Assembly: GCA_038231275.1 (NCBI GenBank)
Contig: JBBRLQ010000007.1
Location: 224,001-288,000, forward strand
Direction: 5' to 3'
DNA: 64,000 nt
From: Polyangiales bacterium
Lineage (GTDB): Bacteria; Myxococcota_A; Polyangia; Polyangiales; Polyangiaceae
Under the pieces are notes generated by a model. That model made no database searches. It saw only the letters and a list, made by a program, of their open reading frames with translations, and was not told the origin of the DNA. Shown here piece after piece: positions 1-64,000 of this stretch (position 1 is its first letter; each line of letters opens with the position of its first letter). Position numbers and translations under genes: made by a program.

Positions 1-36
1 GCGCGCGCCGCGCGGGCGCGCTTTTCTTGGGCTCGA

Positions 37-384
37 GTGGACCCCCGCACCGCCACGCGCAAGTTCGACGTCGCGCCGTGCGTGATGTTGGTCGCCCTGG
101 CGGAAGCAGAGGCGGAGGTGTGCGCGCGCGTGCTCAAGCCTCTCACCGCCGGGAAATCCGTCGCGATCATGCGCGTCGTACACATTCGGGCGGCGTGCGA
201 GCGGATGCTGGTCACGCGGCCGCTCGTCGTCCTCTTCGCGGAGAAGCTCGGAGCGGAGGATCGGAAGCTCCTCGTCGAGCGCGCGCAGGACATCTCTGCG
301 TCGATCGTGACCGTGCCCGTCTTGATCGACGAAGACGAGCTTCGCACCCGGATCGCCGCCGCACTCGCCGCCGCGGACCTCTGA
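37..384 (+). CDS. Hypothetical protein (possibly degenerate receiver-like alpha/beta fold)
   Basis: 115-aa ORF with normal composition and GC3-rich codons; no clear catalytic motif. Confidence 0.6.
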   Translation: MDPRTATRKFDVAPCVMLVALAEAEAEVCARVLKPLTAGKSVAIMRVVHIRAACERMLVTRPLVVLFAEKLGAEDRKLLVERAQDISASIVTVPVLIDEDELRTRIAAALAAADL

Positions 385-411
385 GCGTCGTCGGTCTGAC
401 TCGCTAGCTGA

Positions 412-1446
412 CTAGAAGGAGCCGGCGACGAACGCGCCCGCAGTTCCAGGGCCAACCGCCGGAGCGAGGTGGAGGCGCGCGGCCTCGTTGCCCTTCTCCC
501 GGGGCGCCGTGAAGTAAAGGACCGCGCCACCCGCGACGAGGACCGCGCCGCTGACGAAGAACACGGTGGAGAGGAGCGCGTCTTTCTTCGCCGTGTCGTT
601 CTTCGCGACGGCGTCCTTGTTCAGCGGAGCTTGAGGGGTGCCGTCAGGGTTCGTGCACCCCGTCGGGTAGCTTCCGCCGCACGCGCTCTTCACGTCGCTC
701 TTGGCGCCGGTGGCGAGGAGGCCGAAGACGCTGCCCACCGCGAGACCCGCGACGCCGACGCCGCCGACCACGATGCCCGCGAGGCGTCGCCCCGCGCCGA
801 CGTCGGACCCCTCGGGCTCGAGCGGCCCGCCGAGATCGACCGGGATGGCGGGGAGCTCTGCGCCGGCGGGGCCCTGCACACCGGGCTTGCTCCACGGCGC
901 GCGGTTCTTCGCGGTGACGTCGATGCGGTGCGCCTGCCCCGGCTCGACGGCGTAGCTCGTCGCGAGCTGCGCGTAGTCCACGTCGGCGACCACGCGGCCG
1001 TCGATGGAGACCGCCAGCTCGCGGACGTTGGTCGGCAGAATGATGCTGAGCTTCACGACCTTGGGCTCCAGCTCGGCGATCGCCTTCTGCGCCGCTTCGC
1101 GCCGCTCGGTGTCGTGCTTCTGGACGGCGATCTGCTCGGCGAGCTTGAAGTTGTTCCACGCCTCGGCGTTGCGCTGCTCGGCGCGCGAGCACTCGGCGAG
1201 GTTGAACCGCGCACCGACGCTCTGCTCGGAGCGCAGGCTCTCGATGAAGAGCGGGATCGCCTCCTTGCAGTTTCCTTGCTCGACGTATTTTCGTGCGGCG
1301 AGAAAATCGCGCATCGCGAGCTGGTGCTTGGCAGGCGAGACCTCTTGGGCCGCGGCGACGCTCGGCGCACACACCGATAGAGCAGGGAGGAGCACGAGCC
1401 AGGCTGCCGACGACGGCGAGGTGCGCATGGATCTCATGGGCCTCAT
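412..1446 (-). CDS. Exported TPR / PEGA-like protein with C-terminal hydrophobic hairpin and terminal Phe
   Basis: Signal peptide (AAWLVLLPALSVCAPSVAAAQ), TPR-like helices (ARFNLAEC), beta domain (LAVSIDG), Gly-rich hydrophobic segments, ends AGAFVAGSF; start set to ATG at 1446, just downstream of the kinase stop. Confidence 0.8.
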   Translation of the reverse strand: MRPMRSMRTSPSSAAWLVLLPALSVCAPSVAAAQEVSPAKHQLAMRDFLAARKYVEQGNCKEAIPLFIESLRSEQSVGARFNLAECSRAEQRNAEAWNNFKLAEQIAVQKHDTERREAAQKAIAELEPKVVKLSIILPTNVRELAVSIDGRVVADVDYAQLATSYAVEPGQAHRIDVTAKNRAPWSKPGVQGPAGAELPAIPVDLGGPLEPEGSDVGAGRRLAGIVVGGVGVAGLAVGSVFGLLATGAKSDVKSACGGSYPTGCTNPDGTPQAPLNKDAVAKNDTAKKDALLSTVFFVSGAVLVAGGAVLYFTAPREKGNEAARLHLAPAVGPGTAGAFVAGSF

Positions 1447-1453
1447 CCTAGCC

Positions 1454-2947
1454 TCAAAACTTATCGAGGTTGGTGGTCGACGGAGGTTTGGGAGGCGGCG
1501 CCGTAGGAAGAGGCGGAGGAGGGGGTTGCGGCAGCGGAACCACCGCCACCGGCTTCGGGGGCGGCGGCCTGCGCGCACCGCCACCGGCACCGGCACCGCC
1601 ACCGCCGGGGGTGATCGGCGCGGGCCGCGGCGTGAGCGTTGCGATGGGCGCCATCGTCGCGATCGGGGCGACGCCGGCGTCGGAGGCGGGCGACGTCGCG
1701 AGCGGCGAGACCGGCTCGGGCATCGCGGGGCTCACGTCGACCGCAGGCGGCGGAGCCGAGTGGGCGGCCGCCGCGCCGCCATGATCCCGTCGGCCCTGGG
1801 CGAGGACGACCACGACCACGACCGCCAACGAGCCCAGCGCCGCCGCAGCAAAGCCCGCGATCCGCAGCGCGACGGTGCGTGACGCGTGCATCTTGCTGGG
1901 CTTCGAGTCGAACGAGGCCGCTGTCTTCGTGTCGCTGTGCACAAGCGTCTCGTCGAGCGCACCGGCGTTCATAGTCCGCGCCGACGCCACGTCGAACGAG
2001 CGTCGTGACGGCTCGGCCGGCAGCGCGTGCGCGGTCGCGAGGACCCCGCGCACGCGTGACGCCGCGCCCGCGGCCGCCGTCCCGCCGAACGGCTCCAGCA
2101 CGTCGGCCAGCTCTCCCACGTCGTCGTATCGCAGCGACGGCTCCTTCTCGAGGCAGCGCATCACGGCCTGCGCGAGCGCCGCCGGCAAGCCCAGCCGAAC
2201 CTCGTTCGGTGGCTTCGGCGCCTCCTTCAGCACGAGCGCGCAGAGCATCGGGACCGTCGGCGCATCGAACGGCACCGTCCCGGTCAAGAGCTCGTAGAGG
2301 CACACTCCCAAAGACCAGATGTCGGTGTGGCGATCGACGTCGCGCGACGCGCGCATCTGCTCGGGGCTCATGTACTGCGGCGAGCCCATCACCGCGGTCG
2401 TGCGCGTGAGCGCGTGGTCGTCGCCGCTCTCGACGTGCTTCGCGAGGCCGAAATCGAGCACCTTCAGCAGGGGCCGGCCGTCGACGCGCTGCGCGAGGAA
2501 GAGGTTCCGCGGCTTGATGTCGCGGTGGATGATGCCGCGCGCGTGCGCCTCGGCGAGCGCCTCGCACGCCTGGAGGACGAGGGCGACGGCGCTCTCGTAC
2601 GGCTGCGCGCCCGACTCTTCGAGGAGCTGGCCGAGATCCTTGCCGGTCAGGAACTCCATCACCATGTACGGCGCGCCGTCGGCGAGCCGCCCGGTGTCCT
2701 GCACGCGCGCGGTGTGCTCGCTCTGGAGGCTCGCGGCCGCGTTGGCCTCTCGCTGGAAGCGCGCCACGCTCTCGCCGTCCCGGAGCGCCTCGGCGCGCAT
2801 GAACTTGATGGCGACGCGCTTGTTCAGCGTCTTGTGCCGCGCCTGCACGACGACGCCCATACCCCCCGAGCCGAGCACGCGCTCGACGAGGTACTTGCCG
2901 TCCAGGACATCGCCAGGCTTGACGGATTCGTCGAGTCGGTTGCTCAT
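1454..2947 (-). CDS. Hanks-type Ser/Thr protein kinase with TM helix and Pro-rich tail
   Basis: LGSGGMG, VAIK, HRDIKPRN, DFG and GSPQYMSPE motifs; start MSNRLD at 2947. Confidence 0.95.
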   Translation of the reverse strand: MSNRLDESVKPGDVLDGKYLVERVLGSGGMGVVVQARHKTLNKRVAIKFMRAEALRDGESVARFQREANAAASLQSEHTARVQDTGRLADGAPYMVMEFLTGKDLGQLLEESGAQPYESAVALVLQACEALAEAHARGIIHRDIKPRNLFLAQRVDGRPLLKVLDFGLAKHVESGDDHALTRTTAVMGSPQYMSPEQMRASRDVDRHTDIWSLGVCLYELLTGTVPFDAPTVPMLCALVLKEAPKPPNEVRLGLPAALAQAVMRCLEKEPSLRYDDVGELADVLEPFGGTAAAGAASRVRGVLATAHALPAEPSRRSFDVASARTMNAGALDETLVHSDTKTAASFDSKPSKMHASRTVALRIAGFAAAALGSLAVVVVVVLAQGRRDHGGAAAAHSAPPPAVDVSPAMPEPVSPLATSPASDAGVAPIATMAPIATLTPRPAPITPGGGGAGAGGGARRPPPPKPVAVVPLPQPPPPPLPTAPPPKPPSTTNLDKF

Positions 2948-3044
2948 GCGGGGGATCGAAGCGGGAGGCGCGTGAAAGCGACCTCTCAGCGTAACATCAT
3001 CGACGGCGCCGGAACGAAGTCCGCGCCGAAGGGTAGGAGCAGGT

Positions 3045-4469
3045 GTGGTGAAGGTACGAGTGGTAGGTGCAGGGCTCGCGGGATGCGAAGCGGCGTGGCA
3101 GCTCGCCGAACGCGGGATCGACGTCGAGCTGATCGAGCAGAAGCCCCTCGCGCGGACGCCGGCGCAGACGAGCGATTGGATCTGCGAGCTCGTGTGCTCC
3201 AACTCGATGCGCGGCGCGGCGCTCGTGAACGCGGTGGGCCTCTTGAAGGAGGAGCTCCGTCGCGCCGGCTCGCTGATCATGGCGTGCGCAGAAGAGGCTC
3301 GTGTGCCCGCCGGCGGCGCGCTCGCCGTCGATCGCGAAGTGTTCGCCGAGAAGGTGACCGCGAAGATCGCCGCGCACCCGAGGATCGCGCGCCGCGCGGA
3401 GATCGTCACGAAGATCCCCGACGCGAGCCCCGACGCGCCCGTCATCCTGGCCACTGGGCCGCTCACCGGCGACGCGCTCGCCCAAGACCTCGCGCGCACC
3501 GTCGGCGCCGAGCACCTCGCCTACTACGACGCGATCGCCCCGATCATCGCAGCGGACTCGATCGACTGGGACAAGGTCTTCAAGCAGTCACGCTGGGGCA
3601 AGGGGGGCGAGGATCCGAACGCCGATCCCGGCGCCGCACGCGACGCGACCGCGCTCGGCGACGAGGCGTACGTGAACTGCCCGTTCGACGAGGCGCAGTA
3701 CCGCGCCTTCGTGGCGGCGATCGTCGCAGCCGAAAAAGTCGAGCCGCGCGCGTTCGAGGAGACGAAATATTTCGAAGGGTGCCTCCCCATCGAGGTCATG
3801 GCGTCGCGCGGCGAGATGACGCTGGCGTTCGGCCCGATGAAGCCGGTGGGGCTGACCGATCCGCGGACCGGGCGCCGTCCGTTCGCGGTGGTGCAGCTGC
3901 GGCCCGAGGATCAAGCGGCGACGTCGTACAACCTCGTGGGCTTCCAGACGCGCATGACCTACGGCGAGCAGCCGCGCGTCTTCCGGATGATCCCGGGCCT
4001 CGAGGAGTGTGAGATCCAGCGCTTCGGCAGCGTGCACCGCAACACCTTCGTCGACGCGCCGAAGCTCCTCGACGAGCGGATGCAGCTCCGCGCGCGGCCG
4101 GGGGTGTTCCTCGCGGGGCAGGTCACCGGCGTCGAGGGATACGTCGAGAGCTGCGCGGGCGGGCTCGTTTGCGCGATCCTCCTCGCGCAGTCGCTCACGG
4201 GGCGCCCTTTCACGCCGCCTCCGGAGACGACGGCGCTCGGCGGAATCCGGACGCATCTGATGCGCCCGCAGCCGAAGTTCCAGCCCTCCAACATCACGTG
4301 GGCCTGCATGCCCCCGATCTCCGATCGACGGCTGAAGAAGCGCGATCGCTACGCGGCGATGTCGGCGCGCGCGCTCGTGGACGTCGAGGCGTGGCTCTCG
4401 TCCGCGCCGCTCGCACGGATCGCGCGCGCAAAGCCGCCGGCTGAAGCGCCGGCCGTTCTGGTATCGTAA
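3045..4469 (+). CDS. trmFO: Folate-dependent tRNA (uracil-5-)-methyltransferase TrmFO
   Basis: [57 protein letters not shown]. Confidence 0.95.
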
Positions 4470-4483
4470 CCGGCGAGGGAACG

Positions 4484-5104
4484 TTGGCCGCATCGAAGGA
4501 AAATCAAGCCAAGGCGCGCTCCGTCGTGCCGCCGGGGGACGATGTCGGCGCCGCCGAGCTCGGCCGCGGCGTCGCCGAGAACCTGCGTCAACGTCGCAAA
4601 GCGCGCTCCATGTCGCTCGACGATCTCGCGCGCGCGTCCGGCGTGAGCCGCGCGGCCCTGTCGCAGATCGAGACGTGCAAGAGCAACCCGACGCTCGGCG
4701 TGCTCTGGAAGATCGCCGTCGGACTCGGTATCCCCTTCGCCGAGCTGATCGGCGCGCCGCGTGGAGGCGTCTCGGTGCTGCGCCGCGCCGACGCGCAGAT
4801 CCTCCGGTCCGTCGACGGAAAGCTCGAGAGCCGCGCGCTCGCACCGGCCGGCGCGTCGTCGACCGTCGAGCTTTACGAGCTCCGCCTCTCCGCGCGCTCC
4901 ACGCACACGTCGGAGCCGCACGCCGCCGGCACGCGCGAGGTGCTCGTCGTCCTCTCGGGCGTTGCGCGCATCCAGGTCGACGACGAGAGCTTCGAGCTCC
5001 AGGCCGGCGACTCGATCGCGTTCCCCGCCGATCGCCCGCACGCGTACGAGAACCACGGCGGCGCCGAGGCGCGCTACCACAACGTCATCGTATACGAGCG
5101 CTGA
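4484..5104 (+). CDS. XRE-family HTH transcriptional regulator with cupin domain
   Basis: SLDDLARASGVSRAALSQIE..NPTL HTH; C-terminal cupin (GDSIAFPADRPHAYEN). Confidence 0.9.
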   Translation: MAASKENQAKARSVVPPGDDVGAAELGRGVAENLRQRRKARSMSLDDLARASGVSRAALSQIETCKSNPTLGVLWKIAVGLGIPFAELIGAPRGGVSVLRRADAQILRSVDGKLESRALAPAGASSTVELYELRLSARSTHTSEPHAAGTREVLVVLSGVARIQVDDESFELQAGDSIAFPADRPHAYENHGGAEARYHNVIVYER

Positions 5105-5999
5105 CTTCGCCGGCGGAGGTCGTGCGGCCCCTCACGAGCTCGAACGCGACGCCGGCCTCTTCGAGCCTCCGCGACGTCGTACGGATCGCGAGGGCCCCGA
5201 CGTCGCAGCCGACGAAGGGGCGGCCGAGCGCAGCGGCGGCGACGAGCGCAGTGCCGGAGCCGCAGAACGGATCGAGGACGAGCCCGCCCTCTTCGGTCGA
5301 CGCGCGGACGATGCGATCGAGGAGCTTGAGCGGCTTCTGCGTGGGGTAGCCGGTCGTCTCGCGGCGGAGCGGCGTGTTGCAGTGCATCGCCGGGCAATCG
5401 GTCCACACGCTGCCGAGCGCGCGCCCGAGATCCGCGTAGTAGCGGTACGTCTTGCCGCCGATCGTGCGGTCTCGGTAGCGGCGCCCGCCTTCGTCGGACT
5501 TCTTGAAGTGCATCGACAAGCTCGTCGGCGCGAAGCTCTCGCGGAGCGCGGGGTCCTTGCCGTTCCACACCCAGTCACCGGCGGGATCCTTCGCGTAGAG
5601 AAGGAGCGTCTGGTGGGTCATGCCCGGCCCACGACGGCCCTTTGCGCCGTTGCCGGGGACCCACACGATCTCCCCTAAAAATGAGGGCTTTCCGAAGAGT
5701 CGATCGCAGACGATCTTTGCCTCGTGGACCGCGCGTTGATCGAGGTGGAGCCACATCGTGCCGCGCGGCGAGAGCAGCTCGCGCGTCACGACGAGGCGCT
5801 CCTCGAGCCACGCGAGGTACGCGTCGAAGGAGGGCCACCGATCGTCGTACGCGACGGCACCGGTCGCGCGATGACCGCGGCCCTCTCGCGCGGCGAACTG
5901 CGCGCCGACGGCGAACGGAGGATCGAGGTACGCGAGCATCGCGCTGCTGGGCGCGACATGATCACGCAGGCGCGTCGCGTCGCCGTGGACGAGTCTCAT
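5085..5999 (-). CDS. Site-specific DNA methyltransferase (N6-adenine/N4-cytosine, beta class)
   Basis: Catalytic DPPF precedes YPTQKP and the SAM motif LDPFCGSGT; ATG overlaps the upstream stop (ATGA at 5996-5999). Confidence 0.9.
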   Translation of the reverse strand: MRLVHGDATRLRDHVAPSSAMLAYLDPPFAVGAQFAAREGRGHRATGAVAYDDRWPSFDAYLAWLEERLVVTRELLSPRGTMWLHLDQRAVHEAKIVCDRLFGKPSFLGEIVWVPGNGAKGRRGPGMTHQTLLLYAKDPAGDWVWNGKDPALRESFAPTSLSMHFKKSDEGGRRYRDRTIGGKTYRYYADLGRALGSVWTDCPAMHCNTPLRRETTGYPTQKPLKLLDRIVRASTEEGGLVLDPFCGSGTALVAAAALGRPFVGCDVGALAIRTTSRRLEEAGVAFELVRGRTTSAGEVSARIR

Positions 6000-6847
6000 C
6001 GGGTCCCCGCGGACGGCGCCGCGCCGTCGATCGGCCGGAGCAGCTCCAGCGCGAGCTCCGTGTCCGAGGGCGCTGTCGCGTCGGCGACGGGGTCCATCGC
6101 GATCCAGTGACGAGTAGGCCCCGTCGCCTCGCAGCCCTGCGCGATCTCCTCTGCCGAGCACTGCGTGCGCACGTGGACGTGATCGTCGTGAACGCCGCCG
6201 GGCACTGGCTGGAGCATTGCCTCCTGCGCGCGCAGCATTACTTCGCCGCTCTCGCCGCGCGCCTGCGCCCACTCGAGGAGGATCGCCTCGACGGTCCGAC
6301 TCGCGAAGATCCACTGGATGCGCGCGTCCGGGTCGGTGACGAGCGCCCTCACGAGGAGCCACTGCCGCTCGACGTCGAAGCGGAGGAAGCGGTGATGCAC
6401 GTCGTCCCACGCGAGGCCGTCCTCCTGCACGTGCACGAAGCCGGGGCTCTCCACCGGCGCGCCGTCGAGCGTCGTCATGTAGAGGAGCAGATCGGCGTCG
6501 CGCCCCGTCCGATGCGAGAGGTGGGGCATGAGGCGGCCGCCCGACCGCACGCTCAGATCGCCGACCGATAGCGTGCCTCCGGGACGTTCGCGCGCGACGG
6601 TCTCGGCGGCGCGCTCGATCGCCTGGACGAAGCGCGTGGCGCCGAAGTGCCGCTCGTCGTCCCGCAGCCACCGGTAGCCATTGCCGGTGCGCGGGAGAGC
6701 GCTGCCGTTGGTGAGCACGCCGCGGTGCGGCATTCCGATCGGTCCGCGAAGCTGTGGAGAAAGCGGGCTCGGGGCGCGCGCGCAGGATACGGCGAGCGCC
6801 GCGAAAATCGCGATCAGGAGCGGCCTGTACGGGCGCGCGGCGTCCAC
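5996..6847 (-). CDS. Penicillin-insensitive murein endopeptidase (MepA/LAS family), probable lipoprotein
   Basis: VGDLS..GG...HLSHRTGRDAD and HDDHVHVR zinc motifs; lipobox-like LAVSC. Confidence 0.85.
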   Translation of the reverse strand: MDAARPYRPLLIAIFAALAVSCARAPSPLSPQLRGPIGMPHRGVLTNGSALPRTGNGYRWLRDDERHFGATRFVQAIERAAETVARERPGGTLSVGDLSVRSGGRLMPHLSHRTGRDADLLLYMTTLDGAPVESPGFVHVQEDGLAWDDVHHRFLRFDVERQWLLVRALVTDPDARIQWIFASRTVEAILLEWAQARGESGEVMLRAQEAMLQPVPGGVHDDHVHVRTQCSAEEIAQGCEATGPTRHWIAMDPVADATAPSDTELALELLRPIDGAAPSAGTR

Positions 6848-6988
6848 GCTTCTCCTCTACACCGTGCGGCCGCGGTGCACAAAGTGCGCGTCAAAAATTC
6901 CGTACGATCGTCGCAAAAAAGTAGCGCTTCGACGCTTGCGGCGCGCACCGAAGGGGAGGATCGTCTTCGCGGGTGGGGGGAGGTTCGA

Positions 6989-7252
6989 ATGGTGCTCAAG
7001 GTGGTTCCCGAGCTGAAGTACACGCGGCCCGTGCCGAGCTCGCGGCTCATGCGGGCGGGCGCGCTCGCTGCGGAGATCGAAGCGCTCCCCAACGCGTTTG
7101 CGGCCGAGGAGACGAAGGGGGCGAGCGCGTCGGTGCTCTACCAAGTCCGTCTCGCGAAAGGGCTCACGCAGAGCCTCATTGACCAGCTCGAGGAGCTCGA
7201 AGGTGCACCGTCCTCTGCGCGCGCCTTCGAGGCCGCGGTGAAGGCCGACTGA
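6989..7252 (+). CDS. Small hypothetical helical protein (87 aa)
   Basis: ATG preceded by GGAGG; plausible amino-acid composition; fills the intergenic gap. Confidence 0.55.
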   Translation: MVLKVVPELKYTRPVPSSRLMRAGALAAEIEALPNAFAAEETKGASASVLYQVRLAKGLTQSLIDQLEELEGAPSSARAFEAAVKAD

Positions 7253-7280
7253 TCGCGCGCGCGCCCCGCGACTGCGCCGA

Positions 7281-7757
7281 CTATTTGCAGTAGCCGCGCG
7301 CGTTGCAGCCGGTGGCGATGCATCCGGCGTCGGACGCGCCGTTCGTGCAGTCGGGGAGACCGGTGCACGCCTTGGTGCACCACGCGCCTTGGCCTCCGAC
7401 GAAGCAGACCGAGAAATTGGGATCGGTGCACTCGGTGGGATCGGGGCCCGTCGCGGCGGCGGTGCACGAAGCGCCGAAGCTGCCGAGGGCCGCGCACGCG
7501 CCGTAGAGCGCGTCGGGGGCCGCGCCGTCGTGCGGACCGTCCGCCACGTGCCCGTCCTCGACGCCCACTCCCCCGTCGCCGCCGTCGCCGCCGTCGCCCG
7601 TGTTGCCGGTGTCGCCCGACGTGGCCGCGTCGCCGCCGCTCCCACTCGAGCCGCTGCTGCCGGAGCTGCTGCTACTGCTGCACCCGAACGCAAGGGCGAT
7701 CGAGGATCCCGCGGCGGCGAGCCAGAAGACCGGCGATGCGAGGATTTTGCGGTTCAT
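7281..7757 (-). CDS. Cys-rich lipoprotein with Ser/Gly linker
   Basis: Lipobox AFGC, poly-Ser/Gly spacer, C-terminal Cys-rich domain (WCTKACTGLPDC). Confidence 0.8.
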   Translation of the reverse strand: MNRKILASPVFWLAAAGSSIALAFGCSSSSSSGSSGSSGSGGDAATSGDTGNTGDGGDGGDGGVGVEDGHVADGPHDGAAPDALYGACAALGSFGASCTAAATGPDPTECTDPNFSVCFVGGQGAWCTKACTGLPDCTNGASDAGCIATGCNARGYCK

Positions 7758-7858
7758 CGGGGCAGGACAAGCAAAGCAGCGGCGAACGATTCGCGCAAGC
7801 GCGCGCGCCTGGATGTAACAACTCGCGACGCCGACCCTCGGTGTCTCCCGGCGTCTTC

Positions 7859-10480
7859 TCAGGCCGACGTGAGGTAGTGCGCGAGCTTCGCCTCGATCGT
7901 CTTCACGGCGTCGCTGGTCGCGTAGCTCTCGGGGAGCGTCAGCTTTCCGTCCGCGCGGCCGGTGTAGCCCTGGTCGTGGAAGGCCTGGTAGGCGGTCTCG
8001 AAGACCGGGCGGCTCACGCTCTCGCGCTGCTCGATCTCGCCGGCGAGGAACATCCGCTCGCCGGCGGTGATCGCGCGCTTGGTCAGCTCCTTCAGCAGGA
8101 GCGGGCCGCGGAGGAGCGACGCGAGGGCCCGGGCGGCGACCCGGTAGCCCTCCACGAAATTGCGGACCATCCGCGCGTAGAGCACGACCTGCTCGCGGCC
8201 GTCCTCGCACGCGATCGCGATCGCGTCGCCGGCGCGCGAGAGCTCGCCGTCCCTGACCATCGCGTCGAGCGTCTCGTCGAAGATCTGCTCGAAGCTCGCG
8301 TCGGCGCGGAACTGGAACTCGTACTTGAAGAGGCGTGAGAGGGCGCGGACGCGCTCGCGCAGCACGTCGAAGTCGACTGGTGCAGTCGACGACAAGAGCG
8401 CCGTCGCGACCATCGCGCGCGAGACGAAGAAGTGAAGGACGATGTTCTTCGAGAGATCGAGCGACAGGCGCGCCTCGTCGGGGACCACGTACAGCGCGTT
8501 CGGTCCGGGACGCGCCGTCTTGTCGCGCGAGGAGAGCGCTTGGCCGGGGCGGTGCACCTCGAGGTGGCCGGCGCGCGCGAAGAGCTCGCACGCCTCGCGG
8601 ATCGCTTCGGTGCGAATGTCGCCGGGCCCGGAGCCCTCGAGCGACGGGCTGAAGCGCGCGCCAAAGCGACGCAGCGTGCGGGCCAATCGCTCGCACGCGC
8701 GCACGAGATCGCCGTGCGAGAGCCCGCGCTTTCCGTGCGTGAGCAGCGCGGTGGCGACGAGCGCGCTCGGGGTCACCGCCGTCACGCGGTTGATCTCGTT
8801 CATCACGCGGTACGCAAGACGCGTCACCACCGCGCGCCGCCGCGCCGGCGTCATCTTCGCGAGCGACTCGGGCCCCGCCGACGCGTCGAACTCGCGGAGC
8901 ACCTGCTCGAGGGTCAGCAGCTCGCCGACCTGCACGTTGAGGCGTCCGTAGCGCTCGGCGATGAGCTCGGCGCTCTTGAGGAAGCCGCGCACGTCCTCCT
9001 TTTTCTTCTCGCCTCCCGTGAGCTCCGCGACGAACGCGCGCTCCTCGACCAGGCGCTCGTAGCCGATCGAGATCGGCACGAAGTACACCTTGCGCCCCAC
9101 CGCGCCGAGCACCGCGTCGACGACCATCGACAAGAGCCCCACCTTCGGCGCGAGCAGCTTGCCAGTGCGCGATCGGCCTCCTTCGAGGAAGAACTCGACC
9201 GGCCAGCCGTCCTTGATGAGGCGCCGCACGTACGCGTCGACGACTGCGCCGTACAGCCGATCGCCGCTGAAGCTGCGGCGGATGTAGAAGGCGCCGGCCT
9301 TTCGGAGGATCGCGCCGACCGGGAAAAAATTCAGGTTGTCACCGGCCGCGGCGATCGGGAGCGGCAGGTGGTGGTGATAAAAGATGTACGTGAGGACGAT
9401 GTAGTCGAAGTGCGACTTGTGGCTCGGGAGCAGGATGAGCGTCGCGTCCTTGGACGCCTCGCGTAGGCGCGCGATGCCGGCCTGATCGATCTCCATGCCG
9501 GAGTACATGCGCGGGACGATGGCCTCGAATGCCTTGTCGAGCGCGGCGATCGCGTTGGTGTCGGGCGCCGCCTCCATCTCGAGGAGCATGCCGCGCGCGC
9601 GCTCGGTCAGCGTGCGGCGTTCGGCGAGGCCCTCGCCGGCCATGTCGACGATGATCTTGTGGAGCTTCGGGCTGCGGAGCACCTCGTCGCGGAGCCGATC
9701 GGATGGCTTCTTCGTGGGCCCCAGCACTGCACGCCGCTCGCGCTCGAGGCGGCGCAAGAGGACGTACATGAGCCGCCGCACGAGCACGTCGTCGGGCGGT
9801 CGCGCGCCGCCGTTCGTCTCGGCCTCGAGGAACGCGCGCAGATCGACCGCCTCGCCCGCGCGGAGCGTCACGTGCCGGTAGTTCGCGAGGAACTGCGCGA
9901 CCGTACGAATTTTTCCCGGCCACTCGCGGGGACCCAGCACCGCGTCGACGACATCGCGCTGCGCATTGTCCTGCGCCTTGGACCACACGAACACCTGTGG
10001 CACGAGGAGGATCGGCGCCTTGCTCTGCCGTTGCGCCTCGAACAGAGTGCGGATGAACGGATCGCCCTCGCTCTTGCCGCGCCCTGCCGCGGCGGGCTCG
10101 AGCAGCGTCGGCGGCCGCTTCAAGAAGAGGACCGCCGAGCTGCCCTCGGTCACCGCGCGCGTCAGGTCGCGTGCGTCATCCGCCTCCCGACGCGGTTTCA
10201 TTGCCTGCAGCCATCCGCGGCCCATCGGCTCCAAGATCCACAGCCCGAGATCGTTGGCGAAGCGGACCTGCGGGAGGTGCAGGCGCTTCGTCAGGTGGTC
10301 GAGCGCGAGGAAGTCGACGAACGACAGGTTGCGCATGACGTACACGACGGTCCCGCGCCGATCGGCGGCGCGTACCTGGCTCGCCCACGCCTCGTCGATC
10401 GCGATGTGATCGAAGAAGCGCTGGTAGACCCACGCGAGCAGCGGGTTGGGCTCGTAGGAGACGAGGGGCCGTTCGGACAT
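7859..10480 (-). CDS. plsB: Glycerol-3-phosphate acyltransferase
   Basis: PSHKSHFD (HX4D), AAGDNLNF, GAFYIRR, FFLEGGRSRTG motifs; 873 aa. Confidence 0.9.
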   Translation of the reverse strand: MSERPLVSYEPNPLLAWVYQRFFDHIAIDEAWASQVRAADRRGTVVYVMRNLSFVDFLALDHLTKRLHLPQVRFANDLGLWILEPMGRGWLQAMKPRREADDARDLTRAVTEGSSAVLFLKRPPTLLEPAAAGRGKSEGDPFIRTLFEAQRQSKAPILLVPQVFVWSKAQDNAQRDVVDAVLGPREWPGKIRTVAQFLANYRHVTLRAGEAVDLRAFLEAETNGGARPPDDVLVRRLMYVLLRRLERERRAVLGPTKKPSDRLRDEVLRSPKLHKIIVDMAGEGLAERRTLTERARGMLLEMEAAPDTNAIAALDKAFEAIVPRMYSGMEIDQAGIARLREASKDATLILLPSHKSHFDYIVLTYIFYHHHLPLPIAAAGDNLNFFPVGAILRKAGAFYIRRSFSGDRLYGAVVDAYVRRLIKDGWPVEFFLEGGRSRTGKLLAPKVGLLSMVVDAVLGAVGRKVYFVPISIGYERLVEERAFVAELTGGEKKKEDVRGFLKSAELIAERYGRLNVQVGELLTLEQVLREFDASAGPESLAKMTPARRRAVVTRLAYRVMNEINRVTAVTPSALVATALLTHGKRGLSHGDLVRACERLARTLRRFGARFSPSLEGSGPGDIRTEAIREACELFARAGHLEVHRPGQALSSRDKTARPGPNALYVVPDEARLSLDLSKNIVLHFFVSRAMVATALLSSTAPVDFDVLRERVRALSRLFKYEFQFRADASFEQIFDETLDAMVRDGELSRAGDAIAIACEDGREQVVLYARMVRNFVEGYRVAARALASLLRGPLLLKELTKRAITAGERMFLAGEIEQRESVSRPVFETAYQAFHDQGYTGRADGKLTLPESYATSDAVKTIEAKLAHYLTSA

Positions 10481-10535
10481 CGTGCGCGCACGATTCCTAC
10501 CACATCGGGACCGTTCGAGGCCGGCCGGGCCGGGC

Positions 10536-11186
10536 TCAGCGTCGCGCGGCGGCGTCGATGCGCCTCACCGCGTCCGAGACCCGTGCGGCGTAGCCGATGC
10601 GATCTGGGCGATCGGTCAGAACGACGTCACCGCGGCGATCGATGACGAGCGTGGTGAACGTGCCGATGCCGAGCGGGTTCACGAGCGCCGCGCCGTCGGG
10701 ATCGAGGACGAGGTTCTGCTCGACGCCGTATTGCTTCGCCCACTCCACGGTGGCGTTCGAGTACGCGACGTTCACGACCGGCGCGTCGACGCCGAAGCCG
10801 CCGCTCGTATGCACGGCGCGGTACGCCTCGAACGCCGGCATGCAGTCGGGGCAACCCTGGAGCCACACGTTGACGATCATCGGCGACGACTGCGGAAGCG
10901 CGACGACGTTGCCGCCCGGACCACGCAGCACCATCTGCCCAACGCGCGCATTCGGTCCGTGCTCACGCGGCGTCGGCCCGCGCGCGACTTCCGGCGGGTG
11001 CGTCACTTGCCAGAGCGCGAGCGCCTCCTCACCAAAGCGCAGCGCCGCCATCCCCGCGACGAAGCTCGCGAGAGAGAGAAGGATCGCGTTACGCCGCCTA
11101 CGATCGGGCGGGATGATCGCGGCGAGCGGCTCCGCCTTTCGATAGGGATCGCGGGGCGCTTGCTCGGAGGTGGGCTCGTCGGCCAT
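10536..11186 (-). CDS. Membrane-anchored TlpA/thioredoxin-like protein
   Basis: N-terminal TM, VNVWLQGCPDC (CxxC), thioredoxin-fold pattern. Confidence 0.8.
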   Translation of the reverse strand: MADEPTSEQAPRDPYRKAEPLAAIIPPDRRRRNAILLSLASFVAGMAALRFGEEALALWQVTHPPEVARGPTPREHGPNARVGQMVLRGPGGNVVALPQSSPMIVNVWLQGCPDCMPAFEAYRAVHTSGGFGVDAPVVNVAYSNATVEWAKQYGVEQNLVLDPDGAALVNPLGIGTFTTLVIDRRGDVVLTDRPDRIGYAARVSDAVRRIDAAARR

Positions 11187-11288
11187 CCCCTCGAGAATGC
11201 CACGGCCCGCCTCGTCGTGCCTCTTCTCTCACGTGCCTGCGCCCGCGCGCGTGCATGTGCCCGACCACCCACGTCCCCGCCAACTACC

Positions 11289-11888
11289 TCACCCCCCAAA
11301 CGCCTTCTTCGCCACATCGACGAGCCGCTTCGCCGTATCGCTCGTCACCCCTGTCTTCGCATATGGCCACGCGAACGAGAACGCCTGCACGTTGTCGCAC
11401 GACAAGCTCACCAGGATATCGGCCGGCGGCTGCCCGTTCGCCTGATTGATGGAGAACCCGAACTCCGCGAACATGCACCCGCCGTGCTGCGTCGTGAAGT
11501 TGCCGTCGTGGCCGAAGATGTCGATGACCTCGTCCTTCTGGGCGCTGTCGTTCAGATCCATCCACCCGAGGATCCGGAAATTGTGGAAGCGCGCGACGTC
11601 GGGCTGCGCGACCGGCGCCGGCGTTCCGCCCGGCAAAAGCCCCGGCGGGAGGAGGCCCGGCGGCAGCATCTGCGCGCCCGCGCTCAGCCACTGCTGGATC
11701 TGCGGCGGGAGCATCGTCGCGGCCGGCATCGCAGCGGTCGCCGGAGGCGGCTCGTAGTTCTGGAGGCGTAGGATGCGGATCGGCTGCCCCTTCATCTGAT
11801 CGAAGGGGGCCGCGAGACTGCCGCCGCACCCCTCCGCAAAGACGAGGAGCGCGATCGCGAACGGAGCGACTTTCAGCGAGGGGTGCAT
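11289..11888 (-). CDS. Hypothetical lipoprotein
   Basis: Signal peptide with lipobox-like FAEGC; start uncertain (11888-11924). Confidence 0.7.
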   Translation of the reverse strand: MHPSLKVAPFAIALLVFAEGCGGSLAAPFDQMKGQPIRILRLQNYEPPPATAAMPAATMLPPQIQQWLSAGAQMLPPGLLPPGLLPGGTPAPVAQPDVARFHNFRILGWMDLNDSAQKDEVIDIFGHDGNFTTQHGGCMFAEFGFSINQANGQPPADILVSLSCDNVQAFSFAWPYAKTGVTSDTAKRLVDVAKKAFGG

Positions 11889-11926
11889 GTCCGCCACGTT
11901 ACCTCTCTGATAAAGAGGAGTCACCC

Positions 11927-13555
11927 ATGACCGACGCCGCCGAGGTCACCGTCGCGCTCGAACGCCTGTACGCGATCGCGCACGAGCGTGTGCGGGCGCG
12001 GGTCACGGTGAACGGCAAAATCGCGGGCGACAAGCTCGACCATGAGCAGCTCGCCGCGCACGCCGTCGCCTACCTCGCCACCGAGCTCGAGGCGGCGCGC
12101 CAAATCCAGGGATGGGTCGTCCGCGCGCGCGCCGAAGGCGGCGGAGAACACGAGGCGCGCATCGCGAACGCGTACGTCGCCGAGCTCGCGCGCGAGCTGC
12201 GCGGCGGGGTCAACCTCGGCCAGACCGAGACGATCGCGCTCGCCGAGCTCGGCGTCACCGACGAAGAGGTCGCGAAGACGATCGGCGCACACGCGATCTC
12301 GGCGTGGATCACGACGCACGCGTCCGCCGCCGCGTGGATGGAGATCGCGCGCGGCGCCAAGGAGAGCGGCGGCGGCGTGCTCGGCCTCGGCGACGAGACG
12401 CTCTCCGCGTCGCAGAAAGAGTTCCGCAAGTTCACCGATCGCGAGGTCATCCCGATCGCGCAGGAGATCCACCGAAAGGACGTCCTCGTCCCCATCGAGC
12501 TCCTCCACAAGATGAGCGAGATGGGCGTCTTCGGGCTGACCATCCCCGAGGAGTACGGCGGCCTCGGCCTCGGCAAGATCGCGATGTGCGTCGTCACCGA
12601 GGAGCTGTCGCGCGGCTACATCGGCGTAGGCTCGCTGGGCACGCGCGCGGAGATCGCGGCGGAGCTGATCCTCGGCGGCGGCACCGACGCGCAGAAGAAG
12701 GAGTGGCTCCCCAAGCTCGCGTCGGGCGAGGTGCTCCCCACCGCGGTCTTCACCGAGCCGAACAACGGCAGCGACCTTGCGCACATCCAGGCGCGCGCGA
12801 CGAAGAGCGGCGACACGTGGAGGGTTACTGGCCAGAAGACGTGGATCACGCACGCGTGCCGCGCGGATCTCATGACGCTCCTCGTGCGCACCAAACCCGA
12901 AGAGAAGGGGTATGCCGGCCTCTCGATGTTCCTCGCGAAGAAGACGCGCACCGGCGACCCCGGCGCGCCGGAGTTCGTCGACGCGGGTCTCACCGGCACC
13001 GAGATCAAGGTCCTCGGCTACCGCGGAATGAAGGAGTACGAGCTCTCGTTCGACGGCTTCGCGATCGAGGACGCGGGCCTGCTCGGCGGCGTGGAGGGGC
13101 AGGGCTTCAAGCAGCTCATGGCCACGTTCGAGAGCGCGCGCATCCAAACCGCGGCGCGCGGGGTCGGCATCGCCCAGGCCGCGCTCGAGCAGGCGCTCTC
13201 CTACGCGCAGCAGCGCGTCCAGTTCGGTCGCCCCATCTTCGAGTTCCCGCGCGTCGCGCGAAAAATCGCGCGCATGGTGACGCGCGTGCAGGCCGCCCGT
13301 CAGCTCACCTACTTCGCCGCGAAGATGAAGGACGGCGGCAAGCGCTGCGACCTCGAGGCGGGCATGGCCAAGCTCCTCGCGACCCGCGCCGCGTGGGAGG
13401 CCGCCGACGCGTGCGTGCAGATCCACGGCGGCAACGGCTACGCGGAGGAGTACACGGCGAGCCGCCTCCTCGTCGACGCGCGCGTCCTCTCGATCTTCGA
13501 GGGGGCCAACGAAATTCAGGCGCACGTGATCGCACGGCGCCTCCTGGAGGCATGA
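11927..13555 (+). CDS. mcd: Acyl-CoA dehydrogenase, (2S)-methylsuccinyl-CoA dehydrogenase (Mcd)-like
   Basis: ~150-aa N-terminal extension plus EELSRGYIGVGSLGTR, AVFTEPN, IKVLGYRGMKEYEL, FESARIQTAAR and RCDLEAGMAKL, as recalled from Rhodobacter Mcd; RBS AGGAG. Confidence 0.8.
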   Translation: MTDAAEVTVALERLYAIAHERVRARVTVNGKIAGDKLDHEQLAAHAVAYLATELEAARQIQGWVVRARAEGGGEHEARIANAYVAELARELRGGVNLGQTETIALAELGVTDEEVAKTIGAHAISAWITTHASAAAWMEIARGAKESGGGVLGLGDETLSASQKEFRKFTDREVIPIAQEIHRKDVLVPIELLHKMSEMGVFGLTIPEEYGGLGLGKIAMCVVTEELSRGYIGVGSLGTRAEIAAELILGGGTDAQKKEWLPKLASGEVLPTAVFTEPNNGSDLAHIQARATKSGDTWRVTGQKTWITHACRADLMTLLVRTKPEEKGYAGLSMFLAKKTRTGDPGAPEFVDAGLTGTEIKVLGYRGMKEYELSFDGFAIEDAGLLGGVEGQGFKQLMATFESARIQTAARGVGIAQAALEQALSYAQQRVQFGRPIFEFPRVARKIARMVTRVQAARQLTYFAAKMKDGGKRCDLEAGMAKLLATRAAWEAADACVQIHGGNGYAEEYTASRLLVDARVLSIFEGANEIQAHVIARRLLEA

Positions 13556-13556
13556 G

Positions 13557-14702
13557 ATGAGCACTCCCGCTTGGAAGTCCCCCAAGTACGGCCGACTCCT
13601 CGACGACTTCGAGGAGGGCGCCACGTACGAGCATCCGTGGGACGTGACGATCGACGGCGGGGCGATGGCGCTCTTCCAGGCGGCCTTCCTCGACGCGGTG
13701 CCGGTCTTCGCGAGCGCACGCTACGCCCGCGAGCTCGGCTTCCGCGATCGCCCGCTCTCGTCGCTCCTCCTCTTGAACCTCGGACTGAGCTTCAGCGTGC
13801 ACGACGTGTCCGAGCAGGCCATCGCGCACCTGGCGTACATCGACGTGAAATTCCCCGAGGCCGCGTACGCCGGCGACACGATCACCGCCGCGAGCACCGT
13901 GCTCGGAAAGAAGCTCGCGCAGAGCGGCGATCGCGGGGTGGTCCACGTGAGGACCATCGTGCGAAACCAGAGCGATCAGGTCGTCTGCTCCTTCGAGCGG
14001 AAGGCGCTCGTGCGCGCGGGAGGCAACGTGGTCGGCCGTCCGCCGTCGCCGTACGACGTCGCGATCTCTCCGAGCGGCGCGCCGTCGCGTCGCAGCATCC
14101 CGCCGTCCTCGCACATCCCTCCCGAGCTGCGCGAGTATTTACGCGTGCCGAAGCGCCGCGCGGGATTCTCGGGCTTCGCGCGCGACTTCGAGGTTGGGGA
14201 CGTCTTCGCGCACGCGATCGGCCGCACCGTGAGCGAGGCGGAGCACATGCAGCTCACCTTCCTCGTTCGCAACTCGCACCCGCTCCACTACGACGAGGAG
14301 TATTGCAAAGCGCCGGGCGCGAGCTTCGCGGGCACGCGCGTCGTGTACGGCGGTCTCGTCTTCGCGTGGATCGCGTCGCTCGCGAGCCGCGACACCTGCG
14401 GCAACGTGGTGTGGGACCTCGGCTACGACAAGGGTGCGCACCCGAGCGGTGTCGTCGCGGGAGATACACTCTTCGCCGCGAGCAAGGTCCTCTCGAAGGA
14501 GCCGCACGATGCCCACTCGTCGCGCGTCACGTTCCGCCTCGTCGGAACGAAGAACACGCCTGCGTCGTCGCTCCTCGAACGCGGCCGCGCGGACGATCTC
14601 TTCACCGCGGAGCTGGGCAAGACCGACGACGCGCGGAAGGTGAAGGAGAAGGTCTTCGAGATCGACCGCACCGTGCTGATGCTCAACCAGGCGGCGGTGT
14701 AG
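13557..14702 (+). CDS. mch: Double hot-dog (MaoC-like) hydratase, mesaconyl-CoA hydratase (Mch)-like
   Basis: Two MaoC-like halves (GRLLDDFEEG; ARDFEVGD...NSHPLHYD); 1 nt after the mcd-like stop. Confidence 0.7.
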   Translation: MSTPAWKSPKYGRLLDDFEEGATYEHPWDVTIDGGAMALFQAAFLDAVPVFASARYARELGFRDRPLSSLLLLNLGLSFSVHDVSEQAIAHLAYIDVKFPEAAYAGDTITAASTVLGKKLAQSGDRGVVHVRTIVRNQSDQVVCSFERKALVRAGGNVVGRPPSPYDVAISPSGAPSRRSIPPSSHIPPELREYLRVPKRRAGFSGFARDFEVGDVFAHAIGRTVSEAEHMQLTFLVRNSHPLHYDEEYCKAPGASFAGTRVVYGGLVFAWIASLASRDTCGNVVWDLGYDKGAHPSGVVAGDTLFAASKVLSKEPHDAHSSRVTFRLVGTKNTPASSLLERGRADDLFTAELGKTDDARKVKEKVFEIDRTVLMLNQAAV

Positions 14703-15786
14703 CGAGGCGCGCGGTCGTCTCGGCCGTCGAGAGTGCGTCGACGTTTTCGTGGTAGCCGAGCGCCACGACGTCGCGGTCCTCGCGCGAGATCAGCTTGTCC
14801 AAGCCGACACGCTTCAAGCACGCGCCGGCCACGTCGAGGGCGGAGATGCCCGCGACGAGCGCCGCGCACGCGACCTTCCGTATCCCGCGCGCCTCCGGCA
14901 TGTCCTGCTTGTTGATGGACCCCAGGCTGAAGAGCAGCCGCGAACCGAGGACGATTGCCTCCAGACCCGGCGCCTCGGCGAGGCGTGCAAGCGGCTTCGG
15001 GAGGTACGCGCGGCCGAGGTGCGGCGCGAGGGCCACTGCGTCGGCGCCGCGCAGGAGGCGAAGGCGAACGAAGTCGCGCGCGTCGTCGGGGAACCTGTGC
15101 GTCGTGCGCGCGGCCGGCTGGAACACGACGGGGACGCCGTTCTTCTGGAGCTCGAGGCCCAGGACCTGGCAATTTCCCCGGTAGAACGCGCCAGAGAGGA
15201 CGTACCGCGCGCGCTCGAAGGTCTCACGACGGAACGCGACGTTGTTCGCGTAGAAGTTCCGCGTGCATCCTTCGCCGAGGGGGCTCGGAAAATACATGAA
15301 GTCGATCGTCGTCGCCGCGGTGCCCAGGAGGTCGCCGCGGTAGCACGTGCGACCGGCGACCGCGTGGACCTCCTGATCGTCGAACGGCTCGGTGAGTAGA
15401 GCGAGCCAATCGTTCTCCGGCCAGCAGTCGGCGTCGCCGAAGACGATGACGTCGGCGGTCGTCGCCAAAAATCCGCGATTCTTCGCCTCGTAGTAGCCGG
15501 TCCCCGCGGGCATCGCGACGAACGTGATGCTCCGCGCGGCGGCGCGCATGAGGCGTGCCTGGTCTTCTTCGCGGAGCCCGTCGTGCGTGACGACGAGCTC
15601 GGCGAGCGACGCGAGGCCGGTCGTCTGCGCGCGCAGGTGCACGAACAGCTCCTCGAGGCTCTCGGTGACGCGCAGGAGCGTTTCGCTCCGCTGCGCTTCG
15701 CTCCACTCAGGCGGCCGTCCGTCGGGCGAGCGCGCGGCGCCGTGCAGGTTGTTGGTCTCGAGGACGAGGGACACGGACGAGGTCAT
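14683..15786 (-). CDS. Glycosyltransferase family 2 (GT-A)
   Basis: GYYEAKNRGF, IVFGDADC (DxD), ANNVAFRR. Confidence 0.85.
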   Translation of the reverse strand: MTSSVSLVLETNNLHGAARSPDGRPPEWSEAQRSETLLRVTESLEELFVHLRAQTTGLASLAELVVTHDGLREEDQARLMRAAARSITFVAMPAGTGYYEAKNRGFLATTADVIVFGDADCWPENDWLALLTEPFDDQEVHAVAGRTCYRGDLLGTAATTIDFMYFPSPLGEGCTRNFYANNVAFRRETFERARYVLSGAFYRGNCQVLGLELQKNGVPVVFQPAARTTHRFPDDARDFVRLRLLRGADAVALAPHLGRAYLPKPLARLAEAPGLEAIVLGSRLLFSLGSINKQDMPEARGIRKVACAALVAGISALDVAGACLKRVGLDKLISREDRDVVALGYHENVDALSTAETTARLATPPPG

Positions 15787-16939
15787 TGGCTTCACGGGAG
15801 GCTCCTTGTTCGGCGAGGGTGACGAGATCGAGGAAGGCGTCCGCCCAGGCGTCGTGGACGTCTTCGGCGGATCCTTCGAGCGCGCGGAGGTGGGTGGCGG
15901 TGACGGCGTCGAGCGCGCGGTCGAGAGCGCCTTCGAGCCCGCCTTCGGTGGCCGTCGACGCGAGAGGGACGGCGGCGAAGGGAGCGCGCGTCCGCGCGAG
16001 GGCGCCGGCGTTACGGAGCTGCTCGGGTTGATCGCCGAGCAGCGCGACGAGCGGCGTCCCGAAGACACGCGCCTGCGCGAGCGCGCCCATTCCAGCGCCC
16101 GACACGAGCACGTCGGCGGCGCGCACGACGCTCGCGAGATCGGGATCGGCCGCGCGCCACCCGGGACGCTCTGCGTAACCCTCGCCGACGGCGTGCACAC
16201 GGAAGCCGCGCCGCGCGAGCGCGCCTTCGAGCGCCGCGGCGACCGCAGGATCGTGGAAATGCGGGTTCAGGTAGACCGCGGCGAGCCGATCGCGCGGCCC
16301 GAGGCCCATCGCCGCGCGCACCTCCGCCGGCGTACGCGAAGGGGAGGGGAGGATCGGCGGGAGCACGATCGCGCGCTCGTCCGCGTGTGCCACCGGATCG
16401 ATCGTGTGCATGATGCACGCAAAGGAAGCGTCGCGCATCCGGCGGAGTGCGCGCTTGTAGAGGCGGTCGAACCACGCCGGCGCGCGGCCCGTGAAGTTCT
16501 CGTGCGCCGCGCTCCAGATGTTGTCGCCGAAGACGTGCACGACGCGCATCCTCGACACGAGCGGCGCGACGAGGAGCGCCGGGTGGAGCGAGTCGCACAC
16601 CACGAAGGCCGCTCCGCGCGCGAAGTGCCGCAAGAAGAGGAGATCGCGGAGGCCGCGCGTCGGGTCGACGTAGTAGCGGAGCACGCAGGCGTCGGTCGCC
16701 GCGCGCGCCATGTCGTGGCACCCCGAGAACGCGACCGCGAAGTGCTCGCTCAGGAGCCGACTCGGCGTGCCCATCGCCGCCAGGAACGCCTGCCCTTCGC
16801 GCGACGTCGTCACCACGTCCACGTCGACCCCGCGCGCGCCGCACAGGCCGCGGACGAGGTGCGCGCGCATCAGGTGACCGCGCGCGTCGGCGAGGGCGAG
16901 GTAGACGATGCGCGGCCGGACAGCGGTTGCACGAGCCAT
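15707..16939 (-). CDS. GT-B fold glycosyltransferase (GT1/GT28-like)
   Basis: N-terminal ADARGHLMR; C-terminal ADVLVSGAGMG...GTPLVAL...PEQLRNA. Confidence 0.75.
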   Translation of the reverse strand: MARATAVRPRIVYLALADARGHLMRAHLVRGLCGARGVDVDVVTTSREGQAFLAAMGTPSRLLSEHFAVAFSGCHDMARAATDACVLRYYVDPTRGLRDLLFLRHFARGAAFVVCDSLHPALLVAPLVSRMRVVHVFGDNIWSAAHENFTGRAPAWFDRLYKRALRRMRDASFACIMHTIDPVAHADERAIVLPPILPSPSRTPAEVRAAMGLGPRDRLAAVYLNPHFHDPAVAAALEGALARRGFRVHAVGEGYAERPGWRAADPDLASVVRAADVLVSGAGMGALAQARVFGTPLVALLGDQPEQLRNAGALARTRAPFAAVPLASTATEGGLEGALDRALDAVTATHLRALEGSAEDVHDAWADAFLDLVTLAEQGASREANDLVRVPRPRDQQPARRRALARRTAA

Positions 16940-17589
16940 AGCGACACTCCCAGGGTGAAGAGGACAAGCGCGCCGAGGACGCCGAACGCGCGCTCGATGC
17001 GATCGATGCGGAAGACGAGCATCGCGAGATCGTTCTGCTCCGGCGCCGTCACGAGCCGCCTGAGGGCGCGCTCACAGGCGAGGACGTGGCCGCGCTCGTC
17101 CCGCAGGATCTTCTCGAGCATGGGCAGTGTCAGCGTCGCCTTGCCGCGCGCGCGCAGGACGTCGACGTGCCGGTGGAATACCTTCACGCCCATCTTCTCC
17201 ATCCGCCACGCGATCGCGATCAGCGGAACGAGGAGCCCTGCCCCGAAGCGCGGCTCGCTCTCCTTCGCGAGGCGAGCGAGCCGCCGCATCTTCCAGCGGC
17301 TTATCGGGTCCATCTTCCCGGTCGCCTGCGCGTCGCTGCCCGTCAGGACCCGGATGCGCGCGCGGAGGAGCTCGGCGTGGCGCGCCTCGTCGGCGCGGTG
17401 CTTGGCGAGCCAACGCGTGAGCCACGGCGGCGCGCTCTCCGTCACCGGATCGAGCAAAACAGCGCGCTCGGCGTGCTCCTCTCCTTCGAGGTACACGCGG
17501 AGGATGGCGGCCTCTCCGCGTGGCGTGGCGTGGAGCGCGTGCAGCGCCGGTCGCTTGATCGCTTCGAGGGCCCGGTCTCGGACGTTCAT
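16870..17589 (-). CDS. Ferritin-like diiron-carboxylate protein with C-terminal TM helix
   Basis: Ligand pattern E(LEGEE)...DEARH...E(RMEK)...DERGH; hydrophobic C-terminus; start MNVRD at 17589. Confidence 0.75.
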   Translation of the reverse strand: MNVRDRALEAIKRPALHALHATPRGEAAILRVYLEGEEHAERAVLLDPVTESAPPWLTRWLAKHRADEARHAELLRARIRVLTGSDAQATGKMDPISRWKMRRLARLAKESEPRFGAGLLVPLIAIAWRMEKMGVKVFHRHVDVLRARGKATLTLPMLEKILRDERGHVLACERALRRLVTAPEQNDLAMLVFRIDRIERAFGVLGALVLFTLGVSLWLVQPLSGRASSTSPSPTRAVT

Positions 17590-17700
17590 GAGAGAGAACG
17601 TGCGATCCCCGCTTGAACCGCGCGCGCACGGCGCGTGAAAGGTCCTCGGATCGGGTGTGAACGCGGCGTGAAACGCGGCAAAACGTGCTAGGAAACCGGC

Positions 17701-18108
17701 ATGTTCACGATCAAGAAGATCGACCACGTCGCCGTGTGCGTGAGTGACATCGACGCCGCCGCCGCCAAGTACAAGGAGGTCTTCGGCCTCGAGGGTCGCG
17801 AGCGCGAGGTCGTCGCGTCGCAGAAGACGGAGGCCATCCTCCTCCCGATCGGCGAATCGAACATCGAGCTCATCAGCCCCCGCGGGAACGACGGTCTCGT
17901 GAAATTCCTCGAGAAGCGCGGCCCGGGCCTTCATCACATCGCGATCGAAGTGGAGGGGATCGAGGCGGCGCTCGCGTTCTTGAAGGGCCTCGGCGTCCCG
18001 CTCATCGACGAGACGCCTCGTGCCGGCGCGCGCGGGCACAAGGTCGCGTTCGTCCACCCGAAGGCCACGGGCGGCGTCCTCATCGAGCTCGTCGAGCCTT
18101 CGCACTGA
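17701..18108 (+). CDS. mce: Methylmalonyl-CoA (ethylmalonyl-CoA) epimerase, VOC family
   Basis: KIDHVAVCV, IELISP, KFLEKRGPGLHHIA, FVHPKATGGVLIELVE. Confidence 0.9.
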   Translation: MFTIKKIDHVAVCVSDIDAAAAKYKEVFGLEGREREVVASQKTEAILLPIGESNIELISPRGNDGLVKFLEKRGPGLHHIAIEVEGIEAALAFLKGLGVPLIDETPRAGARGHKVAFVHPKATGGVLIELVEPSH

Positions 18109-18222
18109 CGGGCGACGGCTCGGCTCTGGCAAACCGCGCGTAGGGGCTATCTTTTTCGGGCGTCCATCCTGTACCCTGACGCGAGATTTCGAAGGCGTTC
18201 CCACCCGAGGAGCAAGGGACAC

Positions 18223-19317
18223 ATGGCGCGAGAGTCCAGGGTCGTTGGCAAGTTGGTCGCCGCCGTGATGGCTGGCCTCATCGGCGTCTCGTACGGCGGC
18301 GGCGCCACGCTGGTGTCCTCGGCGTACGCGCAGACCAAGCCGGCCACCGCGAAGCCCGCGGCCGCGGCGCCCGCACCCGCCGGCGGCGCAGGCGCGCCCG
18401 CGAAGATCGACGCGAAGAAGGCGTACACCGACGGCGAGAAGAAGTTCAAAGCGAACGATTTCGCGAACGCGCTCGCCGACTTCCTCGCCGCCGACACCGT
18501 CAAGCAGACGCCGCAGGCCGCCCGTTACATCGGCCTTTGCCACGACAACCTCGGCCACCCGCAGGACGCGGTGGTCGCCTACGAGCGCTTCCTCGCCGAC
18601 GTGCCGCCGAAGATGGCGGAGCAGGGTGAGGAGATCAAGAAGCGCGTCGCCGCGATCAAGGCGATCCCCGGCAAGGTGCACGTCGAGACCACGCCGCCCG
18701 GCGCGACCGTCGCGCTCGACGGCAAGGTCCTCTCGGCCGTGACGCCGACTGACGTCGAGGCCACGCCCGGCCGCCACTCGATCAAGCTCTCCGCCGACGG
18801 CCGCGTCGCGCAGGAGAAGGACATCGAGGTCGCCTTCGCGTCGAAGCAGGACCTCAAGGCCGATCTCGAAGAGAAGCCGATGCCGACCGCGCCGCCGCCT
18901 CCTCCGCCCGAGCCGGTCGCCGCCGTGCCTCCGCCGCCCCCGCCCGCGCCCGTCGCCGACAAGGGCTCGAGCATGGTGCCTGCGCTCATCACCGGCGGCC
19001 TCGCGGTCGTCGCGCTCGGCGTCGGGACCGTGTTCGGCGTCATGGCGCTCGGCGACAAGAGCGACTTCGACAAGAACCCGACGTCCTCGAAGGCCGACGA
19101 TGGCGAGAACCACGCGCTCATCGCCGACATGGCGTTCGGCGTCGCGGTCACGCTGGGCGTCACGAGCGCCGTCCTCTTCTTCAGCAGCGGCTCGTCGAGC
19201 GGCAGCGCGAAGGCGGCCCCGCCGGTGCTCGCCGCAAAGGCGACGCCCAAGGCGTTCTCGGTCGCCCCGATCGTCACCCCGCACGGCGGCGGCGCCGGCG
19301 CCACCTTCCGGTTCTGA
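18223..19317 (+). CDS. Exported TPR-PEGA protein with hydrophobic hairpin and terminal Phe
   Basis: Signal peptide, TPR (AVVAYERFL), PEGA (VETTPPGATVALDGK...PGRHSIK), Pro linker, ends GGGAGATFRF. Confidence 0.85.
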   Translation: MARESRVVGKLVAAVMAGLIGVSYGGGATLVSSAYAQTKPATAKPAAAAPAPAGGAGAPAKIDAKKAYTDGEKKFKANDFANALADFLAADTVKQTPQAARYIGLCHDNLGHPQDAVVAYERFLADVPPKMAEQGEEIKKRVAAIKAIPGKVHVETTPPGATVALDGKVLSAVTPTDVEATPGRHSIKLSADGRVAQEKDIEVAFASKQDLKADLEEKPMPTAPPPPPPEPVAAVPPPPPPAPVADKGSSMVPALITGGLAVVALGVGTVFGVMALGDKSDFDKNPTSSKADDGENHALIADMAFGVAVTLGVTSAVLFFSSGSSSGSAKAAPPVLAAKATPKAFSVAPIVTPHGGGAGATFRF

Positions 19318-19325
19318 GGCGATCC

Positions 19326-19781
19326 ATGCGCAAGACCTCGCGCCACCGCATCCTCCTCGCCCTGACCGCGGCCACACTCGCCCTCGCGGGCTGTGAGCTC
19401 GCCGTCGACTTCGATCGCAGCAAGGTCCCCGGCGACGTGACCGACGCGTCGACGGACGGCACGACGGACGGCACGATCGACACCGGCACGGACGGCACCA
19501 TCGATACCGGCACCGACACCGGGACCGACGCGACCCCCGACGTCGTGAACGACACCGGCACGGACACGGGCGCCGACGCGCGCGACAGCGCCACCGACGC
19601 GGGCACCGACGCCGCAGACGCGAACGACGCCGCCGTCGACGCGAACGATGGAGCCGCCGACGCGAACGACGGCGCTGCTGATGCGTCCGATGCGGCCGAC
19701 GCCGCCGCCGACGCCGACGATGGCGCTGCGGACGCCGGAGACGCGGCCGACGCGGTGGCCGACGCCGACGACGCCGGTTGA
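19326..19781 (+). CDS. Acidic low-complexity lipoprotein (D/T/G/A repeats)
   Basis: Lipobox LAGC, then ELAVDFDRSKV, then DTGT/DAAD repeats. Confidence 0.8.
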   Translation: MRKTSRHRILLALTAATLALAGCELAVDFDRSKVPGDVTDASTDGTTDGTIDTGTDGTIDTGTDTGTDATPDVVNDTGTDTGADARDSATDAGTDAADANDAAVDANDGAADANDGAADASDAADAAADADDGAADAGDAADAVADADDAG

Positions 19782-19792
19782 AGGATCGAACC

Positions 19793-20137
19793 ATGACGAA
19801 ACGCGATCAAACGAGCCGCCGCCGCACGCGCGTCCACGCGGCGGTCCTCCTGTTGCTCCTCGGCGTCGGCGCGATCGGCTGCGAGCTCGCCCTCGACTTC
19901 GACCGCACCAAGATCGACGGCGGCGCGCTCGACGCCTCGTTCGGCGACACCGCGCTGCCCGACCAAGTGACGCCGCCCGCGGACGGCACCAGCGACACCG
20001 GGACCGACACCGGCGCCGACGCCGGGACCGACTCCAACACCGGCACCGATACCGGGACAGACACTGGCTCCGACACCGGCTCGGATACGGGGACCGACTC
20101 CGGCGCCGACGCCGCCGATGCAGACGATGCGGGCTGA
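19793..20137 (+). CDS. Acidic low-complexity lipoprotein, paralog of the upstream gene
   Basis: Lipobox AIGC, then ELALDFDRTKI, DTGT/DTGS repeats; ends DADDAG like its neighbour. Confidence 0.8.
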   Translation: MTKRDQTSRRRTRVHAAVLLLLLGVGAIGCELALDFDRTKIDGGALDASFGDTALPDQVTPPADGTSDTGTDTGADAGTDSNTGTDTGTDTGSDTGSDTGTDSGADAADADDAG

Positions 20138-20139
20138 CG

Positions 20140-20159
20140 GCGACGAGGGCTTTCGTCGC
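20140..20159. terminator. Short hairpin between convergent genes (possible terminator)
   Basis: GCGACGA-N6-TCGTCGC inverted repeat between stops at 20137 and 20159; no long U-tract. Confidence 0.3.
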
Positions 20160-21502
20160 TAACCCGAAGCGATCGCTCGAATCGCCTCGCTGACCTTCTC
20201 GACGTCGGGCGGAAGCGCGATCGGCGCGTTCGCGCGGCGGCTCGCGACCTCGAGCGTGCGTTCGTGGTAGCCCATCTTGAACTCGGTGAACTTGAGCGCG
20301 TTGGCGGTCGATACGACGACGACGCGATCGGTCTCCTTGATGAGGCCGCGCGCGCGCAGCTTGAACGTGGCGGCGAGCGCGACGCCGGTGTGCGGGCACG
20401 TGTAGAGGCCCGTGCGATCGGCGCGCGCGCAGGCGTCGGCGAGCTCGTCCTCGCTCGCCTGCTCCACGACGCCATCCATCGCCTTCAGCGCCGCCATCGC
20501 GCGCGGCGCGCTCACCGGACTGCCGATTTGGATCGCGCTGGCGAGGCTGTTTTTTGCCTTGATCGAGGCGACCGTCTCTTCGTGCGCGACGAACGCGCGG
20601 TACATCGGGTTCGCGTTCTCGGCCTGCGCGACGCAGAGGCGCGGTAGACGATTCGTCAGCCCGAGCTCCTTCATCATCGTGAACCCGGCGTACAGGGCCG
20701 CCGCGTTTCCCAGGTTGCCGCTCGGAAGGACGACCCAGTCGGGCACCTCCCAGTCGAACTGCTGCGCGATCTCGACCGCGACGGTCTTCTGCCCCTCGAT
20801 GCGGAGTGGGTTCATCGAGTTGGCGAGGTAGACGAGGTCCCGGCGGGCGAGCTCCTTCACCACGGTCATGCAGCCGTCGAAGTCGGTGTCGAGCGCGAGG
20901 ACCGTCGCGCCGTGGGCGAGCGGCTGGACGAGCTGCGCCGTCGACACGAGGCCGCGCGGCAAAAGAACCGCGACGGGAAGACCGCACGCAGCGCCGTACG
21001 CCGCGAGCGACGCGCTGGTGTCGCCGGTCGACGCGCACGCCACCACGCGCGCCTTCAACGCGCCCTCGGCGATCGCCTGGCGCACGACGCTGACGAGCAC
21101 CGTCATGCCCAGATCCTTGAACGATCCGGAGTGCGCGTTGCCGCACTGCTTCACCCACAAATCGCCGATGCCCATCTCCTTGCCGAGGCGCTCGGCCCAG
21201 AAGAGGTTCGTGCCGCCCTCGTCGGTGGACACGATGAGATCGTCCGGCACCTCCGGCGCGACCCACTCGCGCTTGCCCCACACGCCCGAGCCGTACGGCC
21301 AGGTCGTGCGCTTGTAGCGATCGTCGAAGAGCTTGCGCCACGCGCTCGCGGTTCGGGTGCGGAGCGCCTCGAGATCGTGACGCACCTCGAGGAGGCCGTC
21401 GCACGTGGGGCAGCGGTAAATCGGCTTCGTCAGCGGCCAGCTGCCCTCGCAGCCGTTGAAGCAGCGGAAGCTCGCCTGAAAGCGAACGGCGTCGCGCGGC
21501 AT
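20159..21502 (-). CDS. thrC: Threonine synthase (PLP, fold type II)
   Basis: [10 protein letters not shown] (PLP Lys), [25 protein letters not shown]. Confidence 0.9.
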
Positions 21503-21506
21503 GAGC

Positions 21507-22679
21507 TTACTGGCAGGTGAGGTAATGCGGGTTTGACGACGGGCGGCACTTGGTGCCGGCATACATCGAGCAGTCGGCGTCGACGCAGCAGACGTCGGTG
21601 CAGACCTTCGCGACCGGATCGCAGAAGGCGGTCTTGCACTGCGTTCCCGACGTGCACGCGGTCCCGACGACGCCGCTGCCGGGCGGTCCGTCCGGGGTCT
21701 CCGCGTTGTGCAGGCACGTGCCGAGGTACTCGGGCGCGCCGGAGGTCTGGAGGTACGCGCACGTGCCGAAGCCGGACGAAGGCGGCGTCATCGCGAGGCA
21801 GTTGGTCTTGCCGCACCCGTGCGGCTTGCACTCGGCGAAGCTCGTCGTGCCGTAGCAGATGCCGCTGTTGCAGTCGGCGGAGACGGCGCAGATCTGATCG
21901 TTGCCGACCGTTCCGGGCGGCGGGACCGCGCACGCGAACACGTTGTGCCCCTCGACGAGCGTCCGGCGGCAGATGCCGGGCGCCGCGCAGTCGGCGTCGG
22001 CGCAGCACGTGTCGGTGCACACCTTCGCGGTCGCGCCCGCGCACACGCCGGAGCGGCACGCCTCGGCGGTCGAGCAGCTCGTGCCCCCCTTGGTCGCGCC
22101 GTTCGCCGAGCCGCGCTGGAGCAGCGTGGGTCGCACGCAGTACGTGCCGCCGGTGCCGGGGCCGTAGCAGACCATGTCGTTCGGGCAGTCTTCGGATTTG
22201 CAGCAGGGCTTCGTGCAGAGCGGACCGCTCGTCTTCACCGCGTCGCCGAGCACCGCGTCGCCGCCGCAGAAGAACTCGGGCTTGCACTGCGTGTTGGTGA
22301 GGCAGCTGCACCCGAGCTCGCCGTTGCAACCGCCCTCGCCGCTGCTCTCGAACGGAAGGGGAGAGTCGACCTCGACGTCGGGCAGGATCGTCCCGTCCTC
22401 GACGCCGCTCTCGCTGGGGCCCGCCTCGGGCACGTCGACTGTGGGAACGCAGATGTGCGAGATCGTGTCGCACACGAGGTCCGCGCCGCACGGCGTCTGG
22501 GGGCACGAGCCGACGCAGACGCCAGCAGGCGAGCAGATCTGTCCGCCGGGGCACTCGTTGATGCCGCCTGGCGCGCACGCGAAGGACGGGAGGTCCTTCG
22601 GCACGAGCGCCTCGCAGCCGGCCGCGCCGAGCATCCCGAGCACGCCGGCGAGGGCGATGCTGGCGATGAAGCGACGCAT
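21507..22679 (-). CDS. Cys-rich repeat lipoprotein
   Basis: Lipobox AAGC-E; repeated CTxxCCxxxDC units (3 clear copies); ATG overlaps the upstream TGA. Confidence 0.85.
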
Positions 22680-23515
22680 CAGAACGATCCCCGCAGCATC
22701 AGGACTCCACCTCCACGCACGTCCGGCACAGGCACCACCGACACGCGCGCTTGGGTGCTCGCTTGCGGGCTCGGGGCCTGGGTGACCTTGGTCCGACCGA
22801 AGTAAAGATACGCCGCGACGGCCGCCGCGACGACCCCGATTCCCAGGCTGACGTCGGCGATGATGGCTTCTTTGTGCGCTTGCGACGTTTTTTGCAGGAG
22901 ATCGTCGTAGGTTCCGTCGCGTCCAGTCACGAAGGATTTCGGTCGATCGCTCACCGCCTTGACGCCGAACACGGCCCCCACGCCCACCCCAGCGACCGCC
23001 AGCGACGCCGCGGTGATCGTGAGCGCGTCGACACGCCCGCGCGGCGGAGGCTCGTTCTTCTTGTCGTTGGGCGGCGTCGGGGTCGGGGTCGGGGTGGGCG
23101 TTGGAGTCGGCGTCGGCGTCTCGCGCTTGGCGCCTTCGAGGCGCTTGATGAACGAGTCGGCCTTCAGCTTCTCCAGCGGCGTCACGTCCATCTGCGCGTA
23201 CGCGCGAAACCAGCGGAGCGCGTCGTCGATGTTCCCGAGCTTCTCGTTCACGACGCCGAGGTTGAAGGCGAGCTCCTTCGCGTTCGGATCGAGCGCGCGC
23301 GCCGCCTCGAGCTCGCCCTTCGCCTCGCGGTAGCTGCCCTGCGAGTAGAGCTCCCGAGCGCGCTTGTAGTGCTCCTCGGCCTTTTGTTGGGCGGCCGGCG
23401 GCGTCGGCGTGGCGCTCTGCGCGAACGCGGGGAGGGTGGTCCCCGTCATGGCCACGAGTGCCAACATCGCGACATAACGTCGCTTTGTCCCCGCGCGGCG
23501 GCCAACGGCACCCAT
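22679..23515 (-). CDS. Exported TPR protein with (TP)n linker, hydrophobic hairpin and terminal Phe
   Basis: Signal peptide ..PAFAQ, TPR (LAFNLGVVNEKLG), (TP)n, ends GGGVLMLRGSF; start uncertain. Confidence 0.8.
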   Translation of the reverse strand: MGAVGRRAGTKRRYVAMLALVAMTGTTLPAFAQSATPTPPAAQQKAEEHYKRARELYSQGSYREAKGELEAARALDPNAKELAFNLGVVNEKLGNIDDALRWFRAYAQMDVTPLEKLKADSFIKRLEGAKRETPTPTPTPTPTPTPTPPNDKKNEPPPRGRVDALTITAASLAVAGVGVGAVFGVKAVSDRPKSFVTGRDGTYDDLLQKTSQAHKEAIIADVSLGIGVVAAAVAAYLYFGRTKVTQAPSPQASTQARVSVVPVPDVRGGGVLMLRGSF

Positions 23516-23592
23516 GAGTGCGAAGGATACTCGAAACCTGCCTGTAAGGGGGGACGGCGCGGCCCCGTTGAGCACGCAGGAGGTCGAGACCC

Positions 23593-24261
23593 ATGCGTGG
23601 CAAGAGCGTTCGGTTCGGGATGGTCGTGGCGTTGAGTTTGGCGGCGGCGGCGGTCACGCAGACGGCGCGCGCGGACGACGCGGTCGTGTCGGTCGGTCGC
23701 GTCGACGACGGGCGCTTCGCGCGGCAGCCGGGCCCGATCGCGAGCTCGCCGATCGTCCCGAACGACGATCCGCGCGATCCTCCGTTCGAGCTCCACCGCG
23801 CGCCGATTCGCCTCCAGCTCGCGCCGACCGCGATCACGACGGGCAAGGGCCTCGGCGGCGGCATTCAGGTGGCCGCGGACTTCGGCACCGGAACCGTGGG
23901 CGGGCGCCTCGCGGCCGCGTGGATGCGCGGCGAAGGCCACGCCGCCGAGAGCGGCTACGCGCTCGGCGACAGCGTGGGGCAGTACACCGGGGAAATTACC
24001 CTCGATCTGCACAAGCGCGGCCCGATTCATCCGGTCCTCGGGATCGGCTTCGGCCTCGCGCACGTGAGCCGGCCGACGGGAAGCGGCAACGCGGGCATCG
24101 GCACAGGCCGCGTCGGCCTCGACTACGCGCTGCCGGTCGAGGACGCGGACGTCCGCATCGGAATGCACGCGACGGGCGTGATGACCGGCCCGTCGGACGA
24201 CGAGATCAAGGATCTCCACGGGTACGCGCTCGTCGCTGCGGTGCTCAGCATTGGGTTCTGA
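23593..24261 (+). CDS. Small outer-membrane beta-barrel protein
   Basis: Signal peptide, alternating amphipathic strands, C-terminal VLSIGF. Confidence 0.65.
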   Translation: MRGKSVRFGMVVALSLAAAAVTQTARADDAVVSVGRVDDGRFARQPGPIASSPIVPNDDPRDPPFELHRAPIRLQLAPTAITTGKGLGGGIQVAADFGTGTVGGRLAAAWMRGEGHAAESGYALGDSVGQYTGEITLDLHKRGPIHPVLGIGFGLAHVSRPTGSGNAGIGTGRVGLDYALPVEDADVRIGMHATGVMTGPSDDEIKDLHGYALVAAVLSIGF

Positions 24262-24286
24262 TTTGGGGCGTGCTACTTCCGCGCCC

Positions 24287-24643
24287 ATGCGCGCGCCGAT
24301 CATCGCCCTTCTCTTGATTCTCCTCACCCCGGCGTGCGCGACCCCGCCACCCGCCGATCCCGCGACCGCGACCGCGACCGCGACTCCGACCGCGACCGCG
24401 ACGCCGACCCCGACCGCGACCGCGACCGCGACGCCGACTCCGACCCCGACCCCGACCCCGACTCCGACTCCGACCCCGACTCCGACTCCGACGGCCGAAA
24501 AACCAGGGACGCCTCCTCGCCCCGGCCAAAAGGAAGGCGCCCTTTGTGGCGGCATCGCCGGCCTCCGTTGCGCGGAAGGGCTCGCTTGCAAAATGGGCGG
24601 CCCGACGCACCCTGACCAGGCCGGCGTGTGCGTCCGTCCCTGA
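24287..24643 (+). CDS. Lipoprotein with (TA)/(TP) repeats and a small 4-Cys C-terminal domain
   Basis: Lipobox TPAC, ~40-aa TA/TP tract, CGGIAGLRCAEGLAC...DQAGVC. Confidence 0.75.
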   Translation: MRAPIIALLLILLTPACATPPPADPATATATATPTATATPTPTATATATPTPTPTPTPTPTPTPTPTPTAEKPGTPPRPGQKEGALCGGIAGLRCAEGLACKMGGPTHPDQAGVCVRP

Positions 24644-26067
24644 TTCTTCGTCTCGCCGTCGTCGTCGTCGCGGCGGCGGCCCTCGCGTCGCTGGCGTACG
24701 CGGTGATGACGCTCGGCGTGCGGCCGCTCGATGGCGTGGAGGGCGAAGTGCTGTTCGAGGGACAGCGCCTGCGCGAAGGGCTGCCGATTTACACCGACCC
24801 GATCGCCGGCGTGACCGACTACGGGCCGGTGCCCTCGCGCTTCTACGTGCTCTATCCGCCGGTGTGGGCGTGGCTCGTGTCGTGGGTGCCGCCGCGATCG
24901 GCGATGCTCGTCGCGCGCGCCGTCGCGTGCTTTGCGTGGTTCGGTCTGCTCCTCGCGATCACGCTGCGGGCGCCGCGGGAGAAGCGCGGGACGGCGGCGT
25001 TTGCTGCGGCGTTCACCGCGGGCGTCTACACGCTGGCGCTGTATGGGGCGGCGGCACGGCCCGACGCGCTCGCGGTCGCGCTCGCAGGGGCGGCGCTGGT
25101 GCGGAGCGTCGAGCGCGGCAAGGTGGACATGGTGGCGGCGGCCCTCTTCGCGCTCGCCGCGTGGACGAAGCCGAACGTGATGGGGCTCGCGGCGGGCGCG
25201 TTCGCGGTGCAGTTGTTCGTCGACAGGAAGGCCTTCGGACGGGCGATCGCGGCGGCGCTCTTCGTGACCGGCGGCCTCGCGGCGATCCTCCAGCACGTGA
25301 GCGGCGGCGCGTGGACCGATCACCTGCTGCGCGCGACCGGACAACCGGGCAGCCTGTCGCTTTGGCTGGAGCAGGTCCCGTCGCGCCTCCAGTTCCTCGG
25401 CGCGCCGATCGCGGCGGCGCTGTTCGTCGCGTGGCGTGCGAGGCGATCGTCTCCTGGCGCGAGGCTCGCTCTTGGCGCGCTCGTGGCGTCGCTCGCGTGG
25501 ACGCTCTTGTCGCTCGCGAAGATCGGGAGCGCCACGAACTACTGGATGGAGCCGATGATCGCCGCCACCGTCGTCGCGGCGTTCGTTCCGTTCACGATCC
25601 CGACGTCACGCGTCCTCGGATGCGTGTGCGCCGGCGCCGTCCTCTTCCAGTGCCTATGGACCGGCGTGGCCACGATCCGTAGCTCCCTCGAGGCGATCGC
25701 AGTGTCGAAGGTGCACGCGGCGTTCGTGGAGCGGGTCCGCGCGACCTGCAATCCCGGCGTGGACGAAGTGATCATCGCCGACGAGCCCGGGCTCGAGCTC
25801 ATGCTCGACGGGCGCGCGGTGACGACGCCGTTCCAGATGACGCACCTCGCCCGACGCGGGAAATTCCCGCTCGAGCCGTGGGTCGCCGACGTGCTGAGGC
25901 CCGAGGTGCGCTGCCTCCTCATGCAGGACGATCTGCTCGATCGCCCGCTCGGTGTCGTGTCGATCGAGCACGATCGCTTCGGCCCCGAGCTCCGGACCGT
26001 GCTCCGCGCCAAGTTCGTGCGCGCGCAGGAGCAAGGGGGGTGGCGGCTGTACCGGGCTTCGCGCTAG
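24628..26067 (+). CDS. Polytopic membrane glycosyltransferase (GT-C, ArnT/PMT-like)
   Basis: About 10 TM helices; acidic first loop (DGVEG), YPP, RPD and WTKPN motifs. Confidence 0.6.
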   Translation: MRPSLILRLAVVVVAAAALASLAYAVMTLGVRPLDGVEGEVLFEGQRLREGLPIYTDPIAGVTDYGPVPSRFYVLYPPVWAWLVSWVPPRSAMLVARAVACFAWFGLLLAITLRAPREKRGTAAFAAAFTAGVYTLALYGAAARPDALAVALAGAALVRSVERGKVDMVAAALFALAAWTKPNVMGLAAGAFAVQLFVDRKAFGRAIAAALFVTGGLAAILQHVSGGAWTDHLLRATGQPGSLSLWLEQVPSRLQFLGAPIAAALFVAWRARRSSPGARLALGALVASLAWTLLSLAKIGSATNYWMEPMIAATVVAAFVPFTIPTSRVLGCVCAGAVLFQCLWTGVATIRSSLEAIAVSKVHAAFVERVRATCNPGVDEVIIADEPGLELMLDGRAVTTPFQMTHLARRGKFPLEPWVADVLRPEVRCLLMQDDLLDRPLGVVSIEHDRFGPELRTVLRAKFVRAQEQGGWRLYRASR

Positions 26068-26076
26068 AACCTCACG

Positions 26077-27333
26077 ATGAGCCTCGAAGCGGAAATCGCC
26101 GCGATTTGCCGGCGCGCCAGGGTCGCCTCGCGCACCCTCGCGCCGGCGTCGCGCGCGAGGAAGGACGCGGCGCTCGAGGCGATCGCGACGACGCTCCGCG
26201 CGCGGCGTCCGGAGATCCTCGCGGCGAACGCGGCGGACGTCGCCGAGGCGGAGAAGAAGGGGACACGCGGCGCGCTCCTCGATCGTCTGACCTTGAACGA
26301 CGCGCGCATGGACGCGCTCGAGGCGGGCGTGCGCGAGATCATCGCGCTGCCCGATCCGGTGGGGCAGCTCATCGCAGAGTCGATGCGGCCCACGGGCCTG
26401 CGTGTGCGGCGCGTACGGACGCCGATCGGCGTCATCGCGATGATCTACGAGGCGCGTCCCAACGTGACGGTGGAGGCGAGCGCGCTCGCGCTGAAGGCGG
26501 GCAACGCGATCGTGCTGCGCGGCGGGTCCGAGGCGACGCGCGCAAACGCCGCGCTCGCGGCCGCTGTAGGGGAGGGGCTCGCGGCGGCCGGCCTCCCGCG
26601 CGACGCGGTGCAGGCGCTCGGCATGGTCGATCGCGACGCCGTGCGCGTGCTCGTGCAGCAGAGTGAGACGGTCGATCTGGCGATCCCGCGCGGCGGCGAG
26701 GGGCTCATTCGCTTCGTGACCGAGAACGCGCGCGTGCCGGTGGTGCAGCACTACAAAGGCGTCTGTCACCTCTTCGTCGACGCGGGCGCCGACGTCGACA
26801 CCGCCGCGCGCATCGCCGTCGACTCCAAGCTGTCGCGACCCGGTGTCTGCAACGCGCTCGAGTGCCTGCTCGTCGACGCCGCCGACGCCGCGCGCCTCCT
26901 CCCTCCCATCGCGGCGCGGCTCGTCCTTGGTGGCTGCGAGCTCCGCGGAGACGCGCGGGCGTGCGCGCTCGTACCTGCCGCGAGGGCCGCGACGGACGAC
27001 GACTGGGGCCGCGAGTTCCTCGACAAGATCCTCGCGGTTCGCGTCGTCGACGGCCTCGACGGGGCCCTCGCGCACGTCGTCGCCTACGGCTCCGGGCACA
27101 CCGAAGCGATCCTCACGCCGAACGCCGAGCACGCCGCGCGCTGGCGAACCGAGGTCGACGCCGCCTGCGTAATAGTGAACGCCTCGACCCGTTTTCACGA
27201 TGGAGGCGAGCTGGGCCTCGGCGCCGAGATCGGCATCGCCACGAGCCGCCTGCACTGGCGCGGCCCGATGGGGCTCGAGGCCCTCACCACGAACAAGTGG
27301 ATCATCGACGGCGAAGGGCAGACGCGCGGTTGA
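26077..27333 (+). CDS. proA: Gamma-glutamyl phosphate reductase
   Basis: IYEARPNVT, LRGGSEA, PRGGEGL, CNALE, NASTRF, ELGLGAEIGI. Confidence 0.95.
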   Translation: MSLEAEIAAICRRARVASRTLAPASRARKDAALEAIATTLRARRPEILAANAADVAEAEKKGTRGALLDRLTLNDARMDALEAGVREIIALPDPVGQLIAESMRPTGLRVRRVRTPIGVIAMIYEARPNVTVEASALALKAGNAIVLRGGSEATRANAALAAAVGEGLAAAGLPRDAVQALGMVDRDAVRVLVQQSETVDLAIPRGGEGLIRFVTENARVPVVQHYKGVCHLFVDAGADVDTAARIAVDSKLSRPGVCNALECLLVDAADAARLLPPIAARLVLGGCELRGDARACALVPAARAATDDDWGREFLDKILAVRVVDGLDGALAHVVAYGSGHTEAILTPNAEHAARWRTEVDAACVIVNASTRFHDGGELGLGAEIGIATSRLHWRGPMGLEALTTNKWIIDGEGQTRG

Positions 27334-27391
27334 CGCGCACGCCGCGACCCCCCACGATGGGGGCTCTCGCGGAACCGAAAGGATCGACGTT

Positions 27392-27985
27392 TTGGCAGCA
27401 GGCAAGAAGAGGGGCGAATCGGGGCGTCCGAAGATCCGGTCGTCGCACGGCAGCATCCACGGGCGCGGGGTCGAGGCGAGCCCGCCCGCGCGCGGGACCA
27501 AGCCGCGGCCGAAGCGTGCCGCCGCTCTCCCGCGCCCGGCGCCGGCAGGCCCCAGCGGCGGCCCCCGCGCCAAGAAGGCGCGCCCCGCAGGCGGAGCCTC
27601 GCCGAGCACCTCCCTCGCGAGCGACTCCTCGCGTGAGCTCGCGGTCGCGATCGCCGTCGCCGCCCTCGACAAGAAGGCTGTCGGGCTGGAGGTCTTGGAC
27701 GTCGCCGGCAAGGTCGACTACGCGGACTTCCTCGTGCTCATGACGGGCCGGAGCGATCGCCAGGTCGCGGCCCTCGCGCAAGGCATCGAGGAGGCGCTGC
27801 GCAAGATCGGCAAGCGCCCCATGAGCGTCGAGGGTCTCCCCCACGGCAACTGGGTCCTGATGGACTTCGGGGACGTCGTCGTCCACGTTTTCCAAGACGA
27901 CGCGCGCAGCCTCTACGACATCGAGGGGCTCTGGATGGATGCGCGGCGCATCCCCGTGCCGATTCCCGACACGATGCGCGACTGA
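27392..27985 (+). CDS. rsfS: Ribosome silencing factor with basic N-terminal extension
   Basis: ALDKKA..DYADF..GRSDRQV..WVLMDFGDVVVHVF..LYDIEGLW; TTG start inferred. Confidence 0.85.
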   Translation: MAAGKKRGESGRPKIRSSHGSIHGRGVEASPPARGTKPRPKRAAALPRPAPAGPSGGPRAKKARPAGGASPSTSLASDSSRELAVAIAVAALDKKAVGLEVLDVAGKVDYADFLVLMTGRSDRQVAALAQGIEEALRKIGKRPMSVEGLPHGNWVLMDFGDVVVHVFQDDARSLYDIEGLWMDARRIPVPIPDTMRD

Positions 27986-27996
27986 TACCGTCGGGT

Positions 27997-29634
27997 ATGG
28001 GGAACGCCGGGGGCTCGCGGGGGCGCGGCTCGCTGCTCTTCGCGGAGCTCGACGCGGAGCTGCTCGTGTTCGAGCGCGCGGCGACCCGTGTGGAGCAGGG
28101 CTTCTCCGTCGTGGGTCTGTGCATGGCGGCGTACGTCGGCCTCTTCGTCGCGCCGCAGATGGGCCGCGCGCTCGCGATCGGCGCCACGTGCGTGCTCGCG
28201 TGGTTCACGGTGGCCAACCAGATGCTGACGCGAAAGCGGGCGGTGCCGTTCTTCTCGCGCGCGAACCCGATCGTCGAGCTGCTCCTCCCGGGGGCCACGC
28301 TCGTCGTCATCGCGCGCACGCAAGGCGCCGCCTATGCGCTGGGCTCGTGGGTACCGCCGCTCATGTTCGCGCTGCTGGTGATGCTCGCGACCTTTCGCCT
28401 GAAGCCGACCCTCCCGCTCCTCGCGGGCGTCCTCGGGGGCGCGGAGTACTTGCTCGTGTACTTCTTCTTCGTGCGCACCGAGCCGTCGCTCGGTTTCCTG
28501 GACGGCGCGCTCTACCGCGTGCCGATGCAGGTGGTGCGCGCCGCGTCGATCGTCGTCTTCGGCGCGATCGGATCCTTCGCGAGCGCGGGCCTCCGGAACG
28601 CCGTCGGCAACGCCGCTCGCAAAGAGCGCGCGCGCGATCTCTTCGGAAAGTACCGCATCGGCGCGCGCATCGCCGGCGGCGGGATGGGGACCGTCTACGA
28701 AGCGCTCTACTGCCCAGAGGGAGGCTTCGAGCGCAAGGTGGCGATCAAGCGCATCCACCCGCACCTCGCGATGGACGCGCGCTTCGTCACCGGCTTTCGC
28801 AACGAGGCGGAGCTGTGCGCCCGGCTCGCGCATCCCAACATCGTCGCGGTGCTCGACTTTGGTCTCGTCGACGACACGTATTTTCTGGCCATGGAATACG
28901 TCGACGGCATCGATCTCCTGCGCGTGCGCAAGCGGTGCAAGGCGGCCGGCATCGCGATCCCCTCGTCGATCGTGGCGCTCATCGGGCGCGAGGTGTGCGA
29001 GGGCCTCTCCTACGCGCACGAGCGCGCGGTCGACGGCTCCGGAAAACCGCTCCGCGTCGTGCACCGCGATCTGAACCCCGCGAACGTGCTCGTGTCCCGC
29101 ACCGGCCAGATCAAAATCTCCGATTTTGGCGTCGCCAAGGCGCTCGGCGAGTCGAAGAGCCACGAGACGCGCAACTTCGTCGGCAAGATGCCGTACCTCG
29201 CGCCGGAGCAGGCGCGCGGCGAGGCGTTCGACGCGCGCGCCGACCTGTTCGCGGTGGGGCTCCTCGTCTGGGAGCTTCTCTGCCTCTATCCGACGTTCCA
29301 GCGCGAGACCGACGCGCAGACGCTGCTCGGCGTGATGAACACCGTCGCGCCACCGCCATCGAGTGTCCGCGCGGAGCTGGCGGGCGGACCGTGGGACGCC
29401 TTCTGCGCGAAGGCGCTCGCGCCCGATCCGGAGCGCCGCTTCCAGACTGCCGGGGAGATGAGCATGGCGTTGGCGCGCCTGCTCGAGCTGGAGGGCGTGC
29501 CGAAGCTCGACGAGATGGCGACGTTCCTCCGGAAGGTCGAAGAAGCTCCGGATGCGCCTGTCGCCGAGGCGTCCGCGCCGGAGACGAACCTCGAGATGGA
29601 CGCGCCGACGGTCAAAGAGCCGCGCAGCGAATGA
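27997..29634 (+). CDS. Ser/Thr protein kinase with N-terminal multi-TM domain
   Basis: About 6 hydrophobic segments, then GGGMG, VAIK, HRDLNPAN, DFG, GKMPYLAPE. Confidence 0.9.
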   Translation: MGNAGGSRGRGSLLFAELDAELLVFERAATRVEQGFSVVGLCMAAYVGLFVAPQMGRALAIGATCVLAWFTVANQMLTRKRAVPFFSRANPIVELLLPGATLVVIARTQGAAYALGSWVPPLMFALLVMLATFRLKPTLPLLAGVLGGAEYLLVYFFFVRTEPSLGFLDGALYRVPMQVVRAASIVVFGAIGSFASAGLRNAVGNAARKERARDLFGKYRIGARIAGGGMGTVYEALYCPEGGFERKVAIKRIHPHLAMDARFVTGFRNEAELCARLAHPNIVAVLDFGLVDDTYFLAMEYVDGIDLLRVRKRCKAAGIAIPSSIVALIGREVCEGLSYAHERAVDGSGKPLRVVHRDLNPANVLVSRTGQIKISDFGVAKALGESKSHETRNFVGKMPYLAPEQARGEAFDARADLFAVGLLVWELLCLYPTFQRETDAQTLLGVMNTVAPPPSSVRAELAGGPWDAFCAKALAPDPERRFQTAGEMSMALARLLELEGVPKLDEMATFLRKVEEAPDAPVAEASAPETNLEMDAPTVKEPRSE

Positions 29635-29655
29635 CGCCGATTCGGCGCGCTCGTT

Positions 29656-30381
29656 TCAGAGGTAGCCGCCGAGGCCGAGCCAAAGCTGCACGGCGAAAAG
29701 GCCGCCCTTGAGATCCGACGACGACGACGTCGACCCGTTGCCATTCGTTTGGGACGCGCTCGCTGTCACCGTGTAATCGAGCCCCAAGCCTCCGAGGAGG
29801 TTGAACGATCGCGTGGCGCGGTACGCCAGCACGCCTTCGCCCGACAGCGCCATCGCGAAGACGCCGGCCGATCCGTTGCCCGACCCCTGCGAGAGCGATC
29901 CGCCGGCGAGCGTGACGCCCGCGCGCGGCGTGAAGTCGAGCGAGGGACTCACCGGGATGCGGTACCCCACGCGAGGCGTGAGCGTGTAGATGAAGAGCGA
30001 GCCGACGTCTTGCGTGGTCGTCGTCTTGTTGCCGTTCACGGAGTTCGCCGTGGTCGCCGACAAGGAGAAGCGCCCCATGCTGACGCCGCCACCGAGCGTG
30101 AAACCGCCGTCGAAGATGTAGTCGAAGCCGACGCGCGGCGCCGAGTACGGGTTGGGGTTCACGCCGCCGATGCCGAACGCGGTCAGGGAGACGGCGTCGT
30201 CGGTGTCCTTCGCGAAGAGCTTCGTGTAGCCGACGCCGCCGACGCGCTCGAGGGCGAGGCTGAAGTGCGGCGCGGCCTCTCCTTCGGCGGCGTATGCGCT
30301 GGACGCGGAGACGCCGAAGGAGAGAAGGAGCGCGGCGAGGGGAGTGGAGAGCGCGATGAAGCGGCGTAGGGAAGGCGTCAT
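29656..30381 (-). CDS. Outer-membrane beta-barrel protein
   Basis: Signal peptide ..AYAA, amphipathic strands (TPRVGYRI), C-terminal LWLGLGGYL. Confidence 0.7.
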   Translation of the reverse strand: MTPSLRRFIALSTPLAALLLSFGVSASSAYAAEGEAAPHFSLALERVGGVGYTKLFAKDTDDAVSLTAFGIGGVNPNPYSAPRVGFDYIFDGGFTLGGGVSMGRFSLSATTANSVNGNKTTTTQDVGSLFIYTLTPRVGYRIPVSPSLDFTPRAGVTLAGGSLSQGSGNGSAGVFAMALSGEGVLAYRATRSFNLLGGLGLDYTVTASASQTNGNGSTSSSSDLKGGLFAVQLWLGLGGYL

Positions 30382-30516
30382 CCAACCAGGAATAGCACGG
30401 CGTATGCCGTGCCTCGCGCGAGCCTATTCCTTGGTTTTCGCGCGCGGTACGCTCGCTGTCCATGGCGAGCCGGGCCGCGGGAGTGTGCCTGCGGCTTCAC
30501 AGCCCGCGTCGATCGC

Positions 30517-31146
30517 TCAGGCCTGCGGGAAGCGACCGGGCGGCAGGGGCGGCGCGACTTGGCCACCGAACTGCTGCGACTGCGGCCCCGACGCCGGCGG
30601 CACCGAGGTGTACCCCGGCGCGTTCTGCGGCGGGTAGTACGACTGGGGCTGAACCGACGCCGGCGGCAGCATCTGCGCAGCCTGCGCGCCGAAGACACCG
30701 GCGGGCGCCTGCTGGCCCATGCGCCCGCGCTGCGAGGCGAACGCGCCGACGCACGCCTTCGCGCCCGCCATGTTCTGGCGCATCGGCGCGAGGAGGCCGA
30801 AGAACTGGTTCGGGACCTTCATCGTGAGGTTGATCGGGCCCGACTGGGTCTGGCCACGGAGGCGGATCTTCTTCGCGAAGATTCCCTTCATGACCATCTC
30901 CTGCACGTTGCTCCACGGGATCGACTCGACGGCGCGGAGGCTCTGCGCCTGGTGCAGCCACGTCATTCTGTGATCGAGAAGGATGACGCGCCGGTCCGTC
31001 GCCAGGACCAGGTAGGTCCGATTGATGAATCCAAAGGACCACCACGGCATGTAGCGGGTGACCGTCTTGCCGGTGAGCTGCTCACCCGGTTCGAGGACGC
31101 CACGCGCGAGGAGCTCCACCTGAAGATCGCTGAAATACGAGTACAT
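30517..31146 (-). CDS. Hypothetical protein, bacterial PH-like domain plus Pro/Gln tail
   Basis: YLVLATDRRVILL and IPWSNV pattern; GGAGG RBS upstream of ATG 31146. Confidence 0.65.
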   Translation of the reverse strand: MYSYFSDLQVELLARGVLEPGEQLTGKTVTRYMPWWSFGFINRTYLVLATDRRVILLDHRMTWLHQAQSLRAVESIPWSNVQEMVMKGIFAKKIRLRGQTQSGPINLTMKVPNQFFGLLAPMRQNMAGAKACVGAFASQRGRMGQQAPAGVFGAQAAQMLPPASVQPQSYYPPQNAPGYTSVPPASGPQSQQFGGQVAPPLPPGRFPQA

Positions 31147-31233
31147 TGAGTGCCTCCGTCCGGGCATCTCATACGTAGCGAGGCGAAAAGCCTTCCCGCC
31201 GACGAGCCCGTTTTTTTTCCAACGCCGCGGGCG

Positions 31234-31377
31234 ACGCACGGCGTGGTGGGCTTGCCCGTCCCTCGCCCCGCCGGGGGTTCGCGGTGACGCGCCGGCGACG
31301 TTTTGTTCGCGGGGAGCAGTGGCGCCGGCGCGCACGCTCAGCGGGGCGAGGGACGGGCAAGCCCACCACGCCTTTTT
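31234..31377 (+). repeat. Hairpin element copy 1 (REPIN/MITE- or ncRNA-like)
   Basis: Perfect 32-bp inverted repeat 31240-31271 / 31341-31372 around a 69-nt core, followed by TTTTT. Confidence 0.9.
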
Positions 31378-31467
31378 GCGGGATCGGGTGGGCGTGGGAG
31401 GTGGCGTCGGGGAGGTCGCGGGTGAGCCGGCTTCGTTGTTGCCCTAGATGAAAACCTCCCAATTCCC

Positions 31468-31614
31468 AAAAGGCTCGGTGGGCTCGCCCCTCTTCTTCGC
31501 CACGCTGAGCGTACGCGCCGGCGCCACTGCTCCCCGCGGACAAAGCATCGCCGGCGCGTCCCCACGAACCCCCGGCGTGGCGAAGAAGAGGGGCGAGCCC
31601 ACCGAGCCGTGCGT
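31468..31614 (-). repeat. Hairpin element copy 2 (inverted relative to copy 1)
   Basis: Perfect 34-bp inverted repeat 31472-31505 / 31575-31608 around a 69-nt core that is 63/69 identical to copy 1; TTTT follows on the minus strand. Confidence 0.9.
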
Positions 31615-31640
31615 GTGCGGTGGAAGGACGATTCTGCCGA

Positions 31641-32336
31641 CTACCCACCGGTCATCAGCGTCGCCATGTCCTCGTCGAACGTCGCGAGGATGTGCGCGAT
31701 CGTCTTGCCGCGCAGGCGCTTCTTCGTCGCGTGGTATGCGGGGCGCGAGAGGGCGCCCATCTTTGCGGCTTCGTCCTTGGCGCGTGCGAGCACCTCGGCG
31801 GCGGGGACGACGGCGTCGAGGTAGCCGACGCGCGCGGCTTCGTCGGGATCGTAGATGTTGGCGCGGAGGGTCGCGCGGGCGAGCTCGGTGCTGAGGAGGC
31901 GATCGCGGGCGAGCTCCATCGCGAGGATGGGGACGGGGAGGCCGATGCTGACCTCGTTGAGGCCGATGCGGAACGCGCCCGATGCGCCGACGCGCAGATC
32001 GGCGGTGAGGAGGACGAGCGCGCCGCCCGCCAGCGCGTGACCGGTGCACGCGGCGACGATCGGGATCGGCGAGCCGTAGAGGCGCATGAAGAGATCGCCG
32101 CCGGAGCGGAGCAGCGTCTTCGCTGCGTCGGGGCTGCTCATCATGACGCGCAGATCGAAGCCGGCGCAGAAGCGACCTTCGCGTCCCGTGAGCACGAAGG
32201 CCGAGGCTTCCTTCTCCGCACGCGTGAGCGCGTCGCCGAGCTCGATGATCATCGCTTCTGAGAGCGCGTTCGCCTTGCCGTCGTCCATCTGGACGATCGC
32301 GGTTGTGCCTTCGAGCGTGTAGTGAACGACCGGCAT
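31641..32336 (-). CDS. Enoyl-CoA hydratase/isomerase (crotonase) family protein
   Basis: MDDGKANAL, FCAGFDL, GHALAGG, IGLNEVSIGL. Confidence 0.9.
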   Translation of the reverse strand: MPVVHYTLEGTTAIVQMDDGKANALSEAMIIELGDALTRAEKEASAFVLTGREGRFCAGFDLRVMMSSPDAAKTLLRSGGDLFMRLYGSPIPIVAACTGHALAGGALVLLTADLRVGASGAFRIGLNEVSIGLPVPILAMELARDRLLSTELARATLRANIYDPDEAARVGYLDAVVPAAEVLARAKDEAAKMGALSRPAYHATKKRLRGKTIAHILATFDEDMATLMTGG

Positions 32337-32338
32337 GG

Positions 32339-33160
32339 TCAGCCCTTCGCGGCGCTCTCGTCCGCCGGCTTCTTCTTCGCGACCAGGAACGCGACGCCGA
32401 CGCTGAGGAAGTAGAGCGCGATGAGGGCGCCGCTCACCGCGAGCTGGCTGGAGACCTCGGGTCCCGGCGTCACGATCGCGCCGAGCGCGAACGCTCCGAT
32501 GATGGCCCAGCGGCTGAACTTCACGAGCTGGCGCGGCGTCACGATGCCGGCGATGGCGAGGAACGAGATGAAGAGCGGCAGCTCGAAGACGAACCCGAAC
32601 GCGAGCAGCATGCGCGTCGAGAAGTCCATGTAGAACTCCATCGTCGGGCGGCTCGTCAGCACCGTGTCGCTCGACCCGACCTTGCCGAGGAGCGAGAAGA
32701 AGTAGTTGAACGTGAACGGGAACGCGACGTAGTACGCGAACATCACGCCCGACGCGAAGAGCGTCGACGAGAAGAAGACGAACGGGATGATGTATTTTTT
32801 CTCGCGCGCGTAGAGGCCCGGGCTGATGAAGGCCCACAGCTGATAGAAGATGATCGGCGCCGCGATGACCATGCCGCCGACGAACGAAAGCTGCATGTAG
32901 TTCACGAACGCGTCGGCGGGGGCGAGCGTCTGGAGCTCGAGCGGCGTGTTCGGAAAGCGCGCCTTCCATGCGTGCTCGTACGGCTTCTGGAGCCACTCGA
33001 GGAGGCGCTCGCGGTACGTCCAGCAGCCGACGGCGGCGACGAGTGTGCCGATCGCGGCGTGGACGACGCGCTTGCGGAGCTCCGAGAGGTGCTCCCAGAT
33101 CGTCATCTTGACCTCGGCCTCGGGGTCTTGAGCCAGCGGCGTGGTGGCGTCGTCGCTCAT
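32339..33160 (-). CDS. tatC: Twin-arginine translocase subunit TatC
   Basis: MTIWEHLSELRKR, YQLWAFISPGLY..EK, FELP, IVTP. Confidence 0.95.
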   Translation of the reverse strand: MSDDATTPLAQDPEAEVKMTIWEHLSELRKRVVHAAIGTLVAAVGCWTYRERLLEWLQKPYEHAWKARFPNTPLELQTLAPADAFVNYMQLSFVGGMVIAAPIIFYQLWAFISPGLYAREKKYIIPFVFFSSTLFASGVMFAYYVAFPFTFNYFFSLLGKVGSSDTVLTSRPTMEFYMDFSTRMLLAFGFVFELPLFISFLAIAGIVTPRQLVKFSRWAIIGAFALGAIVTPGPEVSSQLAVSGALIALYFLSVGVAFLVAKKKPADESAAKG

Positions 33161-33744
33161 GCGGTCTCGGCGCGGTCCGGTTGGGAGGGAGCGGGGGTCG
33201 TGGCGGTAGACGCTTCGGCGGGCGAGGGCGTGCCCTCATGGGTCTCGGCGTCGGTCGGGGTCGGCGCAGGCTCGGGCTTGGGGACGACGCCGTTCGGATC
33301 GCCGAGCACCCAGACCGGATCGTCCGCCCACTTCGAGCGCGGGAAACTCTCGATGTAGACGAACGCGGTGTCCGGGAGGGCGTTGCCGGTGTCGGCCCCC
33401 TCGCGCGGGTGCTCGCGGTCGCGGTCGACGGAGATGTTCGCGTCTTCGTAGGCGGCCAGAGAAGGGTAGGCCGGCTCGCCGAGCGTGCCGCCCGTGGTCG
33501 AGCGCGAAATCGTGTCGAGCTCGCCGCGCGCGAGCTTGCGGATTTCGTTCAGGTCGTCGGTGAGGCCTTCGGTACGAAGCACGTCGTCGATGCCGCTCTG
33601 CGCGCGCAGATCGGAGGCCATCCGCCGGAGCTTGCCGGCCCACTGCCCCATCGTCTTCAGGACTTTGGGCAAGTCTTTCGGGCCGATCACGACGATCGCG
33701 ACCACCACGAGGACGACGAGCTCACCGAAGCTGAACCCGAACAC
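33157..33744 (-). CDS. tatB: Twin-arginine translocase subunit TatB
   Basis: MFGFSFGELVVLVVVAIVVIGPKDLP; overlaps the tatC start. Confidence 0.9.
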   Translation of the reverse strand: MFGFSFGELVVLVVVAIVVIGPKDLPKVLKTMGQWAGKLRRMASDLRAQSGIDDVLRTEGLTDDLNEIRKLARGELDTISRSTTGGTLGEPAYPSLAAYEDANISVDRDREHPREGADTGNALPDTAFVYIESFPRSKWADDPVWVLGDPNGVVPKPEPAPTPTDAETHEGTPSPAEASTATTPAPSQPDRAETA

Positions 33745-33794
33745 GCCTACAAGGTAGCACGGCCGCTCCGCCGGAGCGTGGTAAAGGAGGGGCC

Positions 33795-34835
33795 ATGCTC
33801 GCGCTGCAAGCCCTGACTCCGCACGCGCTCCACCGCGCGCTCGGCGGCGTGTCGCTCGCGGAGGCGCGCAAGATCGTGGCGCAGGTGCATAGGGACGAGC
33901 CGGTCGCGACGCCGACGAGCGGCATCACGCGGATCGCGCGCGAGGTGGTCGTGCGTGAGGGCGTCGTGCCGGCGCTCGAGATCACGGCGGAGCGAAAGAG
34001 CCTGCTCGATCCCTTCGTGAAGTACGCGATGCGAACCGCCGACGGCGAGACGATCGAGACCGTGCGCATCCCGCTCGAGCGCGCGGGGCGATTCTCCGTG
34101 TGCGTGAGCTCGCAGATCGGCTGCGCGCTGGCGTGCGCGTTCTGCGCGACGGGGCAGATGGGGCTCCGGCGCAACCTCGAGACGTGGGAGATCGTCGAGC
34201 AGGTGCGCATCGTGCGACGGCGCTTGCCCGAAGGCGCGCGCGTGCACGGCGTCGTCTTCCAGGGGATGGGCGAGCCGATGGCGAACCTCGACCGGGTCCT
34301 CGACGCCATCGCGGTGATGAGCGAGCCGTGCGCGCTCGCGATCGACGCGCGCAACATCACGGTGAGCACGGCGGGGCTCCCGAGCGGGATTCGCCGGCTC
34401 GCGCGCGAGGCGCCGAAGGTGCGACTCGCGCTGTCGATCGGCACGGCGCGCGAGGGGGGACGCGCGGCGCTCATGCCGATCGATCGCGCGCACGCGCTCG
34501 CGGAGGTGCTCGAAGCGGCCGTCGAGCACGCGCGCGCGACCGGCCTCGCGCCGATGTGGGCGGTGACGTTGCTGCGCGACGTGAACGATCTCGACGAGGA
34601 CGCGCACGCGCTGGCGGCGGCGGCGCGCAGCTTCGCCGAGAGCTCCGGCGTGCGACCGCGCATCAGCGTGATCCCGTTCAACGCAATCGACGGCGATCCG
34701 TTCACGCGATCGACGGATGCAGGCGAGACGCGCTTTCGGGACGCGCTCGCTGCGCGCGGAGTCTTCACCCACAAGCGCTACAGCGGCGGCGGCGACGTCG
34801 ACGCGGCGTGCGGTCAGCTGGCGGCGAAGGGGTGA
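33795..34835 (+). CDS. Radical SAM RNA methyltransferase, RlmN/Cfr family
   Basis: CVSSQIGCALACAFC, GMGEP, C-terminal DVDAACGQL; atypical N-terminus, so possibly a paralog. Confidence 0.85.
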   Translation: MLALQALTPHALHRALGGVSLAEARKIVAQVHRDEPVATPTSGITRIAREVVVREGVVPALEITAERKSLLDPFVKYAMRTADGETIETVRIPLERAGRFSVCVSSQIGCALACAFCATGQMGLRRNLETWEIVEQVRIVRRRLPEGARVHGVVFQGMGEPMANLDRVLDAIAVMSEPCALAIDARNITVSTAGLPSGIRRLAREAPKVRLALSIGTAREGGRAALMPIDRAHALAEVLEAAVEHARATGLAPMWAVTLLRDVNDLDEDAHALAAAARSFAESSGVRPRISVIPFNAIDGDPFTRSTDAGETRFRDALAARGVFTHKRYSGGGDVDAACGQLAAKG

Positions 34836-36175
34836 TGCGCGCGAGGTCGGTCCTCCTTGGTCTCTTCGTGCTGACGTCCGCGTTCGCGTCCGGGAGCGCC
34901 GCGGCGTCGCCCGAGGACATTTTCGGTTACGGCGGCCGCTCGGCGGGAATGGGCGCGACGGGCGTGGCGGCGGGGGAGGGGTACGAGACGGCGTACCTGA
35001 ACCCCGCGCTCCTCTCGACGATGCGCGCCCGCAAATTGAGCCTCGGCCTCACCGGTGCGACGTTCTCGCTCTACGCGGACGGCGACGGGCTTCCGGGCCG
35101 TGTGTCCTATGGCGCGGCGAAGGGCGTCGTCATCGGCGCGGATCTCCCGATCCCGTTCGGCGGCGTGCTGAAGGATCGCATCGGCGCGGGGCTCGCCTTC
35201 TACACGCCGACCGACATCGTCGTGCGCGGACGCATCCTCTACCCGGAGACGCCGCAGTTTCCGCTCCTGCCCGATCGCGCGCAGTCGGTGGCGATCCGCG
35301 TGGGGCTCGGCGCGGAGGTCGGCTGGGGCGTGCGCGTCGGCGCGGGCTTCGCGGCGCTCGCGGAGATCGCGGGCTCGGCGATCGTCGCGACCGACGCCAC
35401 CGGCCGCGTCGGGACGCGCGTCGAGGATCAGCTCGTCGCGACGTACGCGCCGACGTTCGGCGTCACGTACGACATACCGGTTCGCTTCCCGACGCGCCTC
35501 CGCGCGGGTCTCACGTACCGAGGCACCCTCGACGCGCGCTTCGCCGTCGCCATCGACGCGACGAAGCTCTCGACCTTGAACCTCCCGCTCCTCAACATCT
35601 CGGGTCTCGCGCAGTACGATCCGGCGCAGCTCGCGTTCGAGCTCGCGAGCCTCGGTGAGCGCCTCACGCTGGCGGGCGGCGTCACGTACAAGAGGTGGAG
35701 CAAGTACCCCGGTCTCCTCGAACCGACGATCAACTGTCCTACGGAGAACCCGGACTGCGCGGCGCTCGTGCCGCCGAAGATCGCGTACGACGACACCCTC
35801 GCCGTGCACGCGGGGGCCGACTGGGCGATCCGCGTCTCGTCGAGCTTCGTGCCTCACGTTCGCGCCGGCGCCTTCCTCGAGCCGAACCCTCTCCCGAGCC
35901 GCGTGCCGACGGCGCAGGCCTACGACGTGGCGGCGCGCGGCCTCGTCGACGTGCCGACGCGTTACTTCAACGCGCCGCGCCTCGCGCTCACGTGGGGCGC
36001 GGGCCTCCGCATGGCGGACCCTTTGCCGCCGTTCGACGTCGACGTCTACGGCCAGTACCACGTGCTCCTGCCGACCACCCACGAGTCGATCGACTCGAAC
36101 GGCGCGGTCACGCCGCTCGGCAAGGCGAGCGGTCACGTGCTCGCGGGCGGCATCGTCGTGGGGGTGCGGTTTTGA
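34835..36175 (+). CDS. FadL/OmpP1-like outer-membrane transporter 1
   Basis: Signal peptide, FGYGGRSAGMG..YLNPA hatch motif, ends VGVRF; TGATG coupling. Confidence 0.7.
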   Translation: MRARSVLLGLFVLTSAFASGSAAASPEDIFGYGGRSAGMGATGVAAGEGYETAYLNPALLSTMRARKLSLGLTGATFSLYADGDGLPGRVSYGAAKGVVIGADLPIPFGGVLKDRIGAGLAFYTPTDIVVRGRILYPETPQFPLLPDRAQSVAIRVGLGAEVGWGVRVGAGFAALAEIAGSAIVATDATGRVGTRVEDQLVATYAPTFGVTYDIPVRFPTRLRAGLTYRGTLDARFAVAIDATKLSTLNLPLLNISGLAQYDPAQLAFELASLGERLTLAGGVTYKRWSKYPGLLEPTINCPTENPDCAALVPPKIAYDDTLAVHAGADWAIRVSSSFVPHVRAGAFLEPNPLPSRVPTAQAYDVAARGLVDVPTRYFNAPRLALTWGAGLRMADPLPPFDVDVYGQYHVLLPTTHESIDSNGAVTPLGKASGHVLAGGIVVGVRF

Positions 36176-37509
36176 AGACCACCCTCGTTTCATCGGCAAT
36201 TGTGGCCATGTGTGCGTGCAGTATGCAGGCATACGCGAATCCCCTCGACGCGTTCGGCCTTGGCTCGCGTGCGGCCGGGATGGGCAGCGCCGTCGCCGCC
36301 GACACCAGCGGCTTCGACGCCAACTACTACAATCCCGCCGGCCTCGCGCGCGCACGTGGGCTCGAGCTCTCGATCGGATACTTCCGCGCGAGCCACTACC
36401 TGAAGACGAACGGGCACGACAACGACGTCGATCCGGTGAAGGGCCTCGTCGGCGGGCTCGTCGCGCCGGGGACGATCTTCGGCGTGCCGTTCGCGTTCGG
36501 CCTCGCCATTCACCTCCCCGACGACCGCATCTCGCGCGTGCGCGCGCTCCGCCAAGAGGTGGCGCGCTGGGAGATGTACGACAACCGCAACCAGCGCCTC
36601 TTCCTCGCGGCGAACCTCGCGGTGAGCCCCGTCAAGTGGCTCCAGATCGGCGGCGGCTTCTCGTTCATGTCCTCGACGGAGGGCAAGCTCGACATCGGTG
36701 GGCTCTTGAACATCTTCCGGTCGGAGGACTCCGCGCTCCGCCACCAGGTCGACGCCGATCTCACCGCCGTGCGCTACCCCCAAGTCGGCATGCGCGTGGA
36801 GCTCTCGCCGGACGTCGCGCTGGCGGTCGTCTACCGCGGCGAGTTCAAGCTGAAGCTCGATCTCTCGGCGTACCTCCACGGCGACATCTCGCAGCTGACC
36901 ACCGCCGTGTACGCGCTCGAGACGCACAGCGTGAACAATTTTTTGCCGCAACAGCTCGTCGTCGCGGGCTCGTGGAAGCTGACGCCGGATCTCCGGACGA
37001 ACCTCGACGTCACGTGGGTCAACTGGGGCGCGTACGTGCCGCCGGTCGCGTCGCTCAACGTGGCCCTCGACATCCCGCCGCCGGCAGGCGGTTGGCCCAA
37101 CGGGGTCACGCCGCCGCAGGCGCCCGCGCCCACGCGCATCGAGGCGCTGAAGATGAGCGATCGCGCGGTGCCGCACGTCGGCGTCGAGTGGCGCGCGCTC
37201 GCGCGTCCCAGATGGGAGGGCTTCGCGCGCGCGGGGTACGAGTACGCGAAGAGCCCGATCGGCGCGCAGACGGGCCTCACCAACTACATCGATCGCGATC
37301 GGCACTCGATGTCGATCGGCCTCGGACTACGGGCGATCGCGCCGATCGCCGAGCTCCCGGGCGACGTTCGGCTCGACGCGCACGCGCAGCTGAGCGAGCT
37401 CGTGACGGCGACGACGCGGAAAGCCGATCCGGCAGATCTCGTCGGCGACTACACGGCCGGCGGGCACATCTGGAACGTGGGCGCGACGCTCACCGTGGGG
37501 TTCCCGTGA
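36172..37509 (+). CDS. FadL/OmpP1-like outer-membrane transporter 2
   Basis: FGLGSRAAGMG..YYNPAGL, barrel strands, ends TLTVGFP; TTG start overlaps the previous stop. Confidence 0.75.
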   Translation: MKTTLVSSAIVAMCACSMQAYANPLDAFGLGSRAAGMGSAVAADTSGFDANYYNPAGLARARGLELSIGYFRASHYLKTNGHDNDVDPVKGLVGGLVAPGTIFGVPFAFGLAIHLPDDRISRVRALRQEVARWEMYDNRNQRLFLAANLAVSPVKWLQIGGGFSFMSSTEGKLDIGGLLNIFRSEDSALRHQVDADLTAVRYPQVGMRVELSPDVALAVVYRGEFKLKLDLSAYLHGDISQLTTAVYALETHSVNNFLPQQLVVAGSWKLTPDLRTNLDVTWVNWGAYVPPVASLNVALDIPPPAGGWPNGVTPPQAPAPTRIEALKMSDRAVPHVGVEWRALARPRWEGFARAGYEYAKSPIGAQTGLTNYIDRDRHSMSIGLGLRAIAPIAELPGDVRLDAHAQLSELVTATTRKADPADLVGDYTAGGHIWNVGATLTVGFP

Positions 37510-38567
37510 GGCTCACGCGCCTCGCGCTCGTCCTCTCCGCGGCGTCGTGCGCGTCGATCGGCTCGCCCGGCGCCGGTGACGTCGACCTCCCGGCTTCAGG
37601 CGCCGGACCTTTCCGAAAGCTCGATGGCAACGAGACGCTCGGCGTCGCCCCCTTCGTCCTCGACGATCGCACCAGGCTCTGGCACGACCCGGCGGTTCTT
37701 CCCGCCGACCCGGCGAGCGATGGGGCGGGTGTCTTCCTTTTCGCTGCGGGCACGATCGCGGGCGGTGATGTGATTGTCCGCACGCGGGCCGACGACGGGC
37801 GATCGTTCTTTGGCGGCAGCGTCGGCACGACCCCCGCGGTGGTGCTGAAGGCCGACGCGGGAGAGCACGTCGTGGCGCCCAGCGTCGCGCGCGTCGGCGG
37901 CAACGTCCTCCTCTATTGGTCCGACGGCGCGGGTGTCCGCGTCGCGAGCAGCGCCGACGGCCTCACCTTCGCGAAGCGCGCCGGGTATGCGCTCGCCGCC
38001 GATGTTGCTGCCTCCTGGGAAAAGACGCCGCCCGGTGCGCCCAGCGTCGCCGTGTACCCCGACGGCCGCGTGCGCATGGTCTACGCCGCAGGCGGCTACC
38101 TGGGCGAAGCCGAGAGCGAGGACGGGCTCACGTTCCGCCGACTGGGTCCGGATCCGATTTTCGGGCCGAGCATCGCGCCGGATCTCTCGACCCTGGCGCC
38201 CGGACAGAAGCCGCCGTTCGACGACGCGCGCGTGGACGATCCGTGCGTGGTCCCGCGCGTCACGCCGGCGGGGCGCCTCCACGTGCGTGTACTCTACACG
38301 GGAGTCGATGCGGCCGGCGTGACCTCGATTGGCCTCGCCGCGCGCTACGGCGACTCCGGGCCGCTGTCACGTCAGACGCAGCCGGTCTACGCCATCGGCA
38401 AGGCCGAGCGCGCGCCGGCGTTGTTCGAGTGGTCGGGCGGCTCGCTACTCTACGTCTCGCAGGATCGCGCGCCGGCGCCCGACACGCATTACGGCGCCAT
38501 CGCCGCCGCGTTCGCTCCCGCGAATCTTCGCTTGCCGCCGGCCACCGCTTTCGCCGACTCTCCCTGA
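37506..38567 (+). CDS. Lipoprotein with glycoside-hydrolase-like beta-propeller repeats
   Basis: Lipobox AASC; repeats APSV..S.DG.TF and DDPCVV; GTG start overlaps the previous stop. Confidence 0.6.
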   Translation: MRLTRLALVLSAASCASIGSPGAGDVDLPASGAGPFRKLDGNETLGVAPFVLDDRTRLWHDPAVLPADPASDGAGVFLFAAGTIAGGDVIVRTRADDGRSFFGGSVGTTPAVVLKADAGEHVVAPSVARVGGNVLLYWSDGAGVRVASSADGLTFAKRAGYALAADVAASWEKTPPGAPSVAVYPDGRVRMVYAAGGYLGEAESEDGLTFRRLGPDPIFGPSIAPDLSTLAPGQKPPFDDARVDDPCVVPRVTPAGRLHVRVLYTGVDAAGVTSIGLAARYGDSGPLSRQTQPVYAIGKAERAPALFEWSGGSLLYVSQDRAPAPDTHYGAIAAAFAPANLRLPPATAFADSP

Positions 38568-38592
38568 ACCGTAGACGCGAGGGGAGACGATC

Positions 38593-39318
38593 ATGAAGAA
38601 GCAGACGCCGTACGTTCTCTACTATTGGCCCGGCATCCAGGGCCGCGGCGAGCTCGTTCGTCTTGCACTGGAACGCGCCGGCGCGCCGTACGTCGACGCG
38701 GCACGCGCGAAGGGCGGCATGGACGCGATGATGAAGCTCATGGGCGAGCGCTCGCGGGTCGACGGCCTCGTCCCGTTCGCGCCGCCGTTCTTGAAGGCGG
38801 GCCCGCTCGTCCTCGCGCAGACCGCGAACATTCTGGCGTGGCTCGCCCCGCGCCATCGCCTGGTCCCTAAAGACGAAGCGAGCCGTCTCCACGCGCACCA
38901 GCTCCAGCTCACCGTCATGGACTTCATGGTCGAGGCCCACGACGTCCACCACCCCATCGGCTCCAGCCTCTACTACGAGGATCAGAAGAAGGAGGCCAAG
39001 CGCCGCGCCGCGCCGTTCCTCTCCGTGCGCGTCCCCAAGTTCCTCGGCTACTTCGAGCGCGTGCTCCAGCGCGGCGGCGGATACGCAGTGGGACGTCGCG
39101 CGTCGTACGTCGATTTGTCCCTGTTCCAGGTCATGGAAGGGTTCGCGTACGCGTTCCCTCGCGCGTCGAAGAAGGTCCGGAAGAAGCACCCGCGCCTCTG
39201 CGCCTTGCGCGAACGCGTCGCGTCGGAGCCCCGCATCGCGAAGTACCTCGCGTCGGAGCGCCGCGCTCCCTTCAACGAGCACGGGATCTTTCGGCACTAC
39301 CCGGAGCTCGACCCCTGA
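38593..39318 (+). CDS. Glutathione S-transferase
   Basis: LYYWPGIQGRGELVRLALE, FAPPFL, QTANIL, SYVDLSLF. Confidence 0.9.
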   Translation: MKKQTPYVLYYWPGIQGRGELVRLALERAGAPYVDAARAKGGMDAMMKLMGERSRVDGLVPFAPPFLKAGPLVLAQTANILAWLAPRHRLVPKDEASRLHAHQLQLTVMDFMVEAHDVHHPIGSSLYYEDQKKEAKRRAAPFLSVRVPKFLGYFERVLQRGGGYAVGRRASYVDLSLFQVMEGFAYAFPRASKKVRKKHPRLCALRERVASEPRIAKYLASERRAPFNEHGIFRHYPELDP

Positions 39319-39332
39319 TAGCTTGAGGGGAC

Positions 39333-40349
39333 ATGCTCGTAGGGCTCTTCCTCGGTGTGCTCTTCGTGACGCCGTTCGTCGTCACGTACGTGCTCTTCAT
39401 CAGGTGGTGCGACCGCTTCGAGCCGGAGCCGTGGTGGCTCATCATCCTCGCGTTCATGTGGGGCGCGCTCTTCGCCACTCTGGGCGGCGGCGTCTCGAGC
39501 GGCATCGTACAGAGCCTCGTCGAGCGCGTCACCGGCGCGGGCGGGGACGACATGGAGGCGTTCGGCGCCACCGTCCTCGCGCCCGTCTTCGAGGAGGGGT
39601 TCAAGGGTCTCGGCGTCGCGATCATCGCGGCGATCAGCGCGCTCGGCTTGAAGGAGCTGGACGGCCCGCTCGACGGCGCGATCTACGGCGGCGTCGTGGG
39701 CCTCGGTTTCACGCTCACCGAGGACATCCTCTACGTCGCCAACCAGTACGCGAACGAGGGGCTGGGCGGCTTCGTCGTCCTCCTCTTCCTCCGCACGGTC
39801 CTCCTCGGCCTCTCGCACTGCACCTTCACTGCGATGACGGGTCTCGGCTTCGGCATCGCCGCCGAGTCGCGAAATTGGTCGGTGAAAATCTGCGCGCCCA
39901 TCGCCGGCTACTGCGGCGCGATGGCGCTGCACGCGATGCACAACGGCCTCCCGACGTTCTTCGGTGAGGAGGGCCTGGTGCTCATGGTGCTCCTCTCCTG
40001 GGTCATCGACATCCTCTACTTCGTGATCCTCGGCGTCCTCGTCATGCGCGATCGCGCGACGATCATCCGCGAGCTGTCGACGGAGATGGGCGGCCTCCTC
40101 CACCCGCGCGAGCTCCAGCTCGTGACCACGTACTTCACGATCGGGCTCCGCAACTGGAGCATCCTCATGTCGAAGGGCTGGGCCGCGTTCAGCATGCGCC
40201 GCAAGAAACAGCTCGCGCTGGTGGAGCTCGCGTTCATCAAGAACCGGCGCCGCCGCGGCGAGGTCGGTCGCGATCTGGACATGAAGGAGGCGCGCCTCCG
40301 CCAGGAAATCTGGACCGCGAACAAGGCGGGGATCTGGATCGGTAGCTGA
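39333..40349 (+). CDS. PrsW-family intramembrane glutamic protease
   Basis: APVFEEGFKG, GLGFTLTE, conserved His and HxxHN motifs. Confidence 0.85.
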   Translation: MLVGLFLGVLFVTPFVVTYVLFIRWCDRFEPEPWWLIILAFMWGALFATLGGGVSSGIVQSLVERVTGAGGDDMEAFGATVLAPVFEEGFKGLGVAIIAAISALGLKELDGPLDGAIYGGVVGLGFTLTEDILYVANQYANEGLGGFVVLLFLRTVLLGLSHCTFTAMTGLGFGIAAESRNWSVKICAPIAGYCGAMALHAMHNGLPTFFGEEGLVLMVLLSWVIDILYFVILGVLVMRDRATIIRELSTEMGGLLHPRELQLVTTYFTIGLRNWSILMSKGWAAFSMRRKKQLALVELAFIKNRRRRGEVGRDLDMKEARLRQEIWTANKAGIWIGS

Positions 40350-41020
40350 TGGGCGCGGCGCGTCGCCTCGTCGAGCTGAGTCACCTCATCGAGCACGGCA
40401 TAGTGACCTACCCTGGCCTGCCGGCGCCCGAGATCTCCGATCACCTCACGCGCGCGGAGTCGGCAGCGTTGTACGCGCCGGGGATCACCTTCCAGATCGG
40501 CCGCATCTCGATGGTGGGGAACACCGGGACGTACCTCGACAGCCCCTTCCATCGCTTCGCCAAGGGCGCGGATCTCGCGGCGATGCCGCTCGAGAAGGTC
40601 GCCGATCTCGAGGGTGTTCTCGTGAGGCGTGCCCCCGGCGCGAAGCGAGCGATCGGGCGCGACGAGCTAGAAGGCCTCGAGGTCGCCGGCAAGGCCGTGC
40701 TCCTCCACACCGGGTGGGACGCGAAATTCCGCACGCCCGGCTACCGCGAGGACGCCCCGTTCCTCGACGCCGTCGCGACGGCGTGGCTCGTCGCGCAGGG
40801 GGCCGCGCTCGTCGGCATCGACGCCGTCAACATCGACGACATCGGCGACAAGGCCCGCCCCGCGCACTCGGGCCTGCTCGGCGCGGGCATCCCGATCGTC
40901 GAGCACTTGCGCGGCCTCGGCGATCTCCCCGAGCGGGGGTTTCGGTTCACGGCGACGCCACCGCGCGTGAGGGGCTTCGGCACCTTCCCGGTGCGCGCGT
41001 TCGCGATCGTCAGCGCGTGA
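40349..41020 (+). CDS. Cyclase family (kynurenine formamidase-like) protein
   Basis: LSH..YPG, NTGTYLDSPFH, LLHTGW, VGID, IVEHL, PVRAFA. Confidence 0.85.
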   Translation: MGAARRLVELSHLIEHGIVTYPGLPAPEISDHLTRAESAALYAPGITFQIGRISMVGNTGTYLDSPFHRFAKGADLAAMPLEKVADLEGVLVRRAPGAKRAIGRDELEGLEVAGKAVLLHTGWDAKFRTPGYREDAPFLDAVATAWLVAQGAALVGIDAVNIDDIGDKARPAHSGLLGAGIPIVEHLRGLGDLPERGFRFTATPPRVRGFGTFPVRAFAIVSA

Positions 41021-42968
41021 GGACCACCGCCGCGTACGGCCCGAGCGCGAGCGGCAGCGCGTAGGGCTTGCCGTCCTTGGCGCGCAGCGCCGGCGTCACG
41101 CTCCCCGTCATCGTGCCCGTAAAATCGCTGCCGTAGGCGGGCAAGTCCGAGTTGACCCGCACGCGCCACGGGGCGGCGTCGGGCGCACCGACGTCGTACC
41201 GCGTGTACCCCTTGTTCGCGAAGTTGAGGACGACGAGCACGTCCTCCCCCGACGCGCCGTGGCGACGGTAGGCGAGCACCTTGTCGACGTCGTTGCGCTG
41301 GACGATCTCGACGTCGGTGTCACCGAGGCCACCGGACTTGCCGTCGAGGTTGCGGCGAAGGCGGATCATGTCCTTGTAGAATGCACGGACAGAGAGCCCT
41401 TCGGCGGTGGGCGGGGCGAGCGGCGACGCCGGGTTCCCGAAGGGCGCGGTCGCGAGGGCCTCCTCCCCCATGAAGAGCATCGGCACGCCGGGTGCGGTGA
41501 GCATCGCGGCGGCCCCGAGCATCGAGCGCTTCCGGGCGGCGAGGCTCACCGGGTTCGCGCCGTCGATGCGCGTCGGGATGCGCGCGCCGCCGTTGCCGAC
41601 GGTGTCGTGGTTCTCCAAGTAGAGGAGGCGCGCGAAGGGATCGCCGCCCGACGTGCCTTGGAGCGCGCCCGTGACTTGCCCCATGTCGCGCCCGGCGTCG
41701 TCGGGGCGCACGATCACGTCGGTCATCGTGTAGCCGAAGCCGTCCCACTGCGCGTCGAAGCCGAAGCCGCCGCTCGCGGGGCTCTGCGTGATCGCGCCGA
41801 AGCCCTTGAGATCCTCGGCGACGCTGAGGCCGGACAGCGCGTGGACGCGATCGTTGGCGCGTACGAGGAGCTCCTTGCCGCCGGGCGTCGTCCCCTGGCC
41901 GTCGAGCGCGCGCACGTTCGAGACCGAGTCCCAGCGGAAGCCGTCGGCGCGGAGCTCCACCATCCAGGTGTCGACGGACGCGGCGAGCATCGTCGCGACC
42001 TCGGGCGTGGCGTAGCCGGGGCGCGGTCCCCAAGGCGTCGTCGCGTAAGGGCCTGCTGGGAAGAAGTAGAGACCGGCGCTACCGCTCGGGCAGTCGCCGT
42101 CGAAGCAGCGGAGCGGCGCTTGGCCGTAGCCGTCGGTGTGGTTGATGACCGTGTCGATCCAGATCGCGATCCCGAGCCCGTGTGCGCGATCGACGAGCGC
42201 CCGGAAATCGTCGAGCGATCCGAGGCCCGGCATCGGCGCGTGAAAGAGCTGCGGGTTGTATCCCCATCCGTTCGCGTCGCCGCCGAACGCTTGAACGGGA
42301 AGGAGCTCGATCACGTTCACGCCGAGCTCGGCGAGGCCGGGGAGCGCGTCGCGTGTGGAGGCAAAGGTCCCGTGCGCGGCGCCGGCCGACGTGAAGCTCG
42401 CGACGTGAAGCTCGTACACGACGGTACTTGCGCGCGCGGGTCGCGTGAACGCAGGTGTCGTCCACGCGTACGCGTTCGGATCGACGACGCGGCACGCGCC
42501 GCCCGCGAGCTCGCGGCAGTACGGATCGATCCGCGTGATCGCGCCGCCCGGTCCTTGAAAGACATAGCGGTACGTGTTGCCGGCGTGCGCGCCCGGGACG
42601 TGCGCCTCGAAGACGCCCCCGGGGATGGCGGTCATCGTGACGTCGCCTTGCGCGAAGTCGCCGCGCACGATGGCCGCCGTCGCGTGCGGCGCCCACACGC
42701 GAAATACGACGCCGCCCGCCTCGACGTTGCCGCCGAGGAACGGTGCGGGAAGGGGCCCTGCGTCGACGGTGACGCCGCCGTCGGGGAGTGGCGCGCCGTC
42801 GGGGAAAACGCTTGCATCGCCGAGAGCGCCTGGGCCTCCCGCGTCGCCCGCACCCGCAGGCGAAGTCGGCCCCGCGCGCGCGCCGCTGTCGCCACACGCC
42901 GCCACGACGAGCGCAGCGCACCAGGCGACGGATCGGGCGCACCTCTCCATGAGGACCATCCTTACCAT
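41010..42968 (-). CDS. GH13 alpha-amylase-family lipoprotein (CBM48 plus catalytic domain; GlgB/TreZ-like)
   Basis: Lipobox VAAC, FRVWAPHA, VYELHV, WGYNP, DGFRWD, VAED, ENHD; start could be 42950-42968. Confidence 0.85.
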   Translation of the reverse strand: MVRMVLMERCARSVAWCAALVVAACGDSGARAGPTSPAGAGDAGGPGALGDASVFPDGAPLPDGGVTVDAGPLPAPFLGGNVEAGGVVFRVWAPHATAAIVRGDFAQGDVTMTAIPGGVFEAHVPGAHAGNTYRYVFQGPGGAITRIDPYCRELAGGACRVVDPNAYAWTTPAFTRPARASTVVYELHVASFTSAGAAHGTFASTRDALPGLAELGVNVIELLPVQAFGGDANGWGYNPQLFHAPMPGLGSLDDFRALVDRAHGLGIAIWIDTVINHTDGYGQAPLRCFDGDCPSGSAGLYFFPAGPYATTPWGPRPGYATPEVATMLAASVDTWMVELRADGFRWDSVSNVRALDGQGTTPGGKELLVRANDRVHALSGLSVAEDLKGFGAITQSPASGGFGFDAQWDGFGYTMTDVIVRPDDAGRDMGQVTGALQGTSGGDPFARLLYLENHDTVGNGGARIPTRIDGANPVSLAARKRSMLGAAAMLTAPGVPMLFMGEEALATAPFGNPASPLAPPTAEGLSVRAFYKDMIRLRRNLDGKSGGLGDTDVEIVQRNDVDKVLAYRRHGASGEDVLVVLNFANKGYTRYDVGAPDAAPWRVRVNSDLPAYGSDFTGTMTGSVTPALRAKDGKPYALPLALGPYAAVVLTR

Positions 42969-43057
42969 CCCGCCCTCTTCGGCGTTTGCGCGCGGCCGTC
43001 AAACCCTTCGGTCCGCCCGTCGCGACGGCACTGTCAGGTCTGGTACCATCACGCGCC

Positions 43058-44026
43058 ATGAACCACGTTCGCCTCGGCCGCACGGCCCTCAAGGTCAGCC
43101 GATTCTGCCTCGGCACGATGAACTTCGGTCCGCAGACCAGCGAGGCCGACGCGTTCAAGATCATGGATCGCGCGCTCGAGATGGGGATCAACTTCTTCGA
43201 CACCGCGAACGTCTACGGCTGGAAGCGCGGCGAGGGCTGGACGGAGCAGATCCTCGGTCGCTGGTTCGCGCAGGGGGGCGGCCGGCGCGAGAAGGTCGTC
43301 CTCGCCACGAAGGTCTACGGCAACATGGGTGACTGGCCGAACACCAACCACCTCTCGGCCGTGCACATCCGCCGCGCCTGCGAGGAGTCGCTGCGCCGCA
43401 TGCAGACCGATCACATCGACCTCTACCAGATGCACCACGTCGATCGCGAGGCGCCGTGGGACGAGGTGTGGCAGGCGATGGAGGTCTTGGTCCAGCAGGG
43501 CAAGATTGTCTACATCGGCTCGTCGAACTTCGCGGGGTGGCACATCGCGCAGGCGAACGAGGCGGCCAAGGCGCGGCACTTTCTCGGACTCGTTTCGGAG
43601 CAGAGCCTCTACAACTTGCTCGATCGCACGATCGAGCTCGAGGTGATTCCGGCGTGCCAGACGTACGGCCTCGCCGTCATCCCGTGGAGCCCGCTGAAGT
43701 CGGGTGTCCTCGCTGGCCTCCAAAAGGAGAAGGAGGGTCGGCGCGCCGCCGAGCTCGCGCAGCGCACGATCGCGAAGCACAAGGACGCGCTGGAGCGCTA
43801 CGAGGCGTTCTGCAAGGAGCTGGGCCACGCGCCGGCGGACGTGTCCTTGGCGTGGGTGCTCGCGAACCCGGTCGTCACCGCGCCAATCGTGGGCCCGCGG
43901 ACGATGGAGCACCTGGAGTCGGCGCTGCGCGCGTTCGAGGTGAAGCTCGACGCTGACGCGATGAAGAAGCTCGACGAAATTTTTCCGGGCCCCGGCGGCG
44001 CGGCGCCAGAGGCGTACGCCTGGTGA
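43058..44026 (+). CDS. Aldo/keto reductase
   Basis: LGTMNFG, FFDTANVYG, LATK, DHIDLYQMH, IPWSPL. Confidence 0.95.
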   Translation: MNHVRLGRTALKVSRFCLGTMNFGPQTSEADAFKIMDRALEMGINFFDTANVYGWKRGEGWTEQILGRWFAQGGGRREKVVLATKVYGNMGDWPNTNHLSAVHIRRACEESLRRMQTDHIDLYQMHHVDREAPWDEVWQAMEVLVQQGKIVYIGSSNFAGWHIAQANEAAKARHFLGLVSEQSLYNLLDRTIELEVIPACQTYGLAVIPWSPLKSGVLAGLQKEKEGRRAAELAQRTIAKHKDALERYEAFCKELGHAPADVSLAWVLANPVVTAPIVGPRTMEHLESALRAFEVKLDADAMKKLDEIFPGPGGAAPEAYAW

Positions 44027-44041
44027 CCGTGCAGACGACGA

Positions 44042-44563
44042 CTACGGCCCGCCCCACGTCGCTTCGATCGCGATGCCGCGCGCGCGCGGGCCGGCGTCGC
44101 CTTCGGGGGGGAACGTCACGAGCTTGAGCGGCGACACGACGCACACCAGCAGGTTCGCCGCGGTCTGCGCGCCCGGGCCTGCTTTCACGTTGAGGCCGGC
44201 GATCGACCCGTCGGGCGCGATCGCCGCCACCACGCGCCCCGCGCCGTCCTTTGCGAGCCGACCCTCGCCCGCGAGGCGCTTGGCGCAGCCCTCGAGCTCG
44301 TCGGCGAGGTGATCGATCACCGCGCGCGCCGCTCCGTCGTCGAGCCCGCGCGCCTCCGCTAGGGCGACCAGGCCGTGCGGCCTCTTTGCAACATACACGT
44401 ATCCGTCGGGCGACGGCGCCGGGCCTCCCCCGTCGACGCCGGACGCCGTGTGCACTTCGCGCGTCTCTGGCACCACATCGCGCGCCGGTCCCGCGCACGT
44501 CGACAGCCCGAGGCCTCCCGCGTCCAAGAGGAGCGCCCCGAGCACGGCGGCGACGCGGATCAT
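44042..44563 (-). CDS. Exported protein with TonB-C/AgmX-like C-terminal domain
   Basis: Hydrophobic N-terminus; LEGCA...IAPDGSI...CVV...TFPP pattern. Confidence 0.55.
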   Translation of the reverse strand: MIRVAAVLGALLLDAGGLGLSTCAGPARDVVPETREVHTASGVDGGGPAPSPDGYVYVAKRPHGLVALAEARGLDDGAARAVIDHLADELEGCAKRLAGEGRLAKDGAGRVVAAIAPDGSIAGLNVKAGPGAQTAANLLVCVVSPLKLVTFPPEGDAGPRARGIAIEATWGGP

Positions 44564-44573
44564 GCGCGCGCGA

Positions 44574-45716
44574 TCATCCGCCCAGCACGTGCTTGGCGAT
44601 GACGATGCGCTGGATCTGGCTCGTTCCCTCGTAGATCTGGAGGATCTTCGCGTCGCGCATCAGCTTCTCGACGGGATAGTCCTTTACGTAGCCGTTGCCG
44701 CCGAAGACCTGCACCGCGTCGACCGCCGTGGCCATCGCGCTGTCGGCGCCGTACGCCTTCGCGTAGGACGACACGATCGGGTTGCGGATCCCCTTGTCGA
44801 GGTTCCACGCGGCTTTGCGCACGAGAAGGCTGGTGGCCTCGATGCGGATCGCCATCTCGGCGATCATCGCGCCGACGAGCTGGTGCTGGCCGATCGGGAC
44901 GCCGAATGTCTTTCGCTCCTTGGCGTACGCGACGCACTCGTCGAGGCAGCGGCGCATGAGGCCGCACGCGATCGCGCCGATGTCGGGCCGCGTCTGGTTG
45001 AACGTCTCCATCGCGAGCTTGAAGCCCTGTCCGGGCGGCGCGAGCACGTTGGCAGCGGGGACCTTCACGTCCTCGAGCATCACGGCGGCGGTGTCGCTCG
45101 CGCGCTGGCCGAGCTTGTCCTCGTGGCGTCCGACCTTCAGGCCTGGCGTATCGCGCGGGACGATGAAGGCGCCGATTCCCTTGTGGCGCTTGGTCGGATC
45201 CTCGGTCGCGAAGATCGTGTAGAAGCTCGCCATCGTAGCGTTGGTGATCCACATCTTCTGGCCGTTGAGGACCCAGCCGGTGCCGTCCTTGGTGGCGCGC
45301 GTCTGGAGGCCCGCGACGTCGCTGCCGGCCTGTGGCTCGGTCGTCGCGTAGCTCGCGAAGATGGGCTCGCTCGCGAGCCAGCCGAGGAACTTCTTCTTCT
45401 GCTCTTCGGAGCCGGCGAGCTTGATCGGCGTGAGCCCGAGCGTGTTCGCCGTCATGCTCGTCTGGATGCCGCTGCACCCGTACGCGAGCTCTTCGGTGAT
45501 GAGCGACGAGTCGACGTCGGAGAGCCCGGCCCCGCCGTACTCGGTCGGCAGCGTCGGGTTCACGAGGCCGATCTTGTGCGCCTCCTCGAAGACGTCGCGC
45601 GGGAAGCGAGACTCGCGATCGCACGCGGCGGCGACGGGGATGATGCGCTCTTTGGTGAACCGCCGGGCGGTGTCGACGAGGGCGCGCTGCTCTTCGGTCA
45701 TCTCGAAGTCGAACAT
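44574..45716 (-). CDS. Acyl-CoA dehydrogenase (medium-chain type)
   Basis: TEPQAGSDV, NGQKMWITN, QVFGGNGY, KILQIYEGTSQIQR. Confidence 0.95.
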   Translation of the reverse strand: MFDFEMTEEQRALVDTARRFTKERIIPVAAACDRESRFPRDVFEEAHKIGLVNPTLPTEYGGAGLSDVDSSLITEELAYGCSGIQTSMTANTLGLTPIKLAGSEEQKKKFLGWLASEPIFASYATTEPQAGSDVAGLQTRATKDGTGWVLNGQKMWITNATMASFYTIFATEDPTKRHKGIGAFIVPRDTPGLKVGRHEDKLGQRASDTAAVMLEDVKVPAANVLAPPGQGFKLAMETFNQTRPDIGAIACGLMRRCLDECVAYAKERKTFGVPIGQHQLVGAMIAEMAIRIEATSLLVRKAAWNLDKGIRNPIVSSYAKAYGADSAMATAVDAVQVFGGNGYVKDYPVEKLMRDAKILQIYEGTSQIQRIVIAKHVLGG

Positions 45717-45745
45717 GGGGAAAACCTCGGGCGGGGAGGGTAGCA

Positions 45746-45769
45746 GACTCCGACTCCGACTCCGACTCC
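45746..45769. repeat. (GACTCC)4 microsatellite, intergenic
   Basis: Four exact hexamer copies about 30 nt upstream of the acyl-CoA dehydrogenase start. Confidence 0.85.
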
Positions 45770-45778
45770 GACCGGCGA

Positions 45779-45913
45779 CTATTCGCGCGCGCGCTTTTTC
45801 TTGCGATCCACGGCCTCGCGCGCGGCGCGGGAGCCCATCACGTAGCCGATGACCATCCCGATCATCAACACGCCCGGGATGAACAAGAAGTGCTCCGGCC
45901 CGGGAAATCCCAT
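45779..45913 (-). CDS. Small single-TM membrane protein (44 aa)
   Basis: MGFPGPEHFLFIPGVLMIGMVIGY with basic tail; 4 nt after the ccmD stop. Confidence 0.65.
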   Translation of the reverse strand: MGFPGPEHFLFIPGVLMIGMVIGYVMGSRAAREAVDRKKKRARE

Positions 45914-45917
45914 CAGA

Positions 45918-46358
45918 TCAGGCCTCGCTCGTCTTCTTCGCGCCGGCGGCCGCCTTTTCGGTCTTCGCGACCGCACGATCGATCGCCCGCTCGAGTCCGT
46001 CGAGGCGGACGTTGAGGCTCGCCTGCTTCTTCCACACGAGGACGAGCCAGCCCATCAAGATGAGCCAGAGGACCGAGTAGGCGGAGACGAGGAGGCCCTC
46101 GCCGCTGTGGGATTCGGGCTCGTCGCTCACGGCTTGGAAGGAGGTCGAGCGCGTGTCGGGCGTTGCCGAGCCGGCGGGCGCAATCGCGGTCGGCGTCGCG
46201 GTCGCGGTCGCGGTCGGCGTCGCGGTCGCGTGCGCGGTGGCGATCGCCGAGGCGGTCGGCGTCGGGGGAGGCGTCGGGTGCGCCGCAGTGGTCGTCGGCG
46301 CCGTCGGCGGCGGAGGAGGAGGTTGCGGGCGCGGCCCGGGGGCGAGATCGAAGCTCAT
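45918..46358 (-). CDS. ccmD: CcmD-like heme exporter protein with Pro/Thr-rich N-terminal extension
   Basis: AYSVLWLILMGWL TM followed by a charged coiled tail; ATGA overlap with ccmC. Confidence 0.65.
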   Translation of the reverse strand: MSFDLAPGPRPQPPPPPPTAPTTTAAHPTPPPTPTASAIATAHATATPTATATATPTAIAPAGSATPDTRSTSFQAVSDEPESHSGEGLLVSAYSVLWLILMGWLVLVWKKQASLNVRLDGLERAIDRAVAKTEKAAAGAKKTSEA

Positions 46359-47110
46359 GCTTCCGTCCTATCGTCGAGACCGAGGTCGATGGCGTCTTCT
46401 TCTGCGAGTGCGAGGCGACTGCGCGCGAGCTCCAGCTTCACGCGCGCCCACAGGAGCACGACGCAGAACAGCGTGAAGGTGAGGATCGCGAGGAGGAGCG
46501 CGAGCTTCATGTCCGGGTGGTGGAGGCCGCCGCCCTTCGACGTGATGACGGTCGGGTGCTGCCCCGCCCACTTTTGAACGCTGTAGTGGATGATCGGCAA
46601 GTTGGCCGCGCCGAGGACGCCGAGCGCCGCTGCGAAGCGCCGCTCTCCCGGCCCGTCGCCGCTGTAGGCGCGCAGCACGAGGTACGCGACGTAGATGAGC
46701 ACGCTGAGGAGCGACGTCGTGAGGCGCGGGTCCCACGTCCAGTAATACCCCCACGCCTTTGCCGCCCAGAGCGGGCCCGTCGTCATCACGATCGCGCCGA
46801 ACACCACCGCGAGCTCTGCGCCTGCGCGCGCGAGGGCGTCGCCGACATCGGTCGGGCGCACGAGGTACATCACCGACCCGATGAAGCAGGCCGTCGCGCC
46901 GATGTACATCGAGTACGCGCTCGGGACGTGGAAGTAGAAGATCTTCTGCACGATGCCCATGTTCCGCTCGACGGGCGCGCGCTCCACGATCTGGAGCGTC
47001 CACACCAGGAGCACCGCCGTGATCGCGACGAGGGCGAAGAAGATCAGATCGCTCGCCCCGCTCTTGGGCTTCGCGCGCGTCGCGCTGCCGACGAGGGCGT
47101 CGGGGGTCAT
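46355..47110 (-). CDS. ccmC: Heme ABC exporter / cytochrome c biogenesis permease CcmC
   Basis: IFYFHVPSA, WAAKAWGYYWTWDPRLT (WWD domain), conserved His; ATGA overlap with the J-protein stop. Confidence 0.9.
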   Translation of the reverse strand: MTPDALVGSATRAKPKSGASDLIFFALVAITAVLLVWTLQIVERAPVERNMGIVQKIFYFHVPSAYSMYIGATACFIGSVMYLVRPTDVGDALARAGAELAVVFGAIVMTTGPLWAAKAWGYYWTWDPRLTTSLLSVLIYVAYLVLRAYSGDGPGERRFAAALGVLGAANLPIIHYSVQKWAGQHPTVITSKGGGLHHPDMKLALLLAILTFTLFCVVLLWARVKLELARSRLALAEEDAIDLGLDDRTEA

Positions 47111-47667
47111 TGATTTTTCTGCCACTTCTTCTTCTCCTCTTCGTTGCGGCGCGCGATCTCGCCGTCGATCTCCTTGAGGAAGCCATCGAGCGCGGGGTTG
47201 CCTCGGTCCATGTGAATCGCCAGGACCAGCTGGATCTTCGCTTGCTTTGGATCGCCCTTCTTGAAGAGCTCCTCGGCGCGCATGACGAACGGCCGCGCGC
47301 TCGGGTTGCGCATGCGGTCGGCGCCCTTGGGAGGCGGGGGGGCCATGCTCTCCGTCGGCGCCGAGCCGAGGCTCAAGAGGTGCTGCGGCCGCACGTCGCC
47401 TTGCGCGAGCGCGTCGTCGTAGCGACCGCGCAGGTTCGGGTTCGCGAGCACGCGGTACGCCTCGTTGCCGCGCTTGAAGATGTGGGCGATCGCGTCGCGC
47501 TCTTGCCGCGGGCGACCGGTGTGCGCGTCGGGATGGAAATCGGACGCGAACGCGTAGAACGCCGCCTTCAGGTCATCGGCCCCCACGTTCTGCTCGACCC
47601 GGAAGATCTCGTAGTACGAGAGCGAGTCGAGGACCTCTATCCACTGCGCGATGAATTCCCAGTCCAC
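47107..47667 (-). CDS. J-domain protein with C-terminal TPR-like helices
   Basis: SYYEIF..FHPD..NEAYRVL..RGRYD. Confidence 0.85.
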   Translation of the reverse strand: MDWEFIAQWIEVLDSLSYYEIFRVEQNVGADDLKAAFYAFASDFHPDAHTGRPRQERDAIAHIFKRGNEAYRVLANPNLRGRYDDALAQGDVRPQHLLSLGSAPTESMAPPPPKGADRMRNPSARPFVMRAEELFKKGDPKQAKIQLVLAIHMDRGNPALDGFLKEIDGEIARRNEEEKKKWQKNQ

Positions 47668-47674
47668 GGCGGCC

Positions 47675-50626
<2,952 letters not shown>

Positions 50627-50700
50627 CTAGGCCCGTTAGTTTAGAGCAACCGCCTTGTGAATGAAATGATTGCTCTATTCTTCTGATGGGTCGCTTCCGG

Positions 50701-50753
50701 CGTTCAAACGTTCCGTTCAAACGCCGTTCGCTCGATTCGTTCACCGCTCGTTC
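50701..50753. promoter_or_regulatory. CGTTC direct-repeat array, candidate transcription-factor site
   Basis: CGTTC at 50701, 50709, 50714, 50725, 50738 and 50749 in a relatively AT-rich gap upstream of the Hsp70 gene. Confidence 0.4.
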
Positions 50754-51313
50754 TGTCTCATTTCGTGGCATGCCCCCGCGTGCTCGGCGCGGACGTCGCG
50801 TAGGGCCTCGTCGAACCAGGCGTTAATCGCCTTCGGAAAGGGCCACATCCAGCCGTAGTCGGGGCCCGTGAAGCGAAGCACGATGCCCGCGCGAAGGCGC
50901 TCTGCGGCCGCGACGCCGTGGATCTCGGCGGTCGCGCGGATCGTCTCGACGTAGGCCTCCCATTCGATCCGCGCGCGTCCATACGCCAAGCCGATCGGGA
51001 AGATCGGCACCATGTAGACGAACGACATCCACGCGTCGCCCATGCGCGCGCGTTGCCGGAGGTGGACGCGCTCGTGGCGGAGGAGGATGAAGCGCTCGGT
51101 GTCGCTCATCTCGTCCCACGCGTCCGGGATCCAGAGCGTGTCGCGGAGGACGGTGTGATAGCGCGTGAGGTAGCTGCGCTGGCCGCCGAGCGTGACGACG
51201 ACGAGCGCCACGTGGATGCTCTTCTGGAGAATGCTCTCGCGCTTCCTCCGGATCGCGAACTGCGGGAACTCGGCGCGTATCTCGTCGAGGAACGCGTCGG
51301 TGCGCGATGTCAT
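50741..51313 (-). CDS. Hypothetical zincin-like protein (HExxH)
   Basis: LLRHERVHLRQ plus downstream RIEWEAY; ATGA overlap with the nei-like stop. Confidence 0.7.
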   Translation of the reverse strand: MTSRTDAFLDEIRAEFPQFAIRRKRESILQKSIHVALVVVTLGGQRSYLTRYHTVLRDTLWIPDAWDEMSDTERFILLRHERVHLRQRARMGDAWMSFVYMVPIFPIGLAYGRARIEWEAYVETIRATAEIHGVAAAERLRAGIVLRFTGPDYGWMWPFPKAINAWFDEALRDVRAEHAGACHEMRQNER

Positions 51314-52110
51314 GAGGCGCGCTCGGTGACGCAGGAGGGGCAAAAATACGTAGAGCGGCGCGAGCCGAGCGGGCCTTGGTAGATGCGCGCGATGGGCGTT
51401 CGGCACACGAGGCACGGCTCGCCGGCGCGGCCGTATGCCCACGTCGGCGTCTTGCCGCCCCGCGAGCGACGCGGTCCACGCATCGTTGGAGAGACGTTGA
51501 TGCGCAAGATACGCTCGGCCTCCGTGAGCACGCGTAAGAGAGTCGCGTCGTCCAGATCTCGGACGCGCGCGCGCGGGTCGACGCGCGCCAGGAAGAGGGC
51601 CTCGCTCTTGATCTCGTTGCCGATGCCGGCGACGAGCCGTTGCGAAAGGATCGCCTCCGCGATCGTCATGCGCGGCGCCTCGCGAAGCTTGCGCGCGGCG
51701 GCTGCGAGATCGGGCGACGGCGCGAGGAGATCGGGGCCGAGCGACGCGAGCACACGCGCCGCGCGCGCTTCGGAGACGAGGCGCACGACCGGCGCGTCGA
51801 AGCAGATCGCGACGTGGCGCGGTGTCTCGAGCACGGCGCGGGCGCGGCTGGGGCTGCGGCGCCACTTCTCGCCGCGCGCGTAGACATGCCACGAGCCGGT
51901 CATCTTCATGTGGGTAATGAGGACGCGATCGCCGTCGAAGCGCACGACGAGGTATTTGCCGGCGGCTTCGACGGAGACGACGCGGGTGGCGCCCGAGGCG
52001 TGGTGCGCGTCGCCGACCTGCATCGGGAGCTCGAAACGAACGAGCGGCTGGCCGGCGAGGACCTGCGAGAGGCGTCGCGCGGCGCGGAAGATCGTGTCGC
52101 CTTCCGGCAT
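51310..52110 (-). CDS. nei: Fpg/Nei-family DNA glycosylase (endonuclease VIII-like)
   Basis: N-terminal MPEGD, HMKMTGSW, H2TH (AGIGN), C4 zinc finger CLVC...CPSC. Confidence 0.9.
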   Translation of the reverse strand: MPEGDTIFRAARRLSQVLAGQPLVRFELPMQVGDAHHASGATRVVSVEAAGKYLVVRFDGDRVLITHMKMTGSWHVYARGEKWRRSPSRARAVLETPRHVAICFDAPVVRLVSEARAARVLASLGPDLLAPSPDLAAAARKLREAPRMTIAEAILSQRLVAGIGNEIKSEALFLARVDPRARVRDLDDATLLRVLTEAERILRINVSPTMRGPRRSRGGKTPTWAYGRAGEPCLVCRTPIARIYQGPLGSRRSTYFCPSCVTERAS

Positions 52111-55100
52111 CAGCGCTCCTCGGCGCTGCGGCTGCGCGTACGCGGCTCGATGCTGGTGGATTTGGCGCGCTTGAAGAGGGCGGTCCCCTTCTTCGTGAAG
52201 CCCGCGCGGAGGAGCGCGCCTTCGAGCGGGTGGCTCGTGGCGGAACCGCCGTCGATGGTGGCGACGAGGAGCGCGCGCCGGCGTCCGCCATCGACCAGAT
52301 CGGCGAGCGCGGCGGCGAGATCGGCGGCAGCGATGCTCGCGAGTGGCTCGTCGGCGGGGAGGAAGGTGACGAGCTGCTCCTCGCGTTTTCCGAGGAACGC
52401 GAGGAGCGCGCCGTCGCGCAAGACGACTCGGCATCCGGCGGCGCGCTGCGGTCGACCCTTGCGATCGCCGTCGTCGTCGCCGTTTTTTTCGACGTCCTTG
52501 GTGGTGGCGCGCGAGGGCCAGCCGAGGACCGCGCCGTACGGATTCGCCGGATCGGTCGCGGCGAGGACGACGACGCGTGGCGACTCGCTCGGCTCACGCG
52601 CGGCGCGGAGGCGATCGTCGGCGCCGGGGAGCGCGAACTGTGTCGCGCCGCGCTCGGCGACGAAATACCCGCGTCGCACGCGGCCAGCGTCCTCCATCGC
52701 CTTCAAGACCTCGTAGACGGCGGAGAAGCCACCGGCGATCCCCTCGGCGTGCGTCGCCTCGCGCATGAGGACGCCGTAGCGCTCGAGGAGGACGCGTCCC
52801 AACGTCGCGCTTCGCTCGGTGTCGCTCGGCGGGTTGCCCCAGCGCGCGCGTCGCAGCGACCAACGCCCTTCGCTGCCCGGCGGGCCCCCGCGGAACGATC
52901 GCGTCGCGTGCGCGTCGGGCCTCGCGCGCGGCCTGTCGGGGGCGCGCGCGCGGAGCCAGCTGCGGAGCGGCTCCAGCGTGTCGTTGGTGAGCTCGCCGGC
53001 CCACACCATGTCCCAGAGCGCATCGAGCGTGGCGCCGGGGAAGCCGCCCGCCTCGCGCGCGATCTCGTCCCAGAACACCGCGCCGCGCCGCTCGAGGACG
53101 GCGCGGATCCGTGCGTGGACCTCGCCCTCCACCGCAACGGGCGGCGCGGCGAGGAGGGGCTCGTGCTCGGCGAGAAAGAGCGCGATGCGACCGTCGCTCG
53201 GACCGAGCGCTTCGACGCCTGCCCACACGACTTGGCCGCGCGCGCAGAGCAAATCGAGATCCCACGGACGGAAGCCGTCGACGCGCGCGGGGAGCACCTC
53301 GTCCTCGAGCACCGACGCCGGGACCGGGCACCCCTGTAGCTGCCCGACCGCGGAGGCGAGCGCGTCGTGACCCCTCAACCGTTGGGTGACGTGGCTCCAG
53401 TCGAGGAGGAATCGCGTGAACGCCGCGGCGTCGACCGGCTCGACCTCACGACGCAGGCGCGCGAGCGATTTGCGGCGGAGGACGCGCAGCACTTCGGCGT
53501 CGCAGTACTCCGTGCCGACGCCGCCCCGGAGGAACGCGCCGGTCACGATGCGCCCGGCCTTCGTCGCGCGGTCGAGCGCGCCCTGGACGACCGCGGGCGC
53601 GAGGCCAAGGCGGCGCGTGACATCCGCGGCCACGAATGGGCCGTGCGTGCGGGCGAATCGATGGACGAGGTCGCCGATCGGATCGGCAACCCGCGTGAGG
53701 TACGCGTCGGGCACGCCGCGCGGGGGCGCGATGCCGAGCGCGTCACGGAAGCGCCCGACGTCCTCGACGGCGATCACGCGCTTCTCCCCGGCGACGCGCA
53801 CCTCGACCACCCGGCGCGCCGTCGCCAGTGCCTCCAGCCAGTCCTTCGCGGCGGTCGGTGGATCGCAGCGCGCGCGGAGCTCCGCGGCCGAGAGATCGCC
53901 GACGAAGAGGAGCGTGTCGTGGAGCGCGTCGGCGTGCCGCGCGCGGTGGGTCAGGCGCTGGAGCATCTCCTCGTGCTCCGCCATCGCCGCGGGCTCGAGG
54001 AGCTGTCGGAGCTCGGACTCGCCGAGCAGCTCGCGCAGCTGCGCGTGATCGATGCTGAGCGCTTGCACGCGCCGTTCGGCCAGCGGCGCGTCGCCGTCGT
54101 AGATGAAGTTGCCGACGAACGCGAAGAGGAGCGACGCGGCGAACGGCGACGGCTTCTTGGCGTGCACCGTCGTGACGTGGATCTTTCGCGACTCGACGCC
54201 GCGCAGGATCTCGACGAGGCCCGACAGATCGAACACGTCGCGCAGGCACTCGCGGTACGTCTCGAGGAGGATCGGAAACTCCGGGTGCTGCGACGCGACG
54301 GCGAGGAGATCTTGGGCGCGCTTCCTCTGCGCCCACAGCGGGGTGCGCTTGTCAGGGGTGCGGCGCGGCAAGAGGAGCGCGCGGCCCGCGCACTCGCGGA
54401 ATCGTCCGGCGAAGAGAGACGTGCCCGACAGCTCCTCGGTGGCGATGCGCTCGACGTCGCTCGACGCGGGGAAAAAAGCGTCCCACGCGGGCGGCTCGTC
54501 GGCCTCGGGGACGCGGAAGACCATCCCGTCGTCCGACCACACCGTCTCGATCTCCCCAGGAAAGCGCACGCGCAGCGCGGCGGCGACGGCGGTGGCCCAC
54601 GGCGCGTGAACGCGCGCGCCGAACGGGGTCATGACGCACACCCGCCAGTCGCCGAGCTCGTCGGTGAAGCGCTCTACGACGATCGTTCGATCGGACGGCA
54701 CCTCGCCGTTCGCGGCCATCTCCTCGTGCACGTAGTCGACGAGGTTCTGCGCGGCGTTCTCGTCGAGCGCGTGACGCTCCATGAGGAGCGTGCGCGCCGC
54801 GGCCGGCTTCAGGTGCGCGACCTTGCGCGTGAGCTCGCCGATGCGGGCGCCGAACGCGCGTGGGCGGCCGGGGCGATCGCCGTGCCAGAAGGGCATTTTC
54901 CCCGGCACACCCGCGGCGGGCGTGACGATGACGCGATCGCGTGTGATCTCCTCCGCGCGCCACGACGACGCGCCGAGCAAAAATACGTCTCCCTCCCGCA
55001 TCTCGAAGACCATCTCTTCGTCGAGCTCGCCGACGCGACGGCTCGTCTTCCCGCGGGCGCCCGGCGCGTCGCCGCCCGGCAAGAAGACGCCGAAGAGCCC

Positions 55101-56693
55101 GCGATCGGGGATGGTGCCGGCGTTGAGGAGCGCGAGCTTCGACGCCCCCTGGCGCGCCGACACCACGCCGCGCACGCGGTCCCACGTGAGGCGCGGACGC
55201 AGCTCGGCGAACGCGTCGGACGGATAGCGGCCGCTCAGCATGTCGAGCACACCCTCGAACGCGCCGCGCGGCAACTCGGCGAACGGCGCCGCGCGGCGCA
55301 CCAGATCGTACAGAGCGTCGACGTCCATGCTCCCCACCACGCACGTCGCGACGAGCTGCTGCGCGAGGACGTCGAGCGGATTGCGCGGGTAATACGTCTC
55401 TTCCACGGCGCCTTCGGCCATCGCCCCCGACGCGGCCGCGCACGCGAGCAGATCGGCGCGGTGCTTCGGGAAGATGACGCCGCGCGAGGTCTCGCCGACG
55501 CCGTGCCCCGCGCGCCCGAGCCGCTGGAGCCCCGACGCGACGCTCGGCGGCGCCTCCACTTGGAGGACCAGATCGACCGCGCCCATGTCGATCCCGAGCT
55601 CGAGCGACGACGTGGCGACGATCGCCGGCAAGTCGCCGCGCTTCAGGCGATCTTCGATCGCCGCGCGCTTCTCTCGCGCGACCGAGCCATGGTGGGCGAG
55701 CGCGATCTCCTCGCCGGCGAGCTCGTTCAGCGCGCCGGCGAGGCGCTCGGCGAGGCGGCGGCTGTTGACGAAGATCATCGTCGACCGATGCTTGCGTACG
55801 AGCTCGACGACGCGCTCGTGCACGAAGGGCCAGACCGATCCGTGCCCCGTCCCGCCGCCGCCCGACGCGGCGCCGGACGGGACCTCGGCCTCGTCGAGGT
55901 GACCGAGGTCGACCTTCGGCACTTCGATCGTCAGCTCGAACTTCTTCTTCTCGCCGGCGTCGACGATCGTGACGGGACGCGGCGTGCCGTTCGAGAAGCC
56001 TCCGAGCAGGCGCGCGACCTCGTCGAGGGGGCGCTGCGTGGCCGACAGCCCGATCCGCTGGAGCGGCTTGGTTCCCGGCGTCGCTGCGCGCAACTCCTCG
56101 AGGCGCTCGAGGGACAAGAAGAGGTGTGCGCCGCGCTTGCTCGCCACCATCTGGTGGATCTCGTCGACGATGACCGTGTCGATCGACGCCAGGATCTCGC
56201 GCGCACCGCTCGTGAGGATCAAGTAGAGCGACTCCGGCGTCGTGATCAGGATGTCGGGCGGCGTACGCAGCATCCGCGCGCGCTCGACCTGCGGCGTGTC
56301 CCCGGTGCGGACGACCGCGGTCGGCACCCGCACCGCGGCGGCGCCCTTCGCCAGCTGCGCCTCCCGTACGACACCGGCGAGCGGCGCGCGCAGGTTCTTC
56401 TCGATGTCGACCGCGAGCGCCTTGAGCGGCGAGACGTAGAGGACCTTGCAGCGCGCCTTCTTCTCCGGCTCCGCCGACCACACCAGGCGATCGATCGCCG
56501 AGAGGAACGCCGCGAGCGTCTTGCCGGAGCCGGTCGGCGCGAGGATGAGCGCAGACTCTCCGCGCGAGATCGGCTCCCAGCCCAAGACCTGCGAGCGCGT
56601 CGGCTCACCCAGCGCCGAGCGGAACCAGGTCCGAACGGGCGCGTGAAAGCGCTCGAGCGCGCGTTGGGGGGCTTGCCGCATGAGGGCCATCAT
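52110..56693 (-). CDS. lhr: Long-form Lhr ATP-dependent SF2 helicase
   Basis: APTGSGKT, SPLKAL, TTPESL, DEIH, SAT, SSLELGID, QRLGRAGH; C-terminal ATDPANPYG domain; about 1520 aa; start uncertain by a few codons. Confidence 0.92.
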   Translation of the reverse strand: MMALMRQAPQRALERFHAPVRTWFRSALGEPTRSQVLGWEPISRGESALILAPTGSGKTLAAFLSAIDRLVWSAEPEKKARCKVLYVSPLKALAVDIEKNLRAPLAGVVREAQLAKGAAAVRVPTAVVRTGDTPQVERARMLRTPPDILITTPESLYLILTSGAREILASIDTVIVDEIHQMVASKRGAHLFLSLERLEELRAATPGTKPLQRIGLSATQRPLDEVARLLGGFSNGTPRPVTIVDAGEKKKFELTIEVPKVDLGHLDEAEVPSGAASGGGGTGHGSVWPFVHERVVELVRKHRSTMIFVNSRRLAERLAGALNELAGEEIALAHHGSVAREKRAAIEDRLKRGDLPAIVATSSLELGIDMGAVDLVLQVEAPPSVASGLQRLGRAGHGVGETSRGVIFPKHRADLLACAAASGAMAEGAVEETYYPRNPLDVLAQQLVATCVVGSMDVDALYDLVRRAAPFAELPRGAFEGVLDMLSGRYPSDAFAELRPRLTWDRVRGVVSARQGASKLALLNAGTIPDRGLFGVFLPGGDAPGARGKTSRRVGELDEEMVFEMREGDVFLLGASSWRAEEITRDRVIVTPAAGVPGKMPFWHGDRPGRPRAFGARIGELTRKVAHLKPAAARTLLMERHALDENAAQNLVDYVHEEMAANGEVPSDRTIVVERFTDELGDWRVCVMTPFGARVHAPWATAVAAALRVRFPGEIETVWSDDGMVFRVPEADEPPAWDAFFPASSDVERIATEELSGTSLFAGRFRECAGRALLLPRRTPDKRTPLWAQRKRAQDLLAVASQHPEFPILLETYRECLRDVFDLSGLVEILRGVESRKIHVTTVHAKKPSPFAASLLFAFVGNFIYDGDAPLAERRVQALSIDHAQLRELLGESELRQLLEPAAMAEHEEMLQRLTHRARHADALHDTLLFVGDLSAAELRARCDPPTAAKDWLEALATARRVVEVRVAGEKRVIAVEDVGRFRDALGIAPPRGVPDAYLTRVADPIGDLVHRFARTHGPFVAADVTRRLGLAPAVVQGALDRATKAGRIVTGAFLRGGVGTEYCDAEVLRVLRRKSLARLRREVEPVDAAAFTRFLLDWSHVTQRLRGHDALASAVGQLQGCPVPASVLEDEVLPARVDGFRPWDLDLLCARGQVVWAGVEALGPSDGRIALFLAEHEPLLAAPPVAVEGEVHARIRAVLERRGAVFWDEIAREAGGFPGATLDALWDMVWAGELTNDTLEPLRSWLRARAPDRPRARPDAHATRSFRGGPPGSEGRWSLRRARWGNPPSDTERSATLGRVLLERYGVLMREATHAEGIAGGFSAVYEVLKAMEDAGRVRRGYFVAERGATQFALPGADDRLRAAREPSESPRVVVLAATDPANPYGAVLGWPSRATTKDVEKNGDDDGDRKGRPQRAAGCRVVLRDGALLAFLGKREEQLVTFLPADEPLASIAAADLAAALADLVDGGRRRALLVATIDGGSATSHPLEGALLRAGFTKKGTALFKRAKSTSIEPRTRSRSAEER

Positions 56694-56763
56694 CTTTGCG
56701 CCGTTCGGGTCGCCGCGCCACAAGGACCCGCGCGCCGCGGCGGTGTGCTAACGCCAGAAGGAC

Positions 56764-57696
56764 ATGTTCCGCGCGCTCTTTTTCGGCACCCCAGCGTTCG
56801 CCGTTCCCTGCCTCGATGCCCTCACGCGCATCGCAGAGGTGCGCGGCGTCGTCTGCCAGCCCGATCGTCCGCAAGGTCGCGGCCTCACGCTCGCGGCGCC
56901 GCCGGTCAAGGCCCGCGCGCTCGAGCTCGGCCTCCCCGTGGTTCAGCCGACGAAGCTTCGCACGGGCGAGTTCGGGCAATGGGTGAAGGCCCAATCCGTC
57001 GACGTCGCGCTCGTGGTCGCGTACGGCCGAATCCTTCCCGCGGACGTCCTCGCTGCGCCGCGCCTGGGGTGCGTCAACGTCCATGCGTCGCTCTTGCCAA
57101 AATACCGCGGTGCCGCGCCGATCACATGGGCCATCGTCCGCGGCGAGACGGAGAGCGGCGTGACGTTGATGCAGATGGACGCCGGCATGGACACCGGCGA
57201 CATGCTCGAGCAGAGCAAGCTCGCGATCGGGACCGACGAGACCGCCGCCGAGCTCTCACTCCGCCTCGCGACCCTCGGCGCCGACCTCGTCACGCGCGGC
57301 CTGCCGAAGTTCGTCGCCGGCGGCTACGCGCCGGTGAAGCAAGAGGAGGCGCGCGCGACGATGGCCCCCATCCTCGACAAGCAAGACGGGCGCGTGCCGT
57401 TCGATTCGAAGGCGCAGGCCGTCCACGATCACGTGCGGGGAATGACGCCGTGGCCGGGCGCGTTCGTGCGGTTCCGCGGCAAAACCCTGAAGATCATCGC
57501 GACCAGGGTCGCTGGCTTCTCGCGCGCCGCCGCGCCGGGCACCGTCGTACTCGCGGACAAAACCGGCGTCTTCGTCGCGTGCGCCGGGGGTACCGTCGAG
57601 CTCGTGACCGTGCAGCCCGAGGGCAAGAAGCCCATCCGGGGCGCCGAGTGGGTGATGGGGCGCGGCGTCGCCGAGGGCGACGTCCTCAGCGAATGA
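56764..57696 (+). CDS. fmt: Methionyl-tRNA formyltransferase
   Basis: FFGTPAFA, QPDRPQGRG, NVHASLLPKYRGAAPI, MDAGMDTG, PWPGA. Confidence 0.95.
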   Translation: MFRALFFGTPAFAVPCLDALTRIAEVRGVVCQPDRPQGRGLTLAAPPVKARALELGLPVVQPTKLRTGEFGQWVKAQSVDVALVVAYGRILPADVLAAPRLGCVNVHASLLPKYRGAAPITWAIVRGETESGVTLMQMDAGMDTGDMLEQSKLAIGTDETAAELSLRLATLGADLVTRGLPKFVAGGYAPVKQEEARATMAPILDKQDGRVPFDSKAQAVHDHVRGMTPWPGAFVRFRGKTLKIIATRVAGFSRAAAPGTVVLADKTGVFVACAGGTVELVTVQPEGKKPIRGAEWVMGRGVAEGDVLSE

Positions 57697-57798
57697 GGGA
57701 GGCGAGCGCCGCAATCGCCGCGGCGATGCTGACGCAGATGGCGACCTGCGCGCGGGCATAGCGGGGGCCGTGCGGTCACGACGCGCCGTGAGTCCCGC

Positions 57799-58611
57799 TC
57801 AGTTACCGACCTCGATCGGGAGCTTCGGCGCCGAGATCTCGTGATCGACGCCTTCGAGCACCCCGACGAGCGGCATCACCACGCGAATCGTGTACTTGCC
57901 CTTGGGCAGCGGCCCGCCCGCGGTGCGCGGGTAGCCCTTCTCGGGCGGCGTCCCGCGCACCTTTTCGGGTGCCCACTTCATCTTCACCGCATCCCAGCCG
58001 AGGCGCAGGCGCGCGCTCCCGTTCGGCGCGATCGTGATGCGCGCACCCTTCGGCTCCCCGGCCGTCCGCGGCGCCGCGCCCTTCGGCAACGGCGGCGGGT
58101 TGCCGGCGGGCATGTCCACGCGCTTGTTCTTGGCGTCGTACGTCTCCACCTCGAAGCGCGGCGTCGGATCGATCATGAACGTGAGAGGCAGCGGCTCTTT
58201 GCCCTTGTTGGTGAGCGACAGAAAAAGATCGGCGTGCTGCCCCGGGGCGACCTTGGCCGCGCTCGCCGTGAGCTTCACCTCGAGGCGATCCTTGGGGTCG
58301 AGCGCCTTGTCGTCCAGCTTCGGAAGGACCGACTCGCAGCTGACCTTGTTCAGGGTCTCCTCGAGGTTCCCCATCTCGAAGCCGGTGCACTCGTCCTTCT
58401 TCGGCGCGTCCTTGGCCTCGGTGCCGTCGCCCGCCGGCTTGGCGTCGCCGGACGTCTTGTCCTTGTCCTTGTCCTTGTCCTTGTCTTCGTCTTTCTTCGG
58501 GCTCGCCTCCGTCGTGTCGATCGAATCGGCGGCCTGCGCGGGCTTCTTCGACCCGCACCCGGCGAACGCCAGAAGAGAGAAGCAGAGGATCGCGTGGGAA
58601 CGTGACGTCAT
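57799..58611 (-). CDS. Hypothetical lipoprotein (Ig-like C-terminus, (KD)n tract)
   Basis: Lipobox FAGC; DKDKDKDKDK. Confidence 0.75.
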   Translation of the reverse strand: MTSRSHAILCFSLLAFAGCGSKKPAQAADSIDTTEASPKKDEDKDKDKDKDKTSGDAKPAGDGTEAKDAPKKDECTGFEMGNLEETLNKVSCESVLPKLDDKALDPKDRLEVKLTASAAKVAPGQHADLFLSLTNKGKEPLPLTFMIDPTPRFEVETYDAKNKRVDMPAGNPPPLPKGAAPRTAGEPKGARITIAPNGSARLRLGWDAVKMKWAPEKVRGTPPEKGYPRTAGGPLPKGKYTIRVVMPLVGVLEGVDHEISAPKLPIEVGN

Positions 58612-58641
58612 GGCAAGGATCTCCTGGGCGTCAGTATCGCA

Positions 58642-58953
58642 TCATTCGATGCAGGCTTCCCAATCGTTGGGGGTGGGCGCCGCCATCGCGCAGTCGTACT
58701 CCGTGCGCGACACGTCGCTCTCGCACTGGACGAGGGCGCTCGTGTAGCTCGCCTCGAGGTGCTTCTGCACGCGTTTGGCGGCGTGGAGGTCGGCGGCGCG
58801 GTCTCCGTCGAGCCCGGCGAAGGCGGGGTCCTGGCCGGCGGTCATGTCGACGTACCGATCGAGCATGCGCCCGCACTCTTCTATGGATGGTCGCTTCTTG
58901 CACCCGGGCGCGACCATGAGGACCAGCGCGGCGAACGTGGCGAAGCGCCTCAT
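58642..58953 (-). CDS. Small Cys-containing lipoprotein
   Basis: Lipobox APGC; four further Cys; ATGA overlap with the upstream gene. Confidence 0.7.
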   Translation of the reverse strand: MRRFATFAALVLMVAPGCKKRPSIEECGRMLDRYVDMTAGQDPAFAGLDGDRAADLHAAKRVQKHLEASYTSALVQCESDVSRTEYDCAMAAPTPNDWEACIE

Positions 58954-59564
58954 CGCTTCGGCGTGAACGGCGCAAAGGCGAAGGCGTACTGCATCGCGAG
59001 CAGCCGCTTGCCGCGCACGGTGACCGCGCCGTCGACAATCGCGTCCTCGGGGGCCAGGCTCCCGTCGACGAGGCGGAGGAAGGTCTCCGCGGTGGCCTCG
59101 AGCACGACATCGGGATCCTCCGGATCGATCGGCTTCTTCGCCGCCGCACCCGACGCCGCGACGATCCGCACGCGCTCTCCGTCGAGATCGACGAGCGCGA
59201 GCTCCGCCTTCGCCGACACCATCGCGAGGCGCTTCAAGAGGCGAGGATCGGAGATCGCGACGACGTCCTTGGGCAGTGACCGCGGCGCGAGCTTCTTCGG
59301 GCCCATCCAGTCGTCGAGGAACAGCTGCGCGTGCGCCTCCGAGACGGAGACCCAGAAGTCCGGTTTGTCCGCCGCCCCCTCCGTCACGACGAGGACGTCC
59401 CCGCGGATGTCGAAGGTGTAGCTCCCGTGGCCGGTCACCTCCTGGACGGCGACGAAGCGCTCGTTGCCGGCGCTCTTCGGGACCATCTGCGCGTGCGCCT
59501 TCGGCAGGACCTCCATGAAGAGCGATTCGAGCGTGGTGCCGGGAGGGACCTCGAGCGGAAACAT
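58950..59564 (-). CDS. SCP2 sterol/lipid-binding domain protein (possibly two SCP2-like halves)
   Basis: PDFWVSVSE and [29 protein letters not shown] patterns. Confidence 0.7.
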
Positions 59565-59645
59565 GGGCGCCGAGAGGGTAGCACCAATACAGGCGCGCCT
59601 TCCTCGGTGTACATTCGACCCGTCCGCACCTCCCGAGGAGCCCCC

Positions 59646-60788
59646 ATGCGCGTGATGAACTTCAACGCCGGTCCCGCCACCCTCCCGCTGCCCGCCCTCG
59701 AGCGCGCGCGCGACGAGATGCTCGACTTCGCCGGCTCCGGGATGAGCGTCATGGAGCACAGCCACCGCGGCAAGGAGTACGAGGCCGTGCACCACGAAGC
59801 CGGCGCGCTCTTGCGAGAGCTCCTGGGCATCCCGGCGACCTTCGACGTCCTCTTCCTCCAGGGCGGCGCGTCGATGCAGTTCGCGCAGATCCCGATGAAC
59901 TTTCTCGGCAAGGGCCAGGTCGGCGAGTACGTCGTCAACGGCACGTGGGGCGAGAAGGCGGTCGGCGAGGGGAAGATCACCGCCGCGCTGCTGGGCGGCG
60001 AGGTGCATGTCGCGGCGACCACCGGCACCGGCGACGGCAAGGAGAAGAGCTACGCGCGGGCCAACAAGCAATCGGAGCTGTCCTTCGCGAAGCCCGACGC
60101 CGGCAAGACGGCATATTTGCACTATACAAGCAACGAGACGATCCACGGGATCGGCTACGGCACCCATGCCGACGTCCCGCTCCTCTCCGCGCCCGCCGGC
60201 GTCCCGCTCGTGTGCGACATGTCGAGCGACTTCTTGTGGAAGAAGGTCGACGTCTCTCCGTACGCCTTCATCTATGCCGGCGCGCAGAAGAACATCGGGC
60301 CGAGCGGCGTGATCGTCGTCCTCGCGCAGAAGGACTTCGTCGCGAGCGGGCGGAAGGACATCCCCAAGATCTTCCAGTACCGCACCGCCGCCGAGAACGA
60401 CTCGCTCTACAACACGCCGCCGACCTTCGGCATCTACCTGATGCGCAACGTGCTCGCGTGGGTGAAGGAGAAGGGGGGCCTCGCGGCGGTCGAGGCGACG
60501 AACCGCGCGAAGGCGAAGGCGCTCTACGGCGCGATCGACGAATCGGTCGGGTTTTACCGTGGGCCCGTCGAGGCGAGTAGCCGCTCGGTGATGAACGTCG
60601 TCTTCCGCTTGCCGTCCGAAGCTCTCGAGGAGAAGTTCGTCGCGGATGCCAAGAAGGCCAAGATGGTCGGCATCAAGGGGCACCGCTCGGTCGGCGGCAT
60701 CCGCGTCTCCACCTACAACGCCGTCCCGCTCGAGTGGGTGAACGCGCTCGCGGACTTCATGAAGCAGTTCGCGAAGGAGAACGGGTGA
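59646..60788 (+). CDS. serC: Phosphoserine aminotransferase
   Basis: [46 protein letters not shown]. Confidence 0.95.
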
Positions 60789-60793
60789 CGCCC

Positions 60794-62401
60794 GTGAGCC
60801 ACAAAGTCCTCGTGAGCGACGCGTTGAGCGAGGGCGGCCTCGCTGCGCTGCATGCCGCGCCGGGCCTCGACGTCGAGTACGCGCCGGGATTGAAGGAGGA
60901 CGAGCTCGCCGCCCGCATCGGCGCCTTCGATGCGCTCGTCATCCGAAGCGGGTCGAAGGTGACTGCCAAGGTGCTCGAGAAGGCCGACCGCCTCCGCGTC
61001 ATCGGTCGCGCGGGCATCGGCGTCGACAACGTGGACGTGAAGGCCGCCAGCAAGCGCGGCATCGTCGTCATGAACACGCCGACCGGCAACGCCATCACCA
61101 CCGCCGAGCACGCGCTGTCGCTCCTCTTCAGCCTCGCCCGCAAGGTCCCGCAGGCGACCGCGTCGATGAAGGCCGGAAAGTGGGAGAAGTCGAAGTTCTC
61201 CGGGCGCGAGCTCACCGGCAAGACGCTCGGCGTGCTCGGCCTCGGCACGATCGGCCGAATCGTCGCCGATCGCGCGAAGGGCTTGCGCATGAACGTGGTC
61301 GGCTACGATCCGGTCCTCTCGGCCGAGCGCGCGCAGAGCCTCGGCGTGGAGCTGGTCAGCAAAGACGAGCTCTTCACGCGCGCCGACGCGATCACCGCGC
61401 ACACGCCGCTGACCAAGGAGACGACCGGCCTCGTGGACGACGCGGCGATCGCGAAGATGAAGAAGGGCGTGCTCCTCGTGAACTGCGCGCGCGGCGGCGT
61501 GTACGACGAGGGGGCCCTCCAGCGCGGCCTAGAGAGCGGGAAGATCGGCGGCGTCGCGCTCGATGTCTTCGCGAAGGAGCCGATCGCTCCCGATCACCCG
61601 CTGCTCGGCCGCGACGACGTGATCGTGACGCCGCACCTCGGCGCGTCGACGGAAGAGGCGCAAGAGCGCGTCGTCCTCGAGATCATCGCGCAGGTCGCCG
61701 CGTACCTCGCCGATGGAACCATCACCAACGCGGTCAACGTGCCGAGCCTCTCGCGTGAGGCGGCGTCGCGCCTGGGCCCGTACCTCGTGCTCGCGCGCAA
61801 GCTCGGCGAGTTCATCGCGCAGGTCGAGGGCATTCACCCGGCGCAGATCGAACTCGAGTGCGTCGGCGAGCCCGCGCAGCTCGGCGCGCGCCCGATCCTC
61901 CACGCGGCGGTCGCCGGAATGCTCGCGCGGTTCCTCGATCACCCGGTGAACGACGTGAGCGCGCCGGCCGTCGCCGCCGATCGCGGCGTGTCTTTGCGCG
62001 AGGTGGTCGGCACGCGCAAGACCGACGCGAGCGTCCTCGTCGTTCGCGCGCGCAGCGAAGACGGCCGCGCGATGGCCGCCGAGGGTGCGCTCGATCCCGA
62101 CGGCGGACCGCGCCTCCACCGCTGGGGGGACTACGAGATCAACGCCGAGCTCGCCGGTCACGCGATCGTGCTCTTCAACGACGACAAGCCCGGCGTCATC
62201 GGTGCGGTGGGCACGCTGCTCGGGCAGCGCGGAATCAACGTCGTGCAGGTGCACATGGGCCACTCCCGCGTCACGAAGAACTCGGTCAGCGTATGGACGG
62301 TCGACGGACCTACATCGGACGAGGTCCTCGCCGAGATCGAGAAGGCGCCGAACGTCACCCGCGCCGTGCGCGTCGAGCTGTCGGTCGCCGCCGCGACCTG
62401 A
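60794..62401 (+). CDS. serA: D-3-phosphoglycerate dehydrogenase with ASB/ACT domains
   Basis: GRAGIGVDNVD, GLGTIG, NCARGG, TPHLGAST, DKPGVIG (ACT). Confidence 0.95.
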   Translation: MSHKVLVSDALSEGGLAALHAAPGLDVEYAPGLKEDELAARIGAFDALVIRSGSKVTAKVLEKADRLRVIGRAGIGVDNVDVKAASKRGIVVMNTPTGNAITTAEHALSLLFSLARKVPQATASMKAGKWEKSKFSGRELTGKTLGVLGLGTIGRIVADRAKGLRMNVVGYDPVLSAERAQSLGVELVSKDELFTRADAITAHTPLTKETTGLVDDAAIAKMKKGVLLVNCARGGVYDEGALQRGLESGKIGGVALDVFAKEPIAPDHPLLGRDDVIVTPHLGASTEEAQERVVLEIIAQVAAYLADGTITNAVNVPSLSREAASRLGPYLVLARKLGEFIAQVEGIHPAQIELECVGEPAQLGARPILHAAVAGMLARFLDHPVNDVSAPAVAADRGVSLREVVGTRKTDASVLVVRARSEDGRAMAAEGALDPDGGPRLHRWGDYEINAELAGHAIVLFNDDKPGVIGAVGTLLGQRGINVVQVHMGHSRVTKNSVSVWTVDGPTSDEVLAEIEKAPNVTRAVRVELSVAAAT

Positions 62402-62467
62402 GCCACGACCCCGTCGCATCGCGGCATCGTTGCGCTGGCCTAAAGGTTCGTCGCGGCGCGCCGTTTC

Positions 62468-62728
62468 ATGCAGAAGCGCCCCATGAGCCTCGTCAGCCAC
62501 ACATGCGTCGACTGCGGTCAGCGCTCCGCGCCCTCGGACTCCAGCTATTCGCTGATTGGCGCAGGGGGATGGCGCCTCGTGCGGGCGGCGGGCGTCAACG
62601 GGACGCGGGTCTGCAACTGGCGATGTCCGGAGTGCTGGATGACTCACAAGCAGCAAACGGGCGCCAAGACTCTGATCAACGTGCCGGTGGCGGAGGTTGC
62701 GCCACGAACGCGCGCGGGAGGTCGCTGA
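62468..62728 (+). CDS. Small zinc-ribbon-like protein
   Basis: CVDC ... GWRL ... WRCPECW. Confidence 0.65.
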   Translation: MQKRPMSLVSHTCVDCGQRSAPSDSSYSLIGAGGWRLVRAAGVNGTRVCNWRCPECWMTHKQQTGAKTLINVPVAEVAPRTRAGGR

Positions 62729-62759
62729 GGCCTCCGTGGCCAGCAATTCAGCCCATGCC

Positions 62760-64000
62760 TCACGGACTCCCGAGGCGCTCGAGCAGCGCGGGCACGTCGA
62801 CGTCCTCGGGCACGTCGGGGCCCCAATCGAACGGCGTCGGCGAGCCGGGCGGCGGGCGATCGATCGCGTTGCGCAGGCGTCGCTCGTCGTCGAAGCGCTG
62901 AACGTGGGCCGGGTCGCGCGCGCTGCACGTCGCGAGCTCCTGCGCTTGCCGTGAGGTGGCTCCCCAGCGCATCTCCGCGCAGTGGTACGGATCGAAGGAG
63001 AGATCGAAGATGCGCGCTTGCACGTCGGCGAGGCCGAGCCGGACGGCGCTCCCCGTCGAGCTCGTGTAGGTGACCTCGCAGCTCGCTTGGTGCGCGCGCC
63101 ACGCGTCCTGGTACGCCGACACCAGGCTCTTCGCGGTGCCGCTCCACGCGATCTGCGCGTCGCCGTTCGTCACCGCCGCGACCGTCGTCGTCACGTGAGC
63201 GAAGAGGCCACGGAAGCTCGCGCGGAGCCGCCCGTCCCGACCCGGCGACGAGAACGCCTCCCAATCGCCGTCCGCGGAGTACACGTTGGGCGGGACGTCG
63301 CCGATCGGTCCCGTCGCGAGATGAACGCCGGCGTCCACCGCCGCGACGCGATCGCCGAGATCGACGCAGAGCTGGTCGAGCAGCTGCCCGAACTGTGCGT
63401 CGGGCCCGAGGACGCGTCCGCCCGACAGCTGCGCGCGGACCCAGTCGTAGTACCCGTGCCCGTGGCCGTACTGCGAGTCGCCGAAGTCGGTCAGCTGCGC
63501 GTTCGGCGTGTACGTGAGGGCGGTCGCCGCGCTGTCGATGGGGCGAAAATTCCGGAAGCCGCCCCCCTGGCTTCGTCCACCGAGCGCGAGCTTGTCGCTG
63601 AAGATCGTGTGCGTGAGCGAGTTGTCGGGGTGACCGTCCATCATGTAGACGCTGCCGTTCGCGTCGACGCGGTAAACGACGAGGACGTGCCCGTTGGGAT
63701 CGTAGAAGAGCGTGCCGGGGTGCACCGTTCCAGGGCGCACGTCCACGGGGTACGTGTCGGTGTCCTCGACGTCGGGCGCGGTGCGGAAGAAGCCGGAGTG
63801 GACGACGTTCGAGACGCGGGTGAGGAGGGATTGGAGCGACGGTGCGGTCTTCGCGGTGCTCCACGCCGTCGGGTGGTTGTTCGCGGTGTAGCGGTAGTCG
63901 GGCGGCGCGCCGGGATCGTGGCCGGCGGGGAGGTCGCCGACGACCTCGCTGACGTAGCGGAACGGCCGGTTCGTCTTCATCGCGAAGTACGCGCGCAGCT
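62760..64000 (-). CDS. Hypothetical protein, 5' end outside the window
   Basis: Open frame running to the window edge; PGTLFYDPNGHVLVV..DGHPD segment. Confidence 0.75.
   Translation of the reverse strand, partial: LRAYFAMKTNRPFRYVSEVVGDLPAGHDPGAPPDYRYTANNHPTAWSTAKTAPSLQSLLTRVSNVVHSGFFRTAPDVEDTDTYPVDVRPGTVHPGTLFYDPNGHVLVVYRVDANGSVYMMDGHPDNSLTHTIFSDKLALGGRSQGGGFRNFRPIDSAATALTYTPNAQLTDFGDSQYGHGHGYYDWVRAQLSGGRVLGPDAQFGQLLDQLCVDLGDRVAAVDAGVHLATGPIGDVPPNVYSADGDWEAFSSPGRDGRLRASFRGLFAHVTTTVAAVTNGDAQIAWSGTAKSLVSAYQDAWRAHQASCEVTYTSSTGSAVRLGLADVQARIFDLSFDPYHCAEMRWGATSRQAQELATCSARDPAHVQRFDDERRLRNAIDRPPPGSPTPFDWGPDVPEDVDVPALLERLGSP

Follow-up and report, generated by a model that had tools for sequence, protein, structure and literature searches.

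Gene content of the window

The DNA analysed here, hereafter the window, is a single stretch of 64,000 nucleotides from a Polyangiales bacterium. Near one end it carries three unlinked genes for related envelope proteins (members 1, 2, and 3), which lie with their neighbours as follows:

412..1446, minus strand: family member 1, 344 aa with a signal peptide; the kinase-coupled copy, without a downstream lipoprotein gene
1060-1335, minus strand: TPR of member 1
877-1056, minus strand: beta domain of member 1
670-795, minus strand: helix H1 of member 1
511-618, minus strand: helix H2 of member 1; the loop between H1 and H2 holds the Cys pair
418-477, minus strand: beta-hairpin of member 1, ending GSF; the stop codon is at 412-414
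1454..2947, minus strand: Ser/Thr kinase of the Hanks type (497 aa), 7 nt upstream of member 1; residues 20-273 form the kinase domain, a single transmembrane helix lies at about 363-381, and the Pro-rich outer tail of 116 aa has the C-terminus ...TTNLDKF
18223..19317, plus strand: family member 2, 364 aa; signal peptide, TPR, PEGA domain, Pro-rich spacer, and two helices; tail ...GATFRF; no adjacent kinase; followed by two lipoprotein genes
19326..19781, plus strand: lipoprotein A, 151 aa, 8 nt after member 2; lipobox LAGC
about 19778..20137, plus strand (start codon uncertain): lipoprotein B, a tandem paralogue of lipoprotein A
21507..22679, minus strand: Cys-rich lipoprotein, 390 aa, with a 1-nt overlap with the stop of member 3
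22679..23515, minus strand: family member 3, 278 aa; signal peptide, TPR, (TP)n spacer, and two helices, the beta domain being absent; tail ...MLRGSF; no adjacent kinase

The three proteins align over their full length at 26-29% identity, with V-G-x-V-F-G, L-x-F, and the terminal F invariant. Translations of the open reading frames agree with the architecture that a first-pass annotation of this DNA had described, i.e., a signal peptide, a TPR, an optional PEGA-like domain, a linker, and two Gly-rich helices, and the Phe-ending hairpins that it had pointed out can be read from the same translations (tails ...AGAFVAGSF, ...GAGATFRF, and ...VLMLRGSF). The TPR of member 3 was matched by both TPR_16 (40.5 bits; cut-off, 32.7) and TPR_2 (33.5 bits; cut-off, 27), while the TPR matches of members 1 and 2, at 21.5 and 16.3 bits, fell under the cut-offs. 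A PEGA domain (PF08308) was found at residues 150-217 of member 2 (33.3 bits; cut-off, 20.8); member 1 gave no PEGA match, despite a predicted beta domain at residues 131-190. Over the last ~110 aa, none of the three is matched by a Pfam or NCBIfam model, which leaves a clear gap in annotation.

The kinase encoded beside member 1 matches PF00069 at residues 20-273 (157.9 bits, E 4.3e-46), and its translation contains the catalytic motifs HRDIKPRN and DFG. As had been noted, members 2 and 3 lie directly before lipoprotein genes, with an 8-nt gap and a 1-nt overlap, respectively. In the window's three lipoproteins, a basic N-region and then a hydrophobic core lead up to putative lipoboxes (LAGC, AIGC, and AAGC), all called solely by our own pattern, [LVI][ASTVI][GAS]C. 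Mature lipoprotein A begins CELAVDFDRSK and continues in Asp/Ala/Thr-rich repeats; CELALDFD, previously taken as the start of the lipoprotein adjacent to the hairpin protein, belongs instead to the tandem lipoprotein B behind it (CELALDFDRTK). The lipoprotein next to member 3, which was missed by the crude GC3-based caller that supplied our gene calls, has a mature N-terminus of CEALVPKD... ([12 protein letters not shown]) and 46 Cys in its mature part, and it had no match in Pfam or NCBIfam.

A large, unnamed family of the Myxococcota

An iterated HMM of the C-terminal module (~100 aa) was run against the 78,198 stop-to-stop ORFs of this genome. The module was recovered in 80 ORFs, always at the extreme C-terminus, a recurrence far beyond chance, and the last residue is F or W in 68 of these (F in 64, W in 4). 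By a crude hydrophobicity check, about 76 of the 80 members begin with a signal-peptide-like sequence. These N-termini resemble type-I signal peptides ending A-x-A; a loose lipobox pattern fits 12 of the 80, mostly within the hydrophobic core. The family is present in 35 of the 51 sampled genomes of the phylum, and a wider search returned at most 31,165 clusters (50% identity) at E 1e-30 or better, an upper bound to which the TPR repeats add noise. The three window genes are members of a large, unnamed Myxococcota family. Among the papers listed for myxobacterial kinases together with PEGA, TPR, or periplasmic proteins, none describes the module, and MXAN_6577 occurs in none of the accessible papers.

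Genes that accompany the family

Myxobacteria carry hundreds of eukaryote-like Ser/Thr kinases. The stronger neighbour signal of the family, which the first-pass annotation overlooked even though one example adjoins member 1, is an upstream gene for such a kinase: a same-strand kinase gene ends within 200 nt upstream of 49 of the 80 members, relative to 126 of 7749 other genes (OR 96). As this genome encodes approximately 300 kinases, about one in six (49/~300) is encoded with a family member. The two genes overlap by 4 nt in 14 of 47 pairs and lie within 20 nt of each other, in either direction, in 36 of 47. Among the linked kinases, 43 of 47 have a single transmembrane helix after the kinase domain, and the tails past this helix are Pro/Thr/Ala-rich and 76-195 aa long, mostly 83-131. 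Among orthologues the ends of the kinase tails are kept (e.g., PKKDPGSDF), with a conserved peptide of ~8 aa. A search for related loci with an orthologue alignment gave three, from metagenome-assembled Myxococcales genomes, whereas the single protein as query gave none; the kinase was retained at both of the two orthologous loci with enough upstream DNA. Elsewhere, an adjacent kinase was found for 7 of 19 members in other orders of the phylum, and within the order for only 1 of 15 members from four small genomes.

Kinases and their partners also co-vary by class. A kinase tail with two Cys in its last 30 aa goes with a partner N-domain of at least four Cys (11 pairs with both, 1 with the tail feature only, 0 with the partner feature only, and 35 with neither), and a tail ending in D/N/S-P-Y/W goes with a partner from which the loop Cys pair is missing (6 both, 0 tail only, 2 partner only, 39 neither). 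Pairwise distances among kinases correlate with those among partners (Mantel r 0.48, reached by 0 of 5000 permutations). Because gene pairs may duplicate as units, this co-variation and the Mantel result show that the linkage has long been kept, not that the proteins bind. No fusion of kinase and module was present among 120 proteins from the kinase search, and no longer relative of member 1 was found, the latter being weak evidence. Two sets of fusion candidates were set aside: those of the ~800-aa Sorangium matches that were inspected are dual-kinase proteins, and profile matches of ~900 aa merely have extra TPRs.

The association with lipoproteins suspected from the window also holds genome-wide. 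In a like-for-like scan after every stop codon, a lipoprotein start lay within -50 to +30 nt of the stop for 21 of the 80 members, relative to 346 of 7615 other genes (Fisher OR 7.5, p 8e-11); an apparent lack of enrichment in another tally (8/75 against a 9.8% background) was an artefact of crude start-codon calling that the scan reversed. The proposed C-E-x-hydrophobic...D motif survives as a short N-terminal motif that recurs, better written C-x-(x)-2-3 hydrophobic-(G/D)-x-D(F)(D)R, but Glu is not its conserved part: Glu at +2 occurs in 15 of 721 lipobox genes, and CEL..DFD solely in the two tandem copies. The motif follows 18 of the 80 members and 37 of 7615 other genes, a partly circular comparison, as these data had already been seen when the motif was drawn up. 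Other families of the order, sampled in four genomes, have a lipoprotein with the motif beside 6 of 15 members (including CQLAVDFDRS and CQFLLDFDRD), while in other orders a downstream lipoprotein was found for only 1 of 19. The motif is kept across genomes with a G+C of ~0.5 to 0.7 while the bodies vary; these are mostly Cys-rich repeats, and also include an RCC1 propeller, lamin-tail-like bodies, and acidic repeats. The bodies had been called unrelated, which is true inside the window; genome-wide, however, Cys-rich bodies recur, with at least 21 Cys in 10 of the 21 linked lipoproteins. Lys at +2, an inner-membrane retention signal in Myxococcus, occurs in none of the 21.

Kinase, member, and lipoprotein genes occur all together at 12 of the 80 loci; nine members, including members 2 and 3 of the window, have a lipoprotein without a kinase, and 22 have neither neighbour. 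Considering the sparse kinases in relatives within the order and the sparse lipoproteins in other orders, the three-part module is lineage-specific. Among 35 same-strand downstream neighbours within 300 nt, the largest gene family had four members. Three of those four look FHA-like by eye.

Predicted structure and membrane placement

AlphaFold2 modelled member 1 from a 109-row alignment with a mean pLDDT of 87 (77.7 for residues 128-344), placing TPR helices at residues 38-129, a beta domain at 131-190, long helices at 218-259 and 277-312, and a beta-hairpin at 324-343. The five-helix TPR superimposes on the designed protein CTPR with a Z of 11.5 and an rmsd of 1.4 over 85 residues. Other close structures are STI-1 (Z 11.0), Tah1 (Z 10.2), and Hop TPR1 (Z 8.8), to which Foldseek adds CHIP/STUB1; these neighbours are three-repeat TPRs that bind C-terminal peptides. 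A profile search of PDB sequences returned TPR proteins only. For the C-terminal half, fold searches gave no specific relative, all matches being either helical hairpins of a generic kind, with Z no higher than 8.8, or Ig-like sandwiches at E 0.5 or worse, and no barrel domain was predicted in the monomer models, which have two helices and one two-stranded hairpin per chain.

The two helices each have 19-23 hydrophobic residues, nearly as hydrophobic as ordinary inner-membrane helices. They are rich in Gly (24% and 19%, relative to 12% in the kinase transmembrane helices), and their approximate hydrophobicity sums on the Hessa scale are +1.2 and +0.7 as against -0.76 for the kinase helices, i.e., the family helices are the less hydrophobic. 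The loop between them carries a conserved Cys pair in 61 of the 80 members, and its net charge is acidic, that of the flanks on either side basic; K+R density is even across the segment preceding helix 1 (0.120), the loop (0.116), and the segment following helix 2 (0.127), and does not decide the membrane. At the C-terminus, positions -5 and -7 are hydrophobic as in a beta-signal, but position -3 is Gly in 48 of 65 members; distant relatives have an aromatic or hydrophobic residue at -3, with tails like ...FDLRF and ...RVRW. We lean weakly, by little beyond an even call, toward the inner membrane. The loop Cys pair, the charge pattern, the Gly-rich, less hydrophobic helices, and the F/W end were counted against an inner-membrane hairpin.

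A candidate adaptor for split receptor kinases

The reading that we prefer, and to which we would give an even chance, is that the family is the shared middle subunit of split receptor kinases, a membrane-anchored adaptor joining lipoprotein sensor domains to Ser/Thr kinases. Exported via a predicted cleavable signal peptide, the protein consists of a three-repeat TPR, in most cases a beta sandwich of the PEGA-like type, and a spacer rich in Pro; a hairpin of two Gly-zipper helices, after which comes a short membrane-proximal beta-hairpin ending in Phe, would hold it in a membrane. Its TPR may dock the short conserved C-terminal peptide of the upstream kinase's ~100-aa Pro-rich outer tail, while its membrane-proximal part may hold the lipoprotein peptide directly after the lipidated Cys, leaving the varied lipoprotein body as the putative sensing part. 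A ligand could then cluster adaptors, bringing kinases together for trans-activation. The data show the family, its architecture, the two gene linkages, and the class co-variation; from there we infer each binding step and the choice of membrane. Outside the membrane, many kinases of this type have nothing but a disordered tail, with no sensor domain, and an adaptor with a variable lipoprotein is a candidate for the missing sensor. The pattern of family copies follows the kinome, with ~80 one-to-one paralogues per genome; one-to-one paralogy at such a scale is typical of signalling pairs. Counting against the adaptor are the 22 of 80 members that have neither neighbour, the lack of a kinase gene beside members 2 and 3, the lineage-specific occurrence of the three-part module, and the failure to find a fusion of kinase and partner.

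A bolder arrangement, which we regard as doubtful, would place the same components in a relay from the outer membrane: a ring of Gly-zipper hairpins with a disulfide-stapled surface loop would hold or display the variable Cys-rich lipoprotein by its N-terminal peptide, and the TonB-like, Pro-rich tail (100 aa) of the inner-membrane kinase would cross the periplasm and dock its end in the TPR. If true, each genome would hold dozens of copies of a trans-envelope path that starts at the outer membrane and leads to eukaryote-like kinases.

The adaptor has to be weighed against readings that give one or both of the linkages less importance. A motif conserved before varied bodies, together with lipoprotein enrichment, is the pattern of a sorting signal, and a periplasmic TPR with a membrane domain and a neighbouring lipoprotein gene parallels Slam. 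Members of the family might therefore oligomerise in the outer membrane through their helices and/or beta-hairpins, recognise the lipoprotein motif, and flip or display the lipoprotein as Slam does, the kinase link being secondary. The terminal F/W (68/80) with alternating hydrophobic residues, the OMP-signal-like tails of distant relatives, the loop Cys pair, the Gly-rich and only marginally hydrophobic helices, and the lack of Lys at +2 in the 21 linked lipoproteins speak for such a function, as does the existence of Gly-zipper helical proteins in the outer membrane, SlyB and YfgH. We nevertheless think it unlikely: export machinery would not be expected as ~80 paralogues in a genome, with a separate neighbour for each and a copy pattern that follows the kinome, and 59 of the 80 are without a downstream lipoprotein while 49 have a kinase. 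Further, neither DUF560 nor another barrel was found, the AlphaFold2 models showing two helices and one hairpin per chain; helices of 19-23 hydrophobic residues, nearly as hydrophobic as ordinary inner-membrane helices, should halt passage through the Sec translocon; no Pfam Gly-zipper model matched at E up to 10; and most members have ordinary type-I signal peptides rather than lipoboxes. An outer-membrane location, if true, would mean that helical outer-membrane anchors include a kind new to science, and that the lipoproteins carry a novel handling motif.

The kinase link is far the stronger of the two (OR 96 vs 7.5) and extends to other orders (7/19), where the lipoprotein link does not (1/19), and the class co-variation concerns the kinase tail and the partner N-domain. 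These observations would suit membrane-anchored proteins whose sole role is that of regulator, pseudo-receptor, or substrate for the neighbouring kinase, with envelope lipoproteins that are co-transcribed and non-binding. We consider this quite improbable, as a conserved motif on varied bodies would be puzzling if no partner read it, and as nine of the 80 members, including members 2 and 3, have a lipoprotein but no kinase. The G-x-G-x-G-x-V-F-G helices are Gly-zipper-like, SlyB and YfgH offer a precedent for oligomeric outer-membrane rings, and 22 of the 80 members have neither neighbour; from these one might picture envelope-stabilising or spacing proteins that form SlyB-like rings or lipid nanodomains via Gly-zipper hairpins, with the TPR as a general contact to protein or peptidoglycan and the linkages as shared regulation. 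Such a role is very improbable, however, given massive paralogy and tight, operon-like kinase coupling, neither of which is expected of a structural protein. The helices also had no sequence match to the Gly-zipper Pfam families, and no SlyB-like structure was among the fold-search matches listed, although that is weak evidence.

Comparison with known systems

Slam and the family share a signal peptide and a periplasmic TPR followed by a membrane domain, as well as adjacency to lipoprotein genes, which applies to 185 of 353 Slam homologues and here to 21 of 80 members, and to 6 of 15 when the order's other families are sampled. In Slam, however, the C-terminal domain is a DUF560 beta-barrel of 14 strands, whereas the family has two helices and one beta-hairpin, and DUF560 matched neither the full-length proteins (E up to 1) nor their C-terminal parts (E up to 10). 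Moreover, Slam is proteobacterial, while the family belongs to the Myxococcota, with ~80 mostly kinase-linked copies per genome.

SlyB and YfgH are outer-membrane lipoproteins with a Gly-zipper 2TM, and they show that such hairpins can form rings in the outer membrane; they resemble the family in having two Gly-rich helices in a hairpin beside a small beta domain. Unlike these lipoprotein-anchored proteins, the family has a type-I-like signal peptide, much more hydrophobic helices set apart by a ~37-aa loop, and an additional TPR and PEGA domain. Pfam Gly-zipper models did not match six C-terminal modules at E up to 10, with HMMER filters dropping most matches above ~0.1, and fold lists for residues 128-344 of member 1 comprised generic antiparallel helical hairpins (Z 7-9), SlyB not being among the matches listed.

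The TPRs of Hop/Sti1, CHIP, Tah1, and Sgt2 likewise have three repeats, and the ligand proposed here would, like theirs, be a peptide at the C-terminus of a flexible tail. The family differs from these carboxylate-clamp TPRs in being periplasmic and in having no EEVD-type ligand, and short TPR proteins of every kind commonly resemble one another to this degree. TonB and VirB10 are inner-membrane proteins with Pro-rich segments that span the periplasm, and VirB10 also has a helical hairpin in the outer membrane. By composition only, the linked kinase tails are comparable, being Pro-rich, uniform in length at ~100 aa, and, if extended, long enough to cross the periplasm; unlike TonB, they have no TonB C-terminal domain, and only the ~8-aa peptide is conserved.

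Sensor kinases coupled to accessory proteins include RcsF-IgaA-RcsC/D and NlpE-CpxA. With these, and apparently with RtkS-PpkA, the proposed adaptor would share the principle of an envelope lipoprotein or periplasmic protein that feeds a membrane kinase via a separate membrane protein; the Foldseek match to RtkS-PpkA (PDB 9k1u) was weak (E 0.009-0.5). Relative to the RcsF and NlpE types, the kinases here are Hanks-type Ser/Thr rather than histidine kinases, the adaptor family is unrelated, and the modules run to dozens in parallel in each genome.

Three related genes and the predicted fold of their products

We translated the three genes that the first-pass annotation had grouped by shared architecture, and all three read as it had described. 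The features of this region of the window are as follows.

412-1446, minus strand: gene 1
1454-2947, minus strand: Hanks-type Ser/Thr kinase gene, upstream of gene 1
18223-19317, plus strand: gene 2
19326-19781, plus strand: lipoprotein gene following gene 2
about 19778-20137, plus strand: second lipoprotein gene following gene 2
21507-22679, minus strand: Cys-rich lipoprotein gene following gene 3
22679-23515, minus strand: gene 3

Each product of genes 1-3 begins with a signal-peptide-like segment followed by TPR-type helices and a Pro-rich spacer. Beyond the spacer lie two hydrophobic segments, a Gly-rich one (...GVG.VFG...) and then one with ...L[YF]F, which flank a hydrophilic loop; Phe closes the short tail that follows. 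Aligned end to end, the proteins are 26-29% identical; the G+C content of the window is about 70%. Pfam recognized TPRs in genes 1 and 3, below the curated cut-offs in gene 1, and a PEGA domain in gene 2 (33.3 bits, cut-off 20.8), while the last ~110 residues, searched as isolated modules at E-values up to 10, matched nothing in Pfam or NCBIfam. An AlphaFold2 model of the gene 1 product (mean pLDDT 87, 109-row alignment) comprised TPR helices (residues 38-129), a beta domain (131-190), two long helices (218-259 and 277-312) and a beta-hairpin (324-343), and a separate model of residues 128-344 was concordant with it (pLDDT 77.7). Beside gene 3, and divergent from it, is a gene whose 222-aa product has a signal peptide (23593-24261, plus strand), followed by one for a 479-aa protein with a hydrophobic segment near its N-terminus (24628-26067, plus strand); neither has a Pfam match at E-values up to 0.01.

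Size and distribution of the family

A profile HMM built from the three C-terminal modules, and iterated three times over the 78,198 stop-to-stop ORFs of the draft genome containing the window (9.28 Mb, 164 contigs), converged on 80 ORFs, with the module at the extreme C-terminus in every one. Some of these ORFs are long, their upstream parts being non-coding in that frame; the proteins themselves are approximately 190-425 aa, mostly 250-350, and open with a signal-peptide-like segment. The final residue is F in 64 of the 80 and W in four. A whole-protein profile found matches in all 21 related genomes (13-111 per genome), and a profile of the C-terminal half did so in 35 of 51 genomes sampled across the phylum. 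At an E-value of 1e-30 or better, 31,165 of 1.84 billion cluster representatives matched, an upper bound to which the TPR part adds noise; the best 150 are nearly all 310-370 aa and match over their full length. Annotated relatives are named "hypothetical protein", except for three labeled as kinases and one as a TPR protein, and neighbors in the ESM Atlas are unnamed Myxococcota clusters. In the literature searched, mostly from outside the subscription journals, we found no published account of the module.

Linkage to Ser/Thr kinase genes

A link to kinases is absent from the first-pass annotation. The window kinase (497 aa; Pkinase domain, E = 4.3e-46) has its stop codon 7 nt before the start of gene 1, and a same-strand kinase ORF ends within 200 nt upstream of 49 of the 80 family genes, versus 126 of 7749 others (odds ratio 96). 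Among 47 pairs from the gene caller, the two genes overlap by 4 nt in 14 and lie within 20 nt of each other, in either direction, in 36. Those 126 non-family genes, counted over the whole genome, may include other partner families or family members missed by the HMM. The window also holds a second Ser/Thr kinase ORF (27637-29634, plus strand; E = 2.4e-87 against the kinase profile), which no family member adjoins.

The linked kinases are uniform, with a kinase domain, a linker, one transmembrane helix (43 of 47) and a tail rich in Pro, Thr and Ala; the tail spans 76-195 aa (in most cases 83-131), and we recognized no sensor domain in it. Conservation in the tail is limited to its final 6-20 residues. 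Orthologs of the window kinase end in ...PKKDPGSDF or similar, and paralogs fall into an ...LFDDRK-like class, a class with a Cys-bracketed C-PP[YF]T.D..G....K..C loop and a class ending in ...D-P-Y/W. Larger kinases of Sorangium, and related ones (P0101 and P0113, ~800-865 aa), have two tandem kinase domains, one transmembrane helix and a Pro/Ala-rich tail, which in P0101 ends in a Cys-bracketed ...C-NPPY...C peptide.

Tail class follows partner class. The Cys-loop tail and a Cys-rich N-domain in the partner occurred together in 11 pairs, the tail alone in one, the partner feature alone in none and neither in 35; for the D-P-Y/W tail and a partner without loop Cys, the corresponding counts were 6, 0, 2 and 39. 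Kinase domains and partners also show correlated pairwise distances (Mantel r = 0.48, reached by 0 of 5000 permutations). Duplication of the gene pairs as units could be an alternative source of this co-variation. The kinase is kept in both orthologous loci with enough flanking sequence, and in other orders it adjoins 7 of 19 loci (4 upstream, 3 downstream); in small genomes of the same order it is present at only 1 of 15.

Linkage to lipoprotein genes

Gene 2 is followed by a lipoprotein gene after 8 nt, and gene 3 overlaps its Cys-rich lipoprotein gene by 1 nt. For a genome-wide count, we searched around the stop codon of each gene called by a crude caller, between -80 and +330 nt, for an ORF opening with a lipoprotein signal, which was counted as linked if it started between -50 and +30 nt from the stop. 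The proposed association held: 21 of 80 family genes have such a lipoprotein, versus 346 of 7615 others (odds ratio 7.5, p = 8e-11). In this genome, 37 family genes adjoin only a kinase, 12 a kinase and a lipoprotein, 9 only a lipoprotein and 22 neither.

The mature N-termini of the linked lipoproteins are alike, as had been suggested (CELAVDFDR, CGLLVGVDWDR, CALVAGLKDRD, CAIIASLGDR, CNAILGN... and CSALLGGSDLDD). Glu at +2, part of the motif originally described, did not prove a conserved feature, being present in only 15 of 721 lipobox genes. A motif fits 18 of 80 versus 37 of 7615, a count that is partly circular, as the motif was written post hoc. Replication in other families is the better control: of 15 module genes in four small genomes, drawn from other families within the order (loci at G+C 0.49-0.62), 6 have a lipoprotein gene tightly downstream, with the N-termini CQLAVDFDRS, CQFLLDFDRD, CARILGLDEY, CTLLNAPDRN, CQLVVNPDNS and CNLAIPNG. 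Elsewhere in the phylum, among loci of other orders, the link appears at only 1 of 19, where the motif is lacking.

An acidic, Gly-rich linker precedes the lipoprotein body. The bodies, formerly described as unrelated between loci, are indeed variable, yet they are not random: 10 of 21 hold 21-59 Cys, and five of these 10 have sub-threshold matches to the NCBIfam "MXAN_6577-like cysteine-rich protein". One body contains an RCC1 propeller and two a lamin-tail domain below threshold. The lipoprotein at 19326-19781 has a tandem paralog, the third "CE" lipoprotein, encoded at about 19778-20137; the two genes overlap by ~4 nt, both bodies are acidic and of low complexity, and residues 1-11 of the mature forms differ little (CELAVDFDRSK and CELALDFDRTK). 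The pair appears to stem from a recent duplication at this site. The gene of the Cys-rich lipoprotein, at 21507-22679 on the minus strand, is of unusual composition and escaped the GC3-based caller, which called two spurious ORFs on the opposite, plus strand (21550-22167).

The inter-helix loop and the choice of membrane

The loop between the two helices contains exactly two Cys in 61 of the 80 proteins, typically as H-C-x(3-5)-C-D. In gene 1 (511-795, minus strand) this motif caps a long hairpin of two helices that run antiparallel; genes 2 and 3 are without it. With the loop outside the cytoplasm, the Cys pair could form a disulfide staple; with the loop inside, it could form a zinc-hook-like metal site.

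As to which membrane holds the hairpin, we lean slightly toward the inner one. Both helices are stretches of 19-23 hydrophobic residues and would probably be halted in the Sec translocon, beside the kinase transmembrane helix; sums over 19 residues on the Hessa scale are +1.2 and +0.7 kcal/mol, versus -0.76 for the kinase helices. The outer membrane is almost as likely a location. Pointing to it are the Gly content of the helices (24% and 19%, versus 12% in the kinase transmembrane helices), the conserved loop Cys pair, a net acidic loop between net basic flanks, and an F/W chain end preceded by alternating hydrophobic residues. Gly-zipper hairpins in that membrane are known from SlyB and YfgH, as one preprint reports. 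Lys at +2, the inner-membrane retention signal in Myxococcus, occurs in none of the 21 linked lipoproteins. The Pro-rich kinase tail, at ~100 aa, could be long enough for either membrane.

A putative adaptor and its relation to known systems

The original observation is confirmed and extended. Its accompanying model, in which the hairpin proteins oligomerize in the outer membrane and recognize or translocate the cognate lipoprotein through its N-terminal motif, is a live rival, if an improbable one: one-to-one paralogy on the scale of a kinome fits signaling better than transport, as do FHA-like genes among the further neighbors. The latter belong to a small downstream, same-strand family of four genes (C17:28387-29748, C4:390896-392293, C21:115072-116424 and C17:41165-42130), three of which appear FHA-domain-like by eye. 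FHA domains read phospho-threonine.

The best-supported reading, to which we give an even chance, is an envelope adaptor coupled, through putative binding, to both kinase and lipoprotein. Kinase and lipoprotein each have a flexible segment that terminates in a single short, conserved peptide, located at the extreme C-terminus in the former and right after the lipidated Cys in the latter. The adaptor offers two candidate peptide-binding parts: its TPR domain and the membrane-proximal beta-hairpin beside a beta sandwich. The former has three repeats, and its nearest solved structures are short TPR proteins, among them STI-1, Tah1 and Hop and, by Foldseek, CHIP; STI-1, Tah1 and Hop bind C-terminal peptides. 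On the simplest reading, for which we infer every binding step, the adaptor would connect a kinase that itself lacks a sensor to a variable lipoprotein acting as the "sensor", forming a split receptor kinase.

We place the family neither with Slam nor in the Pfam Gly-zipper families. Slam resembles it in having a TPR domain and lipoprotein-gene adjacency, but its defining DUF560 barrel is absent here, and no Pfam Gly-zipper family gave a match. Closest in its presumed working would be an accessory-protein-coupled sensor-kinase system of the RcsF-IgaA type, from which the present family differs in having Hanks-type kinases and an unrelated adaptor.
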